From the IMG/VR virus record IMGVR_UViG_3300035492_000217: DNA of 64,000 nt; one strand, 5' to 3'. The position numbers and the translations under genes were made by a program. Below the pieces are notes generated by a model. It did no database searches. It had not been told where the DNA came from and worked only from the letters and a program-made list of their open reading frames with translations. Source of the stretch: a virus. The first letter of the stretch is position 1, and each line of letters starts with the position of its first letter. Of this stretch, positions 1 through 64,000 are shown one piece after another.

Positions 1-30
1 TCCCGTCACCTATAGGTTGTGAGTGCCGGC

Positions 31-110
31 CTGATTTCGGTGCTATTGCCGATTTTCCGGTACTTTTCCGGACTTTTCAGGACTTTTTCAGCGGCCTTTC
101 GGCGGCTTTC
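31..110. repeat. Array of phased T-tracts, about 10-11 bp period (units like ACTTTTCCGG / ACTTTTCAGG)
   Basis: T3-5 runs begin at 35, 53, 64, 74, 84, 97 and 107. TTTTCCGG occurs twice and TTTTCAGG once, as direct repeats. Confidence 0.6.
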
Positions 111-150
111 TCCAGGGCGCGCGGCGAGGCGCGTATGTGCACGCGCGCGC

Positions 151-178
151 GAAAAGAAAAAGCCGCCCGAAGGCGGCT
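151..178 (-). terminator. Rho-independent terminator candidate
   Basis: Stem AGCCGCC / GGCGGCT with a CGAA loop. On the minus strand it is followed by TTTTTCTTTTC, directly after the stop of CDS 178-393. Confidence 0.55.
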
Positions 179-393
179 CAGGACGTCAGCCAGGCCAGTG
201 ACCGGGCGTCGAGCGGACGCCAGCCGGCGGCCTTGGCCAGACCGGCCAGCCCGGCGCGGACGGCCAGCCGGTCACCGACGGCCAGCGCCCGGTCCAGCGC
301 CAGATCGGCGGCGCACACTTCGAAAAGGGCGCCGATGGTCCGGGCGCCTCCTTTGGCGTCGCGGACCACTTCGCGGATTGCGGCTAGTTTCAT
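178..393 (-). CDS. hypothetical protein (71 aa)
   Basis: ORF track. Its ATG overlaps the stop of the upstream small ORF (ATGA), and a terminator follows. Confidence 0.5.
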   Translation of the reverse strand: MKLAAIREVVRDAKGGARTIGALFEVCAADLALDRALAVGDRLAVRAGLAGLAKAAGWRPLDARSLAWLTS

Positions 394-540
394 CGTGTGA
401 ACTCCTCAAAGAGTGCGGACAGTTCCGCAGATAGTTGGGGCGCCTTGCCAGCGGCAGCGATGCCGTAGAAGGCGCCGACCATGCCGGCGGACAGGCCGCC
501 GATGGCGATGGCAAGGCAAAGCGCGAAAGTTTTGAGCATG
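394..540 (-). CDS. small hydrophobic (membrane) protein, 48 aa
   Basis: Hand translation gives MLKTFALCLAIAIGGLSAGMVGAFYGIAAAGK... It has an ATG start, an ATGA overlap with the next gene, and is below the ORF-track length cut-off. Confidence 0.4.
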
Positions 541-568
541 GCGAACCCCAAGGGCGCCACATTGGGCG

Positions 569-582
569 CCTGTATTTACAGG
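569..582. promoter_or_regulatory. Intergenic palindromic motif copy (CCTGTATTTACAGG, exact reverse complement of the consensus)
   Basis: Lies in the gap between CDS 604-1320 and small ORF 394-540. Confidence 0.6.
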
Positions 583-603
583 TTAATGGGCGGATTTATC
601 CCG

Positions 604-1320
604 TCAAACAGCGGCGACCTTGCCGCCGGCGCGCTTGGACTTGCCAGCTTGGCCGGATTTCAGCAGCTCGGCGGCCTTGTCGGCGTCTACCTGCTCGGCT
701 TTGCTGGCCAGTTGGCTTGCCACGAAGTCTACCGTGACGAACAGGTCGGACAGTTGCTTGGCCAGTTCGCGGGCCTCTTCTGCCGTGGCGGAAAACGCCC
801 TTTTGTTGATCGCGTCAAGCGCTTTGGTCAGTTGATTGGCGACGGTCGAGGCCTTCAACGTGGCCGACTTTGGCTCTTTTTCGGCCTTTTCCAACGTGCG
901 CCATTCGTCGAAAGTCAGCGAGAAGTCGCCAGCATCGACAATGGCGGGCTTGCCGGCTTCGTCCAGTTGCGCCGGATTGGCGAACTTTTGAAAGCGCGGA
1001 TTATCGGCCTTCATGCGGGCGACGATATAGCGGCCGGTTTTGGCGTCGAGCTGGACCTGCGGCGCATGCGCTTTGATATAGGCCTCGACCTCTTTGCCCA
1101 GCTTCGACAGCTTGCCGGTGGTCAGGCGAAAGGCGCCATTCTGCAGCATGGCATTCAGCGGATCGATATTGTGATGGGCAACGGCATGGATGGCGCAGTA
1201 GTTCGCCCAAGTGGTGATGACGTCGGATTGAGCGGCAAGGCCCTTGCCAAAGGCTGCGATCTGCTGAGCAGTGATGACTTTGCCGCGGACGGTGATGGTG
1301 ACTTTGTTGGATTTGGCCAT
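604..1320 (-). CDS. hypothetical phage protein (238 aa)
   Basis: Protein-like K/E/A/T composition. The opposite-strand ORF 481-1341 is G/L/R-rich, as expected for a shadow ORF. Confidence 0.7.
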   Translation of the reverse strand: MAKSNKVTITVRGKVITAQQIAAFGKGLAAQSDVITTWANYCAIHAVAHHNIDPLNAMLQNGAFRLTTGKLSKLGKEVEAYIKAHAPQVQLDAKTGRYIVARMKADNPRFQKFANPAQLDEAGKPAIVDAGDFSLTFDEWRTLEKAEKEPKSATLKASTVANQLTKALDAINKRAFSATAEEARELAKQLSDLFVTVDFVASQLASKAEQVDADKAAELLKSGQAGKSKRAGGKVAAV

Positions 1321-1601
1321 GATGAATTCCCCTATTCTTAAATACTTTCTGCAATGCGTCGGCCAATCCGGCGCATTGTCGAAGGCACTATGCGAACGGC
1401 TGGCATCCCAGCCGCTCGGTTCGTTTCCATGCTCCGGTCGATAAGGCCCGTTTGTGGTGCCGTGCGCCGCTCGACTTTGGCGCTATCGCCGACACTGGCG
1501 GCAGATAGCAGGCGAGCGACACACACACAAGGCGCAGATGGGGCGCAGATCGATGGTCGGAGCGTCAAGTTGTTAATGATCCGCCGACTTGTGTACAGGT
1601 T

Positions 1602-1616
1602 GCTGTAAATACAGGT
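1602..1616. promoter_or_regulatory. Palindromic motif copy (GCTGTAAATACAGGT)
   Basis: One mismatch to the consensus. Preceded by the half-site TGTACAGG at 1592 and flanked by GCCGAC / GTCGGC. Confidence 0.5.
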
Positions 1617-2246
1617 CGGCCAATGCAGTGCGAGCCGTCTTCACGATCGTCAGGCATGGCTCCGCCCTGCATGCCCGTAGGCTGCAAAGCGGGGGCGCCA
1701 TGCTCGCCGGGGCCTTGATCGTCTGGCGTTTCGCCCCTTGCGCTTTGGTTCCACTATCGGCACCAGGCGCCAGTGTCGCCTGGTGTTCGTCCAGTAATGG
1801 TAGCGCCAGCCATTGTCAGACAATGGGCGAGGCTATCCGCAACGGAGCAGACTGCTCCGTCGTGACTCAATCAAGGCCGCTCGGTCAGAGCGGCAAGCTA
1901 GCGGGTTTAAAGAACTGTCGTGGCAAGCGCAAGGCGAGCCGCGCGGGGCGGTGGAGCCGGCCCCGGTGGCCATCAGTAATTGCCTGACCACGGGACGAAC
2001 TATACGCAAGCAAAACAGTAGAAGCAAGCGACAAGCGCGGAAAAGATAAGAATATAAAAGCATAAGAGCTGACCCCGGCCCTCTTTTTTTTGTTATAGGA
2101 GGCGTCACAGCCCGCCTACCTCCGCGCGCAAAAATTTTGCATTTTTCTTAGCTATTTATACTTTTATAGCCACAAAACCGCCAATTTCGCCATAATTTCA
2201 CCAGGGAGGCCCTTTACAACCCAGGAAATGGGCCATAACCTGCACT

Positions 2247-2260
2247 CCTGCAAATACAGG
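2247..2260. promoter_or_regulatory. Palindromic motif copy (CCTGCAAATACAGG)
   Basis: One mismatch. Lies about 100 nt upstream of the HU-like gene and is followed by TTTACAG. Confidence 0.5.
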
Positions 2261-2357
2261 TTTACAGCTTCACGGTGTGTCGAGGACGTCGGCCACGCCC
2301 GAAGCCAACAATCGGACCTCGCCGAGACCTGAGCCCAAGAAGAACAGGACAACGACC

Positions 2358-2639
2358 ATGACCTACGCCACCAAGAAAGACCTCATCTCCCACGTCGCCG
2401 CCCGCACAGGCCTGACCAAAGCAGCTGCCAAGCAAGCCGTGGAAGCCACCCTAGAAGGGATCAGCCACCTGACCTTCGATAAAGGCCACCTCACGCTCCG
2501 CGGCTTCGGCAAGTTCCGGGCTCGCCAGTACAAGGCCCGTACGATCAACCCCGGCATCGTGAGCAATCCGATCAACGTCCCAGCTCGCACGGTGCTGACC
2601 TACAGCGCGAACCCCGACCAGGTACGGGCCGAGGCGTAA
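2358..2639 (+). CDS. HU/IHF-family DNA-binding protein
   Basis: Its 93 aa align by eye with bacterial HU: KKDLISHVA...GLTK..AK.AVEA, then GFGKF..R....R..RNP-like arm (RTINPG) and ...VP. ATG at 2358 within ORF 2277-2639. Confidence 0.85.
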   Translation: MTYATKKDLISHVAARTGLTKAAAKQAVEATLEGISHLTFDKGHLTLRGFGKFRARQYKARTINPGIVSNPINVPARTVLTYSANPDQVRAEA

Positions 2640-2745
2640 GTGGCGGTCTTGGCCTTGTTGCTCTGTGTCGGCGCCGCCGGCACAGCAGCCGCGATCCTGA
2701 TGCAGAAGGCGCTCCGCGAGCTCGAGAGCGCCTTCCACATGTCGA

Positions 2746-3345
2746 ATGGAGAGGACGCTGACCAATGACTGCAGCTACTGGAGTAGTCACGTGCTGAACC
2801 GCCCAGACATCGACGACGAGCCCGGCCGCCGGCGTCAGGTCAATCCGCACGCCGACCTGACCCCGTACGGCCAGCCTGACGACATGTCGAACGACCCAGG
2901 CCTCCGGACAGCTGTCCAGGACGTCATCGGGGCCCTCAGACAGGACCTGCTGCCACTCGACGTCCAGCAAGCGATCGTCGACGCCATGAGCCCGGCAGCC
3001 CGCAGGGACTTGGTCGCCAAGATCGCTGGACTCGAAGCATCGGTGCTGATGACGTTCAAGCAGCAGATCCAGCTCGTGGACACGGTGCTGCGACGAATTG
3101 TCAACCCTGACGGCACGGTGACGAATACCGCCGAGGATTACGACATCCCCCTGAAAGACGCCATGAACCTGTCGCTGAAGGTGACCCAGGTGATGGTCCG
3201 CGACCTCCCAAAGATCTACACGATCGACAGAATCCAGAAGCAGGAGGAGGCTCTGCGGCGGGTGATGGAGACGCACCTGACCCGCAAGCAGCAGGAGGCC
3301 CTGCTCGAGGAGCTGGAGAGGATTGAGACAGGGGAGGGAAGCTGA
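2746..3345 (+). CDS. hypothetical protein; positional candidate for the small terminase subunit
   Basis: 199-aa ORF upstream of terL with a coiled-coil-like C-terminus. No recognisable motif. The start is uncertain (alternative ATG at 2884). Confidence 0.45.
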   Translation: MERTLTNDCSYWSSHVLNRPDIDDEPGRRRQVNPHADLTPYGQPDDMSNDPGLRTAVQDVIGALRQDLLPLDVQQAIVDAMSPAARRDLVAKIAGLEASVLMTFKQQIQLVDTVLRRIVNPDGTVTNTAEDYDIPLKDAMNLSLKVTQVMVRDLPKIYTIDRIQKQEEALRRVMETHLTRKQQEALLEELERIETGEGS

Positions 3346-3375
3346 GCCGACGAAAGGCTTAATGCCTAGTTTTCG

Positions 3376-3388
3376 CCGTATTTACAGG
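3376..3388. promoter_or_regulatory. Palindromic motif copy (CCGTATTTACAGG)
   Basis: Lies in the 219-nt gap upstream of the packaging genes. Confidence 0.5.
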
Positions 3389-3460
3389 CAAGAAGTGAGG
3401 ACGCTACCCCCATATGTGCTTGAAAACTGGACATTTGGCTGTGTGACAAAGCTCAGGCAC

Positions 3461-3475
3461 TGGCGCATCATTCGC
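3461..3475 (+). promoter_or_regulatory. sigma-54-like -24/-12 element candidate (TGGCGC-N5-TCGC)
   Basis: The GG and GC dinucleotides have the spacing of the consensus TGGCAC-N5-TTGC, with 2 mismatches. It is the only such match I found. Confidence 0.2.
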
Positions 3476-3564
3476 CACCGCCGACGATAATAGTGTCAAA
3501 AAGACATCACAAGGCGAGCCTTGAGTGCAAAAGATCTGATTTCACAACAGGAAAGAGCAACACC

Positions 3565-3777
3565 ATGGACAAATACCTGATGTTCGGCTTCTTGCCGATC
3601 CGCGTATCCGCCGAAGGGACTTGGACCGCGGACACTGGCAGCCGATTGGTTGACCTCATTGCGAACGCAGGCGCCCGGATGGCGTTACTGGCGATCGATT
3701 CCCTCGAACAGAGCTTCGACCTGTACCTGCCCGTGAGCCTGGTACCGGCCCAGGAAGCCGCAGTCGTAAGCAGCTAA
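3565..3777 (+). CDS. hypothetical protein (70 aa)
   Basis: The ATG at 3565 follows AGGAAAGAG. It lies within ORF 3493-3777, immediately upstream of terL. Confidence 0.5.
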   Translation: MDKYLMFGFLPIRVSAEGTWTADTGSRLVDLIANAGARMALLAIDSLEQSFDLYLPVSLVPAQEAAVVSS

Positions 3778-3787
3778 GGGGGGAAAG

Positions 3788-5524
3788 ATGTCGGCTTCCG
3801 CGTCTAGTAGACTCAGGATGCAGCTCAACCGCGAGGAAGGGCTGCGTGAGCTAGACAAGGTCGTTCTCAAGTACGGCCGCGTCAACGGGAAGCCGTACTC
3901 CTTCAAGGACCACGAGTTCCAGCAGGAGATCATCAAAGACACTCGGGCCCGAATAGACGTCCAGAAGTGCTCCCAGGTGGGCCTCTCCGAGGTGATGGTT
4001 CAGAAGACCATCGCCATGGGCGCCACAATGAAGCACATTCGGATCATCTTTACCCTGCCGACCCGTGACATGGCGATGCCGTTCTCCAAGGACCGCTTCG
4101 ACACCGCGATCGACAGCTCAGATTTCTATAGCGGGTTGGTGCACAAGGCGAGCAACAGCGCGAGCCAGAAGAAGATCGGCACCTGCACGCTGTACATCAC
4201 CGGCTCATTCGGCGCCAACAGCGCTATTTCAGTTCCTGCCGAGGTAGTGATCAGTGACGAGGTCGACTTCTCCAATGAGGTCGTTCTCGGGAAGCTGAAC
4301 TCCCGCCTGCGCCACGCCAGCATGGTCGACGAGATGGGCAACCGCGGCATGCGGATGCGCTTCTCGACGCCAACCGTCGACGAGTACGGGGTAAACAAGG
4401 GATTCCTGGCCGGAAACCAGTTGCACTACATGGTCAAATGCCTCGGCTGCCGGCAGTGGGTGCTACCCGACTTCGACCACGACTTCATCGTCCCGGGCTT
4501 CGACGACAGCATCGTCAGGTTCACGAAGGATGACGTCAATGACAGGCGCTTCCGGATCCAGGACGCCTACATCAAGTGCCCCTGCTGCGGCAAAGACCTG
4601 CAGCAGGCCCTGCTCGACCCCGAGCGCCGGCAGTGGGTGGCAAAGCGGCCAGACGTATGGGACCACAGCTACCAGGTGTTCCCGTGGGACGTTCCGAAGT
4701 ACAACACGCCGCCGGCTATCATCAAGCAGATGGGCGATTACCCGCTGCGCAGCGACTTCTACAACTTCGTCATAGGCCTGCCGTACAGCGACGCGGAAAA
4801 CAACTTCACGGTCACCGACGAGCACCGCAAGCGGGTGAGTGACGTCGATCTGTGGATATTTGGCCAATGGGCTGTGACCTGCCAGACCATCGGCGGGATG
4901 GACGTCGGCAAGACGTGCCACTTCGTCGTCAAGGCGAAGGTCGGCCGCCACTGGCACGTCGTGTGGGCCGAGAAGATCCGCAACACCAGGGAGAACCCTG
5001 CCACCGGTCAGGTGCTTGAGCGCTACGACTACTTCCGCATGGCCATGCTGTGCATCGACGCCGGCCCAGACATCACCCTGGTCAACAGCCTGGTGGGCGC
5101 CAGGCTCGGCATCAGGGCAGTGGTCTATGTGAACAAAGTCAGCGGAATCCTCCCGATCGACGAGAAAGCTGACGGTATGGTCGTCAATGCCGACCGCACG
5201 AAGACGCTTTCGCTGCTGTTGAACAAGCACAACGCCGGCGAGATTCACTACCCGATGCGCGAGGAGCTCACCAAGGAGATCTTCGATCACCTCAAGACCA
5301 CCAAGAAAATCCGCGCCAAGGGGCCGGACGGGGAGATGGTCGAGCGCTTCATCAAGACAGATGACACGGACCACTGGGTGCACGCCATGAACTACGCCAA
5401 CATCGCTGCGCTGCTGGTGGAAGACCTCGGGCTGTCGGCGGTCATCTCGGCGCCGCCGAGCGTGGGGAAGGTGAAGCTAGGCAGTAACGCCGGCGCTAAG
5501 CCGGCGACCAGGACAGGGTGGTGA
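3788..5524 (+). CDS. terL: terminase large subunit (lambda GpA-like family)
   Basis: 578 aa. Walker A-like QKCSQVGLSE, Walker B VISDEVDF and Cys pairs CLGCRQW / CPCCGK, as in GpA-type terminases. Strong SD GGGGGGAAAG. Confidence 0.9.
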   Translation: MSASASSRLRMQLNREEGLRELDKVVLKYGRVNGKPYSFKDHEFQQEIIKDTRARIDVQKCSQVGLSEVMVQKTIAMGATMKHIRIIFTLPTRDMAMPFSKDRFDTAIDSSDFYSGLVHKASNSASQKKIGTCTLYITGSFGANSAISVPAEVVISDEVDFSNEVVLGKLNSRLRHASMVDEMGNRGMRMRFSTPTVDEYGVNKGFLAGNQLHYMVKCLGCRQWVLPDFDHDFIVPGFDDSIVRFTKDDVNDRRFRIQDAYIKCPCCGKDLQQALLDPERRQWVAKRPDVWDHSYQVFPWDVPKYNTPPAIIKQMGDYPLRSDFYNFVIGLPYSDAENNFTVTDEHRKRVSDVDLWIFGQWAVTCQTIGGMDVGKTCHFVVKAKVGRHWHVVWAEKIRNTRENPATGQVLERYDYFRMAMLCIDAGPDITLVNSLVGARLGIRAVVYVNKVSGILPIDEKADGMVVNADRTKTLSLLLNKHNAGEIHYPMREELTKEIFDHLKTTKKIRAKGPDGEMVERFIKTDDTDHWVHAMNYANIAALLVEDLGLSAVISAPPSVGKVKLGSNAGAKPATRTGW

Positions 5525-5527
5525 AGC

Positions 5528-5836
5528 TCAGCGCTTGCCGCAGAGCTTCTCGTTCAGTTCGTCGACGACTTCTCCGCTGTATGGCCTGCGCACCTCCAGC
5601 GCCTTTAACTGGTGAATGAACGGTGTCCACTCGCTCCAGCTGCCGTTCGCCAGTTCGTACTTCATCTCCCCGCAGAGCACACCAGGCGCACCGTCTGCCA
5701 CGTTTCTGAACTGGACGCTGTCTGGGTTGCCGATGAAATCGGTCTGCCTGGCGGCCTCTTTCAGCCTCGCGTCTGGCCCGGCCTGACAACCTACCAGTGC
5801 CGAAACCAACACTGCTGCGAAAAATATTCTGACCAT
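5528..5836 (-). CDS. lipoprotein (102 aa), antisense to the late operon
   Basis: Signal peptide MVRIFFAAVLVSALVGC with lipobox LVGC. SD AGGAAG upstream of the ATG at 5836. Convergent with terL, with a 3-nt gap between the stop codons. Confidence 0.7.
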   Translation of the reverse strand: MVRIFFAAVLVSALVGCQAGPDARLKEAARQTDFIGNPDSVQFRNVADGAPGVLCGEMKYELANGSWSEWTPFIHQLKALEVRRPYSGEVVDELNEKLCGKR

Positions 5837-5962
5837 GGAATGCACGTTCTTCCTGTGATTACGGAAGCGTAGCGGCGATGAGCCATGATTCGCAACCTGC
5901 CGGTGAAAATACCCTATTGCGCCAATGGGTTGCATACCCAATAATCCGCCTCAAACCGTAAA

Positions 5963-5975
5963 CCTGTAAATACAG
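5963..5975. promoter_or_regulatory. Palindromic motif copy (CCTGTAAATACAG)
   Basis: Ends 3 nt before the portal ATG. A degenerate copy, CCTGTGATTACGG, lies at 5852-5864 upstream of the lipoprotein gene. Confidence 0.55.
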
Positions 5976-5978
5976 TTA

Positions 5979-7436
5979 ATGGCGAGATCCCAACCAGGAA
6001 AGAACACCAACCGCTCCGCAGCAGCCGGAGCGAGCGTCGTTCTGCCTAAGCGCAATCTCGCCGGCAAGGCTCGCGCCAAGCGTCCCGGCTCCGACTTCGA
6101 CAAAGGGCAGTCGATCCGCAACGAGCTCAACACCTACGTTGCGAACGCGATCAAGAACATCCGCGACCGGTCGAACGTCAACGAGATCATCCGAGTCCTC
6201 ATGCGGGAGGATGGCCTCTTCAGCTCGGCTGCCAACAGCATGGTGGCGCTGGCCGCCAACAGCGGCTACCGACTGGCCTGCTACAACGCTGAAGGGGCCA
6301 TGGACCTGGCGGTGATGGGCACCGCCTACTCGCTGCTCGATCGCCTGAGCACCCTGCATGACTACAGCCAAGGCTTCAACGACAAGCCAGGGCTGCAGTC
6401 GCTGCTGACAACCCTCCAGATCGACGTGGTAGGCACAGGCGGTTGCGGAGTGGAGCTTGTCCTGGACAAGGCATTCGGTCCTGAGCGCCTGGTTCCGATC
6501 GGCTACTCGACGATCGCCTGGGAGGCAGACGGCAAGGGCGGGCGTTACCCGACGCAGGATAGCGGTGAGATCGATCTCAACCTGCCAACCGTCTTCATCG
6601 CCGAACACAACCGCAATGCCGACGAGGCCTATGCGGTGAGCCTGCTCCGCCCAGGCCTGACTCACACGATCAACTTCAACGAGTTCCTGGAAGACACCAA
6701 CCGGGCGGTTAACCGCACAGGCCATAGTCGGTTGGTGGCGAAGCTGCTTAGCGAGAAGGTGCTGTCCTCCGCGCCGGACCAAATCAAGAACGACCCAGCC
6801 AAGCGCAACCAGTTCTTCAACGAGGTTCGGCAGCAGGTCGAGGAAGCCCTGGAAGGCCTAGAGCCAGAAGACGCTCTGGTCGCCTACGACTCGGTCGAGT
6901 ACGAGGTCAAGGACACCGGCGGTAGCAAAGCCGACTACAGCCCGATGCTGACCACCCTCGGCAACCTGCTCGGCGCATCGCTGAAGACCCCGGCGTCCGT
7001 CAGCGGCCTGCGGGCCGGCGGCAGCCAGGCGCTATCCAACGCCGAGACCCTCATCTACCTCAAGGTGGTAGAAGCGGCCAGACCTCCAGTCGAGGAGGCC
7101 ATGAGCCGCGCCCTAACGCTGGCAGTTCGCCTACTTGGCGTAGAGGGCCACGTCTATTTCGAGTTCATGCCAGTCAACCTCCGCCCGGAGGAAGAGCTTG
7201 AGGCCTACAAAGGCACCAAGCAGAAGCGCGTGCTTGAGCTGCTGAGCCACGGCCTGATCAACGATGCAGAAGCCTGCTACCAGCTGGGTGTGCGGCCCCA
7301 GGGGCTTGCAGGGCTTCTGGCCGGGACCGGGTTCTACGGTAAGGCGGCATCTGACGGAGAAGGCGAGCGTGAAAGTTCAACCGGGCGCGCCCTAAACCCT
7401 GGCACGCCGAGCAAATCCGGAGGGGACGACCAGTGA
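5979..7436 (+). CDS. portal protein
   Basis: 485 aa, positioned between terminase and prohead protease as in the lambda A-(W)-B-C order. Confidence 0.8.
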   Translation: MARSQPGKNTNRSAAAGASVVLPKRNLAGKARAKRPGSDFDKGQSIRNELNTYVANAIKNIRDRSNVNEIIRVLMREDGLFSSAANSMVALAANSGYRLACYNAEGAMDLAVMGTAYSLLDRLSTLHDYSQGFNDKPGLQSLLTTLQIDVVGTGGCGVELVLDKAFGPERLVPIGYSTIAWEADGKGGRYPTQDSGEIDLNLPTVFIAEHNRNADEAYAVSLLRPGLTHTINFNEFLEDTNRAVNRTGHSRLVAKLLSEKVLSSAPDQIKNDPAKRNQFFNEVRQQVEEALEGLEPEDALVAYDSVEYEVKDTGGSKADYSPMLTTLGNLLGASLKTPASVSGLRAGGSQALSNAETLIYLKVVEAARPPVEEAMSRALTLAVRLLGVEGHVYFEFMPVNLRPEEELEAYKGTKQKRVLELLSHGLINDAEACYQLGVRPQGLAGLLAGTGFYGKAASDGEGERESSTGRALNPGTPSKSGGDDQ

Positions 7437-7500
7437 CCCGTGAAGAGTACGACGGCCTGACCCCTGTTGGGTTTGGTGAAAGCGTTTCCGAGGAGACGAT

Positions 7501-8895
7501 ATGAAGTTCCGCACCTGGCTGGGCACCGAAGAGGCGCTGGCTGAGCTCGATCGCTTCGAGGCTATGTACGCCGGCCAGCCACCGGAGAAGCTGGCCTACG
7601 ACGAAGACGAAGAGGGCCGCCCGTCCCGGGACAAGGACTTCAACGTCTATAGCGACCGCAAGGGCCTCTACCTGCTCGAGCGCATCGGCAGCATGGCCAT
7701 CGTCAAGGTGCACGGCTCGCTGACCAATACGCACCGGTGGTGGCACGAGTACCTGGCCGGCCAGGTCACCAGCTACGAAGCGCTGGCCGACGCGCTGCAG
7801 ATCGCTGCCAACGAAGAAGGCATCACCGAGATCCTGATGGACTTCGCCACTGGCGGCGGAGTGGTCCGTGGTCTGGACGTGATGTCCGAGACGATCCGCC
7901 GGGTGGATGCCCGCAAGCCGGTCTACGCCCACACCGATTCGCACTCGTTCTCCGCCGGCTACTGGCTGGCCTGCACGGCGCGCCGGGTCACCGCCTCCCG
8001 CATGGCCGAGGTCGGCTCCATCGGCACGCTGATGGTCCTGTCGACCTACGTCAAGGCAGCTGAGAAGGAAGGCATCGAGTACCACGTCTTCCGCGCCGGA
8101 GAGTTCAAGGCCCTCGGCATGCCTTACGAGACCCTTGACGACAAGGCCAAGGCGTACCTCCAGGAAAACGTCGAGAAGACCAACAAGTTCTTCCTCGAGC
8201 ACGTATCCCGCAACCGAAACCTGATGATGAGCGAGCGCGATCGTTGGGCAGAGGGCAAGACCTTCTTCGCTGAAGAAGCGCTTGCGGTAGGACTGATCGA
8301 CCGGGTTACCACCCTGGCCGATCTCATCGGAAGCGCCGCTTCCACAACCACCACCAGTGACCCCCGGAGATTCGAGATGAACATCTCTGCTGAAAAACTG
8401 GCTCAGATTGCGGCCGGCGCCGACCCGAAAACGGTCCTGACCGCGGAAGAGCTGAAACACTACGAGGCCAGCCTCGTAACCACTGAGCCCGAGGCCAACG
8501 AAGGCAAGGGAGAAGGCGAGGACACGCCGGAAGCGGAAGAACCTGAAAAGCCTGCCGCAGAGGCCAGCACTGACACCATGGCGCTGATGAAAGAGATCGG
8601 CCGACTGGAAGCCAAGCTGGAAGCGGCAGAAGCCGATAACGCCACCCTGCAGCAGGCACTGTCAGGGCGCGACGCTCAGATGGCTTCGCTGCTGACAGTC
8701 GCCCAGGCGGCCGTCGGCAACCTGCAGGTCGCGTTGCAGCGCCCGCGCGAGGCCAAGAGCACCGCTGCCGAGGTCGTCGCCCAGTTCAATGAGCTGCAGG
8801 GCGACATGGCCAAGCGCTTCAAAACTGGTCAGCAGACCACTACCCCGACCGAGGACAACACCCGTCCTGCGGCCAACACGTCGTTCCGTCACTGA
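7501..8895 (+). CDS. prohead protease, S49 (SppA/ClpP-like) family, with a scaffold-like C-terminal region
   Basis: N-terminal two-thirds carries S49-like segments (GGGVVRGLDV, SAGYWLA). The C-terminus is Ala/Glu-rich and coiled-coil-like. The position matches lambda gpC/Nu3. Confidence 0.85.
   Translation: MKFRTWLGTEEALAELDRFEAMYAGQPPEKLAYDEDEEGRPSRDKDFNVYSDRKGLYLLERIGSMAIVKVHGSLTNTHRWWHEYLAGQVTSYEALADALQIAANEEGITEILMDFATGGGVVRGLDVMSETIRRVDARKPVYAHTDSHSFSAGYWLACTARRVTASRMAEVGSIGTLMVLSTYVKAAEKEGIEYHVFRAGEFKALGMPYETLDDKAKAYLQENVEKTNKFFLEHVSRNRNLMMSERDRWAEGKTFFAEEALAVGLIDRVTTLADLIGSAASTTTTSDPRRFEMNISAEKLAQIAAGADPKTVLTAEELKHYEASLVTTEPEANEGKGEGEDTPEAEEPEKPAAEASTDTMALMKEIGRLEAKLEAAEADNATLQQALSGRDAQMASLLTVAQAAVGNLQVALQRPREAKSTAAEVVAQFNELQGDMAKRFKTGQQTTTPTEDNTRPAANTSFRH
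8377..8895 (+). CDS. possible nested in-frame scaffold protein (lambda Nu3 analogue)
   Basis: In-frame ATG at 8377 preceded by GGAG. The downstream 172 aa are Ala/Glu/Gln-rich. Inferred only by analogy with lambda C/Nu3. Confidence 0.35.
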   Translation: MNISAEKLAQIAAGADPKTVLTAEELKHYEASLVTTEPEANEGKGEGEDTPEAEEPEKPAAEASTDTMALMKEIGRLEAKLEAAEADNATLQQALSGRDAQMASLLTVAQAAVGNLQVALQRPREAKSTAAEVVAQFNELQGDMAKRFKTGQQTTTPTEDNTRPAANTSFRH

Positions 8896-8906
8896 GGAGG
8901 CCAGCC

Positions 8907-9362
8907 ATGGCTGATTTCGAATTCAATGTGCTGACTCACAGTCCCGAGCGACTGAACGTCATCTCCACCAAACTCGGCCCCGATGCCGCCACCAAGTACA
9001 CCGACAAGGACAAGCGCAAAGCGGTCAAGATGGGTCCGGTCGGCAACCACGTCCTGTGCGTGGCCGGCGACGAGATCGAAGGGTTCATCGACAGTGTCGA
9101 GGCGGCTACCTCCGGCGGCTTCTCCTTCGGCGGTGTGGCGCGCGGGAATCGCGGCTTCCGGGTCGAGGCTCAAGTGGGCGCCGGCCAGGGCGCAACGCCG
9201 ATGGCTGTGGGCGACCTGGTGGTCGCCGATGACCAACTGGCCGTCGGCACCGCCGGCAAGCCGCAGGTCAAGACCGGCACCCCGGCCACCCACAAGTACC
9301 GGGTGATGAACGTCAAAGGCACCGGCCTGGCCGGCACCACTGTCGTCCTCGAACTGCTCTAA
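8907..9362 (+). CDS. putative head decoration / capsid accessory protein
   Basis: 151 aa with SD GAGGAGG. It sits between the protease-scaffold and major capsid genes, the lambda gpD position. Confidence 0.5.
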   Translation: MADFEFNVLTHSPERLNVISTKLGPDAATKYTDKDKRKAVKMGPVGNHVLCVAGDEIEGFIDSVEAATSGGFSFGGVARGNRGFRVEAQVGAGQGATPMAVGDLVVADDQLAVGTAGKPQVKTGTPATHKYRVMNVKGTGLAGTTVVLELL

Positions 9363-9377
9363 ACCTCGGCAATCGGA

Positions 9378-9391
9378 CCTGTAAATACAGG
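9378..9391. promoter_or_regulatory. Palindromic motif, exact consensus CCTGTAAATACAGG (extended GGACCTGTAAATACAGGTCC)
   Basis: Lies 32 nt upstream of the capsid gene ATG. A second degenerate copy, CCGCAAATACGGG, is at 9402-9414. Confidence 0.6.
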
Positions 9392-9423
9392 TCCGAGATC
9401 ACCGCAAATACGGGAAAATTCGC

Positions 9424-10605
9424 ATGAAACCATTCAAACTCGAATACTGGGCCAAGGACGAGAAGGGCAATAAGGTCCTGAAGTCCGTCGACGTCACCGT
9501 CGAGGCATACAAGCACGCGGCTGAGAAGGGCATGACCCTCCGCCAGTACGCCAAGCACCTGGCCCCGGACTGGGACCGCAGCATGGGCGACCCGCTCGAC
9601 CAGATGTACGCCAACTCCGGCCTGCTGGACGGCCAGAAGTTCGGCATGCCGGCAATGACCCTGCAGGACATCGCCAAGGCCCAGCTGGCCGACGGCTTCC
9701 GCCGCCCCGATGGCAGCGACAACAGCCTGGGCGCCCGCCTGCTGTACCCGCAGCTGATCCTGGAAACCATGCAGGCCGATGCCCTGCGTGACGACGGCAG
9801 CGACATCCTGGCTATCTGGGAAAGCCTGATCGGTGTCAGCCGCAACATCAACGGCACCAAGGCCGACCAGCCGATCATCGACACCACTGCGCCGGAAGGC
9901 AGCCGCAGCGGCCGTATCGCTCAGCTGGCGGAGCCGGAGACCATGATCTCCATCACCACCGGCGACAAGTCGTACCGTATCCCGACCAACTCGATTGGTC
10001 TGATGATCTCCGACGAGGCCATGGCCGCCACCACCATCGACCTGGTTCGCACGGTGATGGAAGCGCAGTCGCGCGGCGATCGTATCCGCCGTGCCATGGA
10101 GCAGCTGAAGTCCATGGTCCAGGGCGACGTCGATGCCGGCATCAGCGCCCTGCCGGTGACCAAGATCAGCGAGTTCGACAGCTCGATCACCACCAACGGT
10201 GTGATCACCAAGCGCGCCTTCATCAAGTGGCTGCACAGCAAGCAGAAGGTCTGCAACCTGAGCCAGGTGCTGACCGACATCGACACCGCCATCGACATCG
10301 ATGACGCCCTGCTGCCGAAGGTCACCGGTACCGACTCGTCCAAGATCGTCGCACCGTGGGGCGGCCTGAACCTGGGTATCACCCAGCCGCGCATCGTACC
10401 GGTGGACGCTGACGTGTTCGGCGCCGCGCACCTGGTTGGCCTGGACCCGCGCTACGCCATCCAGCGCTTCGTCAACGTGTCGGCTTCCTACGACGCGATC
10501 GAAGAGTACGTGATGCGCAAGGCGACCGGCTTCCGCGTCGACTTCGGCGAGATGTCGACCCGTCTGTACGACGAAGCCTGGTCGGTGGTCAGCCTCGAGG
10601 CGTAA
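9424..10605 (+). CDS. major capsid protein
   Basis: 393 aa; called from position and size in a lambda-like head module. Confidence 0.75.
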   Translation: MKPFKLEYWAKDEKGNKVLKSVDVTVEAYKHAAEKGMTLRQYAKHLAPDWDRSMGDPLDQMYANSGLLDGQKFGMPAMTLQDIAKAQLADGFRRPDGSDNSLGARLLYPQLILETMQADALRDDGSDILAIWESLIGVSRNINGTKADQPIIDTTAPEGSRSGRIAQLAEPETMISITTGDKSYRIPTNSIGLMISDEAMAATTIDLVRTVMEAQSRGDRIRRAMEQLKSMVQGDVDAGISALPVTKISEFDSSITTNGVITKRAFIKWLHSKQKVCNLSQVLTDIDTAIDIDDALLPKVTGTDSSKIVAPWGGLNLGITQPRIVPVDADVFGAAHLVGLDPRYAIQRFVNVSASYDAIEEYVMRKATGFRVDFGEMSTRLYDEAWSVVSLEA

Positions 10606-10649
10606 TTGAACGGGGCCGGCCACGCCGGCCCCTCCACAGGAGAGCAGTT

Positions 10650-11075
10650 ATGGCTTTGAAGAAGAATGAAGCGGCTGAGCTGGCCAAGGCGGAAGCAGCC
10701 CTGGACGCCGAGGCAAAAGCCGCAGCGGTGAAGGAAGGGCCCGCGCCCCTGCCGGAGCCGGAAGTGAAGGAAGGGCCCGCGCCCCTGCCGGAGCCGGAAG
10801 TGAAGGAAGGGCCCGCGCCCCTGCCGGAGCCGGAAGTGAAGGAAGGGCCCGCGCCCCTGCCGGAGCCGGAAGTGAAGGAAGGGCTCGCGCCCCTGCCGGA
10901 GCCGGAAGTGAAGGAAGGGCCTGCCCAGGCACTGGTCAAGGTGGTCAACCTGACCCACTCGACCCTGTACCAACACTCGTCCGGCTTGTCCATCGGCCCG
11001 AAGGCCGAGAAGGCACTGCTGAACGACGGCTGGTTGGCTAACCAGCTCAAAGCCCGCCTGCTGAAGCGAGTCTGA
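10650..11075 (+). CDS. proline-rich tandem-repeat protein (141 aa), probably head-associated
   Basis: Contains (VKEGPAPLPEPE) x5. SD AGGAGAG. It follows the capsid gene. Confidence 0.7.
   Translation: MALKKNEAAELAKAEAALDAEAKAAAVKEGPAPLPEPEVKEGPAPLPEPEVKEGPAPLPEPEVKEGPAPLPEPEVKEGLAPLPEPEVKEGPAQALVKVVNLTHSTLYQHSSGLSIGPKAEKALLNDGWLANQLKARLLKRV
10728..10921 (+). repeat. 36-bp tandem repeat, 5 full copies plus a partial sixth
   Basis: The unit GTGAAGGAAGGGCCCGCGCCCCTGCCGGAGCCGGAA starts at 10728, 10764, 10800, 10836 and 10872 (one C-to-T change in the fifth) and 10908 (partial). Confidence 0.95.
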
Positions 11076-11076
11076 C

Positions 11077-11565
11077 ATGCCCCTGTTCAGCCTGACCACG
11101 TTCGACCAGATCCGCGGAGTCCTGACGGTGTCACAGGCAGACCTGCCTGACGAAACCCTGGCGTCGTACGGACTGGACGACGACCTGGCGGTTGAGCTGG
11201 ACGGGTGGGCAGGCGATTGGCAGGCCATGATCATGGCAGGCCAAGGAGAACCGGCAGCAGTCGAGGATGTGAAGAGGTACCGACTGCTCCGCCTGTTCGC
11301 CAAGTATTTCTGCGCCGCGGCGGTAGCTGCCACGGCGCCTGTGTTCGTGCTGACCAAGAGCACGGACGGATCCAACGAGGGCCAGCGCAGCGACCAAGAG
11401 GGCTTCCTCTGGTTGCAGAAATCGATGCTGGCCAAGGCTGCAGGCTTCCGGGAACAGCTGCTCGAGGTCCTCGGCTCTCAGCAGTCAGCTGCAGTAATGA
11501 CCGTGATCTCTCGCGTAACACCTGCGCGTGACCCAGTCACCGAGGCCCGCAGCGATGTTTCTTAA
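11077..11565 (+). CDS. putative head-tail connector / adaptor protein
   Basis: 162 aa; called from position after the capsid genes. The N-terminus resembles gp6-type adaptors only loosely. Confidence 0.45.
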   Translation: MPLFSLTTFDQIRGVLTVSQADLPDETLASYGLDDDLAVELDGWAGDWQAMIMAGQGEPAAVEDVKRYRLLRLFAKYFCAAAVAATAPVFVLTKSTDGSNEGQRSDQEGFLWLQKSMLAKAAGFREQLLEVLGSQQSAAVMTVISRVTPARDPVTEARSDVS

Positions 11566-12457
11566 CAAGATCGCAGCGAGGAAGATCACCGAGCCAATGG
11601 AGGTCTGGGACGAGACCACTGAATCGTTCGTCCCTGGGTTCATCGGCCGCATTGATCTGACCGACCGGTTCCTGTCGAACTTCAACAAGCCACTACGCCG
11701 GCGGATGCTCTACACCGAGTTCGGCACCACCTTTCCGGCTAGCCGTACGTTCCGGCACCCTGGCACTGGTCAGGTTTACCTGCTCGGCCAGACCCGATCG
11801 GATGCGCTTGACGGCCAGCCGTACGTTGACCTGACGGTGTGCCACCTGGCCACCGACGAGCCGAACGGAAGCGCCGGGCTGGCCACCATTTACCGTAAGT
11901 CTCCGGCGGGCCCGGCAGACAATCCAGGCTGGCTGGTGGAGCAGCAGGTAGCCAGGGCGTTCGTCGACCTGGAGTTCCGCACAAGCGCCAACGAGGCGGA
12001 CACCTATGAAGTCAAGGTGGAGAATTTCTTCGCCTTCCTGCCAGCCCACATTCAATGCGAGGAGTGGGACTTCGTAGAACTGCACGGCAAGCGCTACCGC
12101 GTCGTCGATACCTTCCCGGACAGCGGCCTTGCAGGCCTGCGTGTGGACGAGGAGCCTGACCATCGCCTGGACTTCGTTCTGCACGTCGAGGGTGGCAAGG
12201 TCTACAACAGGGCAACCCACGCATACGACGCGACCAGCACGGCCTACAACGTCACCGGCGTGCTCACCAAATACCGCGACTTTGCACTGTGGGCCACCGA
12301 CTCGGAGAACTACTTCGAGGTGGTGATCGACAGCAAGCACATAGGGTTCAAACCGGCGCCGTCGACGATGGCCCTCGAGATCGATGGCCGACGTCGCGTG
12401 ATCCGCCAGGTGTCAACGCAACCCGGCGAGCGGCAGTACATCTTGAGGTGCCAGTGA
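11555..12457 (+). CDS. hypothetical structural protein (about 300 aa)
   Basis: The ATG at 11555 overlaps the upstream stop and follows GAGG. The ORF track offers a GTG at 11528 as an alternative start. Confidence 0.6.
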   Translation: MFLNKIAARKITEPMEVWDETTESFVPGFIGRIDLTDRFLSNFNKPLRRRMLYTEFGTTFPASRTFRHPGTGQVYLLGQTRSDALDGQPYVDLTVCHLATDEPNGSAGLATIYRKSPAGPADNPGWLVEQQVARAFVDLEFRTSANEADTYEVKVENFFAFLPAHIQCEEWDFVELHGKRYRVVDTFPDSGLAGLRVDEEPDHRLDFVLHVEGGKVYNRATHAYDATSTAYNVTGVLTKYRDFALWATDSENYFEVVIDSKHIGFKPAPSTMALEIDGRRRVIRQVSTQPGERQYILRCQ

Positions 12458-12975
12458 TGGCCGGCAGCAAGAAGTTCACCGCCCAGGCTAACCAAATGGC
12501 CGATTTTGTTGGGCAGTTGTTCAACAGAGCTATCCGCTCAGCGCTACTAGAGGGCCTGGAAGCCGCGGTAAAGGCAACGAAACACGACTCGTCCAACGCG
12601 GCGGCGCACTGGATGCTGGCCGGAGAGGGGAAGAGCCGCCCCTGGCAGCGCAAACTTGGCAAGGTGCGCGACTTGCGCGGCACCAAAGGCGGAAGGGCTC
12701 CAGTCCCCCCTGTCGGCTACCGGCGTGACGGCGGGATCAACCTGCCGACCACCGTGCGATTCGTCCGCGAGCGAGAGCTTAAAGAGGTCCTGGACGACCT
12801 GGTGTCCGGCCGGAGGCCTGAGTTCAAGTTCTACTTCTACAACGCAGTCGGCGGAGAAGACGAGTATTCCGCCAACGCTGGTATTGAGGCAGCGGGTGCA
12901 GAGGCCGTGAATCGGACACTCGCCGCCGCGGCGCGCCGAATCATCGCCGGCAACACCCGGCAGAGGACTCTGTGA
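12457..12975 (+). CDS. putative head-tail joining / tail completion protein
   Basis: The start overlaps the upstream stop (TGATG). 172 aa; function assigned from position only. Confidence 0.5.
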   Translation: MAGSKKFTAQANQMADFVGQLFNRAIRSALLEGLEAAVKATKHDSSNAAAHWMLAGEGKSRPWQRKLGKVRDLRGTKGGRAPVPPVGYRRDGGINLPTTVRFVRERELKEVLDDLVSGRRPEFKFYFYNAVGGEDEYSANAGIEAAGAEAVNRTLAAAARRIIAGNTRQRTL

Positions 12976-13409
12976 TGCTCCAGTCCATGACTGATTCGCT
13001 CGCGTTCATCCGCGAGATCGTGTTTGAGCAGGTCGCACCAGGAACGCGATTCGCGTTCAGTTTCACCGACGATGCGGACGTCGGAGACCTGCAGGCCGGA
13101 CCCCTGTTCGACCAGAACGAGGAGTTCTTTCTGTTCGAGGCAGAGCTTGTAGACACCAAGCGGGCCGGTGTCAGCGCAGTCTCCCCGACCCGCTGCGGAG
13201 GGGAGTTGGTGGTCAGCTTGCTGACCAAGGACAGCCTGCAGGAGATACCAAACAGGCGCCGGCTGGAGGGAGTCTCCAACTGGTTTGCTGAAAAGACGAT
13301 CCGGGGTATCCGGTTTCGCACCTTCACCCCGTTGAGCACGACGAAGGTGATGGGATTCACGTCGTACAGCGGCGTGCTCAACTTTGACTTCGACATCTCG
13401 AGAGGGTAG
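12972..13409 (+). CDS. putative tail terminator (gpU position)
   Basis: 145 aa, immediately upstream of the tail tube gene. Overlaps the upstream stop. Confidence 0.45.
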   Translation: MMLQSMTDSLAFIREIVFEQVAPGTRFAFSFTDDADVGDLQAGPLFDQNEEFFLFEAELVDTKRAGVSAVSPTRCGGELVVSLLTKDSLQEIPNRRRLEGVSNWFAEKTIRGIRFRTFTPLSTTKVMGFTSYSGVLNFDFDISRG

Positions 13410-13413
13410 GCCT

Positions 13414-14448
13414 ATGCCAGTCAAGAGCTTCACTGATACTTCCGCCGTTTCGCTGGCATACGCGATCGGCGACGGGGTCGCCGCGGGTGATTTCGCAGGC
13501 GTCACTTTCAACCTTATTCCCTTCACCACCGAGGGGTTCAGCATGGCGAAAGAGGCAAAGACCTCTACGGCCATCACCAATGACCGCCGCCAGAGCAACT
13601 CAAAAAACACGAAAGGCAGTGCGTCCGGCGCGGTGACGACCGAATTCGGCGCAACTCCATTCATCCAGGACATGCTTTCGCTCGGACTGATGGCTGAATG
13701 GGCGCCGGTGGACGATCTGGACACCAGCAAGGGCGTCTTCATCACCGACAGCGACATCAAGAAGTTCATGGCGGTCGAGAAAACCGTCAAGAGTGGACCA
13801 GCAGAGACCGACCTGCTGTTCCACGAGCGTTACTACGGAACCATGGTGAACGACTTCACCTTGAAGTTCGGCGACGGCGAGCTGATCACCCTGGCACTGA
13901 ACACCGTCTCGATGTTCGCCGACTACGCCAGCGCTGCCGCCGGCGCCAATGGCCTCGGCGGCAGCCTGGCAACGGCCAAGTTGGTGCCCGCCGACTACGA
14001 GATCGCCGACAGCTCGAACAACCTGAAGAACCTGGTGATCAAGGACCCCAGCGGCACCCCGCTGGAAGTTGTGTTCTCCGACGCCTCGCTGCAGGTGCAG
14101 AACAACGTGCGCGAGCAGCCCGGCCTCGGCCATGAGTTCGCTGCCGGCGTCGGCATGGGCAAAGTCGGGGTATCGCTGTCTGGGGAGATTTACTTCTTCG
14201 ACCAGACCATGCTCGATGCGCACATGAAGAACAAGCGCCTCAGTGCCGAGACGACGATCGATACCGCGGACGGCACGTTCACCATTTACCTGCCCAACCT
14301 GGTAGCCCAGACCCCGGCGAACAACGCCGACGGAGAGAACCAGGACTACAAGACCTCGCTGACGCTGACCGCGGAGAAAGGTGAGGTCACCATCGGCGCT
14401 GTTACGCGCACCTGCGCGATCGCCGTCGTCTACGTGGCGAAGCCGTAA
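13414..14448 (+). CDS. major tail (tube) protein
   Basis: 344 aa. ATG at 13414 follows GAGAGGGTAGG. It lies immediately upstream of the chaperone pair and the tape measure. Confidence 0.7.
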   Translation: MPVKSFTDTSAVSLAYAIGDGVAAGDFAGVTFNLIPFTTEGFSMAKEAKTSTAITNDRRQSNSKNTKGSASGAVTTEFGATPFIQDMLSLGLMAEWAPVDDLDTSKGVFITDSDIKKFMAVEKTVKSGPAETDLLFHERYYGTMVNDFTLKFGDGELITLALNTVSMFADYASAAAGANGLGGSLATAKLVPADYEIADSSNNLKNLVIKDPSGTPLEVVFSDASLQVQNNVREQPGLGHEFAAGVGMGKVGVSLSGEIYFFDQTMLDAHMKNKRLSAETTIDTADGTFTIYLPNLVAQTPANNADGENQDYKTSLTLTAEKGEVTIGAVTRTCAIAVVYVAKP

Positions 14449-14455
14449 GCGCAAA

Positions 14456-14476
14456 CCTGTAAAGCTGTAAATATGG
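14456..14476. promoter_or_regulatory. Palindromic motif, tandem/degenerate (CCTGTAAAGCTGTAAATATGG)
   Basis: Lies in the gap between the tail tube and chaperone genes. Confidence 0.5.
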
Positions 14477-14533
14477 CCGCGCATCCATTAGGATGGCGGC
14501 CATCTTCATACAGAAACCAATCAAGGAAATCAC

Positions 14534-14956
14534 ATGCTCGATATCGATAGCTTGGCAGTGGACCCGACCGCGGCGGAAGAGGGGGTATGGGCCAACTTCA
14601 TGGGTGCGCGATTCAAGATCGCCCGCCACAACACGAACAAGGCTGACGCACTGCGGGCCAAGCTGACCCTGGAGCGCTGGGACGAAGTTACAGCCGGCAC
14701 CGAAGAAAGCGATCGGGTAGCAAATGAGATCAACGCCAAGGTCCTGGCCGAGACCGTGCTACTGGACTGGGAAGGTGTCGCCAAAGGCGGAAAACCGCTG
14801 AAGTACACCCCGAAAGTCGGCCTTGAGTACCTCCTGGACCCTCGGTTCCGCGACCTCCTGCAGTTCATCGAACGATTCTCCATGAACCGTGGCAATTACC
14901 GAGAGAAGGCCGAGGAACAGGCGGCTGAGTCGGTAAAGGATTCTGCCGCTTCCTGA
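14534..14956 (+). CDS. tail assembly chaperone (gpG-like)
   Basis: 140 aa, acidic, directly upstream of the tape measure. SD AAGGAA. Confidence 0.7.
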   Translation: MLDIDSLAVDPTAAEEGVWANFMGARFKIARHNTNKADALRAKLTLERWDEVTAGTEESDRVANEINAKVLAETVLLDWEGVAKGGKPLKYTPKVGLEYLLDPRFRDLLQFIERFSMNRGNYREKAEEQAAESVKDSAAS

Positions 14957-15318
14957 TCACGCACGGGGCGAAAGGGCTGCAGGCGATGAAGGCCCTCGAG
15001 GAGAAGTTTGGGAGAAAGCACCCCGCCCTCGAGGGGTTCGTCGAGCCACCGCCGGGTATGCGGTGGCTGGTAGATGCGTTCTTCCGCCTGCACAGGAGGC
15101 GGCAGCATGCCGAACACGGCTACCAGCCGCTGCAGTACCAGGAGATGTCCCAGTTTGCGGACCACGTTTTGCACCTCGACGCCGACCTTAGACCGCTCTT
15201 CTTCAGGGCCATGGAAGAGACCGATAACGGCGTTCTGTACGACCACTACGCAAAGGCCAAAGGCAGCGTTGATCAGCCGCCAGGCCAGAAAAAACCCCGC
15301 CGGCCGCCTCGCAGGTAA
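14534..15318 (+). CDS. tail assembly chaperone, putative -1 frameshift fusion (gpGT-like)
   Basis: The -1 frame is open from 14929 to 15318. GGTAAAG at 14932-14938 offers an A-AAG slip site. Alternatively, 14986-15318 is an independent ATG-started gene. Confidence 0.45.
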
Positions 15319-15324
15319 CCACGC

Positions 15325-18300
15325 ATGAGCAACAAGTTCGAGATCGACTTTTCCGAAGCGCTTCGGCAGCTGGCGGAGTTCCAGGCAAAGACACGCGGAC
15401 TTGGAGAATCGCTGGATAAGGTCCAGCAGGCAGCAAAGGCCCCGGTTGGTGCAGCCGGCAAGCTCATGAAGGAAATGCACCAACACTTCAGCGAGCTGGA
15501 GAAGGCGCTGGAGCGAGTTGGGGTAGATGCAGAGGCAGCAGGGGCAGCGGTAAAGCGGTCTAGAGACACCGCCCAGGGGCTATTTTCCAAGCTAGCCGCC
15601 GACAACCTGACCCTGACGACGCGCGCCCGCGCGTACAACGGCGAGCTGAAAGAGCTGGAGCGGCTGCTCAAGGACACCGGCGCCAAGAGCAGTTTCGTCA
15701 AGTGGGCAGAGCGCACCAACAACATCACGGCCGAGCTCAGCAACCAGAACCGGTACCTGGTCAAGGCTATCCAGGCTGGGCTGACCGCGGAAGGTCAGTA
15801 CAACCAGCGCCTGAAGGCGAAGCTGGCAACAAACCAGCGCATCCTGAACGCAGAAGAGGCCAGAAAGCTCAAGACCATTGAACTCGAGCACGCCATCCAG
15901 AGCCTTGACTCGGCGGAAGGGAGGGCTCTGGCCAGCGCCCAGGTACGGCTGGCAGCCAATCGCCGGGCAATCTCCGAAGACGAGCGTCGCCGGGAGAAGC
16001 TGAACGAGCTGGAGCGCCAGTACGCCAGTCTGCACGGAGGAGTGGAGCAGGACATCGTCCTGCTGCAGCGGCAGATTGCCGAGCGCCGAAGGCAGATCAC
16101 AGGCGATGAAAGAGCCAAGCAGTCGGTATCCGCGCTGACACAGGCCCAGGCCGAGCAGAACGCACAGACGGCGCGCCAAGCCTCTGCGCTGAAGGCGGCC
16201 AACCAGGTCATCCAGGAGACGGCAAACGCCCTGCACGGAATGACCAGGGCCGAAGCCGAGGCAGTCGCTCGGTCAGAGGCGCTGAAGGCGGCCAACAAGC
16301 GTGCCTCTGAGGCATTGCTGGACGAGGCCAGGGCAGCGCACGGCATGAGCAAGGCTCAGCTTGAGCTGAGCAGGGCCAGGCAGACCGAGATCGATCGCCT
16401 CGAGCGGCTGAAGGTCCAGAAAGATCTGATCAGCGGAGCCTATGGGCGCGAACTGGCACAGACTCGCCGGCAGATCGCTGAGCAAGAGCGCTACAACCGC
16501 CTGCTGGCCATGAGCACGACTGAGCTGTTGGGCCTGTCAAACGCGCAGAAGAAGCTCTCCCTGGCCCAGGCGTCTGGCTCACAATCCGCCGCTATGCTGC
16601 GCGCCGGACTCGCAGGACTGCATACCAGCATTGGCATGTATACCAGCGCCACGATCGTAGCGGCATCCTCTACCTATGCGATCGCCGCCGGCCTGCGCAG
16701 CGCGATCACAGTCGGGTCTGAGTTCTCCGCAACCATGGCGCGGGCCGACGCCATTATGTCCACCTCCAGGCCGGCGTGGATGTCGGACAACGGCAGCATG
16801 GCGGCGATGGAGGTGCAAGTCAGGGCCCTGGGCCAGAGCACTGCATACACGGCGTCTCAGGTAGCAGAGGGCCTCGGCGAACTCGGGATGGCAGGCCTGT
16901 CAGCCGGTGATGCCGTGCTGGCACTGCGCCCGGCGCTCGACCTGGCCATGATCGGCAACATCAGCATGGGCCAGTCCGCTGACATCGCCACCAACGTGAT
17001 GATGACGTTCGGCAAGACAGCGGGGGAGCTGACTGAAGTGGTGGACGTGATGGCGACCGCGGTCACCAACTCCAACACCACAATCGAGCAGCTGGCGAAC
17101 TCCCTGACCTACGCTGGCCCTGCCGCACAGACCGCAGGCATCTCGATGCGCGATACGGTCGCGGCCATCGAAGCCATGGCCAACTCCGGCATCAAATCAT
17201 CGCGCTCCGGTACCGCGCTGCGCCGGCTGTTCGTCAGCTTGGTGAACCCGACCAAGAAGGGCGCGGCGATGTTGGAGCAGTACGGGATCTCCGTACTGGA
17301 CGCCGAGGGCAAGACCCGCGGCCTCGTGGACATCGTGACCCAGCTCAGCAAGGCGTTGAGCAACGTATCAGGCGCCGAGCGCCTTGGCGCGATCCAAGAC
17401 CTGGTCGGCGTCTACGCTACCTCGCCGGTGGCTGCGCTGGTCGACCAGGCTGACAACCTGGTGCACCTGCGCAACCAGCTCGACAACGTGGCCGGCGCTG
17501 CTGAGCGCATGCGCGAGAAGATCGAGGACACCCTGTCCAAGGACTGGAACCAGGTCGTCTCGGCGTTCCAGGAAGTGCAGCTGACGGCCTTCGACGCCTA
17601 CGAGATGAAGATGCGCGAGGGGTCGATGCGGCTGGCCCAGTGGCTCGTCCAGCTCACCGAGCCGATCGAGACGCTGGCTGACGGGTCTACCATCTCGCAG
17701 CTGGACATGGTTCTGCAGAGGGCAGAAAACCTCGCCAAGGTCATTGGGATGGTCGGGGCGGGGCTCATCACCTTCAAGGCCGCCTCCGTCGGGGGAAACC
17801 TGGTAGGGGCACTGGCGGGCGACCTCGGCAAGCTCAACACCGTCTACGACGTGCTCAAGGTCAAGGCTGGGACTGCTGCCGCCAGCGTCAACGCATTTGA
17901 CCTGGCCGCAGCCAGGGCCGCAGCATCGGCTCGGCTGCAGTACGCAGCAAACCAGCCACTGGCAGCCAGCCTGTCAGTGGTCAGCAGCACCGCCAGGGGC
18001 GCTGTAGCTGCCCTCGGAGGGCTGTCAGTAGCCCTGACTGCCGTGTCCAGGGCGCTCGGCTGGGTAGGCCTCATCTGGGGCATCTACGAGGCCGGTAAAG
18101 CAGCCTTCGGCTCTGATGCTCGCCAGGACCTGATCGACCAGCGATCGGAGGTGGACAATCTCAGGTCCAGCTACGAACAACTCAAGGACCAGATGAAGCA
18201 GGTCTCCTTGGAGAAGGAGAAGGAAGCGCTTCGCGGCAATATCCAGGCCGACCAAAAGAGCATCGAAGAGCTTCGGCAGAGGAACTCCGGCATACCGTCC

Positions 18301-20598
18301 AGCCTCGATGCCAAGGGGGCTGGGCTTGACGACTCGACCAGATCCTCTCTTCAGGCCATGATCGAGGCCAACAACTACCAGATCACGCAGTTCGAAAAGC
18401 ATATCGAGGCCACCAGCAAAAAGCTGGCCGAGATGGGCAGCACTGCCATGGACGCGGTGAAAAGCCAGGACGCGCAGATTGCCGCGGCGCAGAAGGTGGT
18501 CGAGACATACGAGCGCTTCGCCGAGGCAAAGGCCTCCCTTGACGCAAGGGCAGCAGCCGGGACGGTCTCTGCAGCCGACATGGAGACACTTGCGTCGGCG
18601 GAGAGGGCCTGGAAGGATGCGCTTGCCGCCGCCGCACAGGCCAATACCAAGGTGGTGGAAGTACGCGAGAACCTGGTGTCTCTAGGAGAAATAGCTGCTG
18701 CGGACGCCGCCAGGCAGGACCAGGAGGCCCTGGCCAAGCAGCTAGAGACCAGCGCCAGCGCCACACAGAAGCTGGCCACGGCCCGCGGCGAACTGCTGCG
18801 CATCGATAACGAAATAGCCGCGCTGTCCAAGCAGGACCAGGCAGCGATTGACTCAGGCGGTCAGCGCCCCGGTCAAGACACGTACAACAGGCTGAGCTCT
18901 CACAGGGAGGAGGTCGCCAAAAAGGTGGCCGAGCTGCAGGCTGAAGCTGACACCGAAGCCCAAGCGCTTTCAGACGCCCGCCGCGCCCTGGAGGACTTCT
19001 ACCGCAGCGACGCAGAGAACCTGGCCGTACTCAAAGAAGACCTCGCCGACGTAATGCTGATGCGGGTCATCAATAACCAGCTGATCGCGGAGGGTGGTCA
19101 GCTCGGCGCCGAAGCATCAGTGGCTGAGGCTGAGCGCCTGAAGAAAGAGCTGCAGCTGCGGCAAGCCATTGCGTCGCTCGAGGAAAAGCTCAGCAAGCCG
19201 GCCAAGAAGACCTCGGTCGAGAGCCAGCTCGAGAAGGACCTAAAGCAGGCGCAGTCGAGCTACGAATCCCTGCGTAAGCAGGCAGATCCTCTCAGCGCGT
19301 CGCTGGATGAGGTCAACGAGAAGACGGCCCAGCTGGCCCTGCTCCACAAGCACGGAAAGATCACAGCCGAGCAGAAGGCCAAGGCCATCTGGCAGCTGCG
19401 TAAGGCCCACTACGAGCTGGCCATCGAGCAGAACGCCAACTACCAGTCGCTCGAGAAGCTGCGAGAGTCCTACCTGGACTCGCCGTTCTCGGAATCGCTG
19501 GCAGACATGATCGAGCTGAATCGGCTGCTCAGGGAGAACAACGTCTCCCTGGAGGAATACCGGCGGATCAAGGAGTCGATCGGGCGAAAGGCAGCAGAAA
19601 GCGCAACAAACGGACTACCGTCGGCCAACCTCCAACTGGGGGAAGCCTCCTCCACGCCGTTCAGCGACTGGATGGGAGTGGAGATCGAGCGGGCCCAGGG
19701 GTTGTCGCAGTACGGCAAGCGGCAGGGAGACCTGTCTACCGGATATGGAAACGACGTTGACCGCATCCAGAAGGAGTTCGAGGCAAGGCAGGCGGCTCTG
19801 GACGCCGAGTTCCTGCAGGAGTCAGAGCACGCCGAACGGCTAAAGCAGCTCGAGGAGGAAAAAAGTTCTGCCCTGTTGCAGGCCCAGCAAACCTTCGCGG
19901 ATCAGAGCCGGGCCATAGACACGGCCCGGGTTCAGTACGCCGAGCAAATGGGCCAGATGGCCTTGATTTCCATGCTCGGCAGCGCCGAGAACATCCTCGG
20001 TATGTTCGCAAGCGTCGGCGAGGACGCGACAGCTGCCCAGAAGGCCGCGTTTGTCGCGCAGAAGGCGCTGGCTATCGCCCAGATCCTGATGTACACGCAC
20101 CTTGCAGCTGCTCAAGCGATGACGATCCCAGGCGACCCGATGAAGGTGATGGGTATCCCGCTGGCTTCCTTCATCACAGCCCAGGGCTACGCATCTGCCG
20201 GGCTGGTGGCAGCGTTGTCCATCGGACAGCTCGCCGGAAAGAGCGGCAACTCTGGCAGCGGGTCTTACGCCGGCGCCTATGACGACGGCGGATTCATCCC
20301 CTACAACTCCTACGGAATCGTCGGCGAGTACGGACCGGAGATCGTGCACGGCCCGGCCAACGTGACGTCCAGAGAGAAGTCCGCCAAGCGGCTGGCCGGC
20401 TCCGGCGCGGAATACAACATCACCCTGGCGCCGCAGATCACCGTACAGACTGCAGACGGCGGCTCTGGGGGAGATGCGAACAGGCAGGCTCGTGACCTCA
20501 CTGCCGCGGTCCGCAAGACCGTGATGGACACCCTGCAGGAGCAGACCCGCCCGAACGGGGCACTGGACATCTGGATCAGGAATCAACGGAGGGCGTAA
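15325..20598 (+). CDS. tail tape measure protein
   Basis: 1757 aa. Long coiled-coil N-terminal half, central hydrophobic segments, in the canonical position. Confidence 0.95.
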   Translation: MSNKFEIDFSEALRQLAEFQAKTRGLGESLDKVQQAAKAPVGAAGKLMKEMHQHFSELEKALERVGVDAEAAGAAVKRSRDTAQGLFSKLAADNLTLTTRARAYNGELKELERLLKDTGAKSSFVKWAERTNNITAELSNQNRYLVKAIQAGLTAEGQYNQRLKAKLATNQRILNAEEARKLKTIELEHAIQSLDSAEGRALASAQVRLAANRRAISEDERRREKLNELERQYASLHGGVEQDIVLLQRQIAERRRQITGDERAKQSVSALTQAQAEQNAQTARQASALKAANQVIQETANALHGMTRAEAEAVARSEALKAANKRASEALLDEARAAHGMSKAQLELSRARQTEIDRLERLKVQKDLISGAYGRELAQTRRQIAEQERYNRLLAMSTTELLGLSNAQKKLSLAQASGSQSAAMLRAGLAGLHTSIGMYTSATIVAASSTYAIAAGLRSAITVGSEFSATMARADAIMSTSRPAWMSDNGSMAAMEVQVRALGQSTAYTASQVAEGLGELGMAGLSAGDAVLALRPALDLAMIGNISMGQSADIATNVMMTFGKTAGELTEVVDVMATAVTNSNTTIEQLANSLTYAGPAAQTAGISMRDTVAAIEAMANSGIKSSRSGTALRRLFVSLVNPTKKGAAMLEQYGISVLDAEGKTRGLVDIVTQLSKALSNVSGAERLGAIQDLVGVYATSPVAALVDQADNLVHLRNQLDNVAGAAERMREKIEDTLSKDWNQVVSAFQEVQLTAFDAYEMKMREGSMRLAQWLVQLTEPIETLADGSTISQLDMVLQRAENLAKVIGMVGAGLITFKAASVGGNLVGALAGDLGKLNTVYDVLKVKAGTAAASVNAFDLAAARAAASARLQYAANQPLAASLSVVSSTARGAVAALGGLSVALTAVSRALGWVGLIWGIYEAGKAAFGSDARQDLIDQRSEVDNLRSSYEQLKDQMKQVSLEKEKEALRGNIQADQKSIEELRQRNSGIPSSLDAKGAGLDDSTRSSLQAMIEANNYQITQFEKHIEATSKKLAEMGSTAMDAVKSQDAQIAAAQKVVETYERFAEAKASLDARAAAGTVSAADMETLASAERAWKDALAAAAQANTKVVEVRENLVSLGEIAAADAARQDQEALAKQLETSASATQKLATARGELLRIDNEIAALSKQDQAAIDSGGQRPGQDTYNRLSSHREEVAKKVAELQAEADTEAQALSDARRALEDFYRSDAENLAVLKEDLADVMLMRVINNQLIAEGGQLGAEASVAEAERLKKELQLRQAIASLEEKLSKPAKKTSVESQLEKDLKQAQSSYESLRKQADPLSASLDEVNEKTAQLALLHKHGKITAEQKAKAIWQLRKAHYELAIEQNANYQSLEKLRESYLDSPFSESLADMIELNRLLRENNVSLEEYRRIKESIGRKAAESATNGLPSANLQLGEASSTPFSDWMGVEIERAQGLSQYGKRQGDLSTGYGNDVDRIQKEFEARQAALDAEFLQESEHAERLKQLEEEKSSALLQAQQTFADQSRAIDTARVQYAEQMGQMALISMLGSAENILGMFASVGEDATAAQKAAFVAQKALAIAQILMYTHLAAAQAMTIPGDPMKVMGIPLASFITAQGYASAGLVAALSIGQLAGKSGNSGSGSYAGAYDDGGFIPYNSYGIVGEYGPEIVHGPANVTSREKSAKRLAGSGAEYNITLAPQITVQTADGGSGGDANRQARDLTAAVRKTVMDTLQEQTRPNGALDIWIRNQRRA

Positions 20599-20939
20599 TG
20601 GACACTTTCCCGGATATCGGAACCCCAGACTGGGGGTTGACCGAGGACGTAGATGCGTCAGTCACCAAGATTTCTTTCGGGGACGGGTACGAGCTGCGTC
20701 AGGCCAACGGAATCAACCACCTTCGTGACAAATGGGACCCAGTCTGGTCGTTCCTCACTCACGAGGAGGCATTGAGCACCTATGACTGGCTGAAGCAGAG
20801 GAAGGACCTGACAGCGTTCCTGTGGAACCACCCAGACGGGAGACAGGTGAAGGTCGTCTGCAAGTCCGTCAGCCTGGTTCGGAACAACTACAACGACGAT
20901 GTTCTCTCGGCGTCTTTCGTTCAGGATTTCAACCCCTGA
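20598..20939 (+). CDS. minor tail protein (lambda gpM-like)
   Basis: SFGDGYELRQANGIN resembles lambda M RFGDGYSQRAPAGLN. 113 aa. Confidence 0.85.
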   Translation: MDTFPDIGTPDWGLTEDVDASVTKISFGDGYELRQANGINHLRDKWDPVWSFLTHEEALSTYDWLKQRKDLTAFLWNHPDGRQVKVVCKSVSLVRNNYNDDVLSASFVQDFNP

Positions 20940-20961
20940 CCTGTATTTACAGAAATACAGG
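20940..20961. promoter_or_regulatory. Palindromic motif, double copy (CCTGTATTTACAGAAATACAGG)
   Basis: Starts immediately after the gpM-like stop codon, 40 nt upstream of the gpL-like ATG. Confidence 0.55.
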
Positions 20962-21001
20962 TTTCGGCTAAGGTTGGGCCACCGCAACCACCCTGAACGA
21001 T

Positions 21002-21706
21002 ATGTCCGATCTCATCGCCACCGACAGACAGCTGCTCGAGCAGGACGCGATCGTCCAGATGTTCGAACTTGACGCGAGGAAATTTGGCGACGGAATCCTT
21101 CGGTTTTCCAACAGCTCCGTGGACGGGCAGCCGATCTCTTTCAACGGGTATGTGTATCAACCGCTCCCGATAAAGGCAGAGGGGTTTACCTGGAAGGGCA
21201 ACGGCCCTATGCCCAGGCCCACCCTGACCCTCGCTGCCAAGGACCTGGTGTTCCTCAGCCTGGTGATCAACGCAGACGACCTCATCGGCTGCCCAGTGAC
21301 GCGAATTCGCACCTATCGAAAGTACCTGGACGACGGGAAGACACCCAACCCGGAGGCCATGTTCCTTCCTGACAACTACGTGATTGAGAGGAAGGTTCTG
21401 CAGAAGCGCCGGCAGATTCAGTTCGAGCTGTCCGCCCCGATGGACCAGCAGGGGCGGATGATCCCGAACAGGCAGGTACTGCGGGACTCGTGCACGCACC
21501 GTTTCCGTTTCTGGGCCAACGGTCGGTGGAATTACGACGGCGTCACATGCCCCTACACCGGCTCCGCCATGTTCAAGGTCAACGGGGAGAGCACCTCAGA
21601 CCCCAGCCAGGCGAAGTGCGGTAAGCGCATATCTGACTGCAAACGCCACTTCGGCGACAACGCAGTGCTGCCGTTCTACGGCTTTCCTGGAGTGGACAGG
21701 TTCTAG
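21002..21706 (+). CDS. minor tail protein (lambda gpL-like)
   Basis: C-terminal Cys pattern (C..RFRFW...CPYTG...KCGKRISDCKRHFG) matches lambda L. 234 aa. Confidence 0.9.
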   Translation: MSDLIATDRQLLEQDAIVQMFELDARKFGDGILRFSNSSVDGQPISFNGYVYQPLPIKAEGFTWKGNGPMPRPTLTLAAKDLVFLSLVINADDLIGCPVTRIRTYRKYLDDGKTPNPEAMFLPDNYVIERKVLQKRRQIQFELSAPMDQQGRMIPNRQVLRDSCTHRFRFWANGRWNYDGVTCPYTGSAMFKVNGESTSDPSQAKCGKRISDCKRHFGDNAVLPFYGFPGVDRF

Positions 21707-21707
21707 C

Positions 21708-22424
21708 ATGTTCGACGCGCATTTTGACCAGATCAAGGCACAGGCGATCGAAGCGTTTCCGCGAGAGGCGGTGTGGTTGATCACCGAAGGCGGTTGCCAG
21801 CAAGTAGAGAACGTCCACGAAGACCCGGAGAACTTCTTCTCTATCTCTGAAGCAGGTGCCCGGCGCGCGATGTCCGCCGGTCTGCTGGCTGTGGTGCACA
21901 GCCACCCGAGCAACATCGCAGCTCCTTCCGCTGCTGATATGCAGGGCCAGATCAACACGGCAGTACCGTGGGGCATCGTAGCCACAGACGGAGTGGTCTG
22001 CTCAGACAGCGTGTGGTGGGGCCCTGGCGTAGAGATGCAGCCGTTAATTGGCCGAGGATTCAGGCACGGAACGGCCGACTGCTATTCCCTCATCCGGGAC
22101 TACTACCGCCTCAAGCGAGGGGTAACGCTGCAGGAGTTTCCGAGGGATTGGCTCTGGTGGGAGGCCGGCGAGACCCACTTCGTGGATGGCTTCCCGAGGG
22201 CTGGCTTCGTCCGCATCGACGAGGACGACGCGCGGCCTGGCGACGTTTGGCTTGCACAGATCAGGAGCGACACGCCGAACCACGGCGGGATATTGCTCGA
22301 GGACGAACTCATCCTCCATCAGCCTGGCGGCAAGGTGCCCGTAGATCTCTCGAAGCTGTCAGTCCGTGAGCCAGTCTTCCGCTACCGGCGCCACATAACC
22401 CACTGGCTGAGGTACGCAGGGTGA
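21708..22424 (+). CDS. tail tip assembly protein (lambda gpK-like; JAB/MPN plus NlpC/P60)
   Basis: JAMM motif HSHPSNIAAPSAAD, followed by an NlpC/P60-type Cys (GTADCYSLIRDYY). Confidence 0.9.
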   Translation: MFDAHFDQIKAQAIEAFPREAVWLITEGGCQQVENVHEDPENFFSISEAGARRAMSAGLLAVVHSHPSNIAAPSAADMQGQINTAVPWGIVATDGVVCSDSVWWGPGVEMQPLIGRGFRHGTADCYSLIRDYYRLKRGVTLQEFPRDWLWWEAGETHFVDGFPRAGFVRIDEDDARPGDVWLAQIRSDTPNHGGILLEDELILHQPGGKVPVDLSKLSVREPVFRYRRHITHWLRYAG

Positions 22425-22981
22425 GGACGGTCTACCTCCACGGCCACCTCGGTGAGCGGTTCGGGGCGTCATTCCGCCTCGACGTCGACACCCCACAGGA
22501 AGCCGCACGGGCCTTGGCCGTACAGCTTCCAGGGTTCTCCCAGGTTATCCGGGCTGGTAACTGGCACATCGTTCGTGGCCCCCTCGAGGGCCGAGACGAA
22601 GTCGACGAGAAGAGCTTGGAGGTGACCCTCGGCACGTACAGCGAGATTCACTTCATCCCGGCCATCGAAGGGGCCAACAGCGGGTGGGTCAGTACGATAG
22701 TTGGAGTTGTCCTGGTTGTGGCCGGCGTCATGACAGGCAACGCGGCCCTTGTCGGAATGGGCGTTGGAATGACCGTAGGGGGGATCGTCCAGCTGACCAC
22801 GGCAATGCCTGGAGTGGATATGGACGAAACGCAGGGAGTCGATGAGCGAGCCTCTTACCTGTTCAACGGACCCTCGAATAGGTCGAAGCAGGGCGGAGCT
22901 GTTCCGCGCGGATACGGCCGCCTCAAGGTAGGCAGCATCGTCATCAGTGCCGGACTGTTCGCCGAGGAGATCCCCTTGTGA
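22421..22981 (+). CDS. tail assembly protein (lambda gpI-like)
   Basis: 186 aa with a central hydrophobic segment, between the K-like and J-like genes. Confidence 0.8.
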   Translation: MRTVYLHGHLGERFGASFRLDVDTPQEAARALAVQLPGFSQVIRAGNWHIVRGPLEGRDEVDEKSLEVTLGTYSEIHFIPAIEGANSGWVSTIVGVVLVVAGVMTGNAALVGMGVGMTVGGIVQLTTAMPGVDMDETQGVDERASYLFNGPSNRSKQGGAVPRGYGRLKVGSIVISAGLFAEEIPL

Positions 22982-25900
22982 TCCAAGCCATTCACGGCGC
23001 CGGCGGCGGTGGCAAGTCAAAGAAGCAGCGTACGCCGGTCGAAGCCCCTAACACGCTCCGCAGCAAAACACAGGGACGCATCCTTGACCTTATCGCGCAC
23101 GGTCCGATCGTCGGCCTGGTGAACGGGCTGCAGTCCATCGAGCTGGACGACACACCGCTGCAGAACGCAGACGGTTCGTTCAACTTCTCAGGGGTAACGG
23201 TACACACCAGAGAGGGATACCCGGACCAGGACTACGTCCCTGGGTTCCCGGCCGTAGAGAACTCTATTGAGATCAACACGGAGGTCAAGTACGACACTCC
23301 CGTCGTCCGCCGAGTATCGAACGACGAGGCTGATGCCGTGGTCGTGACCGTTCAGCTCTCTGCGCTCAGCAAGTCCAGCGCAAGCAGCGGGGATATGAAT
23401 GGCTACTCTGTGCCGGTAGCCATCGACGTGCAGGCAGCCGGAGGGGCCTGGCGAACTGCGGTATCCGATACGGTCATAGGTAAGACAACCTCACCGTATC
23501 AACGGTCCTACCGAGTGCCGCTGGATGGAAACGGACCGTTCGATATCCGCGTGCGCCGCACCTCCAAGGAGTCAACCAGCCAATACATCCGCGATCAGCT
23601 GAGCTGGGCCACCATGGTGGAGGTAGTTGACGCCAAGCTGAGTTACCCGGACAGCGCGCTTGTAGGGATCGAGGTCGATGCCTCTCTGTTCGGCTCGCAG
23701 CTGCCGTCCCGGACTTACGACGTCAAGCTCAGCATCATCAGCGTCCCAAGCAACTACGACCCAGAAACCAGGAAATATACCGGCATCTGGGACGGCTCCT
23801 TCAAGCAGGCCTGGACCGACAACCCCGCCTGGGTTTTTTACGACTTGGCCACACACCCTGTCATCGGCGCCAACGTAAAGAACGTCGATAAGTGGGCCCT
23901 CTATGCCATCGGAAAATACTGCGACGAGCTAGTCCCTGACGGCTATGGCGGCATGGAGCCGAGGTTTACCGTCAACACCATCTTCAACACCCGCGAGGAG
24001 GCGAACACCGTCCTGTCCAACCTCGCGTCGGTGTTTCGCGGGATGTCGTACTGGGGGTCCGACAGCATCGTGCCGGTGGCCGACATGCCCGCCGACCCGG
24101 TCAAGTTGGTCACCCCGGCGAACGCGGTAGACGGCGACTTCGAATACTCCGGCACATCGCTACGTGAGCGCCACTCCGTAGCGATCGTCATGTGGAACGA
24201 CCCTGACGACAACTACAAGCTGAAGCCAGAATTCGTCGAGGATCCGGACAGCATTGAGTTGTTCGGTTGGAGAGAGACCCAGGTTACTGCGTTGGGCTGT
24301 ACCTCCCGGGGCCAGGCCAGGAGACTCGGGGGATGGATTCTCTACTCCGAGCGAATGGAGACCCAGACCCTTACCTACCGAGCATCAGCAGACCACGCGG
24401 ACCTGCGCCCTGGTGAGTTCATCCAGGTTGCTGACCCGGACCTGGCCGGCGCAAGAATGGGCGGGAGGGTGACGATTCCTGGAACTTCAGAGCTTACCCT
24501 GGACAAGGTGCCAGAGCAGGTGTCCAGCGACACTTGGTTCCTCTCTGTTGTCCTTCCGTCAGGATCCATCGAGTGTAAGCAGGTAAAGTCGTTCGCAGGC
24601 GATCAGGTGACCCTGCTCGAGCCGCTGAGTGTAGCCCCGCTGGCCGGCGCCGTGTGGGTCCTGGCCAGCTTATCTGTGACGCTGCCACTGTACCGTGTGG
24701 TATCCGTCGACGAGGACCCGGACGAGCCCGTCTACACGGTGACCGCCACTGAGCACGACCCGAACAAGTATTCGAAGGTTGAGCTAGGGCTGCAAATACC
24801 AGAGACGCAGAACAGCTACCTTCCCAGCGGCCCGGTGGCCTCGCCAATGGACATCACGGCAGTCGCCAACAAGTACCTGGCAGGCGGGGTCGAACACCAG
24901 CGGATCACCATTGGCTGGACACCGAGCAAGGATGTCAGGGTCACCGAGTACATCCTGGAGGCTATGGGTCCAACCGACGTCTCATTCCGCACCCTGTACG
25001 TCGGCGCAGGCACCTCTTTCGACGAGTCGGACGCCGGCGCTGGCCAGTGGATGTTCAGACTGAAGGCGGTGACTTCCACCGGCCGCTCCTCGCCGTGGGT
25101 CTCCAGAACCATTCAAATATCCAACCTCCTGCTGCCCACTCCGCCGGACAGCGTAGATGTGAGCGTGGCGACGTTCAGTATCGCCCTGTACCCGCGCAGC
25201 GCATACCCAGGGGCCACGTTCGAGTTCTGGAGATCACCGGTAGCGCTGACCTACGACCTGATCGAGTCGAACGCGGTGCGCCTCAGCGTTTCGTCAGACC
25301 TGGTCGATGCCGGGCTGCGATCAGGTACGCAGTATTTCTACTACATCCGCGGCGCCAATGCTTACGGGCTGTCCACCTGGTATCCGGTGCAGGCGACGAC
25401 TGCTGAAGACTTCGACGACATCCTCGACGCCGTAGACACCGACATCCGCAAGCCCGGCGGGCTTTTCGAGCAAATGATCGACGAAGCCAAGACTGCGGTA
25501 GGTGAGGGAGTAGCAGAAGAGGCCGCCGCGCTGGTCCGGGCTGACATCGATGCAGCGATGGCCGAACTCAGCCTGCTGGACGACCGCGTAGACGACCTCG
25601 GCGCTGGGGTGCACAGCCTCGAGCTGATGAATGAGCTCGAAACGGTACGCTATCTGGCGACTGTGGCGATGCACGAGGGTAACTCAGCCCGGGCGTCTAC
25701 GGAGGAGGCTACCAGGGCAGACGAGGACAGCAGTCTGGCAGCGCAGATCACCACGCTTCAGGCTATCTTCGACAACAACCAGGCTACGGTAACCGAGAGC
25801 CTTACCGCCCTGGCTGACGCAGACCAGGCAATCTCCAACCGAGTGGATACTCTGCAGGCCCAAGTTGGAGATGACATCCAGGCCCAGATCCAGGCCGAAG

Positions 25901-26457
25901 CCACCGCCCGCGCTGACGCAGACTCGGCGTTGTCTCAGCAGATCACCGCCCTCTCTGCCTCCACGGGCGATCAATTCGCCTCACTGTCGACGACCTATTC
26001 AACGAAGGCCTACACCGATGGGGCAGTGGCCCGGGCGGTGACCACCGCCACTGTGAACGGAAAGAAGGCTGTCTTCGGCATCTCGGTGGACGGGGTGGTC
26101 TCGGAGATCGGCGCCATCGCTGACCGGTTCTATGTCTACAACCCGGCCGGCGGCACCTACACCCTGGCGTTCGCCGTGGTCAACGGTCAGACGGTCATCC
26201 AGGACGCACTGATCCGTGACGGCTCTATCAACACTGCCAAGATCGCGGATGCGGCGATCACCATGGCGAAGATCAGCAGCGCCATCCAGTCAGACAACTA
26301 CGTGGAGGGCATGAGCGGGTGGAGGCTTACTAGGGCAGGGGAGTTCGAGATCAACGGAAGTGTGGCCGGGCAAGGAAGAGTGAAGATTACCAACCAGCTG
26401 GTTGAGGTGTTTGATTCAAATGGGACGAGACGGGTTAGGTTGGGGATCTGGGCATGA
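22978..26457 (+). CDS. tail tip / host specificity protein (lambda gpJ-like)
   Basis: 1159 aa. The N-terminus (GGGGKSKKQRTPVEAPNTLRSK) is typical of J proteins. GTG start overlaps the upstream stop. Confidence 0.9.
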   Translation: MIQAIHGAGGGGKSKKQRTPVEAPNTLRSKTQGRILDLIAHGPIVGLVNGLQSIELDDTPLQNADGSFNFSGVTVHTREGYPDQDYVPGFPAVENSIEINTEVKYDTPVVRRVSNDEADAVVVTVQLSALSKSSASSGDMNGYSVPVAIDVQAAGGAWRTAVSDTVIGKTTSPYQRSYRVPLDGNGPFDIRVRRTSKESTSQYIRDQLSWATMVEVVDAKLSYPDSALVGIEVDASLFGSQLPSRTYDVKLSIISVPSNYDPETRKYTGIWDGSFKQAWTDNPAWVFYDLATHPVIGANVKNVDKWALYAIGKYCDELVPDGYGGMEPRFTVNTIFNTREEANTVLSNLASVFRGMSYWGSDSIVPVADMPADPVKLVTPANAVDGDFEYSGTSLRERHSVAIVMWNDPDDNYKLKPEFVEDPDSIELFGWRETQVTALGCTSRGQARRLGGWILYSERMETQTLTYRASADHADLRPGEFIQVADPDLAGARMGGRVTIPGTSELTLDKVPEQVSSDTWFLSVVLPSGSIECKQVKSFAGDQVTLLEPLSVAPLAGAVWVLASLSVTLPLYRVVSVDEDPDEPVYTVTATEHDPNKYSKVELGLQIPETQNSYLPSGPVASPMDITAVANKYLAGGVEHQRITIGWTPSKDVRVTEYILEAMGPTDVSFRTLYVGAGTSFDESDAGAGQWMFRLKAVTSTGRSSPWVSRTIQISNLLLPTPPDSVDVSVATFSIALYPRSAYPGATFEFWRSPVALTYDLIESNAVRLSVSSDLVDAGLRSGTQYFYYIRGANAYGLSTWYPVQATTAEDFDDILDAVDTDIRKPGGLFEQMIDEAKTAVGEGVAEEAAALVRADIDAAMAELSLLDDRVDDLGAGVHSLELMNELETVRYLATVAMHEGNSARASTEEATRADEDSSLAAQITTLQAIFDNNQATVTESLTALADADQAISNRVDTLQAQVGDDIQAQIQAEATARADADSALSQQITALSASTGDQFASLSTTYSTKAYTDGAVARAVTTATVNGKKAVFGISVDGVVSEIGAIADRFYVYNPAGGTYTLAFAVVNGQTVIQDALIRDGSINTAKIADAAITMAKISSAIQSDNYVEGMSGWRLTRAGEFEINGSVAGQGRVKITNQLVEVFDSNGTRRVRLGIWA

Positions 26458-26762
26458 GCCAGGGACTGCAGGTTTGGGACGACAGTGGAAACCTTGTATT
26501 TTCCGATGAGTTCTTTGCAATTAGGATACTAGGCAGTATTACAACCGGCGTGTCAAATGGGTCAATTTACATACCGGAACTAGCAGAGGCTCCGTCACCT
26601 GCGTTCGTATTTTCAACAGAAGCTCCAGCCAATCTATCAGTTTTTACTATAACCCCTGATGTTTCCGTGTCGGGGGCAACAATTTCCTGGGTCTTCAACG
26701 CTTCGTCTACTGGGATATTTAAAAGAGTCTCTATGAAGGTTTATTACGGGGTGTCGGCGTGA
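26454..26762 (+). CDS. hypothetical protein (102 aa), low-GC island
   Basis: ATGA overlap with J. Its N-terminus is paralogous to that of the next gene. Confidence 0.7.
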   Translation: MSQGLQVWDDSGNLVFSDEFFAIRILGSITTGVSNGSIYIPELAEAPSPAFVFSTEAPANLSVFTITPDVSVSGATISWVFNASSTGIFKRVSMKVYYGVSA

Positions 26763-27436
26763 GGGCTGGCCTTGAAGTCACTAGGGACAACGGCTCAATC
26801 TTACTGTCAGATGAGTACGTGTCTACGGTTCTTATGACTACCCTTATTGCCAGCCAGTGGTCAAACGGCGAGGCCATAACCTCTCAGGTTAAAACGGCTA
26901 ACTACTGCGACATATATATCCCATTAGAAGCTGGTATTTTGGCCTTTGAGGATACAGCTGGATTTTATGTTTGTGCTATATACGGTGAGCAAGTAGGGGA
27001 AAGTCGAAGGGTCAGGCTCTATTGTTCAGGTAAGCCATCAATTAAGCTCCATTGTTTTGGCACCGTGCTACCGTCAGCTCGTGGTGATTATGGTCTCCAG
27101 TTGTTCAAGCAGGATGGCAGCCTGGCCTTCGACTCCTCTCATAAACATATTAGGGTCAAAACAAACGCACTGTCGTCCGGCGGGGCGGTATCACTACCAA
27201 ACGACGGAGTATACGGGGTGGCCGTCGGAAGTTTTCCGTACTCTTATGGGGTATATGTTGGGTCGGTAGGGTATGGGTACACTTTCTTCAGAGTTGGGGT
27301 GAGGGTTAGAGGTGGGATAGACGCCTCTTTTTCTAATGTACTGGTGGCCGCCAGCGGACAGCAGCCTAACATCGGACCTACGCCGGCCGGCGGTGGGGGG
27401 GCATCGTTTTCAGTGATGGCGATGAAAATCGCATGA
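26759..27436 (+). CDS. hypothetical protein (225 aa), low-GC island
   Basis: GTGA overlap with the upstream gene. N-terminus GLEVTRDNGSILLSDEY versus GLQVWDDSGNLVFSDEF in the upstream protein. Confidence 0.7.
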   Translation: MRAGLEVTRDNGSILLSDEYVSTVLMTTLIASQWSNGEAITSQVKTANYCDIYIPLEAGILAFEDTAGFYVCAIYGEQVGESRRVRLYCSGKPSIKLHCFGTVLPSARGDYGLQLFKQDGSLAFDSSHKHIRVKTNALSSGGAVSLPNDGVYGVAVGSFPYSYGVYVGSVGYGYTFFRVGVRVRGGIDASFSNVLVAASGQQPNIGPTPAGGGGASFSVMAMKIA

Positions 27437-27453
27437 ACTTTGTTATCATGAAC

Positions 27454-27466
27454 CCATATTTACAGG
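27454..27466. promoter_or_regulatory. Palindromic motif copy (CCATATTTACAGG)
   Basis: Lies 15 nt upstream of the fibre ATG. Its ACAGGAA could act as the SD. Confidence 0.5.
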
Positions 27467-27481
27467 AATGCTTATACCCTT

Positions 27482-29950
27482 ATGGCAGCCGCAACCAACT
27501 TCCCTGAATTCAACGCCGCCGTCACCGAGCTGACCACGAAAGTCAGCACCCTCTTGGGCGACGTAGCCGCGATGCAGTCGGTTGCGAACGTCCAGGTTGC
27601 GGTCGACAAGGCGGCTGAAGCGTCTGCCTCTGCGACTGAGGCGGCGGCTAGTAAGGCCGCGGCGGCGTCTAGCGCAGCGTCAGCAACCTCCTCGAAGGAT
27701 TCTGCCTCTGCATCAGCTACCAAAGCTGGCCAGTGGGCCGAGGCCAACGAAGGGACGGCTGTGGAGGCTGGCAAATACAGCGCCAAGCACCACGCGATTA
27801 AAGCCGCTGCGTCGGCCTCCAGCGCCTCCGCAAGCGCCACCACCGCCACCACCAAAGCGGGCGAAGCCTCTACCTCAGCTGCTAGCTCCGCGAGCTCGGC
27901 GGGAGTTGCCTCATCCAAAGCCGGTGAGGCCGCAGCCTCCGCTAACACAGCCAGTACAAAGGCCGGGGAAGCCTCCACCAGCGCCACCAACGCTGCGAAC
28001 TCGGCTGCGACTGCGGCAACAAAGGCCGGGGAAGCCTCCACCAGCGCCACCAACGCTGCGAACGCAAACACCTCCGCCCAGGCCGCAAAGACCGCCGCAG
28101 AGGCGGCCAGAGACCGGGCGGAGACAGCAGCTGCCACCGTAACCGGTAACCTGATCGAGATGGGCGGCGTAAGCCTGGCATCAGGGGTGTACCCGGCAAA
28201 GCCGGCGAACAACGGGGCCTTTTGGAAGGTGACAGCTGGCGGAACCGTTGGCGGCGTCGAGTATGGGGTTGGCGACACCCTTGTCTACTCGAAAAGCCTT
28301 GACCAGTTCTACAAGATCGACAACACCGAAAGCGTAACCTCGGTAGCAGGCAGAACCGGCGTCGTGACGTTGACCAAAGCCGACGTTGACCTTAACAACG
28401 TCGACAACACGTCCGACGCCAACAAGCCTATCTCTGCAGCTACTCAAATCGCGCTGAATGCTAAGGCGCCACTGGACTCGCCGGCATTCACCGGCAACCC
28501 GACCGCCCCGACGCCGGCCACCACCGATAACGACACGTCGGTGGCCACCACGGCGTTCGTGCGGGCGGCGATGGCGTTGTTTGGGGTGGGTGGCGCTGGC
28601 CCGCGAGTGGCTGACCTGAATAGCCAGATGACGTCCGGGTTGTTCACCTGTGACACGTCTACGCTAAACCGCCCAGCGTCCGACAGCGCAGGGGCGGCTA
28701 GTTGCCTGGTCTCCGCTCACGACGCCGATGATGTTAGGCAGGTGTATTTTTTCCGGGACGGCCGCATTGCTACTCGCGTCATGGCGGTGGGCACATGGTC
28801 CGCATGGCAAGAACTCTGGCACACCGGCAACCTCGCCAAGCAGACGGGGCCGAATGACGCAACGCCCGGCGCCGTGGTCATGGCAGACAACTTTGCTACG
28901 CGCATGGGCAATATCGGAGCCCCGATCAACCTAATGCGTGATTCAGGCCGGTTCGGTGGGGCTGTCTCTCCGCAAAGCCTGTATGTTCCTGCTGCCTTTG
29001 CTAACGCAACTGGATTTCTGGCGGCCTATAACGGAAGCACATGGGCCGATGCCGGGCAGTTCTTCCACGACAACAGCACCAATGGCGGTGCGCGCGGCGC
29101 GCTGACTCAGGACGTCATCGACTTTCTGACCGCTGCCGGTCGAACCGGAATCTATGCTCGCTATGGCGTAGAGTTTCACATCGGAACGCTAACGCAGGGG
29201 GCTGGCACATCCGTGCAGTCGGTAGGCCCTGACTCCGTTGCGCGGTATCTATCTGTGATCAGCAGTAATCAGCCATGCACAGGGCCAGGGAGTAGAGCCA
29301 CTTTCGCTGGGTGGCTGAAGGCGAAAACCGGCTCGGCGCATGTGCTGGCCGCTGGTGTCGATCTGTACATCAACGGGGTGCTTACACCGGGTAATTACGC
29401 GCTGCCGGCCAATACTTGGGTTCATGTTCGCCAGGTAATTACCGCGCGATACGGTTACGACAATGGATTCCCGCGGGTGTATGCCACCCCAGGTGCGCAG
29501 ATTCAGTTCGCACTCCCTGCGCACTTCGCTGGCGAGGTGGATGTCGGTCTGCACACTGCGCCTATCGGTCATGTGCCAGGCCTGCAGGTGGTGGGGGTAG
29601 TCAGCCAGGCCGCCGGAGAAATGACCGGCGCGATCATCGAGCGCGGCAGCAATGCAAACGGGGAGTACGTGCGGTTTGCGGATGGGACGCAGATTTGTAG
29701 GGTCCGGGTGACCCAGGCAGATGTCGCTATATCCGTACCGTTCATGGGTGGCTTCCGTTCTTCTGGGTATACGTGGTCGCCGCCGGCGGGGTTTGTTGGA
29801 GATATAGAGTTTCTAGGGTCTCCATACTCTAGCGCTGATGCGTTTTCGATAAACATAGGCGGCGCCGGTTCTTACTTCTTCACTGCGATAACGTCGCAGC
29901 CTGCCGCCACACGGACGTGCAACCTGTTCGCTATCGGCCGTTGGTACTAA
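27482..29950 (+). CDS. tail fibre protein
   Basis: 822 aa. Ala/Ser-rich repetitive N-terminal region (TKAGEASTSA units), then a globular C-terminal part. Located downstream of J. Confidence 0.8.
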   Translation: MAAATNFPEFNAAVTELTTKVSTLLGDVAAMQSVANVQVAVDKAAEASASATEAAASKAAAASSAASATSSKDSASASATKAGQWAEANEGTAVEAGKYSAKHHAIKAAASASSASASATTATTKAGEASTSAASSASSAGVASSKAGEAAASANTASTKAGEASTSATNAANSAATAATKAGEASTSATNAANANTSAQAAKTAAEAARDRAETAAATVTGNLIEMGGVSLASGVYPAKPANNGAFWKVTAGGTVGGVEYGVGDTLVYSKSLDQFYKIDNTESVTSVAGRTGVVTLTKADVDLNNVDNTSDANKPISAATQIALNAKAPLDSPAFTGNPTAPTPATTDNDTSVATTAFVRAAMALFGVGGAGPRVADLNSQMTSGLFTCDTSTLNRPASDSAGAASCLVSAHDADDVRQVYFFRDGRIATRVMAVGTWSAWQELWHTGNLAKQTGPNDATPGAVVMADNFATRMGNIGAPINLMRDSGRFGGAVSPQSLYVPAAFANATGFLAAYNGSTWADAGQFFHDNSTNGGARGALTQDVIDFLTAAGRTGIYARYGVEFHIGTLTQGAGTSVQSVGPDSVARYLSVISSNQPCTGPGSRATFAGWLKAKTGSAHVLAAGVDLYINGVLTPGNYALPANTWVHVRQVITARYGYDNGFPRVYATPGAQIQFALPAHFAGEVDVGLHTAPIGHVPGLQVVGVVSQAAGEMTGAIIERGSNANGEYVRFADGTQICRVRVTQADVAISVPFMGGFRSSGYTWSPPAGFVGDIEFLGSPYSSADAFSINIGGAGSYFFTAITSQPAATRTCNLFAIGRWY

Positions 29951-29961
29951 TCGGAGCACCC

Positions 29962-30309
29962 ATGCACATCACCCTTTCCCCCGTCCGCCTGGACGAAACC
30001 CTGGCCGCGTCCCTGGTCGGCGACGTACTGACCTTGAACGGCGCCGCCTTCGACTTCGGCCCGCTGCCCGAGGGCGCCACGCTGCCGGCCGAGACGATAG
30101 ATTCGGAATGGATCGTCGGCCCTGTGTCGCGCATCGACGGCGAATTGCACCTGACCCTGCTCCTGCCGCACGGCCCGAACCCGAGCCAGGACGTGGCTTT
30201 CCCGCGGCCGCTGGTGGTGATGGTCGACGGCGAGATTGATCTGCCGTTCGACCCGCCACCCGTCGAGCCGGAGCCATTAACCGACATGCTCGAGGAACTG
30301 CCCGCATGA
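29962..30309 (+). CDS. hypothetical protein (115 aa), possible fibre accessory protein
   Basis: ATG at 29962 follows GGAG. Lies within ORF 29917-30309. Confidence 0.55.
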   Translation: MHITLSPVRLDETLAASLVGDVLTLNGAAFDFGPLPEGATLPAETIDSEWIVGPVSRIDGELHLTLLLPHGPNPSQDVAFPRPLVVMVDGEIDLPFDPPPVEPEPLTDMLEELPA

Positions 30310-30641
30310 GCAACATCGACTGGAGCGGCGTAGTCACCGCCGAAGACAAAGCCAAGAAGGCCGCTGCCGCGGCGCGCGAGGCGTGGAAGGCACGCCGTGC
30401 CGAGGCGGTGCGCAACATCAAGGTGACCACCACCAGCGGCCGGGTATTCGACGGCGACGAGATCAGCCAGGCGCGCATGGCTCGCGCCATCCTCGGGCTG
30501 CAGCCGGCCGGCGAGGGGGCGACCGTGACCTGGGTGCTGGCAGACAACACTCAGGTGTCCGTGACCGCCGCGGAACTGTCAGAGGCACTGAACCTGGCCG
30601 GCGCCGAGCAGGCGCGCCTGTGGGTGGCCGATCATGAATAA
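30306..30641 (+). CDS. hypothetical protein, possibly DUF4376-like fibre-assembly-associated
   Basis: 111 aa. The pattern ...GRVFDGDEISQARM... recalls DUF4376 from memory only. ATGA overlap with the upstream gene. Confidence 0.5.
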   Translation: MSNIDWSGVVTAEDKAKKAAAAAREAWKARRAEAVRNIKVTTTSGRVFDGDEISQARMARAILGLQPAGEGATVTWVLADNTQVSVTAAELSEALNLAGAEQARLWVADHE

Positions 30642-30951
30642 GCTCGATCTCGCGGCCTACCAGGCGCGCCATGGCCGCCGGCCGTACTGGCTGGCCCTGC
30701 TGATCGCCCTGGATCAGCTGGCCAACGCCATGCTCTGGGGCTACGTCGACGAAACGCTCTCAAGCCGCGCCTACCGCAGTGCCCAGCTGCGCACCCCGGC
30801 AAAGCGCCGTTGGCGCCTGGCCGAACGGATGATCAACACACTGTTCTGGTGGGACCGACAGGGAGCGCTACGGCATTGCCAGCTGGCGTACTACGGCGAG
30901 CTGGCAGGCGAACACCTGCCGCGCTCGATGACCAAACATCAGAACCTGTAA
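30634..30951 (+). CDS. hypothetical protein (105 aa) with one hydrophobic segment
   Basis: ORF track. Contains YWLALLIALDQLANAML. Overlaps the upstream stop. Confidence 0.6.
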   Translation: MNKLDLAAYQARHGRRPYWLALLIALDQLANAMLWGYVDETLSSRAYRSAQLRTPAKRRWRLAERMINTLFWWDRQGALRHCQLAYYGELAGEHLPRSMTKHQNL

Positions 30952-30973
30952 ATAAGGGTTTCCATAAATACGG
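30945..30973. promoter_or_regulatory. Two degenerate palindromic motif copies (CCTGTAAATAAGG, CCATAAATACGG)
   Basis: The first overlaps the stop codon of 30634-30951. The second ends 1 nt before the ATG at 30975. Confidence 0.5.
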
Positions 30974-31013
30974 CATGGGGTTAGGATTCACCCAACTCAG
31001 GCCGGTACCTATC

Positions 31014-31355
31014 ATGCCCTTTGACTGGAAACCTTACGCACTCTCGGCGATCTTCGCAGTTTTGTGCTGGAACTTCTGGCTGCAGAAGGGCGACGCTGAA
31101 CGTGAACTGGATTTGGCAGTTAAGGTGAACGGCCGCCTTGTCGACGCCAATCAGGAGCTGCGAGCCAGCATCAGTCGACAAAATGAGGCTGTCAGCCTGC
31201 TGCGAGCTTCAGCTGAATCCTTCGCTGCCGCCGCCGGCACTAGGGCGGATGCAGTGAAGCAGGATATCCCCCGCAAGATCCAGCAGGACAGTGCCACAGG
31301 CACAGCGCCAGAGGAGATGAACCAGTGGCTCGAGTCGCTGTTCTCCTCGCACTGA
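31014..31355 (+). CDS. i-spanin (Rz-like)
   Basis: N-terminal TM (YALSAIFAVLCWNFWL) followed by a coiled coil. An alternative start lies at 30975. The o-spanin gene overlaps its 3' end. Confidence 0.6.
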   Translation: MPFDWKPYALSAIFAVLCWNFWLQKGDAERELDLAVKVNGRLVDANQELRASISRQNEAVSLLRASAESFAAAAGTRADAVKQDIPRKIQQDSATGTAPEEMNQWLESLFSSH

Positions 31356-31642
31356 TCCTCGCCGGCTGCACTACCACCGAGTACGTCGACCGGCCCGTCG
31401 AGGTTCTGGTCCCCGTCCAGGTAGAGCGCAGTGCACCGGAGTGGCTCGTGGCGCCGTATCAGCCCTCCGCTCTCCCTCGCTTCATTCCTCCGTCCGACCC
31501 CGCCGCGAAAGCCGCTTTGTCCGAACAAGGTCTGGCTGACCTGAAAGTCATCCTGCGCATGCTCAAAGAGCGTGACAACGGATGGCGGGCGTGGGCCGTA
31601 ACCCCAACCGAAGAGACTCCGCCGAATGTTCAACCTGAGTAG
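31325..31642 (+). CDS. o-spanin (Rz1-like lipoprotein)
   Basis: GTG start. Signal peptide with lipobox LILAGC, and a proline-rich mature part. Overlaps the Rz-like 3' end in another frame. Confidence 0.6.
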   Translation: MARVAVLLALILAGCTTTEYVDRPVEVLVPVQVERSAPEWLVAPYQPSALPRFIPPSDPAAKAALSEQGLADLKVILRMLKERDNGWRAWAVTPTEETPPNVQPE

Positions 31643-32087
31643 CCGCAGCGAACAGCGGCTGTCCGAGGTCCACCCAGACCTGCAGAAAGTGGTCAGGCTT
31701 GCCATCCGCAGGTCGAAGATCGATTTCACTGTCCTGGAGGGCCTGCGGAGCGCGACCCGGCAGAAGCAGTTGGTCGCCCAGGGCAAGTCGAAGACACTGG
31801 ACGGCCGGCACATCACTGGCCACGCCGTCGACCTCGGCGCCTATGTCGGTGGCCAAGTCTCCTGGGACTGGGAACACTACTACACCCTCGCCGAAGCGAT
31901 GCGTGACGCAGCTGTAGAGCTCGGCGTCCCGATCGTATGGGGCGGAGTATGGGACAAGCGGCTCAACCTGCTGCACGACACGAAGAAGGCAGTCGCCGAC
32001 TACGTGCAGTCTCGCAAGGCAGTCGGGCGGGATGCGTTCATTGACGGCCCGCACTTCGAACTGGACCGCAAGGAGTACCCAGCATGA
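31626..32087 (+). CDS. endolysin, peptidase M15 family (zinc D-Ala-D-Ala / L-Ala-D-Glu peptidase type)
   Basis: Metal-ligand pattern H-x6-D (HITGHAVDL) plus a C-terminal His (DGPHFEL), as in VanY/M15-type phage lysins. Confidence 0.85.
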   Translation: MFNLSSRSEQRLSEVHPDLQKVVRLAIRRSKIDFTVLEGLRSATRQKQLVAQGKSKTLDGRHITGHAVDLGAYVGGQVSWDWEHYYTLAEAMRDAAVELGVPIVWGGVWDKRLNLLHDTKKAVADYVQSRKAVGRDAFIDGPHFELDRKEYPA

Positions 32088-32398
32088 GCGCTGAGCAGTG
32101 GTCCAACCTGTTGGTGAACGCCGTGCCGTTCCTCTTGTATGGCGCGCTGCTGTTCAAACTCTACTCGGCCTGGAGACGGGTCAGGGCTATGGAAGACCGG
32201 TGCAGGGAGACCCGCCTGGCAGCTGTCCTGCTACTGCTGACCGTGTGCACGCTGACCTTCATGGCAGCCAATGCGTACGCGCTCGAGGTGTACGGCAAAA
32301 CGTTCCTTTCGCTTCGAGTTTTCCAGATGTTCGTGCTCAGCAATTGCGCAGCCTACTGGCTCGTCCTGGACCTGATCACCAAAGACGCCTGCGAGTAA
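32084..32398 (+). CDS. holin-like membrane protein (3 predicted TM segments)
   Basis: 104 aa. ATGA overlap with the endolysin gene. Three hydrophobic stretches. Confidence 0.55.
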   Translation: MSAEQWSNLLVNAVPFLLYGALLFKLYSAWRRVRAMEDRCRETRLAAVLLLLTVCTLTFMAANAYALEVYGKTFLSLRVFQMFVLSNCAAYWLVLDLITKDACE

Positions 32399-32409
32399 GG
32401 AACCACCCA

Positions 32410-32754
32410 TTGAAGATTCCGCCGGAGTGGTTCGATAAGGCCCAGGATTACCTCTACTTCGGCACGCTCGGGGCGTTTGCAGCCCTGGTCGGCTGTTTGT
32501 GGCAGGTGGCGAGGAAGGGCGGGCAGCCGGTTGCGCTGCTGACCTTGTTCTCCACCACGGTTGTGGGGTTCTATCTGGGAATGCTGTTTGGGGGGATTGT
32601 CTCGCCAGACTGGGCGAATAGAGACGCGGTGGTCCTGCTGATCGGCGCCACCGGTTTGAAGGGATTCGAGGTGGTGCTCTCCGTGGCGAAGAACACCATC
32701 CCCGTTTTGTTGCGGGCTACTCAGCAGCCCCCGCCGACGAAGGACGAGGATTGA
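32410..32754 (+). CDS. second holin/antiholin-like membrane protein
   Basis: TTG start at 32410 after AAGGAA. About 114 aa with 3 hydrophobic segments. The upstream part of ORF 32098-32754 overlaps the previous gene in another frame. Confidence 0.5.
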   Translation: MKIPPEWFDKAQDYLYFGTLGAFAALVGCLWQVARKGGQPVALLTLFSTTVVGFYLGMLFGGIVSPDWANRDAVVLLIGATGLKGFEVVLSVAKNTIPVLLRATQQPPPTKDED

Positions 32755-32883
32755 GCCTCAAGTGGTCCAAGGGCGGATCGCTTAATCCCCTACCCATTTT
32801 CCGCAGGGCCGCGGCGGCTTTGGCCGCTGAGGGCGCCATACTTCTCATCGCATCGTTCCAGCGCATCACAGCTGCTGCCTGCT

Positions 32884-33090
32884 TCACGGATACGTCCATC
32901 TGTACCTCCCGACAATCTTCTCGCCGGACTGTAGTTGGTACTCCATCTGCCTGTCACGCTGCTCGACGAACCCCGTGCGTTCCGCGCGGACGAGCTCGCC
33001 ATTGACCTCGATGATCAACGGGCAGTTGACTGGGGCTAGGTGGTCGGCGGGGTTCAGATGAACCCCGCCTCGGCAGATCTCGCAGATCAC
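32884..33090 (-). CDS. hypothetical small protein (68 aa)
   Basis: GTG start overlapping the dUTPase stop (GTGA). Contains a CEIC pair. Confidence 0.4.
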   Translation of the reverse strand: MICEICRGGVHLNPADHLAPVNCPLIIEVNGELVRAERTGFVEQRDRQMEYQLQSGEKIVGRYRWTYP

Positions 33091-33533
33091 CGACCGGTGC
33101 TCCCGAGGCCGCCTTCCCCGCGCGCCGTCGAACTCAGTTCTTCGGCCTCACAGAACTCGACTACTGGCACCTGTGACAGCTTAGCCTGGGCAATGCGGTC
33201 GCCGTGCAGGACTGGCATTGCCTCGGTGCCTTCGTTGACCAGCTTGACCATCACTTCACCGCGGTAGTCAGCGTCGATGATCCCGACGCAGTTGACCAAC
33301 CTGACACCGTTCTTGAAGCCGTGACCACTGCGGGAGTAAACCTCCATCGCCCAGGAGACAGGGATCTCGAATGAAAGGCCGGTACGAATCAACGCGGTAT
33401 GGCCTGGCTGAAGCAGCAGCCCGCCATCAGGTAGCAGAGCATGCAGGTCAAAGCAGGCGGCATGCTCTGAGCCATATCGTGGCAGCATGGCCTGCGGGTC
33501 CAGTTTCTTGACCTTCATGGTGATGTTGTCCAT
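33087..33533 (-). CDS. dut: dUTP diphosphatase (trimeric dUTPase)
   Basis: Motifs: GIIDADYRGE, GDRIAQ and C-terminal RGEGGLGSTG. The ATG at 33533 follows GGAG; the track start at 33539 is a TTG. Confidence 0.9.
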   Translation of the reverse strand: MDNITMKVKKLDPQAMLPRYGSEHAACFDLHALLPDGGLLLQPGHTALIRTGLSFEIPVSWAMEVYSRSGHGFKNGVRLVNCVGIIDADYRGEVMVKLVNEGTEAMPVLHGDRIAQAKLSQVPVVEFCEAEELSSTARGEGGLGSTGR

Positions 33534-33535
33534 CG

Positions 33536-35746
33536 TCAAACTCCAACTTCAATGATGTTCGCGGCCAGGGCTTGATCCTGTTCGCGGTGGGTGATGAGCA
33601 ACAGCTGCTTGGCGCTTCCCGCCAGCGACGCGGCCAGTCCCGTCGCGTTGTGCTCGCTCATGGATTCAGTGGGCTCGTCGAAGATCAGCAGGCTGTCCGA
33701 GCCATACAGCGCCCGGGCCAGGCCGATACGAACGGCTGAGCCGATGAACGCCTTCTGCGCGCCGGAAGCACAGGCGACCGGCGCAACCACGCCGTCCTCC
33801 TCGTAGCAGAAGTCGCCGTCTTCGTTGGTGATGCGGGTGATCTCCCCGCGGGTCGCTGCCTTGACCTGGCGCGAAGCCACGGCCATGACGGTTTCCCATA
33901 CGTCGCGCAGGTACTGGACCCGGCGATCAGCCAGGAAGCGGGCCAGTCGGCCAGCGCGGTCTGCGGCGATCTCATGGCCCTTCACCTTCTGCAGAGTGCT
34001 TTCCAGCACCTCGACGCGGTGCTGGGCCTCCTTCAGTGCCTTGGCTGCGACGGCATCGTCACGCACCGCCATATCCACAGCGTGCTGCGCCGCCTGGTAG
34101 TTCCGGTCCCACTCGGCCTTGGCCTGGGTATAGGTGTCCTCAGCCGCGCGAGCTGCAGCGATCTGCTCATCAGTCGGGGCGTCGATCACCAGTGCCTGGC
34201 GTGCTTCAACCACGGCGTCTTCAGCGCTGGCGACGTTCTTGTGCGCCTGGCGCAGCCGGCGTTCCGCCGCAGCGCGACGCTCGTTTGCCTCTACGCCGGC
34301 GTCAGCCTTGGCTTTGAGGCCGGCAACCTCGCCCTGCAGTTCTTCGATCACCGACTCCAGGCTGCTCGCCTCGCCGCGCAGGTCGTTGACCACACTGGCG
34401 TCGACCAGCTTGTCGGCCCACTTCTCAACCTCGGCCTGCTTGGCAGCGCGCTGATCGATGCGCTTGCGCATGGCGGCCAGCTGCTTAGCCCCTTCGGCCT
34501 CGCCGGCGGAGGCCAGCGACAGCGTCACGCCGAGGTCGGAGATCTGCTTCTCGAGCGTGGCGATTTCCTCGGCCAGCTGCTCAGGGTCATGCTCGGCCAG
34601 CGCCGTGCCGCAGGTCGGGCAGGTGGCGTCCTTCTCGAGCTTGCGCAGCGCGGCCAGTTTGGACTTGTCGACGGCGATCAACTCGCGGGTGCGGGCGGCC
34701 TCGTCGGCATAGTGAGCATGGGTTTTCTCGGCTTCTTCAAGCCTGGCCACGGTGACCGGCTCGATCGCCGCCAGCTCCGTCTGAGCCTGCTCGTGCTCAG
34801 CCTCGGCGCGGATTGCGCTGGCCAACTGCTCCTTCACGTCAGCCAGCCGGGCACGCTTCTGGCGAAGCACGGCGCCTTTCTCGGCGGAGGCCGCGGTGAC
34901 GCTGTCGATGTCCACCAGCTCACCACACTCTGCCAGCGCCTGCTCAGCCGTGGTGACGGCCTCACGCTTGTGCTCCAGAGCGGCCTCAGCTTCGCGCAGG
35001 GCGCTTTCCGCACGCTGGGCAATACGTTGGGTCGCCTGAAGGGCAGAAGAGCTCACAGCGGGCGGCGTAGCGGCCAGCGGCGGGAAGTTGTCGAGGTCGG
35101 TCTCGGCCACGTAACGGGCAGAGGTGGTTACTTGCGCACTGAACGAGGCGGCTTCAAACACTACTCGCGCGTGGTTCAGCTCCTCGTCTGACACGCTGCA
35201 AGCGTCTGCTGCAGCTTTCTCCGCGGTAGCCATGGCCCGGGCGCGGGTCATGATGCCGTCGATCAGTGCGATGCCGGCGAACTCTTCGACCTTCTGGTTC
35301 AGTGCGGTCGTGCCGAAGGACAGCAGGCCGGCGGTCTGATGCTGCTTGGAGTTCAGGAACAGCGCGAAGTCCTTGGCAGTGAGGCCGAGCAGCTCTTCGA
35401 CGTAGGCGGTCACCGGGGTGTTGCCGTTGGCAACGAGCTGGTCGTCATCAGGGTCGGAAGCGATAACTACCAATTTTGCTGTAGATTTCGAGCGAGTCAG
35501 CATGTAGGTGACCCCGTTGACCTCGAAGTGAAGCTCCAGTCCGAACGTCGTCTGCCCCCAGGTCGGGATGTGCTCTTTCTTGCCAGGCACGACGGTCACT
35601 CCGAACAGTGCAGCCTCGATCGCCTGGATCAGGGTCGACTTGCCGCGGGCGTTCTCGCCGCAGATCACGTTCAGACCGTCGGTGAAGTCGGCGGTGAAGG
35701 TGCCCAGGCGCTTGAAGTTGGTGGTAACGAGCTTGATCAGTTTCAT
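33536..35746 (-). CDS. SbcC/Rad50-like ATPase (coiled-coil nuclease subunit)
   Basis: N-terminal Walker A (GENARGKST), a long coiled coil with a CPTCG zinc-hook-like motif, and C-terminal LLIFDEPT (Walker B). ATG at 35746 after AAGGA. Confidence 0.85.
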   Translation of the reverse strand: MKLIKLVTTNFKRLGTFTADFTDGLNVICGENARGKSTLIQAIEAALFGVTVVPGKKEHIPTWGQTTFGLELHFEVNGVTYMLTRSKSTAKLVVIASDPDDDQLVANGNTPVTAYVEELLGLTAKDFALFLNSKQHQTAGLLSFGTTALNQKVEEFAGIALIDGIMTRARAMATAEKAAADACSVSDEELNHARVVFEAASFSAQVTTSARYVAETDLDNFPPLAATPPAVSSSALQATQRIAQRAESALREAEAALEHKREAVTTAEQALAECGELVDIDSVTAASAEKGAVLRQKRARLADVKEQLASAIRAEAEHEQAQTELAAIEPVTVARLEEAEKTHAHYADEAARTRELIAVDKSKLAALRKLEKDATCPTCGTALAEHDPEQLAEEIATLEKQISDLGVTLSLASAGEAEGAKQLAAMRKRIDQRAAKQAEVEKWADKLVDASVVNDLRGEASSLESVIEELQGEVAGLKAKADAGVEANERRAAAERRLRQAHKNVASAEDAVVEARQALVIDAPTDEQIAAARAAEDTYTQAKAEWDRNYQAAQHAVDMAVRDDAVAAKALKEAQHRVEVLESTLQKVKGHEIAADRAGRLARFLADRRVQYLRDVWETVMAVASRQVKAATRGEITRITNEDGDFCYEEDGVVAPVACASGAQKAFIGSAVRIGLARALYGSDSLLIFDEPTESMSEHNATGLAASLAGSAKQLLLITHREQDQALAANIIEVGV

Positions 35747-35768
35747 CGTGAATTCCTTGTGGGGGCCG

Positions 35769-36032
35769 CTATTCAGCGGCCTCTCGCTCTTCGTCCGTGA
35801 GGCAGTCCTCGCAGACGCTTTGGTCGTCGATCTGGTGGATGGTGTGCACCTCCATCCACCAGTCACAGCGGCAGCAGCGTTCGTACTCGGCCTCCGCCAT
35901 CACCTCGTCGATGTGATGCTGCTCCAGGCCTTCCACCTGGTTGAACGCCCTACGCTCGCCGTTGCCACAGTTGGCGATGAGGTCGATCCACTCGGCGCGC
36001 TCCGCGTCGGCCATTTGGAGAAGGGGGTTCAT
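35769..36032 (-). CDS. small Cys-rich (putative zinc-binding) protein
   Basis: 87 aa with CCRCDWW...CEDC. ATGA overlap with the upstream gene. Confidence 0.55.
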   Translation of the reverse strand: MNPLLQMADAERAEWIDLIANCGNGERRAFNQVEGLEQHHIDEVMAEAEYERCCRCDWWMEVHTIHQIDDQSVCEDCLTDEEREAAE

Positions 36033-36637
36033 ACCTCCACCTCGGCGTTGTGCCGGTCGATCTCGGCCACCCAGGCGCGCTCGGTGATTTCCTCGAAGCC
36101 TTCAGGGATGACGGCCGGCTTCGCCTCCTTGTCGGTGCGGGTGTTGAACGGCAGGCTGCAGACCAGCACGTTGCCTTTCAGCAGGTGGCACAAGGCGAAG
36201 CTGATCCGGTTGCCTTCCCATACGCCGTCCGGCAAGCCCATACGCTTGGTGAACACGGTGTCGACGTCACGGCGACCGAAGATGCACTGCTCTCCCTGCA
36301 GTTCAGGCGGAAGTGGCGGGGCGTCAGCGAACTGTTTCCTCAGCTCGGCGGAGCGCTTGTGCCGGCCGTGGAAGGTGTATTGGAAGTAGTAGCGGCCCTC
36401 GTGGTAGATCCGCTCGCCGCCTTTGAACCCTTCGATAGCCGGACCTTGGCGGTCCCACTCAGACTCGGACAGCTTGCAGAAGAAATGCGGCACGCCGAAC
36501 TCTTGCATGCCGATCTCGTCGAAGCCCCACTCGCGCGCCAGGGCGATGAAGAACCGGTAGCGTGCGGCAGCCATTTCCCCCAGCGACCGGAAGGTAGAAA
36601 CCGGCAGAGCTTCAGTGGTTTTCAGGTAGTAGCGCAT
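36029..36637 (-). CDS. hypothetical protein (202 aa)
   Basis: ORF track. Protein-like composition and translationally coupled on both sides. No motif recognised. Confidence 0.7.
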   Translation of the reverse strand: MRYYLKTTEALPVSTFRSLGEMAAARYRFFIALAREWGFDEIGMQEFGVPHFFCKLSESEWDRQGPAIEGFKGGERIYHEGRYYFQYTFHGRHKRSAELRKQFADAPPLPPELQGEQCIFGRRDVDTVFTKRMGLPDGVWEGNRISFALCHLLKGNVLVCSLPFNTRTDKEAKPAVIPEGFEEITERAWVAEIDRHNAEVEV

Positions 36638-36909
36638 CAGGCTGCCTCCACCGCATAGATCGTCACGCCATCGGCAGACGCTGCTTTGCAGATTCTCTCT
36701 AGCATCCTCAGATCCTCTCTTGAGCAGTCGTCGATGACGATGGTGGTCATCCCATCTGCTGCCAGCCGGCGCAACGCTCTTTCGGCGCCAAGCAGGTTGT
36801 AGCCCCGCAGGATTCCCTGGGTGCCTTTGTCGCCCGCGTTCCGCAGGATCTCTTGCAGCTTGGTCGTCTTCCCGGACATCGCCGGGCCGCGGATGATTTC
36901 GAGCTTCAT
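36637..36909 (-). CDS. mini P-loop NTPase (90 aa), thymidine-kinase-like Walker A
   Basis: Walker A GPAMSGKTT and Walker B-like TIVIDDC. It is too short for a complete kinase. Confidence 0.65.
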   Translation of the reverse strand: MKLEIIRGPAMSGKTTKLQEILRNAGDKGTQGILRGYNLLGAERALRRLAADGMTTIVIDDCSREDLRMLERICKAASADGVTIYAVEAA

Positions 36910-37052
36910 ACGGTGAGTTCCTTGATCGCTTGGCGAATGGAGAGCCGGAGACGCAGGGTCTTGAGGCAGAGGCGCGGGGTGTACTCAGCTTCGGTGCGGA
37001 GAAGCTGCTCTAGCGTGGTGCCCATTCCAGTCGGTTTGTGGACTGCTTTCAT
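36906..37052 (-). CDS. small hypothetical protein (48 aa)
   Basis: Hand translation gives MKAVHKPTGMGTTLEQLLRTEAEYTPRLCLKTLRLRLSIRQAIKELTV. ATGA overlaps at both ends. Confidence 0.4.
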   Translation of the reverse strand: MKAVHKPTGMGTTLEQLLRTEAEYTPRLCLKTLRLRLSIRQAIKELTV

Positions 37053-38083
37053 ACCGCCACCTCCTTCGCCAACTCGCTGAACAGGTCAGCCAGGTCAGTG
37101 CCGTCCAGCTCGCGGCTGATGCGGGTGCGCAGATCCTCGACAACCGGCTTCTCAGCCTCGTCGTCGACCACGTTCACGCCGGCTACCGAGACGCTGTTGC
37201 GAACTGCCAATGCGTCCGGGGCGTTCTCCCACACCATCTGCATGAAGTCGGCGACAGCGACGGCCTCGTCGGCAGCGCCGATAACGTCGATGAACTGCAC
37301 GCCGCTTAGGTCCGGCAGCTCTTGCCCGAACATGACTGACGCGAATCGCTCGTCCTTGGACCAGATTCGAGTTTTGGTGAGATCAATGCTGTCGTCGGTG
37401 ATCTCCAGCTGGTAGGAGAACTTGTCGCTGATGTCGGCGAAGCTGGTGGCGTGGGTGTTGCCCAGGATCACCACGCGGCCGTCGAAGTAGGTGGATGGCT
37501 TGTGCTCGTGGCCGATGAAGATGTAGTCGAACGACTCCAGCATCAGGTTGGCTACCGCCGGCGACAGGTTGAGGGTGTCGTCCTCGGTGGCGAAGGGTTG
37601 GTCGTAGTTGCAATGCAGCATCAGGACGCTGGCTCGGCCGGCGCGCTCACGGGCTGCATGCTCAGCGGCTTCCCGCATTGCTTGCTCGAACAGCTCCTGA
37701 CTGGCGTGGTGCGGGACGAAGTAGAGTGGCTCGAAGTTGTCGAAATAGGGCTCCGACAGGCTGGGCGATGAGATAATCGAGCAGCCCATTTCCCGGAGCG
37801 CGCGGAGGCTGGTCACTGTGTCAGCCCGGTTGGTCTCGTCGTGGTTGCCGGCCAGCGTCCACATGCAGTTGCTGGCGATCTCGTAACCCTGAACCAGGAT
37901 CGATTCGTCGTTGAAGGCCCGATCGAACAGGTCGCCCAGGCAGATCGACTTCTCCGCGCCCTCAATGACGTCCCACGCCTGCTTGAACAGGGCGAGGGTC
38001 AAGCGCTTGGAGGACTCGCGGGTGGTATGCGCTGCCCGGCGGGTGCCGAGATGGGGGTCGGTGAAGAGGGTGAAGGTCGTCAT
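37049..38083 (-). CDS. SbcD/Mre11-like metallophosphoesterase nuclease
   Basis: Calcineurin-like motifs: TDPHLG, GDLFD, GNHD, LMLHCN and GHEH. Confidence 0.9.
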   Translation of the reverse strand: MTTFTLFTDPHLGTRRAAHTTRESSKRLTLALFKQAWDVIEGAEKSICLGDLFDRAFNDESILVQGYEIASNCMWTLAGNHDETNRADTVTSLRALREMGCSIISSPSLSEPYFDNFEPLYFVPHHASQELFEQAMREAAEHAARERAGRASVLMLHCNYDQPFATEDDTLNLSPAVANLMLESFDYIFIGHEHKPSTYFDGRVVILGNTHATSFADISDKFSYQLEITDDSIDLTKTRIWSKDERFASVMFGQELPDLSGVQFIDVIGAADEAVAVADFMQMVWENAPDALAVRNSVSVAGVNVVDDEAEKPVVEDLRTRISRELDGTDLADLFSELAKEVAV

Positions 38084-38092
38084 AACAGGCTT

Positions 38093-38105
38093 CCTGTAAT
38101 TACGG
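38093..38105. promoter_or_regulatory. Palindromic motif copy (CCTGTAATTACGG)
   Basis: Lies 9 nt upstream of the SbcD-like ATG. On the gene strand, ACAGGAAG serves as the SD. Confidence 0.5.
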
Positions 38106-38174
38106 CACTAAGAGCCCAGCCCGCCGCTTGCGCGGCGAGGAGGGTGATAGCGAAGTGGCGAAGGGCGCGGCGGG

Positions 38175-38324
38175 TCACAGCGCTACCCGAAGAGCCAAGA
38201 TGAACCCAAGGGTGGCGCCGTAGCCGAATAGGAGGCCGACTGAGGCCACCAACACTGCCTTTCCGACTGCTGAGCCAATTCCGTCAGCAAGACTGCGCAG
38301 GCCTCGTTTCATGCTCGGGCTCAT
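38175..38324 (-). CDS. small membrane protein (49 aa)
   Basis: MSPSMKRGLRSLADGIGSAVGKAVLVASVGLLFGYGATLGFILALRVAL. ATGA overlap with the ligase stop. Confidence 0.45.
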   Translation of the reverse strand: MSPSMKRGLRSLADGIGSAVGKAVLVASVGLLFGYGATLGFILALRVAL

Positions 38325-39496
38325 ACGTCTTCCCTCCAGCGCAGGGCCACCGGCAGCAGCGGGATGCCGTCCTTGCTGTGGCCGAAGTGCTGGTAGGTCA
38401 GTGGGCGGCCCATGTAGGTGTGGCGCATCTCCCACTGGGCGTGCTTCTGCTGGGCATTGCCGTGGGCAGTGGCCTTGAACGTCCGGCCGCATGGCATCTG
38501 CAAGGTCCAGACCGGCACCTCGAACTCGCCGTTGGGGGTGCCGCGCTCCACCGCGATGACGATGGCCTCGGCGTCGGAGAAGTCCTTGACCTTGAGCAGG
38601 GATGCGCTGCGCTTGTCGGTCTCGTAGCCGGCGAGGCCGTGACGGAGGATGGAGCCCTCGAAGCCCGCTTCTAGCCAGAGGGTATGCAGGTCGTTTAGCT
38701 GGCTGCGATCCATGACTCGGAGTGTTGGTACCGATTTCAGCGGCTCAGCGGAACTGCAGTATTCGCTAATCAGCCAGCTGTCGCCCAGTAGGTCGCACAG
38801 CAGCGTAGAGCGGCGCCCGTACGGGTCAGGCATCACCACGTCATAGACGTGATACTGCAGTTTCAGCGACTCCTCGCGCGGCTTCTTGACCAACGACCCG
38901 ATGTCCTGCAGCAGCATGCCGTGGATGTACAGCTCGCCGTCCAGGTGCAGGTTCTGAAGGCCGGCAGCGTGAATCGCCTCGACGATGTGCGGCAGGTTGA
39001 TGACCTTGCCGTTGCGGCTGTAGAGCACGCCTCCTTTGAACAAGCAGCGGTGGCCGTCCAGCTTGGGCTGCGCGAAGGCGTTCTCCCAGTCGATGGACTC
39101 CGGCTTCACCTTGTCGATCGGATGAGCCAGCATCGGCTTTTCCAGGCCCAGGGCGTTGGTGGCCGGCGCGCTCGCTTCCTCGAGTGTGCGGACGTAGCCC
39201 TTGTCGAGCTGCTTGTTGACGCGGCTGTCCAGCTCCATCACGGCCTGCTGGGCCGGGGTGGTCTGGTTGGCGCGGCCGATGTTCTTGGCCTCGACCGGCA
39301 CTTCCTTGGTAACGGCTGCTCCGCCGACGACCTTGGTGTGCGAGATGACGAGCTTGGCCACTTCATACCCTGCGCAGGCTGGCTCTCCGGCTGGGAATTC
39401 CATGTCCTCGACTGCCTGAATCTTCCAGTCCCCGGTCTTTCCGCCGTGGTTCTTGAAGAGCGTGACTTCCTTCAATACTTTCATGTTGTGCCCCAT
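38321..39496 (-). CDS. ATP-dependent DNA ligase
   Basis: Motif I KLDGHR, motif III LDGELY, motif IV EGSILR, motif V LLKVK. An alternative start lies at 39484. Confidence 0.9.
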   Translation of the reverse strand: MGHNMKVLKEVTLFKNHGGKTGDWKIQAVEDMEFPAGEPACAGYEVAKLVISHTKVVGGAAVTKEVPVEAKNIGRANQTTPAQQAVMELDSRVNKQLDKGYVRTLEEASAPATNALGLEKPMLAHPIDKVKPESIDWENAFAQPKLDGHRCLFKGGVLYSRNGKVINLPHIVEAIHAAGLQNLHLDGELYIHGMLLQDIGSLVKKPREESLKLQYHVYDVVMPDPYGRRSTLLCDLLGDSWLISEYCSSAEPLKSVPTLRVMDRSQLNDLHTLWLEAGFEGSILRHGLAGYETDKRSASLLKVKDFSDAEAIVIAVERGTPNGEFEVPVWTLQMPCGRTFKATAHGNAQQKHAQWEMRHTYMGRPLTYQHFGHSKDGIPLLPVALRWREDV

Positions 39497-39508
39497 GAAT
39501 ATGGATTG

Positions 39509-39529
39509 CCGTATTTACAGCAATACAGG
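39509..39529. promoter_or_regulatory. Palindromic motif, double copy (CCGTATTTACAGCAATACAGG)
   Basis: Lies in the gap upstream of the ligase gene and overlaps the stop codon of 39515-40048. Confidence 0.55.
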
Positions 39530-40048
39530 TTGTCGTGCAAGAGTAGTGGCCATCGAGGGCAGTGCGAAGTAGTCCGCCAGTCCTCTACTGACGACGTCCG
39601 CGTTCAGCTTTATGCCGTGGCCTGCATTCTCGATGGAGGCTAGCAGGTAGCTCTTGCTGATCCGCTCCTCCTGCACCACTGCGGCGCCGTCCCAGACCTG
39701 AATCACGCCGCGCTCCGCGTCGTAGAACAGGACCAGGTAGGGGAGCTTGAGCAGCTCTCGGTAGAACGAGATGGCGCCGCGCTGGGCCGGCTGCATCGCC
39801 TGCTTGGTCAGCGTCGAGTTCTTCTCGCTGGCCTTCACCTCGCAGAAGAACAGCCGCTGGCCGGCCAGCGGTGAGCGGGCACCCGCCGGCAAGGCCAGCA
39901 GGTAGTCACTCGGCTGTGCAGCCACGATGGACCCGCCGGCGGCGCCGGTGTCGGCCAGGCGGTGCCAGCCCAGAAGGTGGCTCTCGCGCAGGGCGCGGAA
40001 CACCTTCTGGATCTCCTTCTCGAAGATCTTGCCTATGTCGGTGGACAT
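39515..40048 (-). CDS. PD-(D/E)XK nuclease, RecU/Holliday-junction-resolvase-like
   Basis: A D ... E-V-K arrangement (SDYLL ... FFCEVKAS) in a 177-aa protein within the recombination/replication module. Confidence 0.55.
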   Translation of the reverse strand: MSTDIGKIFEKEIQKVFRALRESHLLGWHRLADTGAAGGSIVAAQPSDYLLALPAGARSPLAGQRLFFCEVKASEKNSTLTKQAMQPAQRGAISFYRELLKLPYLVLFYDAERGVIQVWDGAAVVQEERISKSYLLASIENAGHGIKLNADVVSRGLADYFALPSMATTLARQPVLL

Positions 40049-40386
40049 CAGGCCTTCTCCTGAACGACCAGGCGTTCGCCGAAGAACACCACCTTCTCTG
40101 CGTCGTAGAGGCCGTCGGTGTAGTGCCGCTTGGACCGACCTTGGCGTGCTGCAGCGCGGCGCCAGAGGGCCTTGAATGCGTTACCCTCAGCGAAGTTCAT
40201 ATCCAGGGCTTCGATGATGTCGTTGCATTCTGCAGTGTAAGGCTCGCGTCCAGGGGTGGTCGGATTCCTGACCTCCGCGCTGTAGTAGCTGACACTGCCG
40301 CCGGTGTACTCGCAGTTGAGTACCTCATCCGGCTCAGGGCGGGGGATCGGCCGCGGGATGCGGACGTTCGGGTTGTCGGCTGTCAT
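40048..40386 (-). CDS. DUF3310-like phage protein
   Basis: The pattern GGSVSYY...ECNDIIEAL...EGNAFKALWR resembles the DUF3310 family as I remember it. Confidence 0.55.
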   Translation of the reverse strand: MTADNPNVRIPRPIPRPEPDEVLNCEYTGGSVSYYSAEVRNPTTPGREPYTAECNDIIEALDMNFAEGNAFKALWRRAAARQGRSKRHYTDGLYDAEKVVFFGERLVVQEKA

Positions 40387-41090
40387 CGCACCATCTCCAA
40401 GCCCAGCTGCAGATCCGGACTCAGGTTGTCCATGTTCTCCAGCGCCCAGCGGACGTACGACTTAGGCAGATTGCACAGCTTCACGCCCTTGTGTTTGCCA
40501 TAGGGCATTTCCATCGACGTCGTCGCCCACGGCTCTCGCATCCATGCGATGAACTCGCTGAGCGAGCTGCAGTTGGCCTTTTCGATCGACGGCTGGATCA
40601 GATCCAGCGTCATCACGATGTCGGCGAAGGCATCGTGGGCATTCTCAGCCTTCCGACCGGTGAGCACCTCGTAGGCAGTGCCAAGGTTGGCCTTCGGTAA
40701 GAGACCTGCGTTCTTGAAGCGGCGGGTGGCCACCATCAGGTCGATCGACGGGAACTCGGCAAGGCCGCAGCGACGGGCCAGCTTGTCGTCGAAAGCGGCG
40801 CTGTTGTAGCCGAGCACAGCCTGGATGGCGGTGTCGTTGACCAGCTCGAACTGTTCAGCCAGGTAGCTCTCCCAGTGCGGCTTATCTTCGACGTGGTGGT
40901 CGTAGATGCCATGCACCCCACTGGCGCCGGCAGGGATAGGTTCGCCCGGGTGGAGCAGCTGTACATCCTTTTCCAGGATGCTGTAGCGGCCGTCCTCGTG
41001 AAGCGTGGCGAAGCACAGGGCCGCTTGCACGACCCCGCACTTGGCTGTGTTCACCCCGGTGGTTTCATAGTCGTGGGCGAAGACCAGCAT
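40383..41090 (-). CDS. DEDDh 3'-5' exonuclease (DnaQ-like)
   Basis: Exo I FAHDYETTG, Exo II NSAAFDDKL, Exo III HDAFADIVM. ATG at 41090. Confidence 0.8.
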   Translation of the reverse strand: MLVFAHDYETTGVNTAKCGVVQAALCFATLHEDGRYSILEKDVQLLHPGEPIPAGASGVHGIYDHHVEDKPHWESYLAEQFELVNDTAIQAVLGYNSAAFDDKLARRCGLAEFPSIDLMVATRRFKNAGLLPKANLGTAYEVLTGRKAENAHDAFADIVMTLDLIQPSIEKANCSSLSEFIAWMREPWATTSMEMPYGKHKGVKLCNLPKSYVRWALENMDNLSPDLQLGLEMVR

Positions 41091-41368
41091 TAGCGAGCCA
41101 CCTTCTTGTGAGCCTGCAGGGCGCGATCGGCCTCGCCCTGGCGGGTGAAGTACCGCTTCCACAGGTCAGGCCAGTCCTTCTTCAGCGCCTCAGATCGACG
41201 ATGCAGCGCGCCCTGCGCTGCGGACGCCAGCTTGAGGTTGGCACGGGCCTGGGCCAGCTCCTGCTCGAGGGCGTGAACCCTCTCAAGGGCCTCGGTTAGC
41301 CGAAGGTGGTCTTTGGCCAGTCCCGGCCCCCTGATATCCCTCAAGCGGCTTGCGATTTGCTTGATCAT
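41090..41368 (-). CDS. small coiled-coil protein (92 aa)
   Basis: The ATG at 41368 overlaps the polymerase stop (ATGA). Only the distal part of track ORF 41090-41881 is accepted. Confidence 0.55.
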   Translation of the reverse strand: MIKQIASRLRDIRGPGLAKDHLRLTEALERVHALEQELAQARANLKLASAAQGALHRRSEALKKDWPDLWKRYFTRQGEADRALQAHKKVAR

Positions 41369-44300
41369 GCAGCCTCCTTCTCTTCCAACTCTGCGCCGCG
41401 GATCTCGGCCCAGATTTCTTTGGCTTCTTCGAGGCTGCGCTCCACGGCCTCCATGATTTTCTCGTCGCCTGGGTAGCGGCCGAGCTCGTGAACATCGCCC
41501 CAGGTCGGCCCGATGCTGAACTCCGGACACTGCGGAACGGCATGGCCTGGCGGTGTCGCGCTGCTCATGATCTCGTTCATCTCGCGGCAGTATTCGGCGA
41601 CGTCGTCCTTGTGGACGAAGGCGACCGTCTCGTCGTAGATCGGCGCGAAGAAGACCATGTCCAGGCGGTCGAGCAGACCGCGCTCGACGATCTTGGTCAG
41701 GACGATGCGCAGCATCTCTGCTGCCGTGCCCTGGATCGTCGCGTTGGTGCCCTGGCGGTGCTGGCGGCTGACCTTGCCGTGGTCCTTGGCGAAGATGTCC
41801 TCGGTGGCGTGGCGCTTGGTGCCGAAGGCAGTCAGCGTGAAGCCGTTCTTCTCCATGAACCGCGCGGTTTCCTCTTGCCACTGCGGGATTCGGGCGTACA
41901 GCGTCATCGCGCCATCCAGCAGTTCCTTCGCCTCATCGATCGGGACGATCAGGTTGCGGGAGAGGGTGGCCGGGCCAGCGCCGTAGGCCAGACCGAAGTT
42001 GACGCCCTTGGCCGACTTGCGGATGCCAGAGGCCAGCTTGTTCAGCGGGTGATCATCGAGGCTGCGAGCCTCGTTGAAGGTGCTGAACGCACTGAGGGTG
42101 GCCAGATCGTCCTTGTCGTCACCGGGTTTGGTGGACTTCAGCTTGGCGATACCGGAGCCGGTTACGCTGTGCAGGTCCTTCTCGTCAGCCGGGTCGTAGG
42201 CATCGATCATCACCGGATCGCCCGACTCGCAAGCCAGCAGGCGCAGCTCCTGACCGTTGTAGTCGATGGCCACCACGACGTGGTCAGGCGACGGCGGCAC
42301 GAACATGCTGCGCATCGACTTGTCCTTCTTCGACACCTGCAGCACGTTCGGCGCGGAGCCGGTCGGGCGGCGGGTGTCGGTGCCGGCGTCGGTGAACGAC
42401 GGGTGCAGCTTGCCGTCTCGGTGTTTCCACAGCGGGTACTTGTCGTGGTACAGGCTAATGCGGGTGCTGGCCGACTTGACCTTCAGCAGGGCGCGCAGCG
42501 CGTTGTGCTGCCAGCTGCCGGCCTCGATGTCGTTGGCGATCGCCGTCTCGATGGCAGTCTCGTCCGTGGACGGGCCAGCCTCGGTGATGCCGACCATCAG
42601 CCGGCCCTTGCCGGCGGCCTTGCCGCGCAGGCGAACCGGGACGCCGATCTTGCAGTAGAGCAGCTGCTGCATCTGAACTGGCGAGCCGGTGTTCAGCTCG
42701 TCGCCGACCTTGATCACCTTTGCCTCGACGCCGGCCAGACGCTGCACGACCTCGCCCAACTGGTCGAATGCCTTGCGGGCCTGCTCGGCAGACTTGGCGG
42801 CTTTCTCGTCGCTGTTATGGTCCTCTGCTTTGGTTTCCAGCAGCTTCAGCTTCAGGGCGCCGCGCTCCATGGCCTTGACCAGCGCCGACAGGAACTCAGC
42901 CTGGCGAGGGTCCGCCGGCATGTCAGCCCCGGCGCCGTCCAGGCCACACTGCTCCAGGTACTCGGAGAGGCCGGAAGCTGTGACCTTGGTGACCTCTGGT
43001 AAGCCGATCGCCAACGCCGCTGCGGAGAGCTGTTTGGCAGTCAGCGCGAACGCCGGCATCACCCGCTCCTCGCGGTACGGGACGTACTGGCACGCCTGCT
43101 CCTGCTTCAGCTGCCACTCGTACAGCTTCTGCTTGGCCACCTCGGTGTCGCCGTCGGCCTTCTTCTTGGCAGACCGGTAGATGAAGTCCTTCTCGGCTTC
43201 GATGAACGACTTGCAGCCCTCGGTGATGTTGCCAGTGACGTTCTCCTGCAGGATGGCGCGCAGCTCTGCCATACCTTCGTCGACCTGCTTCAGGTCGCGC
43301 TCATGCAGGCGCTTCTGCAGCGGCCAGTTGATGTCCACGCCCTTGATGTAGGCATGCTGCAGGACGACGGTCGGGTTGACCGCCCAACTCTGGTAGAACT
43401 CCCATTGCTCGTCGAGCTGCAGCAGGAGCTTCAGCAGGTCGTACAGCGAGCCGGTGACCTGGGCGTCGTCGGCGCCATAGCTGAACACCTCGTCCAGGGT
43501 CAGCTCGCTCATGTTGGCTGCGCCCTTGCCGCCGTTGCCTGCGGCCAAGGTTTCCTCGTAGCTCGCCTGCTCGTAGTTCAGGTAGTTGAGCGACAGCGAC
43601 TTGAGGCCGGCTTCCATGTTCTCGTTGACATACCGCTGCATCAGCCGGGTGTCGTGGACGTTCTTGAGCTGCAAGTTCAGGTTGGTCTGGCTGACCACGC
43701 CTTCGAAGTTGGCGTTGTGCGCAACCAACTGGGTGTGGGCAGCGGCGTGTTCGAGGATCTCGGCGATGACCGCCTTCGGGAGGTTCGGGCTGTCCTTGTG
43801 GTCGACCGGGATGTAGATCACGTTCTCCAGGTGCCGGCCGAACTGGAACGAGGCACCTGTCAGCTCCTGGCTGAGCACGTCAACGAACTTGTCGCCCTGA
43901 GTGGAAGCCTGGGCGAACTCTGGGATCGGGTCCTTGTTGGACGACTCGTAGTCGAAGGTGGTGACGTCGCCGGCCTCGATCTCGGCCAGAATTGCAGTGC
44001 GCATCTCCGGCCAGTTGAGGCTAGTGATCTGGATCTGGCTTGGCATTACCGAGGCGAAGACGGTGTCCCACAAGTCCTCGGCGCCGACGGCTTTCAGCAG
44101 ACCGAACAGCTGCTGGGCGTTCGGGATGCGCTTGTGGATCAGCGGGGTGATCAGCTTCTTGGCCCGCGGTTTCCAGCACAGTTCGGGGTGCAGGTTGGCC
44201 AGGCGCCACATGGTGCGCCACTCGCCGAACTGCTCGCGCAGCTTGATCAGGGTCTTGTCGCCAGTGGCCTCGATGACCTGGTCCAGCAGCTCGGTGCGGC

Positions 44301-44988
44301 CGGAGTCGACGATGTCGCGCAGCTCCTCGACGCCATCCGCGCCGTAGTTCTCCAGCAGCGCTGCGAACTTGGCCTCGCCGAGGCCTTTGACGCCGCCGTA
44401 GTTGTCGCTGGAGTCGCCCAGGATCGACTTGGCGATGCTGGTGAGCTTGTACGGGATGCCCTTGTGCTCGCCGTCGCCGAAGTGTGGCTCGTTCTTCAGG
44501 TAGACGATGGTGGAGTCATTGCACAGCTGCAGCAGGTCGGCGTCGACCGTGTAGACCGCCTTCGGGTAGGTGATGCGCTGACACAGCCAGGCAATAACGT
44601 CGTCCGCCTCTACGCCCTTGACGCCGATCTGGGTGGCGCCCAGCGCCGCAAAGAACTTCTTGGCCCAGTCGAACAGCTTGTTGCACTGCTCGGTCTCGAT
44701 CGGGCTCTTGACGACGTTGGCGCGTTGCGCCTTGTATTCCGGGAACAACGCTGTCCGGTAGTCGCGCCCCATGTCCTGAGCGACGATCAGCGTACGAGGG
44801 CTGCCGCCTTGCTGAATGATTGGCTCGACGTAGCGGCTGAGCAGGCCCTGCGCCGCACACTCCCAGGTGGCGAACCGGCGGCCCGTCTCTTCGCAGAAAA
44901 TGGCCTCGGGGTCTGACGCCCCGTAGTAGGCGTGCTTCACCACTGCTCGGAAGTCGAGAATGGCGTAGGAGGTAAGGTCTTCTTTCAT
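41365..44988 (-). CDS. family A DNA polymerase with N-terminal 5'-3' exonuclease and 3'-5' exonuclease domains
   Basis: Exo motifs FDYES, HNANFE and YGADDA. Pol motif A DYNGQELR, motif B RKSAKGVNFGLAYG, motif C region IYDE. ATG at 44988 after GAGGAG. Confidence 0.95.
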   Translation of the reverse strand: MKEDLTSYAILDFRAVVKHAYYGASDPEAIFCEETGRRFATWECAAQGLLSRYVEPIIQQGGSPRTLIVAQDMGRDYRTALFPEYKAQRANVVKSPIETEQCNKLFDWAKKFFAALGATQIGVKGVEADDVIAWLCQRITYPKAVYTVDADLLQLCNDSTIVYLKNEPHFGDGEHKGIPYKLTSIAKSILGDSSDNYGGVKGLGEAKFAALLENYGADGVEELRDIVDSGRTELLDQVIEATGDKTLIKLREQFGEWRTMWRLANLHPELCWKPRAKKLITPLIHKRIPNAQQLFGLLKAVGAEDLWDTVFASVMPSQIQITSLNWPEMRTAILAEIEAGDVTTFDYESSNKDPIPEFAQASTQGDKFVDVLSQELTGASFQFGRHLENVIYIPVDHKDSPNLPKAVIAEILEHAAAHTQLVAHNANFEGVVSQTNLNLQLKNVHDTRLMQRYVNENMEAGLKSLSLNYLNYEQASYEETLAAGNGGKGAANMSELTLDEVFSYGADDAQVTGSLYDLLKLLLQLDEQWEFYQSWAVNPTVVLQHAYIKGVDINWPLQKRLHERDLKQVDEGMAELRAILQENVTGNITEGCKSFIEAEKDFIYRSAKKKADGDTEVAKQKLYEWQLKQEQACQYVPYREERVMPAFALTAKQLSAAALAIGLPEVTKVTASGLSEYLEQCGLDGAGADMPADPRQAEFLSALVKAMERGALKLKLLETKAEDHNSDEKAAKSAEQARKAFDQLGEVVQRLAGVEAKVIKVGDELNTGSPVQMQQLLYCKIGVPVRLRGKAAGKGRLMVGITEAGPSTDETAIETAIANDIEAGSWQHNALRALLKVKSASTRISLYHDKYPLWKHRDGKLHPSFTDAGTDTRRPTGSAPNVLQVSKKDKSMRSMFVPPSPDHVVVAIDYNGQELRLLACESGDPVMIDAYDPADEKDLHSVTGSGIAKLKSTKPGDDKDDLATLSAFSTFNEARSLDDHPLNKLASGIRKSAKGVNFGLAYGAGPATLSRNLIVPIDEAKELLDGAMTLYARIPQWQEETARFMEKNGFTLTAFGTKRHATEDIFAKDHGKVSRQHRQGTNATIQGTAAEMLRIVLTKIVERGLLDRLDMVFFAPIYDETVAFVHKDDVAEYCREMNEIMSSATPPGHAVPQCPEFSIGPTWGDVHELGRYPGDEKIMEAVERSLEEAKEIWAEIRGAELEEKEAA

Positions 44989-44997
44989 TCGTGAACT

Positions 44998-45034
44998 CCT
45001 CAAATACAGGCGATTCCCGGCCCGTAATTACAGG
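44998..45034. promoter_or_regulatory. Two palindromic motif copies (CCTCAAATACAGG, CCGTAATTACAGG)
   Basis: Lie in the gap between the RNR alpha stop and the polymerase start. The proximal copy overlaps the polymerase SD. Confidence 0.55.
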
Positions 45035-45050
45035 TTAAGGTGCGTTGAAA

Positions 45051-47861
45051 TCAGGCCGCGCAGGCCACGCATTCGTCCTTAACGACGATTCCAGACCTCG
45101 AGTAGATGTAATACTGGCTGAGGATGTTTTCATCGAGCAGGACCATGGTCATCAGCTCGGCGATCAGATCCTCAGAGCCGTCCTCCGGAACATAGAAGTT
45201 CAGGCTTTGGCCTTGGCAGGTGTACCTTTGGCGCTGGCTCGCATGGCGCAGCAGGATTCGCTGGTCCATCTCGAAAGCGTTGAGGTACACCAGCTTTTCC
45301 TCGTCGGTCAGCCAGTCAACGTGCTGGACGCTGCCGAGATGATCGATGATGTCCTGGATGGTCTGCTCGCTGTAGACGCGCTTGGCCTTCATCAGCTCGT
45401 AGAACACCGGCGGGATCCGGCGCAGTTCACCTACACTGGATCCTGCGTCGAAGACCATGCCAGGGTCCGGGAACCAGGACTCGCTGACGCCGCCCATCAG
45501 CAGGCTGGTGGTCTTGGTCGGTGCGTAGGCCGTGCGATGAGTGTTGCGGACACCGTAACCCTCGCACCACATCGGCTCGCCGTACTCCTGGGCCAGCCAC
45601 TGGCTAGCGCGCAGTGACTCGTCATGCAGGTGTTTGGCGATCTCGGTAGAGAGGAACTGCGCCTCCAGGCCGATGTACGGGATGCCCTGCGACTGCAAGT
45701 AGGTGTGGAAGCCCATGACGCCCAAGCCGATGGCGCGGCCCCGGATGGTGAACTCACGCACCTTCTCGAGGCCTGCTACGCCGACACTCTTCTCGATGAA
45801 CTCCTGACACAGGCAGTCCAGGAACACCGTGGCGATGAAGACAGAGTTGCGCTGCTTGAACTTGTCCTTGTGCACCAGGTTCAGCGAAGCCAGGATGCAA
45901 CTGTAGGTCAGATCGTCCGAGCTGTGCAGCATGATCTCTGTGTTGTGAGTGATCATGCCATTAACGGTCCAGGCGTGGGTGTCACTGTCCACAGTTAGGC
46001 AGTAGGCATCTTCGTTCGGGAGCTTAGTCAGGCCGGTAAAGGTTGTGTACATCTTCTGTGCGTACCCTTTTTTGCTGAGCCGCTCCTTGAACAATTCGAC
46101 TACGCTCCCTTCGCGGTTGCTGCTCAGGCCAGTCACACCGTCTGCGATCTGACAACCCCTGATCGAAGTAATCAGCAGTCGCCACACCGGGCGGGTTTCA
46201 TACACGCCGCCATTCTCACCAAAATCTCGCAGTCCTCCGTCGTGCAGTTTTGCAATGGAACTCTTGACGCCGAAGTTTGCCCACAGCACCTGAACGTCTT
46301 GCAGAAACTCCTTGGAGACCGAGGCCAGCGACATCACGCAGGTGCCTTTGCTCGCCTGGATATTGCCGTCTGTGAGGTACAAGCCACGTAGGTACTGTCC
46401 TACAGTCTCGCGGGTGCCTGTCCAGACGAACTCAGGAATCCTCAGCTTGGTGTCTGCGTTGAACCCGTGTTCGGCAAGGATACGGGCCAGTGGCGCACTG
46501 CAGAGACGCTGCTTCGAGGTGCCGACGAACTCAGGGTTATTGGTGGATGTCGTGTGCAGGAGTGTGTTGCTTGCCAGAAGCTCAGCGGCGTGCTGGGTAA
46601 CTTCATCCGCTAGATGCAGAGTCTTGCCTTCCCACAGGTCGATACATACTGAGGTGCCGTTGTTGGTGAAGGTGCCATCGCCAGCGATCAGGCCCGCCAG
46701 GAATGCTAGGCTGGGGTTGTGCTCCGGACCGAAGATTCCTTCGACCTGCTGGATCAGCAGTTTGTCACCGGGCACTAGGTGTTGTGCCTCTACCCAACCC
46801 GCCCCCTCCTTCCAGACGCGGTGGTCAGGCGTGACCTTGTGGCGGTAGCCTTCTGCAGTTTCGATCTGCACCATCTCTGCGTTAGGACGCGGCAGAAGCA
46901 TAGGACCAGCCTGGTCTACTCCTGTGAGGCCGACAACCTTGTTAGGGCCACCTTCACGGTACAAGTCGCCTACCGTCTTGATGCCTCGATCTGTCACCAC
47001 GCGCTGGTCTGCAGCCATGCAGCACAGGTTGGTGGCCTTGATGTCGAGACCCCAGTCCTTGTACATCTGCGGGCGGTGACGGTTTGCCTTGTCGATGCAG
47101 AAGACGTAACCCTTGCCGGTAATCAGCTTGGTGTAGAGCGCCTTGGTCCAGCGGCGGTTGGCGTCTTCATCGCCGGCCTTCAGCTTCTCGACGAAGCTGT
47201 CACGAATGATCCAGCCGTAGTTCTTGCCGTTGGGCTCAGCGGCGAGCGAGTCGCATGCCTCGTCCCAATCGCCGTGCTCGATGTCGAGGTAGGCGCCGAT
47301 GGAGCCGCGGCGGGCGCCCCCTTGGCTGATCTTGCCGGCGGTGGTGAAGAAGTCGTTGATGACCTCCACGGCGCCGCTGGCCTTGCCGCCTTTGCTGATC
47401 GGCGTGCCGCGCGGCCGGATGCCGCTGAAGTCAGCGCTGGTACCGAAACCCCACTTCGACAGCAATGCGGTTTCTCGCATGGCGGTGTAGAAGCCGTCCA
47501 CGCTGTCATCTATCACCTGACCTGAACAGGCGACCATCATGCCGCGGTCAGTGCCGGTATTCGCCAGCGCCGGACTGGAGGGGGAGAGGATGCCGTCCCA
47601 CATCTCGCTGAAGAACAGCTCTTCCCACTCGGCCTCTCGGCCTTTCATGTGACGGGCCAGCGTCTTGGCGATCGTGCGGTGCCGGCCGCGGACGGCGTCC
47701 TCACCGGGCACTGCGTACTTCTGCTTGAACATCTGCCAGGCCTGGGTGGTGTACCAGCTTGGTAGCAGTCCTTGCTCTTGCAGTCGCTTGCGCTCGATGG
47801 AGAGCTGCTCGAATTTCTGGATGGTGGCGTCGTCCGCGCCGCCTGTAATTTCAAACGCCAT
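45051..47861 (-). CDS. nrdA: ribonucleotide reductase class I alpha subunit, interrupted by an intein
   Basis: The active-site motif NLC/TEI is split (…TNLC[C…HN]TEIML…). An R2 gene lies immediately downstream. Confidence 0.95.
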   Translation of the reverse strand: MAFEITGGADDATIQKFEQLSIERKRLQEQGLLPSWYTTQAWQMFKQKYAVPGEDAVRGRHRTIAKTLARHMKGREAEWEELFFSEMWDGILSPSSPALANTGTDRGMMVACSGQVIDDSVDGFYTAMRETALLSKWGFGTSADFSGIRPRGTPISKGGKASGAVEVINDFFTTAGKISQGGARRGSIGAYLDIEHGDWDEACDSLAAEPNGKNYGWIIRDSFVEKLKAGDEDANRRWTKALYTKLITGKGYVFCIDKANRHRPQMYKDWGLDIKATNLCCMAADQRVVTDRGIKTVGDLYREGGPNKVVGLTGVDQAGPMLLPRPNAEMVQIETAEGYRHKVTPDHRVWKEGAGWVEAQHLVPGDKLLIQQVEGIFGPEHNPSLAFLAGLIAGDGTFTNNGTSVCIDLWEGKTLHLADEVTQHAAELLASNTLLHTTSTNNPEFVGTSKQRLCSAPLARILAEHGFNADTKLRIPEFVWTGTRETVGQYLRGLYLTDGNIQASKGTCVMSLASVSKEFLQDVQVLWANFGVKSSIAKLHDGGLRDFGENGGVYETRPVWRLLITSIRGCQIADGVTGLSSNREGSVVELFKERLSKKGYAQKMYTTFTGLTKLPNEDAYCLTVDSDTHAWTVNGMITHNTEIMLHSSDDLTYSCILASLNLVHKDKFKQRNSVFIATVFLDCLCQEFIEKSVGVAGLEKVREFTIRGRAIGLGVMGFHTYLQSQGIPYIGLEAQFLSTEIAKHLHDESLRASQWLAQEYGEPMWCEGYGVRNTHRTAYAPTKTTSLLMGGVSESWFPDPGMVFDAGSSVGELRRIPPVFYELMKAKRVYSEQTIQDIIDHLGSVQHVDWLTDEEKLVYLNAFEMDQRILLRHASQRQRYTCQGQSLNFYVPEDGSEDLIAELMTMVLLDENILSQYYIYSRSGIVVKDECVACAA
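45942..47021 (-). mobile_element. intein (360 aa) with LAGLIDADG homing endonuclease domain
   Basis: Residues 281-640: N-terminal Cys (CMAADQRVVT), two LAGLIDADG motifs (LAGLIAGDGTF, LRGLYLTDGNI), C-terminal ITHN, then +1 Thr. Confidence 0.9.
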
Positions 47862-48861
47862 GGGCTAGCTCCGGGCGGAAGGTGAGGCGATGTCGAGCCC
47901 AGTTGCGGGTGTACTGGAGCTGGGTGTTGGCGAAGAAGTCCGGCACCTTGACGGTGGAGAGCTGCTGGTAGAACCAGCCGGAGATCACACCTTTCTCGTG
48001 GCCAAACATTGGCGGCATCTCCAGCCGGTTGAGGACGATGTCGATGCGGTCCTGGGTGAAGGAGAGCAGCTCTTCTTCGGTGACGACGCGATTGCCGGGG
48101 ATCTCGAACAGCTTACGAGTGATCAGTTGCTCATGCTCCCAGACCACCCTCGCCATCCAGAGGATCTTCTCGAGCAGTTTCGCGTCCTGCTCAGGGCTGT
48201 GGTTGCCGGCGGCGGTGCGTTCGGCCTTGCACTGGCGGAACAAGCGGGCCGATGCGAGCGAGTGGAAGTTCTCGTCCTTCGCGCTGCCGTCGATGCCCGA
48301 GACAAAGTGCGAGATCATGTTGAAGCCGCGGCTATTGAAGCCCTTGAAGTAGCCGAACGCGCTGAACAGCACGGAACCTTCAAGGAAGGCGAGGGCGGCA
48401 GTGACCTCGAGGGCGTCGTCGCTAGCGGTGCACTCGTTGACGAATGCGATGCGATCGGCCAGAACCGGGTCAGTTTTCCACTGCTCATAGAACTCGTCGG
48501 TGGCCTTGCCGAGCACCTTGTTGGCCAGGTCGTAGAACGGGGCATGGCTGCCCAGTTCTACGTTGGCGAAGCAGGCGCACATCCGCTGGATTTCTGGCCG
48601 CGGGAACAGCCTGGCAATCTTGCCGCCCCACAACTCATCGCCGCCGATCATCAGCTCGTACTGCGTCAGGATCGACTGAGCAGTCAGGACGCCGTGTAGC
48701 TCGGCCTCGTTGAGCAGGGTGCGGAAGTCGTTCTCATCGCGCTCCACGCCGAGCTCCTCGGCGGGCCAGAAGATCGACTGCTGTTCGATGGCCATCTCTG
48801 TCGCCCAGGGGTACCTGGCAACGTATGAGTCGGTGGGGGTTTCGATCTGACTTAGTGGCAT
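47851..48861 (-). CDS. nrdB: ribonucleotide reductase class I beta subunit (R2)
   Basis: 336 aa with a ferritin-like pattern (E...EGSVLFSAF...ENFH). Adjacent to and overlapping nrdA. Confidence 0.9.
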   Translation of the reverse strand: MPLSQIETPTDSYVARYPWATEMAIEQQSIFWPAEELGVERDENDFRTLLNEAELHGVLTAQSILTQYELMIGGDELWGGKIARLFPRPEIQRMCACFANVELGSHAPFYDLANKVLGKATDEFYEQWKTDPVLADRIAFVNECTASDDALEVTAALAFLEGSVLFSAFGYFKGFNSRGFNMISHFVSGIDGSAKDENFHSLASARLFRQCKAERTAAGNHSPEQDAKLLEKILWMARVVWEHEQLITRKLFEIPGNRVVTEEELLSFTQDRIDIVLNRLEMPPMFGHEKGVISGWFYQQLSTVKVPDFFANTQLQYTRNWARHRLTFRPELAHGV

Positions 48862-48907
48862 TTTTCTTCGCTTCTATTTTCCCGGCACCCCTCGTGCCAG
48901 GAGGGTT

Positions 48908-49639
48908 TCATTTGCCGGTGAGCGCAGCCCACGAAACTGGGTACAGCGGGGCAATGATCTCGTTGACCTGCTCGGCCAGCTGCTGGATCTCGGCCTGGGC
49001 GTGGCTGTCGCTGCGCTGGTTGTAGAAGTTGGAAAAGGCGTACAGCGAGCCGGTCCACACCCAGTTCACTTCAGTACCCTGCGGCAGGATGAGGCGAGCC
49101 TGCTCGGGGCAGACCCCGTCCTGGATCATGGCTTCGTACTGGTCGATCAGCGCCTTGCAAGTTCCGGAGTAGCTCGCCAGCCATGCGGCACTGCGCGGGT
49201 GAACCCCGCCCGACCCCTGCTTCACATTCTCGGCCGCGGCCCGGAAGTGCTCGGGCACGAAGAGCTCCGGCCGGCTGCTGATGTAGCGACGGCTTTCCTC
49301 GGACTCGACGAAGCCAATCTTGTGCTTGAACGCCTGGCGGGCGATTGGCACCGGGGCCTGCATGCGCAGGCTGATGTGTGGGTGACCGAACGGAACCCAA
49401 TGCTCTGGGATCTTGCGCAGGTAGTTGGCCAGCTTTGTGGCCTGCTCCTTGGTGACCGCCAGGATCATCGAGTCGATCAGCGCTTCCCAATCGCCGGTCT
49501 TCATGCCGCGGGCCAGGAAGCGGATCAGGTTGTTGTTCTGCTCAGTGGGGAACTGCTCAGCCAGCTTGCCGAACGACTGCCGGGCGAAATTCGCCACGTC
49601 ACGGTCGGTCAGGTAGTGGTTTTCGTAGACTGCTTTCAT
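48908..49639 (-). CDS. thyX: ThyX-like flavin-dependent thymidylate synthase, divergent signature
   Basis: HWVPFGH, RQAFKHKIGFVESEESRRY (versus the canonical RHRxxSxxxxSxRY), ARLILPQ and RSDSHAQAEIQ. ATG at 49639; the upstream extension to 49711 would cover the motif and overlap the next gene. Confidence 0.7.
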   Translation of the reverse strand: MKAVYENHYLTDRDVANFARQSFGKLAEQFPTEQNNNLIRFLARGMKTGDWEALIDSMILAVTKEQATKLANYLRKIPEHWVPFGHPHISLRMQAPVPIARQAFKHKIGFVESEESRRYISSRPELFVPEHFRAAAENVKQGSGGVHPRSAAWLASYSGTCKALIDQYEAMIQDGVCPEQARLILPQGTEVNWVWTGSLYAFSNFYNQRSDSHAQAEIQQLAEQVNEIIAPLYPVSWAALTGK

Positions 49640-49646
49640 TCTGGTT

Positions 49647-49660
49647 CCTGTAAATACAGG
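49647..49660. promoter_or_regulatory. Palindromic motif, exact consensus CCTGTAAATACAGG
   Basis: Lies 7 nt upstream of the thyX-like ATG. On the gene strand, ACAGGAA acts as the SD. Confidence 0.6.
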
Positions 49661-49667
49661 TTTGTGA

Positions 49668-50147
49668 TCAAACCTTGAGGCTACCTTCAACCCCTCGAGC
49701 CATCCGCTCACGGGTGCGATTCAGCAGGATCTCCTGGGCGGCCTTCAGGTGAGCCAGACAGTCCTGGTTGGCTTGGCAGGCGAACGGGCCGGACTGGAAG
49801 CCGGTGATGCGGTCGATCAACACCTCCAGGAGCACTTCATGGGTAATGCCGTTGACCCCGGATTCCGGTATCGGGCCGTTTTGGAACAACAGCAGCAGGT
49901 CATCCGTCTTGTTGACCGTGTGGCGGAAGTGGAGCGCAATCTCTGGGTCAGGGTTCGGGTTCTCATCCAGATACTGCTTGGCGTTGAGGTACCGGCTGTG
50001 CTTGGGGTGACTGGGGTTGGCCAGCTGTTTGGCGCCGCTGATAAGGTATGCGTGGTTCGCTCCGCCGCTTCCAGGTTCGTCAGTGACGGTGATGTTGATG
50101 GTGTCGTTGGCGGGATTGACTTTGTGGCCGTTCAATTCACGTGACAT
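49668..50147 (-). CDS. conserved-looking hypothetical phage protein (159 aa)
   Basis: SD GGAGA. The C-terminal pattern GVNGITHEVLLEVLIDRITGFQSGPFAC...RGVEGSLKV looks like a recurrent phage family I cannot name. Confidence 0.7.
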   Translation of the reverse strand: MSRELNGHKVNPANDTINITVTDEPGSGGANHAYLISGAKQLANPSHPKHSRYLNAKQYLDENPNPDPEIALHFRHTVNKTDDLLLLFQNGPIPESGVNGITHEVLLEVLIDRITGFQSGPFACQANQDCLAHLKAAQEILLNRTRERMARGVEGSLKV

Positions 50148-50166
50148 ATCTGTCTCCGGTGGGGTG

Positions 50167-50199
50167 GTAAAAAGCCGCCGGCAATCCCTCGGCGGCTTT
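50167..50199 (-). terminator. Rho-independent terminator candidate
   Basis: Stem AAAGCCGCCG / CGGCGGCTTT with a 9-nt loop and a T-run on the minus strand, just after the stop of 50205-50429. Confidence 0.55.
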
Positions 50200-50204
50200 C
50201 CGTC

Positions 50205-50429
50205 TTACTGAACGAGTCGAAGCTCGTTGCGCGGTACCCAGCGGTTCTCGACCTGCACCATGCAGCCGACAAAGGCGGCATAGCGGGTCTCGCGGTCGGT
50301 CTGGTAGCCGTACCAGGCACAGCTGCCCCATCTGAGCAGCACTCCGCCAACCCACATGATCAGGACGAACACTGCGAGGACGGCTACTCCAGCCCATCCG
50401 GCGCGTTGAAGTGGGTTGTTGACCTTCAC
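50205..50429 (-). CDS. small membrane protein (74 aa)
   Basis: GTG start overlapping the TerB stop (GTGA). TM segment WAGVAVLAVFVLIMWVGGVLL. Confidence 0.55.
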   Translation of the reverse strand: MKVNNPLQRAGWAGVAVLAVFVLIMWVGGVLLRWGSCAWYGYQTDRETRYAAFVGCMVQVENRWVPRNELRLVQ

Positions 50430-50863
50430 GCCTCAACTCCGAAGTCTTTCAGGCGCAGGCCAAGCTCGGTGCCGACTTCAGCCAGGACCTTCATTTCCGG
50501 TGCGCTGATCTCACCGTCGCCTTCGGCAACAGTCAGCATGTTGACGAACACTTCCTCGGCGTCGGCCGGGTTGTTCTTGATGTCGCGGATCTCGCGCATG
50601 ATGTTCATGCGGCCCAGGCGGAAGCCGGCCTGCAGCTGTTCGGTGTACAGGTTCACCGTCGAGGTGATCTCGGAGCCGAAGTGCTCCAGGTTCTTGTTGG
50701 CGCGGATCTGGATGTCGATCTGAGCCGCCTCGTTTTTGCTGATCTCGCCGTCAGCTGCTGCGACCAGCAGGCAGCCGCCCACAATGGCCTGCATGAGGTC
50801 GCGGTTTTCGATTTTCTTGGCAGCTACCTTGGCGCCGAACAGCTTCTTCTTAAATCCGAACAT
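50426..50863 (-). CDS. TerB-family (tellurite-resistance TerB-like) protein
   Basis: 145 aa. Two AADG/EGDGEIS..E repeats (VAAADGEISKNEA and VAEGDGEISAPEM), typical of TerB. SD AAGGAA. Confidence 0.75.
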   Translation of the reverse strand: MFGFKKKLFGAKVAAKKIENRDLMQAIVGGCLLVAAADGEISKNEAAQIDIQIRANKNLEHFGSEITSTVNLYTEQLQAGFRLGRMNIMREIRDIKNNPADAEEVFVNMLTVAEGDGEISAPEMKVLAEVGTELGLRLKDFGVEA

Positions 50864-50887
50864 TGTGTAATTCCTTGAATTTATGGG

Positions 50888-50925
50888 AGAAAAAGCCGCC
50901 TGGCTTTTACACCTCGGCGGCTTTT
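50888..50925 (-). terminator. Rho-independent (possibly bidirectional) terminator candidate
   Basis: Stem AAAAGCCGCC / GGCGGCTTTT, flanked by an A-run and a T-run. On the minus strand it follows the stop of 50943-51764. Confidence 0.5.
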
Positions 50926-50942
50926 GAGCTACGACCGGTCAA

Positions 50943-51764
50943 TCAGCCTTCGTAGCGGCTGGTGATCTTGAAGACCCACGGGCGGAACGCCTTGGTGCCC
51001 TCACCGACCTTCTTGCCTACCTGACACTGGGTCACCACCTGGTCCAGGCGGGCGCCGCGCATCTTGGTGTAGGCCTGGGCCGCTGCGCCGGCGAGTCGGG
51101 CCTTGGAGGCCGGCGGGATGCTCAGCATGACCATCTGCTGGTCGTACTCGTCGTCGCGGTTGACCAGCGTGGCCATGGCCTCGAGGTATTCCTTGATGTC
51201 GAGCGGGGCGTCTTCACCGCCGTAGCCCTCGTCCAGCCACTCCTGCAGCTTCTCGGTAGCCGAGCTGCCGTCGGTGAAGGTGGCACCGGTGGAGTCGTAG
51301 GAGTAGTAGGACTCGGCGTCCTGGTCGGTGCTCTGGCGAACAACGTACAGGCGGCGGGTGTTGTGGATCACGCAGTCGAACTCGGTTCCAAGCTCAGCTT
51401 CCTCGCTACCCAGCAGGAACTTGCCTTCGTGCATCTTGACGCGGTCGAAGGACATGCCGGTGAGGTCGAGACCCTCGAAGCCGGCCGCGGCCTGCTCCTG
51501 AGAGAACTGTGCCATTGCGTTGGTGCGCTGCTCAGTGACCGACACGGCCTTCTGCTCAGCGGGTTCAGCGACGGCTACAGCCTGAGTTGCGGCGACACCC
51601 TGCTCGGTCATCGGCTCGCTGGTTTCAACAGCGGCAGTGGATACGGCTTCCGCCTCGGCTGGGGCTTCGGCTGCGGTGGCTTGTACACCGGCCTGGTTCA
51701 GTTTTTCTTCCTGGGCTTCAGTATTGACTTCGGTTTGTGCAACTTGGGGGCGCATGAGTGCCAT
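50943..51764 (-). CDS. hypothetical protein (273 aa) with an Ala/Glu/Thr-rich N-terminal region
   Basis: ATG at 51764 after AAAGGA. The upstream extension of track ORF 50943-51872 runs through motif-bearing intergenic DNA. Confidence 0.65.
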   Translation of the reverse strand: MALMRPQVAQTEVNTEAQEEKLNQAGVQATAAEAPAEAEAVSTAAVETSEPMTEQGVAATQAVAVAEPAEQKAVSVTEQRTNAMAQFSQEQAAAGFEGLDLTGMSFDRVKMHEGKFLLGSEEAELGTEFDCVIHNTRRLYVVRQSTDQDAESYYSYDSTGATFTDGSSATEKLQEWLDEGYGGEDAPLDIKEYLEAMATLVNRDDEYDQQMVMLSIPPASKARLAGAAAQAYTKMRGARLDQVVTQCQVGKKVGEGTKAFRPWVFKITSRYEG

Positions 51765-51804
51765 GGTCAGGGTCCTTTTACAGTGTCGGTATGGGTTCCG
51801 ATGT

Positions 51805-51850
51805 GCTGTATCTACATAAATACAGCAATACGGGTCTTGCTTTATACAGG
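51805..51850. promoter_or_regulatory. Cluster of degenerate palindromic motif copies and half-sites
   Basis: GCTGTATCTACATAAATACAGCAATACGGG plus TTTATACAGG, in the gap between the SNF2 stop and the next gene. Confidence 0.5.
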
Positions 51851-51884
51851 CCGGTTCCCGGGCCGTCAACACAGCTGAGCAGGC

Positions 51885-53519
51885 TCAGCGGAGCAGCTCG
51901 TACAGCAGATCTTTCCGATCCCGCACGATCTGGTTGTTCTCCTGGTCATTTTTGAGGAGGTTCTTGAAGTTCCTGTCGAGTAGGGTTCCCACGACCCGCA
52001 GGAAGTAGACGTTGACGATGTTCTCCTGGCCCTTGCGATCGGTGCGGGCAATGGCCTGCTTGGCGTCCTTGGGCGAGGTCGGACACTCGTAGAAGATGCT
52101 GTGGGAGGCGCACTGCAGGTTCAGGCCGGCACCTCCAGCAATCCAGTTGATGACGAAGATCCGGCAGCTTGCATCTGTCTTGAACTTCTCCACCTGGCCG
52201 CGATCGGAGCCTCCGTACAGCACCGCAGGGTTCCAGTGCGCGTAGCGCTTCGCCAGGAAGTCGATCGTCCGCTTGTAATAGGCGAAGATGATGACCTTGT
52301 GGTTGCCAGGGTTGATGCTGTCCAGCAGCGTGTCGCAGGCCTTGGCCAGGTCGTTCTCCATGCTGAGGCTCTGATCGAACTCATCCGGACAGCTGATCAA
52401 CTGCAGGGCCAGGTGCCGCAATGCGCTCTGGTTGTCAGGCATCAGGACCTTGTCTCCGAGGATGGCGAACCGGTCGTTGATGATCTTCTTGTAGAGCTTC
52501 TTGTGGGCGCCCGAAAGGTGGACCTTGAGCTGGGTGACCAGGGGGTCAGGCATGTTGATCACATCGCGCTTCTGGACGCGGCGGGCATTCTTGTACAGTG
52601 CCTGGTAGACCTTCTCGGTGTTCTGGTACCCGACGACCTTCTTGACCTTGACCTCCTTCTTGCCGTTTTTCACAGAGAAGGTCTGGATCTCGCAGTGTTG
52701 GCGCTCAAACGCGGCCTTGTTCCTGTACGCACCAGGGTTGATCAGACGGATGATTCCGTAGACGTCCTCGAGGTGCGTAGGGACCGGGGTACCCGTCATC
52801 AGGTAGACAGCCACCTCGTCGCCGAGCTGGGCGCTCATCTCGGCGACTGAGGTCGAAAGGATCGAGTCGGTCCCGCACAGCGCGTGGGCCTCGTCGAAGA
52901 AGAGCACGTTGTAACCTGACCTCTTGAGCTTGAACTGGAACAGGTTTCGCGCGCGGCCGCGCTTATTGATCTCCCGGCCGTCCTTGGTAAAGGGCTTGGC
53001 CGTTCGGTCGTATGGCTCTCCGGCGGCCTTGAAGTAGGGGCTGCCGTCCTGCCTGAACCAGAGGTTTTGGCCGATCGCTTTGGTGGGGGAGCGGTCGTTG
53101 AGCACCCGGTAGATGTCGTAGGACATGATCAGGATGTCAGGCCAGCCGGTGCGGTCCCACTCGTCGATCAGCTTCTTTTTCTGCGCCGCCGGCACGTCGA
53201 GGTGTGCGACTTTCAGGTGGTTGCCGATGCCCACGAAGAAGTCCTCCAGCTCCTCGTAGAACTGGACGATCAGCTTCGGCGGCATGGTGAAGACAGCCTT
53301 GTTTCCCAGGGCGGCCATCAGCACTGCGTGAATTTGCGCGGGGAAGGTCTTTCCGACGCCGGGGTCCCCGGCGTCCAGGAATCGCATGTTTCTCGCGTAG
53401 AGCTTCACCTGTTCCATTTGGTGCGGCATCGGCCAGAACGGCAGCTGCACCTTATCGAACCAGACGGGGTAGTTGGTCACCCCGCTGGCGAGCATCAGAT
53501 CGCTAAGGCTTGATGCCAT
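51885..53519 (-). CDS. SNF2-family helicase/ATPase
   Basis: Walker A DPGVGKT and DEAH-type box FFDEAH, with a C-terminal helicase domain. 544 aa. Confidence 0.9.
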   Translation of the reverse strand: MASSLSDLMLASGVTNYPVWFDKVQLPFWPMPHQMEQVKLYARNMRFLDAGDPGVGKTFPAQIHAVLMAALGNKAVFTMPPKLIVQFYEELEDFFVGIGNHLKVAHLDVPAAQKKKLIDEWDRTGWPDILIMSYDIYRVLNDRSPTKAIGQNLWFRQDGSPYFKAAGEPYDRTAKPFTKDGREINKRGRARNLFQFKLKRSGYNVLFFDEAHALCGTDSILSTSVAEMSAQLGDEVAVYLMTGTPVPTHLEDVYGIIRLINPGAYRNKAAFERQHCEIQTFSVKNGKKEVKVKKVVGYQNTEKVYQALYKNARRVQKRDVINMPDPLVTQLKVHLSGAHKKLYKKIINDRFAILGDKVLMPDNQSALRHLALQLISCPDEFDQSLSMENDLAKACDTLLDSINPGNHKVIIFAYYKRTIDFLAKRYAHWNPAVLYGGSDRGQVEKFKTDASCRIFVINWIAGGAGLNLQCASHSIFYECPTSPKDAKQAIARTDRKGQENIVNVYFLRVVGTLLDRNFKNLLKNDQENNQIVRDRKDLLYELLR

Positions 53520-53730
53520 TGACCTTTCTCCGGGTCATGAGGTAGTCGTAGTCCCCGCGGCAGAATTCGTCGCAGAACCGCAGGCCGCCTGGCAGTGGCT
53601 CGTCGCAGTAGTAGCAGAAGCCCTTCGGCGGGAGCGGGGCAGGGGCGCTCATGAGGGCCCGTTCGATGTCGCGCTCGAGGTTCTCAACGGCAACGTCAGC
53701 GGCTTCGTCAACCGGGTCAGCGTTTCGCAT
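53503..53730 (-). CDS. small zinc-ribbon protein (75 aa)
   Basis: CYYCDEPL...RFCDEFC. Overlaps the SNF2 start by 17 nt. Confidence 0.5.
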   Translation of the reverse strand: MRNADPVDEAADVAVENLERDIERALMSAPAPLPPKGFCYYCDEPLPGGLRFCDEFCRGDYDYLMTRRKVNGIKP

Positions 53731-53775
53731 TTTTCTTACTCCTGCCGGGCTCTCGCCCGGCTACTTCTTGACGGC

Positions 53776-56640
53776 TCAGACTTCCTCTGGCTCGGTCTCA
53801 TCTTGGAAGTTGGTCAGAGGGGTGCCTTTGCCTCGTACGGCCGAAAGGCTGATGACGTGGACGTCGACGCCCTCTTTGTGGGGGTGTTGCTCTTTCCGGT
53901 CGAAATACACTTCGCCCTCGAGCAGGCTGGTCATCTGCCTGGTTTCCCTGATCACCGGGACGTCGCCCAGCGTCTTGGCGTAGCGGCAGTAGCGCGGCAG
54001 GCACGACGAGATCACCAGGAACAGGGAGTCGCCCTGGCGCCAATAGTGGTCGCCCGGGCGTAGGCCGGTTTGGCGGTCCTCTGGGTCTTCCGCCATCTGG
54101 TTCAGCGTTCCTAGCACACGGTCAACCTCGGAGATCGACTTCTCCTTCTCCATCTCTCCCGCGTTGTTGCTGAGGAACCCGGCCAGTGCGTCGAACAGGG
54201 CGTCGACGTGTTCCCGGCCGCGCACCTGGTAGTCGTCCATCGTCTTGGCTAGCAGGGCCAGCCCTGTGAGGGCTGTCTGGTATCCCCACTTCGGTCGCGG
54301 GCCGATGCTGTCTGGAACCAGGTGGGAGGTGCTCTCGAAGATCTCCAGCACCTGCTCTGGGGCCATATTTACAGCCTGGGTGACCAGCGCTTTGGCCATC
54401 CGGAACAGCGCGTGGCGCCGTTTGGCCGCCTCAGCATAGTGGGTGCGGTACTCCTCTTTGATCAACGCCTTCGAGGTGAGCTTGACCTCGACCGTACGAC
54501 TGCGCAGGGACGGTACCGTAGCGGTCTGCTCGCTGGTGTAGACGATCGGAGAACTGACCCGGTCGGCGGATACCGCTACACCTTTGTCGTTCAGCTTTCC
54601 TCGCGGCACAGGCGCCCTGTTCCAGGCCGCCTTCAGGATGCCGAGGATCTTTCCGTAGGTGCTCGCACCGATGTTGGCCGGGTTGACTTCCTCAACCAGG
54701 CGCGGGACGGTGCTGCTGCTCGACACGTAGCGGACCAGCGGGTAGATCGTCGAGACCTCGACGTTCATGAAGTCGGCCTTGCCGTAGTCCATGCCGTTCA
54801 GGAAGCTCGCCAGGATCGCCAGCGAGGTCTTCCCGGCGCTGGCGTTCCCGCTGATGTTCAGCAAAGGAAACTGCACCTCGTTGAACTGGATGTGCTCACG
54901 GAAGTGGCAGGCGACGTGCCAGCCGATGATGGCCCCGACGCTGTGAGGCTCGTTCACCTTGGTGAGGTAGTAGATGGCCTCTTCCAGCTCGGTGTCGTCC
55001 TCGTAGGGGTAGTCCTCGGACAACAGTTTGGGGGACTGTTTGGGGTCACCACTGTAGAAATACCGGCTGACCCTCCCGGACGAGGTGCATGATCCTGCGT
55101 CCTCGACATAGTGGGCAGCTGTCTTGTCACGCCGGCGATCCAACAGCACCCCACAGAGGTGGGTGCGAACCATCTTCTCGATTTCCTTGCCTTGCTGGTC
55201 TGCTTTGCGGCGCCCAAGCTCCTGGATTGCCCGGAGCAGGTTCTGGATGTCCGCATCAGATGCTTGAACCGTTGCGTTGTTGCGCCCCTTCACCGCGTGG
55301 ATCAGCGAGCGCTTCGACGACCATGCGTCTTCCGGCATCTCCAAGTCTTCGCTCGGCTGACCAAGGTCGTCGATCAGCGTGCCGATGTAGGCCCGGCGAG
55401 GTGACTCCTTGAACTGCACCTGCTCGGACGAGACGTCCTCCAGGTCGTAGACCTCGGTGTGCGGCCAGAACGTGAAGGTGGTCAGCTTGCGGCCGGCACC
55501 CTCGTTTTCGAGGAAATAACCGATGGCCGTCGCCCGAATCCCCGTGCGAGGGTCGAAGTCGTCTTCGTCGTCCTTGCCTTGCTCAGCCTGCTCAGCGGAT
55601 ATGTCGCCACGGCAGATCACACAGTGCCCGCACGGCTTGCCGATCGTGGCAATCAAAGGGCCCTGCAGGAATTTCAGCCGGCCGGTGAAGGCGCGGTTGA
55701 GCATGTGCTCGACGTGCTTTCGGCGCTCCTTTACCGAGGGCCTCGAGCTGCTGTCGACGTTCTTCACGAAGGGTTCAACGATGTCCTCGTTGTACTCGTC
55801 AGCCTCGTCTCTCTCGTACCGGGCAGCCACGTAGGCCGCAACCTGCATGGCCGCCTGGTTCCAGTTCGACTCAGGGGCGTCACCCTCGGTGATCAGCTTT
55901 TCGATGCAGCCTGGGACGGCCGTTAGGGCGCGGAGCTTCTCCTTTGGCACCACCGTGGCTGACTTCATCGCCCGCACACGCTTCTGGGCCCTGAGCTTCG
56001 CCGCTTTGAAAAGCGCCTCTGCTTTCGGAAAGATCACCGAGTCAGCTGGCTCGTTAAGCGCCATCGACGGCCGCGGCTGGGCGACCAGCGTGGCGTACTG
56101 CTCGCTGTCCATGCCCATCAACTCGTCGAAGGTCACTCCGACCTTGAAGGTGCCAGTAGGCCTCTGGATATTCTCGCAACGCCACATGCGGCCCCGGCCG
56201 CCGGAGTAGACCACCATGTCCAGGTGCTCTACCTTCAAGGTCTCGGCGATCTCCCGGTAGACCAGCGGAAGCGCCTTCATCGGCGCCTTCAGGCCGAAGA
56301 CCTTCGCCGGCACCGTTACGTGCACACCCTTCTTGCCGGATAGCCAGCAGTGGATGAACGATTTGTCGATGTCCAGCTTCTTGGTCAGCTGGGTCAGCAC
56401 GCTCCGCACCGACTCAAGCACTGCGTCAAGGTCAGGTCCGTCGAAGTCGAAGTACATGGGGCCCATGTACTTGACGTGCTCGAGCGGATCCTCGCCGTTC
56501 TCGGCGAAGTTCTCCGGGTCCTGGTCGACGGACAGGACTGTCATGAAGGCCGGCGGCTGCTCCAGTCCTGAGAGCTGCCGCTCATCGTAGAGGCGCCACG
56601 GTTCCTTCGCGTTCGGTTTGAACTGCAGGAAATGGTACAT
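53776..56640 (-). CDS. bifunctional primase-polymerase (AEP) / SF3-type helicase
   Basis: AEP motifs MYFDFDG and LSGKKGVHV, a CGHCVICRG zinc motif, and a C-terminal Walker A (GNASAGKTS). 954 aa. Confidence 0.8.
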   Translation of the reverse strand: MYHFLQFKPNAKEPWRLYDERQLSGLEQPPAFMTVLSVDQDPENFAENGEDPLEHVKYMGPMYFDFDGPDLDAVLESVRSVLTQLTKKLDIDKSFIHCWLSGKKGVHVTVPAKVFGLKAPMKALPLVYREIAETLKVEHLDMVVYSGGRGRMWRCENIQRPTGTFKVGVTFDELMGMDSEQYATLVAQPRPSMALNEPADSVIFPKAEALFKAAKLRAQKRVRAMKSATVVPKEKLRALTAVPGCIEKLITEGDAPESNWNQAAMQVAAYVAARYERDEADEYNEDIVEPFVKNVDSSSRPSVKERRKHVEHMLNRAFTGRLKFLQGPLIATIGKPCGHCVICRGDISAEQAEQGKDDEDDFDPRTGIRATAIGYFLENEGAGRKLTTFTFWPHTEVYDLEDVSSEQVQFKESPRRAYIGTLIDDLGQPSEDLEMPEDAWSSKRSLIHAVKGRNNATVQASDADIQNLLRAIQELGRRKADQQGKEIEKMVRTHLCGVLLDRRRDKTAAHYVEDAGSCTSSGRVSRYFYSGDPKQSPKLLSEDYPYEDDTELEEAIYYLTKVNEPHSVGAIIGWHVACHFREHIQFNEVQFPLLNISGNASAGKTSLAILASFLNGMDYGKADFMNVEVSTIYPLVRYVSSSSTVPRLVEEVNPANIGASTYGKILGILKAAWNRAPVPRGKLNDKGVAVSADRVSSPIVYTSEQTATVPSLRSRTVEVKLTSKALIKEEYRTHYAEAAKRRHALFRMAKALVTQAVNMAPEQVLEIFESTSHLVPDSIGPRPKWGYQTALTGLALLAKTMDDYQVRGREHVDALFDALAGFLSNNAGEMEKEKSISEVDRVLGTLNQMAEDPEDRQTGLRPGDHYWRQGDSLFLVISSCLPRYCRYAKTLGDVPVIRETRQMTSLLEGEVYFDRKEQHPHKEGVDVHVISLSAVRGKGTPLTNFQDETEPEEV

Positions 56641-56647
56641 GGCACCC

Positions 56648-56893
56648 TCACGCCATCAGGGTTTCGGTCTTTCTGGTGATGAAGCAGTTGCCCTTGCGCT
56701 GGTAGACCTCGACATCTTCGTCTCCGAGGCCGCGACGCACGAGTGCTTGGCGGAAAAGGGTGATGTTGTAGACCTGGTCGAGCTTCAGCGTTTTTCCCAC
56801 TTCCAGGGCGTTGTAATGCTCAGCGAGGGCCGCGTAGTCGATCCTCTTTACCGGGGCGGGCGCGTCTGTTTCGGCTACTTGTTGAATCTGCAT
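56648..56893 (-). CDS. hypothetical protein (81 aa)
   Basis: ORF track. Lies between the helicase and primase genes on the same strand. Confidence 0.55.
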   Translation of the reverse strand: MQIQQVAETDAPAPVKRIDYAALAEHYNALEVGKTLKLDQVYNITLFRQALVRRGLGDEDVEVYQRKGNCFITRKTETLMA

Positions 56894-56926
56894 GGGGCCT
56901 CTCCCGTAATTTTCTTGGTCCTGCGG

Positions 56927-58234
56927 TCAAGCGACGTACTTGCCTTTGTTGATAAGGAGCTCCTCGCTCGGCCGGCTGAACGCCACATAGGCGAGTCGCT
57001 GCCGCTCGGCGCGGATGTTGTTCTTGAGGATGTTGTTCAGGTCGACGAACACCTTCCGGTAGGTGCTGCCCTGCGATCGGTGGACCGTGATGCAGTAGCA
57101 GTAGCGGATGGTGGCGAACATCTCTTTGAAGTTGTGGTACTTGGCCCAGAACATCCTGGCTTCTTGCGGGTGCTTCTTCGCCATGGTGGCCAGGTGGTTG
57201 AGGCGGTCCCAGTAGCGGTCGGTCTCGCTCTCGTGCAGGACGTGGGCAAAGACCTGCTTGACTTCGGCATGGAGCGGGTTCAACACCAGCATCCAGGTGC
57301 GATAGGACTGGCCGGTCTCGTCATCATCCAGCGTCGACTCCCTCACGCTGTGGGTGACGCACTCTTCATCCGTGCTGAGCTGGATCACCTCGCCGTCCCC
57401 GATCGGCGCGCCGGTGACGACACGCTCCCCTTCCACGAAGCGCGGTGCGGCGCGGCCGTAGAGCTTCTGGCGAATGGCCGAGTTGATCTCGTCTACCCTG
57501 GCGTTCGACCAGGCAAGGACCCGCTGCTCATCGAGGTCGGTGTCCTCTGTGAAGGCCGAGACAACGACCTTCATGAAGTCGGCAGACTTGACCACCTCAA
57601 CCCCGTTGCCTTGGATCTGGGGTGAGACGAACGGCTTGTTGCTGCTCATCGCCGTGCGCAGAAGGCCGCTCAAGGTGAGGATGTTGCTGTCAGCTGCCTG
57701 GCGTTCAACCTGGGTCAGGCGAACAGTGTCGAACACCTTGAAGGCCATCGACTCCTTCTCCTTCACCGGCGGCAGCTGCATGTCGTCGCCCATCAGCAGC
57801 AGCTTGCAGCTGTGCTCGTCAGCGTCCGGCAGCAGGTAGTCGTACAGCACTCGCTTGCTCAGCATCGACGCCTCATCAACCACCACGACGTCGAAGATCG
57901 GGAACACGCCGCGGCCCAGCCGGTGGGCGTACTTGTTCTCCTCGGACGGGAGCAGGGCAAGCCCGAGCGCACTGTGCAGCGTCTGGAACGCGACATTGTT
58001 CAGGTTGAGGCCGTACCGCTTTGCTGACTTCTCAAGTTGCTTTACCGCCTTGTTGGTAGGCGCGGTGAATAGCACCTTCAGGCCGGCTTGGAGCAGCTGG
58101 TCGGCAATGGCCATAACGCAGGTTGTCTTTCCTGTTCCGCCTTCGCCGACGATGGTGAGGCCGGCCAGGTCTTGCTCAAGAAACCCGGAGACCGCCCTCG
58201 AGATGGCGGCTTTCTGGTCTGAATTGAAGATCAT
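56927..58234 (-). CDS. SF1 helicase, RecD/Dda-like
   Basis: GEGGTGKTT, VVDEASML, LMGDDMQLPPV and TVHRSQGSTY. Confidence 0.9.
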   Translation of the reverse strand: MIFNSDQKAAISRAVSGFLEQDLAGLTIVGEGGTGKTTCVMAIADQLLQAGLKVLFTAPTNKAVKQLEKSAKRYGLNLNNVAFQTLHSALGLALLPSEENKYAHRLGRGVFPIFDVVVVDEASMLSKRVLYDYLLPDADEHSCKLLLMGDDMQLPPVKEKESMAFKVFDTVRLTQVERQAADSNILTLSGLLRTAMSSNKPFVSPQIQGNGVEVVKSADFMKVVVSAFTEDTDLDEQRVLAWSNARVDEINSAIRQKLYGRAAPRFVEGERVVTGAPIGDGEVIQLSTDEECVTHSVRESTLDDDETGQSYRTWMLVLNPLHAEVKQVFAHVLHESETDRYWDRLNHLATMAKKHPQEARMFWAKYHNFKEMFATIRYCYCITVHRSQGSTYRKVFVDLNNILKNNIRAERQRLAYVAFSRPSEELLINKGKYVA

Positions 58235-58261
58235 GTGAATATCCTTATGTAATGCTGTATA

Positions 58262-58275
58262 CCTGTAAATACAGG
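58262..58275. promoter_or_regulatory. Palindromic motif, exact consensus CCTGTAAATACAGG (preceded by half-site GCTGTATA)
   Basis: Lies 27 nt upstream of the helicase ATG, in a 120-nt gap. Confidence 0.6.
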
Positions 58276-58356
58276 TTATTGTGCAGTACGTTTTCTTCTT
58301 ATAAGGTTTGGCGCAAGAGGCGATGCTACCGGCAGCGGTCTTCGACCGTCAACGGC

Positions 58357-58695
58357 TCATTTTACGACGCGGAGGGAGGGGCGCTTTGGTATGCGCTTGA
58401 CGCTGGTCTTGCGGGCCTCTACCGCCACGCACAGCGGGGCGACGGGCTGTGAGCCGGCACGCACGGCTTCCATCATCACCTCGGCGAGGGACAGGTTGTA
58501 CCGGGCGGCGGTGTTGATCATGACGGATAGGTGGACATGGCCGATACGCTCCAGGGTAGCTTCGGTGACTACCGATCGGGCGACCTGGAGATGCCTGTAG
58601 ATGTTGTCACGCAGGGCGTGCTCATCCACGTCCAGCTTGCATTGGCGGCTGAACTGCAGGGTGTATTGGACGACCTTCTCGTCGATGTCAGCCAT
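58357..58695 (-). CDS. hypothetical protein (112 aa)
   Basis: ATG at 58695 within ORF 58357-58764. 8-nt overlap with the upstream gene. No clear SD. Confidence 0.5.
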   Translation of the reverse strand: MADIDEKVVQYTLQFSRQCKLDVDEHALRDNIYRHLQVARSVVTEATLERIGHVHLSVMINTAARYNLSLAEVMMEAVRAGSQPVAPLCVAVEARKTSVKRIPKRPSLRVVK

Positions 58696-58996
58696 ATAGT
58701 TGGACGACGTTGCTCTGCTCTGCTGCTCTGGTGAGCTGTGTTTTCGGGAATACGGTGATGGCACTCACCAGCCGGCAGCGCCGGTCAGATGGCCCCTCTC
58801 CGCGAATGACCGCACCGGCCCAGTCGGAGTAGAGGGTGTAAAGCACCCCGTCTGAGGTTGCGTCTACTACTTCCTCGCAGACGACTCCGGTCAGCTCCTG
58901 GATGAACATTCCGATAGCGTAGTCCCTGCTTTCCGCAGTGCCGGTGCTAGCGTGTTCGACAGAGAGCCGGCGCAGCCTCGCCAGGCTTTTATTCAT
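58688..58996 (-). CDS. hypothetical protein (102 aa)
   Basis: SD GAGGAG lies 7 nt upstream of the ATG. Confidence 0.55.
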   Translation of the reverse strand: MNKSLARLRRLSVEHASTGTAESRDYAIGMFIQELTGVVCEEVVDATSDGVLYTLYSDWAGAVIRGEGPSDRRCRLVSAITVFPKTQLTRAAEQSNVVQLYG

Positions 58997-59005
58997 GGAA
59001 TCTCC

Positions 59006-59218
59006 TCATTCTGGCATTTTGGTGTACTTCGGGATGATGTAGTCGGTCAGGCCTTCGAGCATCAGGTCTTTGGCGGACTTGCGGCTGAACGCTGCGATCT
59101 GCTTTAGCTTGGCATGCAGCTCTTCTGGCATGTCCATCGTGAATTTTTTCTCCTGGCGGGCCAGGAGGTAGGAAGCCTGCAGGGAGGTTCCCAGTGGGTG
59201 GGCTTTAGACATGTACAA
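59006..59218 (-). CDS. ribbon-helix-helix (CopG/Arc-like) protein candidate
   Basis: FTMDMPEELHAKLKQIAAFSRKSAKDLMLEGLTDYI fits a strand-helix-helix pattern. The upstream gap is AT-rich and carries a motif copy. Confidence 0.5.
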   Translation of the reverse strand: MYMSKAHPLGTSLQASYLLARQEKKFTMDMPEELHAKLKQIAAFSRKSAKDLMLEGLTDYIIPKYTKMPE

Positions 59219-59262
59219 AATCCTTTATGTCAATTTAGGTGTATTTGAATCCTATTTGGCCC

Positions 59263-59282
59263 CCGTATACCTGTCAATACAG
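59263..59282. promoter_or_regulatory. Degenerate palindromic motif (CCGTATACCTGTCAATACAG)
   Basis: Lies in the AT-rich gap upstream of the RHH-like gene. Confidence 0.45.
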
Positions 59283-59321
59283 ATTCGCGTATATAAAGGC
59301 TTCAATACACCGATTTTGGCA

Positions 59322-59939
59322 TCATGCCCATATTCTAGCCACTTCTCGTACGAACTCACCTCGTCTATCCCTGGCCAAAGTGACATTCGCCTCTGCTGGG
59401 ACGGCTACTATTTTCGCGCAGCCCTCGCAGGCCGGCTCATCCGGGGCCTCCGACACCGCCTTGACCAGTGCGTGATTCGACCTGCTCTCCAGGGTGTCGC
59501 CCGGGGCGCTGCCTGCCGCGGCGATGATCTGCGGCTTCAGTTTCAGCTGGTCACAGTTTCTCCCAATCACGACGAACCGCAGGCCGTTTGGCTCGTCCTC
59601 GGTGCCGGCCAGCCTTATCATCTCGATGTCATGCCTTTCCGGCGAGATGAGAAACGACCGATCGAGGCTGCCCTTTGAGCAGGCGAGGTAGTAGGGCAGG
59701 ATCCGATTGGTGGCCAGGGATGCGGTGAGCTCGCTGTCGTATACAGCATCGAGGAGGGGGCGCGGGAGATTCAAGCCGGCTGGGCCTTTCCGGTAGAGCT
59801 GCTCCACCCGCGCAAGGAAGTCCAGATAGTTGACCCTGTCCGCCTCTGTCCAGCGCATCCGCACCTCAGACTTGTGCCGGTGGAGCGCGATGAACGTCCC
59901 TGGCTTGGGGAGGGAGAGGGCGGTGAGGTACAGCAGCAT
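59322..59939 (-). CDS. hypothetical protein (205 aa)
   Basis: SD AAGGAG. More protein-like than the antisense ORF 59211-59678. No motif recognised. Confidence 0.6.
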   Translation of the reverse strand: MLLYLTALSLPKPGTFIALHRHKSEVRMRWTEADRVNYLDFLARVEQLYRKGPAGLNLPRPLLDAVYDSELTASLATNRILPYYLACSKGSLDRSFLISPERHDIEMIRLAGTEDEPNGLRFVVIGRNCDQLKLKPQIIAAAGSAPGDTLESRSNHALVKAVSEAPDEPACEGCAKIVAVPAEANVTLARDRRGEFVREVARIWA

Positions 59940-60073
59940 GACGACTCCTTGCAGGCTTCATTGCGCGCCACTAGAATCGAAGGCGTGAATTCCTTCTTAC
60001 GCCGGCCTAGCGCAGGCGTTTCTTTTTCTGGCGCACAAGCCTGCAAGTAAGCGACAGGCTGCGTCAAGCTGGG

Positions 60074-60337
60074 TCAGTGCTTCACCACTTCCTCTGCCGT
60101 GTTGATCAGTTCAATCACCAGCGGCTTGGCCTTGTAGATCTTCTTGTTCAGCTGTCGCTCGAAAACCACCGCCCCGCCCTGGTTCAGGATGCAGAGGTGG
60201 CGGGAAGCATTTGCCTGCGAGATCTGAAGTCGGTTCGCCACATCGTTCACGCAGAGGCCTTGCTCGGCGTGCAGCAGTTGGACGATGTCCAGGCGGGTAG
60301 GATGGGACAGGCTGTTGAGTAGTTCGGCAGACGACAT
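60074..60337 (-). CDS. ArsR/SmtB-family winged-helix transcriptional regulator
   Basis: LSHPTRLDIVQLL...CVNDVANRLQISQANASRHLCIL matches the ArsR HTH signature. 87 aa. Confidence 0.85.
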   Translation of the reverse strand: MSSAELLNSLSHPTRLDIVQLLHAEQGLCVNDVANRLQISQANASRHLCILNQGGAVVFERQLNKKIYKAKPLVIELINTAEEVVKH

Positions 60338-60370
60338 TCTTTTTCCTTGGAAGTTCTGTGTTGGCTGGGC

Positions 60371-60408
60371 AATACAGTAATACAGGTCCGTAAATATGTA
60401 AATACAGG
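60371..60408. promoter_or_regulatory. Densest cluster of the palindromic motif: four AATACAG / TAAATA half-sites in 38 bp (candidate operator)
   Basis: AATACAGTAATACAGGTCCGTAAATATGTAAATACAGG, 34-71 nt upstream of the ArsR-type gene start. Confidence 0.5.
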
Positions 60409-60743
60409 TCTACCACCCTATTCGTTTTCCGTTGAGTAGGTTTCCCCTGGTTCCTGTATATTAGAGAGCTGCCCGCTGGATCGCTCCAAACGGGGCACTT
60501 TTGAAAATGCGTACATAGCAGCGTACATAGTTCAGGTTTGAGTGGATGTCTGACATCAAAAAGTCCAGCAATCTCGGGCACATACGGAATTTCTCCATCA
60601 TCGCGCACATCGATAACTGACCCCTCCGACACCCCGCGACAACCTCAGTCAATAACTCTCCTCAAACATAGATGAATACTGGCTTTCAGCGATATTGGCC
60701 AGGTCATGAGCGGACAACCCAGGACAACCCTAGCCACAGATTT

Positions 60744-60765
60744 CATGTACACAGCTGTGTACATG
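60744..60765. promoter_or_regulatory. 22-bp perfect palindrome CATGTACACAG|CTGTGTACATG upstream of int
   Basis: Nested inside a second inverted repeat, CCACAGA (60734) / TCTGTGG (60773). Related GTACA repeats at 60509, 60521 and 60798. Confidence 0.6.
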
Positions 60766-60828
60766 GTTCGCGTCTGTGGCACGATTGACCTTCGGGGCAT
60801 GTACACACCCCAGAAGGAGGCAATTCAC

Positions 60829-62058
60829 ATGGCTTTGTCAGATTCCTGGCTGAAGGCCCATCACAAGAAGCCGCATGAGGCGGCCATGGAGAAGGCGGAC
60901 GGAGAGGGCCTTGGTGTGCGGGTTTCAGCCACCGGCAAGATCGTCTTCCAGATGCGTTACCGGTTTGGTGGCAAGCCGGCGCGGCTCGACTTGGGTACAT
61001 ATCCTCTGCTCTCGCTGAGGGAGGCGCGTACAGAACACCAGCGACTGCGTACAGAACTGGAGAAGGGCCGCGACCCCCGGCATGTACGCACAGCTGAACG
61101 GGACGAGTTCGCCCAGGTCTGGACCAACGAGCAGCTGTACCGGGAGTGGCACACGAACTACTGCCTCGAGAACAAGCAGCAGGCCGAAGACTACCTTCGC
61201 AGCTTCGAGATCCACGTCTTCCCGAAGCTGGGCAAGCTGCCGGCTGACCAGACGACCGCCCACCAATGGCTGACCCTTATCGAAACCGTCGCAGACAACA
61301 CGCCGTCGATCGCCGAGAGGATCCTCCAAACGGCCAAGCAGCTGCACAAGTGGGCGCACCGGCGCGGCCTGATGAAGACGAAGCCGTTGATTGACGTGTC
61401 CGTCGCGGAGGATCTGATGATCCAGAAGGAGCCTGCGGGCAGGGCACTCAGCGAAGAGGAAATCAGGCAGTTCTGGTACGGCGTGGAGGCTTCTCGCATG
61501 ACGCCTGGCACCAAGATATTCCTCAAGCTGCTGCTGGTCTTCGGCTGCAGGGGCGTTGAGCTCAGGTCTCTCGATCCGGTGGCGGACCTCGACCTTGAAG
61601 CGGGCATCTGGACCGTTCCACCTGATAAGAATAAGGTCAGAAAGCGCGTACGGCGCAGCATCTGCCGGCCGATCATCGCTGAAGTCAGGCCTTTGATCGA
61701 TGAAGCCAGGCGCCACTCTCGCAGCCCTCACCTGCTATTCACGCAGGAAAAGGCAGCCAAGCCGCTCGAGGTGAACGCTACGCTGAGCATGCCGGCTTCG
61801 GTGATGCGGAACGTCAAACGCCTCTACGGCGTCGAGATGGAGCACTGGTCGCTGTACGATCTGCGCAAGACAGCCAGGACCAACTTCTCGACGCTGACCG
61901 ATGTGCATGTGGCTGAAGTGATGCTCGGGCACGCCCTGCAGGGGATGCAAGGCGTGTACGACCGCCACCTCTATATAGAGGAACAGGCTGCCGCCTATAA
62001 AAAGTGGTGGGACCGGATCATGTCGATCGTTGCGACCCCTCCTTGCCAGGCAAAGTGA
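60829..62058 (+). CDS. int: tyrosine recombinase / integrase (P4-type with DUF4102-like N-terminal arm-binding domain)
   Basis: N-terminus GLGVRVSATGKIVFQMRYRFGGK...LGTYP. Catalytic region HWSLYDLRKTA ... MLGHA ... VYDRHLY. ATG at 60829 after AAGGAGG. Confidence 0.92.
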   Translation: MALSDSWLKAHHKKPHEAAMEKADGEGLGVRVSATGKIVFQMRYRFGGKPARLDLGTYPLLSLREARTEHQRLRTELEKGRDPRHVRTAERDEFAQVWTNEQLYREWHTNYCLENKQQAEDYLRSFEIHVFPKLGKLPADQTTAHQWLTLIETVADNTPSIAERILQTAKQLHKWAHRRGLMKTKPLIDVSVAEDLMIQKEPAGRALSEEEIRQFWYGVEASRMTPGTKIFLKLLLVFGCRGVELRSLDPVADLDLEAGIWTVPPDKNKVRKRVRRSICRPIIAEVRPLIDEARRHSRSPHLLFTQEKAAKPLEVNATLSMPASVMRNVKRLYGVEMEHWSLYDLRKTARTNFSTLTDVHVAEVMLGHALQGMQGVYDRHLYIEEQAAAYKKWWDRIMSIVATPPCQAK

Positions 62059-62061
62059 GGG

Positions 62062-62301
62062 CTACTTGACCTCAGCTGCTACCGCCAGCAGGTCTACGTC
62101 GTCCCTGATGACGAGGCCCTGGCGGTCCAGGCCAACGCTATCGTCGAAGTAGATGCGGTTGTCGGCTCGCAGATGCTCGTAGATCTGCTCGGCGTGCTCT
62201 CGGTCAGTTTTGGTGTAGTCGATGATCTGATTGATGATCCCGTTGCGGTCGCTGCTCACGGTGTCTCTCCTTGGCTTCTGCCGGCGTTTGCTTTTTACCA
62301 T
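62062..62301 (-). CDS. hypothetical protein (79 aa)
   Basis: ORF track. Convergent with int. Confidence 0.5.
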   Translation of the reverse strand: MVKSKRRQKPRRDTVSSDRNGIINQIIDYTKTDREHAEQIYEHLRADNRIYFDDSVGLDRQGLVIRDDVDLLAVAAEVK

Positions 62302-62321
62302 GGATTAATGAAGAAAGGGGC

Positions 62322-62519
62322 TTAGGCCCCTTTCCGCATTTCCCGCTCTTCCCAGGCTTCCACCTCTTCCATCAGGTAGAGGTTCTCGGACCCGTTGTTG
62401 GCGATTGCCGGCTTCGGGAAGCCGCGGGTAACCGGCCAGCGGGAGATCGTCCTTGAGCTCTTATCGTAGCGTTGGCACAGCTCCGAGGTGGAAATGAACT
62501 TCTTGGCGACCTCGCTCAT
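62322..62519 (-). CDS. AlpA/excisionase-like HTH protein (65 aa)
   Basis: FISTSELCQRYDKSSRTISRW resembles the AlpA/Xis HTH_17 signature. The ATG at 62519 overlaps the upstream stop. Confidence 0.65.
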   Translation of the reverse strand: MSEVAKKFISTSELCQRYDKSSRTISRWPVTRGFPKPAIANNGSENLYLMEEVEAWEEREMRKGA

Positions 62520-62722
62520 CAGGTCTGCTCCTCCATCATGATCTCTAATCGGCGCACGTCGTGTGCAATCTTCCTGGCCAGCAAGGCTGGGGAGCCGCAC
62601 CCGAGGGCGTTGGGTAGTTCGAACGTCAGGCTTGCCTCAACGTGCCGGTCCTCGGCGACTCTCGGCGTTTGCTCAAGCATCTCGAGGACCATCTTCACCG
62701 CTTCGCTCACCGTGGGCTCCAT
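62519..62722 (-). CDS. hypothetical protein (67 aa)
   Basis: ORF track. Coupled to the AlpA-like gene. Confidence 0.5.
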   Translation of the reverse strand: MEPTVSEAVKMVLEMLEQTPRVAEDRHVEASLTFELPNALGCGSPALLARKIAHDVRRLEIMMEEQT

Positions 62723-62761
62723 GTCTTTGCTTGTCCTAGCTTGGTAATCCTAATGGTTTTG

Positions 62762-62788
62762 CGTATTTGTGTAAATACAGGAATACGG
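62762..62788. promoter_or_regulatory. Palindromic motif cluster (CGTATTTGTGTAAATACAGGAATACGG)
   Basis: Lies in the gap between 62789-63028 and 62519-62722. Confidence 0.5.
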
Positions 62789-63028
62789 CTAGGCGGACAT
62801 GAGCTCGTTTTCGAGCTTCCAGATGAGCACGTTGCGGTCTCGCCAGCTCCGCAAGTCTTGGATCTCCTCCCCGGATGCGGCGGCTTTTTTCAGCAGTAGC
62901 CTGGATAGGCTGCGGTCGAGGCCTGTCTCAGCTGCCACCTCCCTCCAGGTGATCGGCTGTCCGTCTCGGAAGTAGATGGGCCCTTGTGGTGTGCGTTTGG
63001 CTGTGATTTGCATATTCATTTCCTTCAA
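62789..63028 (-). CDS. hypothetical protein (79 aa)
   Basis: ORF track. AT-rich upstream gap. Confidence 0.5.
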   Translation of the reverse strand: MKEMNMQITAKRTPQGPIYFRDGQPITWREVAAETGLDRSLSRLLLKKAAASGEEIQDLRSWRDRNVLIWKLENELMSA

Positions 63029-63055
63029 TATTCAATTTTTCTTCTACTGTGCGCT

Positions 63056-63277
63056 CTATCGGCGCTTCATGCCTTCGAGCGAGCAGAGGTCCACCGCTCG
63101 CTGATAGCTGTGTAGGTCAGACCCGACGCCGTGGATGACATCTTTGTCTGGGCAGTTGTGCGGAGGGGCTGGCTCGGGAAGCGGCCCAGCTACCACCGGC
63201 GCCATCAGCTGGAGGCAGGTGCCGGTGGTGTAGGCGGCCATTACCCAGCCGGCCAGGAACCTCGCTGGAACGCCCAT
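63056..63277 (-). CDS. hypothetical protein (73 aa), weak
   Basis: The start lies 3 nt after the upstream stop. The composition is not strongly protein-like. Confidence 0.3.
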   Translation of the reverse strand: MGVPARFLAGWVMAAYTTGTCLQLMAPVVAGPLPEPAPPHNCPDKDVIHGVGSDLHSYQRAVDLCSLEGMKRR

Positions 63278-63279
63278 GG

Positions 63280-63999
63280 CTACGCCGGCACGCCTTCGGC
63301 CAGCATGCGGCGAACGTTCTTAGCCAGCTCAACCGGCACCACGGGCTGTGCCTTCTTCGCCTTCTGCGGAAGCATCGCCGCTGCTTCCGGGAACAGGTCT
63401 GCGAGCTTCTTTTCAGTGCGACAGGCGGCGAGCAGGTCGCTGACCTTTTCGTGGTAGTCCATGGCCTGAGTCAGGATCGACATGAACTCGGCGGACAGCT
63501 CGTCGACCTGCTTGACCAGAGGGGCGAGGGCGCGGATTCGGGCCTGCTCGAGCTGGTCGACTTTTTTGATGTTCTCGGGTTCGAGGCCCCGGAGATCGAT
63601 ATGGTGGTCGGTTGCGAACGCTGGTAACACGCGGTCGAACCGTGGGGTGAACTTGCGGATGTAGAGTTGGCTGTTCCAGCTGGCGACTCTGACTTCCAGC
63701 GCTGAGAGCACCGGGTCCCACTTACCGCTCATCGCCCTGAGAAGCTGGTTGAAGACCTTCTCGTCGACTTTGTAGGTACTGCTGTGCTCGCCAAGCTGGG
63801 CCGAGTTGGTGCGGAGGCGGCCTTTGTCGTCTCGTTCGACCGGGTAGACCGTGGTTTCAACGCTCTTCCTTCCAGTCATGATGTGCAGCTGAATCATCCG
63901 GTCCCAGCTGCTCTCGGGCACTTCCGGGATCAGCGACGCCAGGTGGCGGGCATGCACTTCAGTGAACTTCGTGTTCAGGGTTTTGACTTTCTTGGCCAT
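63280..63999 (-). CDS. hypothetical protein (239 aa)
   Basis: Begins MAKKVKTLN at 63999, one base from the window edge. Protein-like composition. Confidence 0.65.
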   Translation of the reverse strand: MAKKVKTLNTKFTEVHARHLASLIPEVPESSWDRMIQLHIMTGRKSVETTVYPVERDDKGRLRTNSAQLGEHSSTYKVDEKVFNQLLRAMSGKWDPVLSALEVRVASWNSQLYIRKFTPRFDRVLPAFATDHHIDLRGLEPENIKKVDQLEQARIRALAPLVKQVDELSAEFMSILTQAMDYHEKVSDLLAACRTEKKLADLFPEAAAMLPQKAKKAQPVVPVELAKNVRRMLAEGVPA

Positions 64000-64000
64000 G

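Follow-up and report, generated by a model that had tools for sequence, protein, structure and literature searches.

A palindromic motif, around many of its copies extended into phased arrays, occupies the short gaps between genes on both arms of the window, i.e. the whole 64,000-nucleotide stretch of viral DNA that was analysed, and it accompanies the regulator and integration module carried by the temperate relatives of this phage. We put at about 55% the probability that its copies are dispersed double-stranded DNA operators of a phage-encoded immunity repressor which, bound at promoters and as roadblocks between cistrons, would silence the whole prophage. The binder would be the candidate ArsR-type protein (60074-60337), the candidate ribbon-helix-helix (RHH) protein (59006-59212), or both, and repression would presumably be exerted during lysogeny.

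The exact 14-mer CCTGTAAATACAGG or its reverse complement occurs at 569, 9378, 49647 and 58262 (n = 4), just as originally predicted, and not once in 100 dinucleotide shuffles; with up to three mismatches, 29 strand-matches stand against 1.78 expected (maximum 5). A 16-bp matrix, trained exclusively on diverged relatives and applied to the window at a cut-off of at least 12 bits, returned 20 matches versus 0.30 expected from Markov-1 simulations; 17 of these are intergenic, two run across stop codons and one falls within the integrase gene, which upholds the intergenic bias claimed earlier. TACAGG/CCTGTA is found 25 times in the non-coding ~6% of the window versus 13 times in coding DNA, every one of the top intergenic-enriched 6- to 8-mers derives from the palindromic motif, and a site is present in 18 of 37 gaps of at least 10 nt and in 16 of 25 gaps of at least 45 nt (the other nine lack the motif). 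The degenerate copies of the original prediction were all recovered to within 1 nt, the one at 9402 as a weak copy or half-site; the overlaps with stop codons at 20940, 30945 and 39508 are correct, and the near-copies embedded in coding DNA (54362 and 47842) are weak.

What, then, is the conserved unit? At orthologous sites of relatives the motif centre switches among AAAT, ATTT and AATT, and the consensus is therefore a perfect 16-bp palindrome, ACCTGTA-WW-TACAGGT, with the centre A-W-W-T; the unit first proposed, CCTGT and ACAGG around AAAT, has to be replaced by CCTGTA-WW-TACAGG with satellite half-sites. Centre orientation in the motif sites is unbiased (roughly 6 AA, 9 TT and 2 AT). Around many palindromes, extra half-sites (WWTACRG) fall on a strict 8-bp lattice and build arrays of three to five units, the largest being that at 60371..60410. 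Direct half-site pairs are spaced by 8, 16 and 24 bp and divergent pairs by 7, 15 and 23 bp, no spacing is preferred among convergent pairs, and the spacings amount to a uniform 8-bp step with units ordered <-<- ->->. The sites (Table 1) lie 2 to >60 nt from a start codon and -7 to 81 nt from the preceding stop codon. The array at 2238..2269 has a predicted sigma-70 promoter (2167-2196) just upstream, the HU-like gene behind it being the first of the + arm, and that at 58245..58276 lies ~40-70 nt downstream of a predicted promoter at 58352-58323.

Table 1. Motif sites and genes of the regulator and lysogeny module in the window (> and <, orientation of half-site units).
Position	Strand	Feature	Context
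569..582	.	exact palindromic site	between early genes 604-1320(-) and 390-539(-); 24.9 bits
1593..1616	.	3-unit array (> < >)	~1-kb divergent early/late control region; kept in relatives' alignment
2238..2269	.	4-unit array (last two units > >)	~90 nt upstream of HU-like gene
3375..3388	.	site, 2 mismatches	gap 3346-3564; 14.3 bits
5852..5865	.	degenerate site	15 nt upstream of clade-specific reverse-strand gene 5528-5836; 13.7 bits
5954..5977	.	3-unit array	ends 2 nt before portal ATG (5979); syntenic in relatives L007-L015, L023
9378..9415	.	exact site in longer palindrome CGGACCTGTAAATACAGGTCCG + weak copy 9402-9415	upstream of major capsid gene
14455..14470	.	two direct half-sites (< <)	after major tail gene
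20939..20962	.	3-unit array (< > >)	begins at stop codon of 20598-20939
27453..27466	.	site	15 nt upstream of 822-aa tail fibre gene; 19.0 bits
30945..30975	.	site + half-site 30962-30975	site over stop of 30634-30951
38093..38106	.	site	9 nt upstream of sbcD-like ATG; proximal half-site gives AGGA
39507..39530	.	3-unit array	between resolvase-like gene stop and ligase ATG (11 nt)
44998..45034	.	half-site + palindromic site	between nrdA and polA
49647..49660	.	exact site	7 nt upstream of thyX-like ATG; mosaic breakpoint adjoins
51779..51850	.	array, 5-6 degenerate units	120-nt gap upstream of 50943-51764
58245..58276	.	4-unit array (last three units < < >)	27 nt upstream of Dda-like helicase ATG
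59006..59212	-	candidate binder 2: 68-aa Arc-like RHH protein	PHROG Arc-like repressor 1.2e-5; weak ParD
59261..59300	.	array	over -35 (TTGACA) of predicted RHH gene promoter (-10 TAGGAT)
59322..59939	-	205-aa protein between the two regulators	conserved module member; absent from relative L059
60074..60337	-	candidate binder 1: 87-aa ArsR/SmtB-type winged-helix protein	Pfam HTH_20 1.7e-11, HTH_5 2e-9
60371..60410	.	5-unit array	~35-75 nt upstream of ArsR-type ATG, between ArsR-type gene and attP
60546..60613	+	attP core	copy of host lepA 5' end; phage/prophage junction comparison
60829..62058	+	tyrosine integrase	P4-type arm-binding domain
62322..62519	-	excisionase-like protein	PHROG excisionase/DNA-binding, 5.7e-10 to 7e-6
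62759..62790	.	array	over -35 (TTTACA) of predicted promoter (-10 TAGGAT), 62519-62722 + xis-like gene

Every close uncultured relative has the motif at syntenic gaps, and it can be followed to a helicase identity as low as ~67-70%; the major capsid site is among those syntenic in all of them, and its centre flips. The complete genomes of the lytic relatives Lana, PMBT3 and UAntarctica are without the motif and without half-site clusters (0.17-0.44 half-sites per kb in the lytic genomes, as against 16 clusters and a density of 0.91 per kb for the window), and they contain no integrase, ArsR or RHH genes (tblastn, E < 1e-4). The array in the ArsR promoter region is also found in relative L057, with seven units, though the L057 ArsR protein is just 46% identical, and single palindromic sites take the position upstream of ArsR in L055, L059 and L035. 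In a distant lepA provirus, variant CCGTA-WW-TACGG sites sit at syntenic places and both regulators have diverged. Motif-bearing phages integrate at the 5' end of host lepA, where prophages were found in one MAG and in Stutzerimonas stutzeri genomes, and a 4.4-kb remnant in a Pseudomonas genome retains the ArsR gene, a 213-aa gene and the RHH gene, with motif sites; 34 kb of flanking host DNA holds none. The source phage is temperate, with a Stutzerimonas/Pseudomonas host.

Which phage protein might read these sites? The ArsR-type and RHH genes always co-occur, both are diverged in the variant lineage, and the regulator genes head the early arm and read in the direction of the lytic genes, both long gene arms being co-directional operons. 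Both regulators belong to a module beside attP that ends up attL-proximal in the prophage. The 87-aa ArsR-type protein, whose gene comes first at the prophage's attL end, has PagR, CadC and HlyU (PDB) as its closest solved structures. Assignment of the 68-aa protein to the RHH class comes from weak profile matches, and its AF2 model does not reproduce the beta-strand; the segment KKFT[ML]DMP, a putative beta-strand placed by alignment with ParD, is invariant in motif-bearing phages. A canonical CI/LexA-type repressor was not found, a negative that carries little weight; several module proteins have no recognisable fold, and AF2 models gave no information. The HU-like protein, initially also named as a potential binder, is disfavoured, since it is conserved in relatives without the motif.

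In a lysogen, the repressor protein would occupy about 30 sites per ~76-kb genome. Sites overlapping a -35 element would block initiation at its own promoter, at the RHH and xis-side promoters and at that of the reverse-strand gene 5528-5836, and those in short gaps between cistrons of both arms would act as roadblocks against read-through, so that the two kinds of site might jointly silence the whole prophage in a stoperator-like manner.

All sites lie in transcribed intercistronic gaps, with six of them ending 15 nt or less from a start codon, and it is conceivable that RNA is recognised instead: a transcribed hairpin, CCUGUA-WW-UACAGG, which a protein binds or an RNase cleaves, might control mRNA processing, stability or downstream translation initiation, in its translational form by sequestering the Shine-Dalgarno-like bases ACAGGA. 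The proximal half-site does provide AGGA at sbcD and thyX, the predicted hairpin energies lie between -2.1 and -15.8 kcal/mol, and of six hairpins tested, four fold better than shuffles (z -2.5 to -6.2). We nevertheless consider such an element unlikely. Among the changes in the arms, pairing is broken by 114 that affect a single arm, G-U results from 32, and only 17 double changes retain pairing; most variants thus disrupt the hairpin and no compensatory covariation was seen across them, which argues that the sequence, not an RNA hairpin, is selected. Furthermore, some hairpins are negligible (portal, -2.1 kcal/mol), RNA structure offers no obvious reason for direct-orientation satellite half-sites spaced on an 8-bp lattice, the divergent control region, -35 boxes and positions upstream of promoters carry sites too, Rfam families gave no matches, and the recognised clade-specific nucleic-acid-binding proteins are wHTH and RHH DNA binders only. 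The Shine-Dalgarno overlap pointed out earlier stands for sbcD and thyX and is confined to a few genes, most simply because the gaps are very short, and the original preference for a DNA operator of a dimeric protein over a hairpin gains indirect support from the lack of covariation, the lattice, promoter overlap, the placing of the largest array at a regulator gene's promoter region, co-occurrence with the lysogeny module and absence from lytic relatives. Quite improbable, in turn, is that the sites are internal promoters in which TTTACA/TTGACA serves as the -35 of host sigma-70 or of a phage-modified RNA polymerase. The motif supplies these hexamers to predicted promoters at 59277 and 62775, which share a TAGGAT -10 at 17-nt spacing, and the -35 to a third at 5970 (-10 GATTAT), making three of the six sigma-70 promoters predicted in the scanned 40 kb; the number predicted there, however, is not above that in shuffled sequence, and most sites are not followed by a conserved -10. 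Centre orientation, which decides whether TTTACA faces the gene, is unbiased and flips at orthologous sites, and at least four sites end so close to an ATG (portal 2 nt, thyX 7 nt, sbcD 9 nt, ligase 11 nt) that a -10 and a leader would not fit in between; these start codons were verified by aligning the N-termini with those of Lana, PMBT3 and UAntarctica. These sites are therefore not promoters, in agreement with the original view that they are not ordinary ones.

Doubtful as well, if the least unlikely of the alternatives, is that the same DNA-protein recognition serves lytic growth: an early phage protein (e.g. the RHH protein) might bind the sites and time the early-to-late switch, shut off early genes or organise and compact the genome, rather than maintain lysogeny. 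Sites are found on both arms, including upstream of the highly expressed capsid, portal and tail genes, the RHH and ArsR genes are transcribed in the direction of the early lytic genes, and the phased arrays resemble RHH nucleoprotein assemblies. Yet lytic relatives with equal gene order manage without the motif, whose distribution follows that of the integrase/regulator module and of the temperate lifestyle, and retention of regulators and sites in a degraded prophage remnant fits immunity better. Highly improbable is that a host regulator binds the motif or that the repeats persist as a recombination 'boundary sequence' for module exchange. Two megablast identity breakpoints versus relatives (49668 and 59296) do adjoin motif sites, but the majority lie elsewhere, and microhomology would not need strong purifying selection on 14 specific bases; the flanking host DNA is free of sites, and in the variant lineage, likewise integrated at lepA, the half-site has changed along with the phage regulators.

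How would immunity-repressor operators of this kind compare with known systems? ArsR/SmtB dimers bind inverted repeats with a 2-bp spacer (12-2-12, imperfect), sometimes cooperatively, in operators close to or overlapping the -35 or the transcription start of an operon that is either their own or one they regulate (PMC8790569). The present site shares the 2-bp spacer, and the phage protein carries HTH_20/HTH_5; in contrast, its core is 7-2-7, about 30 sites per 76 kb replace the usual one or two, the protein, at 87 aa, is minimal and shows no obvious metal site, and ArsR operators are not known to have flanking direct-repeat units. The RHH protein omega/ParB of pSM19035 binds contiguous short repeats (heptads), direct and inverted, with one dimer per unit, and RHH proteins form cooperative arrays of 2-10 units (7-8 bp) at promoters (PMC9499535). 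The unit sequence found here is unrelated to those arrays, and most sites are a single palindrome, i.e. two units. Short phased units are nonetheless shared with RHH systems (omega, MetJ with its 8-bp metboxes, Arc/Mnt of P22), and an Arc-like RHH gene is part of the module. The SAS/ESAS of Cluster K mycobacteriophages are 13-17-bp motifs, conserved and partly inverted repeats, placed directly upstream of many starts and over the ribosome-binding site; they contain the Shine-Dalgarno sequence and keep a fixed distance to the start, whereas here that distance varies.

Phage P1 (C1 repressor) and the Streptomyces phage phiC31 (conserved inverted repeats, CIRs) both pair one immunity repressor with many scattered operators in a large temperate genome, the CIRs being palindromic and often intergenic and the C1 operators asymmetric 17-mers at promoters. 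Sequences and protein families differ from those described here, and we know of neither 8-bp-phased half-site arrays nor start-codon-abutting sites across the late arm in either phage. In Cluster A phages, the repressor gene points the same way as the early lytic genes. More than 20 sites for the L5 repressor are scattered over promoters and short spaces between genes, and for Cluster A stoperators (L5 gp71, Bxb1, TipsytheTRex) promoter sites have been proposed to block initiation and intergenic sites elongation (PMC9283540). The present phage is similarly temperate, with more than 20 sites over the whole genome and on both arms; its candidate binders, however, are unrelated to gp71 and its host is a gammaproteobacterium. 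A stoperator is an asymmetric 13-mer that a monomer binds and that works in only one orientation relative to transcription, whereas the present site is perfectly palindromic, is accompanied by phased satellite half-sites and, being symmetric, carries no orientation information. The system proposed here would thus resemble the mycobacteriophage stoperators, but in a symmetric and arrayed form.

The exact 14-mer of the original prediction, or its reverse complement, lies at 569, 9378, 49647 and 58262, just where it had been reported and with no copy expected by chance, and allowing up to three mismatches yields 29 strand-matches against 1.8 expected. With a gene model derived from codon statistics, TACAGG/CCTGTA occurs 25 times in the non-coding ~6% of the window versus 13 times in the coding 94%, and every one of the top intergenic-enriched 6- to 8-mers turns out to be a fragment of the motif. 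A 16-bp weight matrix, trained on diverged relatives only with the window left out and applied at a cut-off of at least 12 bits, finds 20 matches in the 64-kb window versus 0.3 in Markov-1 simulations; 17 of them are intergenic, two straddle stop codons and one falls within the integrase gene. The density in coding or shuffled DNA is thus not equal to that in the gaps, and the observation that the element clusters in short spaces between genes therefore stands. Sites occupy 18 of the 37 gaps of at least 10 nt and 16 of the 25 gaps of at least 45 nt, with 3-4 further sites in the remaining early region of two close relatives (L042 and L067). The integrase-gene match is a perfect palindrome, CCTCTATATAGAGG, at 61968-61981 in the 3' part of the gene, conserved in L024, L034, L042 and L045; its score makes it resemble the motif, but the core differs and looks unrelated. 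An exact-sequence literature search for the motif returned only unrelated eukaryotic primers, and the sequence was not found published.

The consensus of 120 distinct site contexts, taken together from the window and its relatives, is A-CCTGTA-WW-TACAGG-T. Its central AWWT is AAAT, ATTT or AATT and flips from one orthologue of a site to another, as it does in front of the capsid gene, and the element is therefore a true palindrome; of the unit originally proposed, the CCTGT/ACAGG inverted repeat is retained within a longer, 16-bp palindrome, but the fixed AAAT core is not. Many sites are accompanied by extra half-sites (WWTACRG) spaced by 8, 16 or 24 bp in same-orientation pairs and by 7, 15 or 23 bp in divergent pairs, with no spacing preference among convergent pairs. 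These spacings form a single 8-bp lattice whose units face outward from a central dyad (<-<- ->->), and arrays comprise 3-5 units in the window (three at 20939-20962, five at 60371-60410) and seven in one relative (L057), the satellite units having no orientation bias.

The window covers about 64 kb of a siphovirus genome of ~76 kb, with a late arm that runs rightward (about 2.3-32.7 kb) and an early arm that runs leftward. It shares its gene order with Lana, PMBT3 and UAntarctica, lytic Pseudomonas phages to which it is only a distant relative, at 55-61% on the amino acid level for terminase and PolA. With an integrase gene, an excisionase-like gene and prophages at lepA, the phage is temperate. 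Look-ups with exact proteins show this phage as an integrated element in a metagenome-assembled genome and in Stutzerimonas stutzeri genomes, GCA_048959555.1 being one natural lysogen; searches of a species-representative genome collection with the capsid and with an attB 51-mer gave no matches, and the source names of homologues point to S. stutzeri and unclassified Pseudomonas as hosts. Integration occurs in the 5' end of lepA, of which the attP core at 60546-60613(+) is a copy, so that the phage brings a replacement for the first ~23 codons; a tRNA attachment site was discarded, as the tRNA scan found none. Across attP lies a module encoding an ArsR-type winged helix-turn-helix (wHTH) protein of 87 aa, a 205-aa protein and an Arc-like ribbon-helix-helix (RHH) protein of 68 aa, and in prophages the ArsR gene directly adjoins host lepA. 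The attP flanks (60520-60830) carry TGTACA-type repeats, with CTATGTACGC twice near 60520-60545 and three TGTACA at 60740-60800, which are probably integrase arm sites; a mechanical ORF in the same region, 60461-60610(-), is spurious.

Between lepA and mucD, Pseudomonas sp. GCA_029840705.1 retains 4.4 kb of a prophage (L055, 9811-14275): besides three small genes, only those for ArsR, a 213-aa protein and RHH are left, still accompanied by motif sites, and this remnant may be a domesticated immunity module. A prophage of S. stutzeri GCA_029839225.1 (L068, 12569-15648) is a deletion derivative that has lost the block from SNF2 helicase to PolA, which joins its primase gene to the dNMP-kinase region, so this prophage is probably defective. 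Elsewhere in the window, the early and late arms are separated by a divergent non-coding region of ~1 kb (1321-2357) with long blocks conserved in relatives and several GC-rich hairpins; it has no Rfam match and could hold promoters, an origin, a pac site or a non-coding RNA. The gene at 45051-47861, for the large subunit of a class I ribonucleotide reductase, is interrupted by an intein that has a LAGLIDADG homing-endonuclease domain, and megablast breakpoints against relatives (45051 and 45938) fall at the gene's 3' end, away from the part that codes for the intein (roughly 45.9-46.9 kb). An Nmad5 (nucleotide modification associated) domain in a 239-aa early protein (63280-63999), taken with thyX, NrdAB and the dNMP kinase seen in relatives, is a hint that the phage DNA may contain modified bases.

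The motif is kept at the same junctions in IMG/VR and other metagenomic relatives, including those upstream of the portal, capsid, helicase and ArsR genes, across a range in which capsid identity is 84-100% and identity falls to ~67-70% for the helicase and 44-46% for ArsR; the syntenic gaps in which the original prediction could have failed are thus occupied in these relatives. In the complete genomes of Lana, PMBT3 and UAntarctica, half-site density is at background, clusters are absent and there is no comparably dominant intergenic motif, and none of the three has integrase, ArsR or RHH genes at tblastn E < 1e-4. A more distant provirus, IMGVR_UViG_3300035491_000116 (L018, L035), is also at lepA and has CCGTA-WW-TACGG-type sites at syntenic places, including a perfect CCGTAAATACGG upstream of its ArsR-type gene and TTTACGGCAATACGGC upstream of the portal gene. 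Both of its regulators have diverged strongly, with SQPALSRNL in place of SQANASRHL in the recognition helix and, in the putative beta-strand segment as placed by the ParD alignment, KKLTVLLP in place of an otherwise invariant KKFT[ML]DMP. To judge from these sequences, operator and regulators look to have co-evolved in this provirus.

Nucleotide identity between the window and several relatives breaks at 49668 (thyX module) and 59296 (RHH promoter region), both beside motif sites, and at other points away from them; shared palindromes may be occasional recombination junctions. Several IMG/VR contigs start identically at RHH codon 4, which was considered as a mosaic junction and rejected, given that the other ends of the same contigs stop at the integrase gene; the shared start presumably reflects automated provirus trimming. 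One distant genome without the motif, L038 (IMGVR_UViG_3300044259_000036), has intergenic-only 7-mers of its own (TTGCGTA/TACGTAA, 4-5 copies) that could be a different operator.

With respect to genes, the sites fall into two classes. Those of the first lie over likely promoters, namely those of the RHH and xis-side genes, the leftward promoter near the portal gene and the region upstream of ArsR, and three of them overlap a predicted -35 hexamer. At the ArsR-upstream place, L057 has its seven-unit array and L055, L059 and L035 have single palindromic sites. Sites of the second class occur on both arms in short gaps between co-directional cistrons, or else follow predicted promoters (helicase, HU-like gene) at a distance of 40-70 nt. 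The predicted leftward promoter at 5970-5941 faces a clade-specific reverse-strand gene (5528-5836), and a weak site (5852-5865) lies downstream of it, 15 nt upstream of that gene's ATG. This gene, located between terminase and portal and not in the lytic relatives, encodes 102 aa; a family search returned only PHROGs of unknown function, and it could be a moron expressed during lysogeny.

Arrays, regulator genes and integrase gene of the window
Feature	Position	Remarks
Portal-proximal array	5954-5977	TTTACA is the -35 of a predicted leftward promoter; -10 GATTAT; hexamers 5970-5941
RHH gene	59006-59212(-)	candidate binder
Array at RHH gene	59261-59300	contains TTGACA, -35 of a predicted promoter; -10 TAGGAT
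ArsR-type gene	60074-60337(-)	candidate binder
Five-unit array	60371-60410	35-75 nt upstream of ArsR ATG; presumed promoter region
P4-type tyrosine integrase gene	60829-62058	lacking in the lytic relatives
Array at xis-side genes	62759-62790	contains TTTACA, -35 of a predicted promoter; -10 TAGGAT

What could be the role of a single palindrome placed both over likely promoters and immediately in front of start codons? Most likely, in our analysis, it is the operator of a phage immunity repressor that would work by promoter occlusion and as a roadblock. In the prophage, the regulator genes head the early arm and point into the lytic genes; their transcription, or read-in from the host, would need stopping. 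The repressor of mycobacteriophage L5 has more than 20 sites, operators in promoters and 'stoperators' in short intergenic spaces (PMC9283540), and it is this same logic that leads us to propose an immunity-repressor operator here. The analysis directly shows the motif with its lattice, conservation and placement, and its association with temperate relatives that have the module; binding, the protein responsible, repression and roadblocking are inferred from these.

Other readings have to be weighed against it. It is unlikely, though conceivable, that the same protein-DNA recognition serves lytic timing or genome organisation instead. An RNA-level element acting in translation or processing is quite unlikely: hairpins of -2 to -16 kcal/mol can form, but among the 120 contexts, whose sites were picked by similarity to the consensus, arm changes comprise 114 single-arm pair-breaking, 32 G-U and only 17 paired double changes. 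Being mostly one-armed and pair-breaking, these changes indicate that specific bases are selected and not a stem, and a structural RNA role is also at odds with the missing covariation, with a lattice of direct repeats and with those sites that lie in promoter regions. An Rfam scan of the window likewise gave no match at the gathering threshold, and the earlier preference for a DNA site over an RNA hairpin accordingly gains ground, even if hairpins can still form. A CsrA/RsmA site was also rejected; it needs GGA in a loop, and in the motif the GG lies in the stem and is mostly followed by T.

We consider it very doubtful that the motif is itself a promoter -35 element, the overlaps with predicted -35 hexamers notwithstanding. 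The starts of portal, thyX, sbcD and ligase, whose N-termini align with those of the lytic relatives, follow a site after just 2, 7, 9 and 11 nt, respectively, so that there is no room for a promoter and such a role is impossible there; nor is the orientation of the centre biased with respect to transcription. A general sigma-70 promoter fails in the same way, with -35 and -10 boxes plus leader room at only 3-4 sites, which agrees with the first impression that the motif matches no sigma-70 class. A host-factor site or a recombination boundary sequence is highly improbable, the 34 kb of host DNA flanking four prophage junctions being free of sites. The LexA/SOS box, CTGT-N8-ACAG, resembles the motif but was rejected, the spacing being wrong (CTGT-N4-ACAG in the motif).

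If the palindrome is an immunity operator, the ArsR-type protein, the RHH protein or both may bind it. The former matches Pfam HTH_20 (1.7e-11) and HTH_5 (2e-9) and PagR in the PDB (1.6e-6). Profile matches of the latter are weak (PHROG Arc-like, 1.2e-5; Pfam ParD, 0.0098), its L035 homologue reaching 7e-4 for ParD; the UniRef name is 'RHH domain-containing'. An AF2 monomer of the RHH protein from a shallow alignment is all-helical (pLDDT 67), with helix where strand is expected, and that of the 205-aa protein from a single sequence has pLDDT 35; both are uninformative. BLASTP gives no alignment between the ArsR proteins of the window and L035, the latter being confirmed as ArsR-type by Pfam. 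Because the two regulators co-occur everywhere and diverge together in the one variant lineage, their co-variation with the motif fits either as the reader of the site. ArsR/SmtB proteins bind inverted repeats with a 2-bp spacer near or over their own promoters (PMC8790569), which the palindrome fits in its X-2-X form; compared with an ArsR-style imperfect 12-2-12 operator, it has the 2-bp WW spacer and conservation over 7 bp per arm, not beyond +/-8. RHH proteins use short-unit arrays in mixed orientation (PMC9499535), which the 8-bp arrays fit. The HU-like protein, another regulator suggested at the outset, is conserved in relatives without the motif and was dropped.

A speculative and, as a whole, unlikely scheme would have the minimal wHTH and RHH proteins silence the prophage jointly through their common 8-bp unit: a wHTH dimer would nucleate on the palindrome and RHH dimers would polymerise outward along the phased half-sites, and each gap between cistrons would hold orientation-independent roadblocks over promoters and ribosome-binding regions. 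With operator and regulators evolving together (TACAG versus TACGG), the lepA-integrating Stutzerimonas/Pseudomonas phages would then split into heteroimmune lineages.

Detailed accounts of repressor sites that are spread over a whole genome and stop elongation come mainly from actinobacteriophages. Should the immunity-operator reading be true, a proteobacterial phage group would have arrived at the same strategy with a symmetric, arrayed site and different folds, implying convergent evolution. The system is simple and testable, consisting of a 16-bp site, two small proteins and natural S. stutzeri lysogens, and the motif offers a practical marker for the immunity module and immunity groups of the uncultured Lanavirus-related clade as well as for telling its temperate from its lytic members, which is relevant to choosing or engineering Pseudomonas phages.

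The concept has precedent; the motif, from an uncultured clade, is clearly real, conserved and experimentally tractable. As with stoperators, more than 20 copies of one short site (20 in 64 kb plus the 3-4 in relatives) are dispersed across a temperate phage genome, in promoters and short intergenic spaces; unlike stoperators, which are asymmetric, follow the direction of transcription and are bound by a monomer, the motif is a perfect palindrome with a centre that flips. It resembles an ArsR/SmtB operator in that an array lies at the presumed promoter of the ArsR gene, with an ArsR-family wHTH encoded alongside, and an RHH repeat-array operator in its contiguous, phased 8-bp units, direct and inverted, in arrays of 3-7. 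In its proposed working it would be akin to the stoperators and to the dispersed operators of P1 C1, albeit with unrelated protein folds and in a different host phylum.
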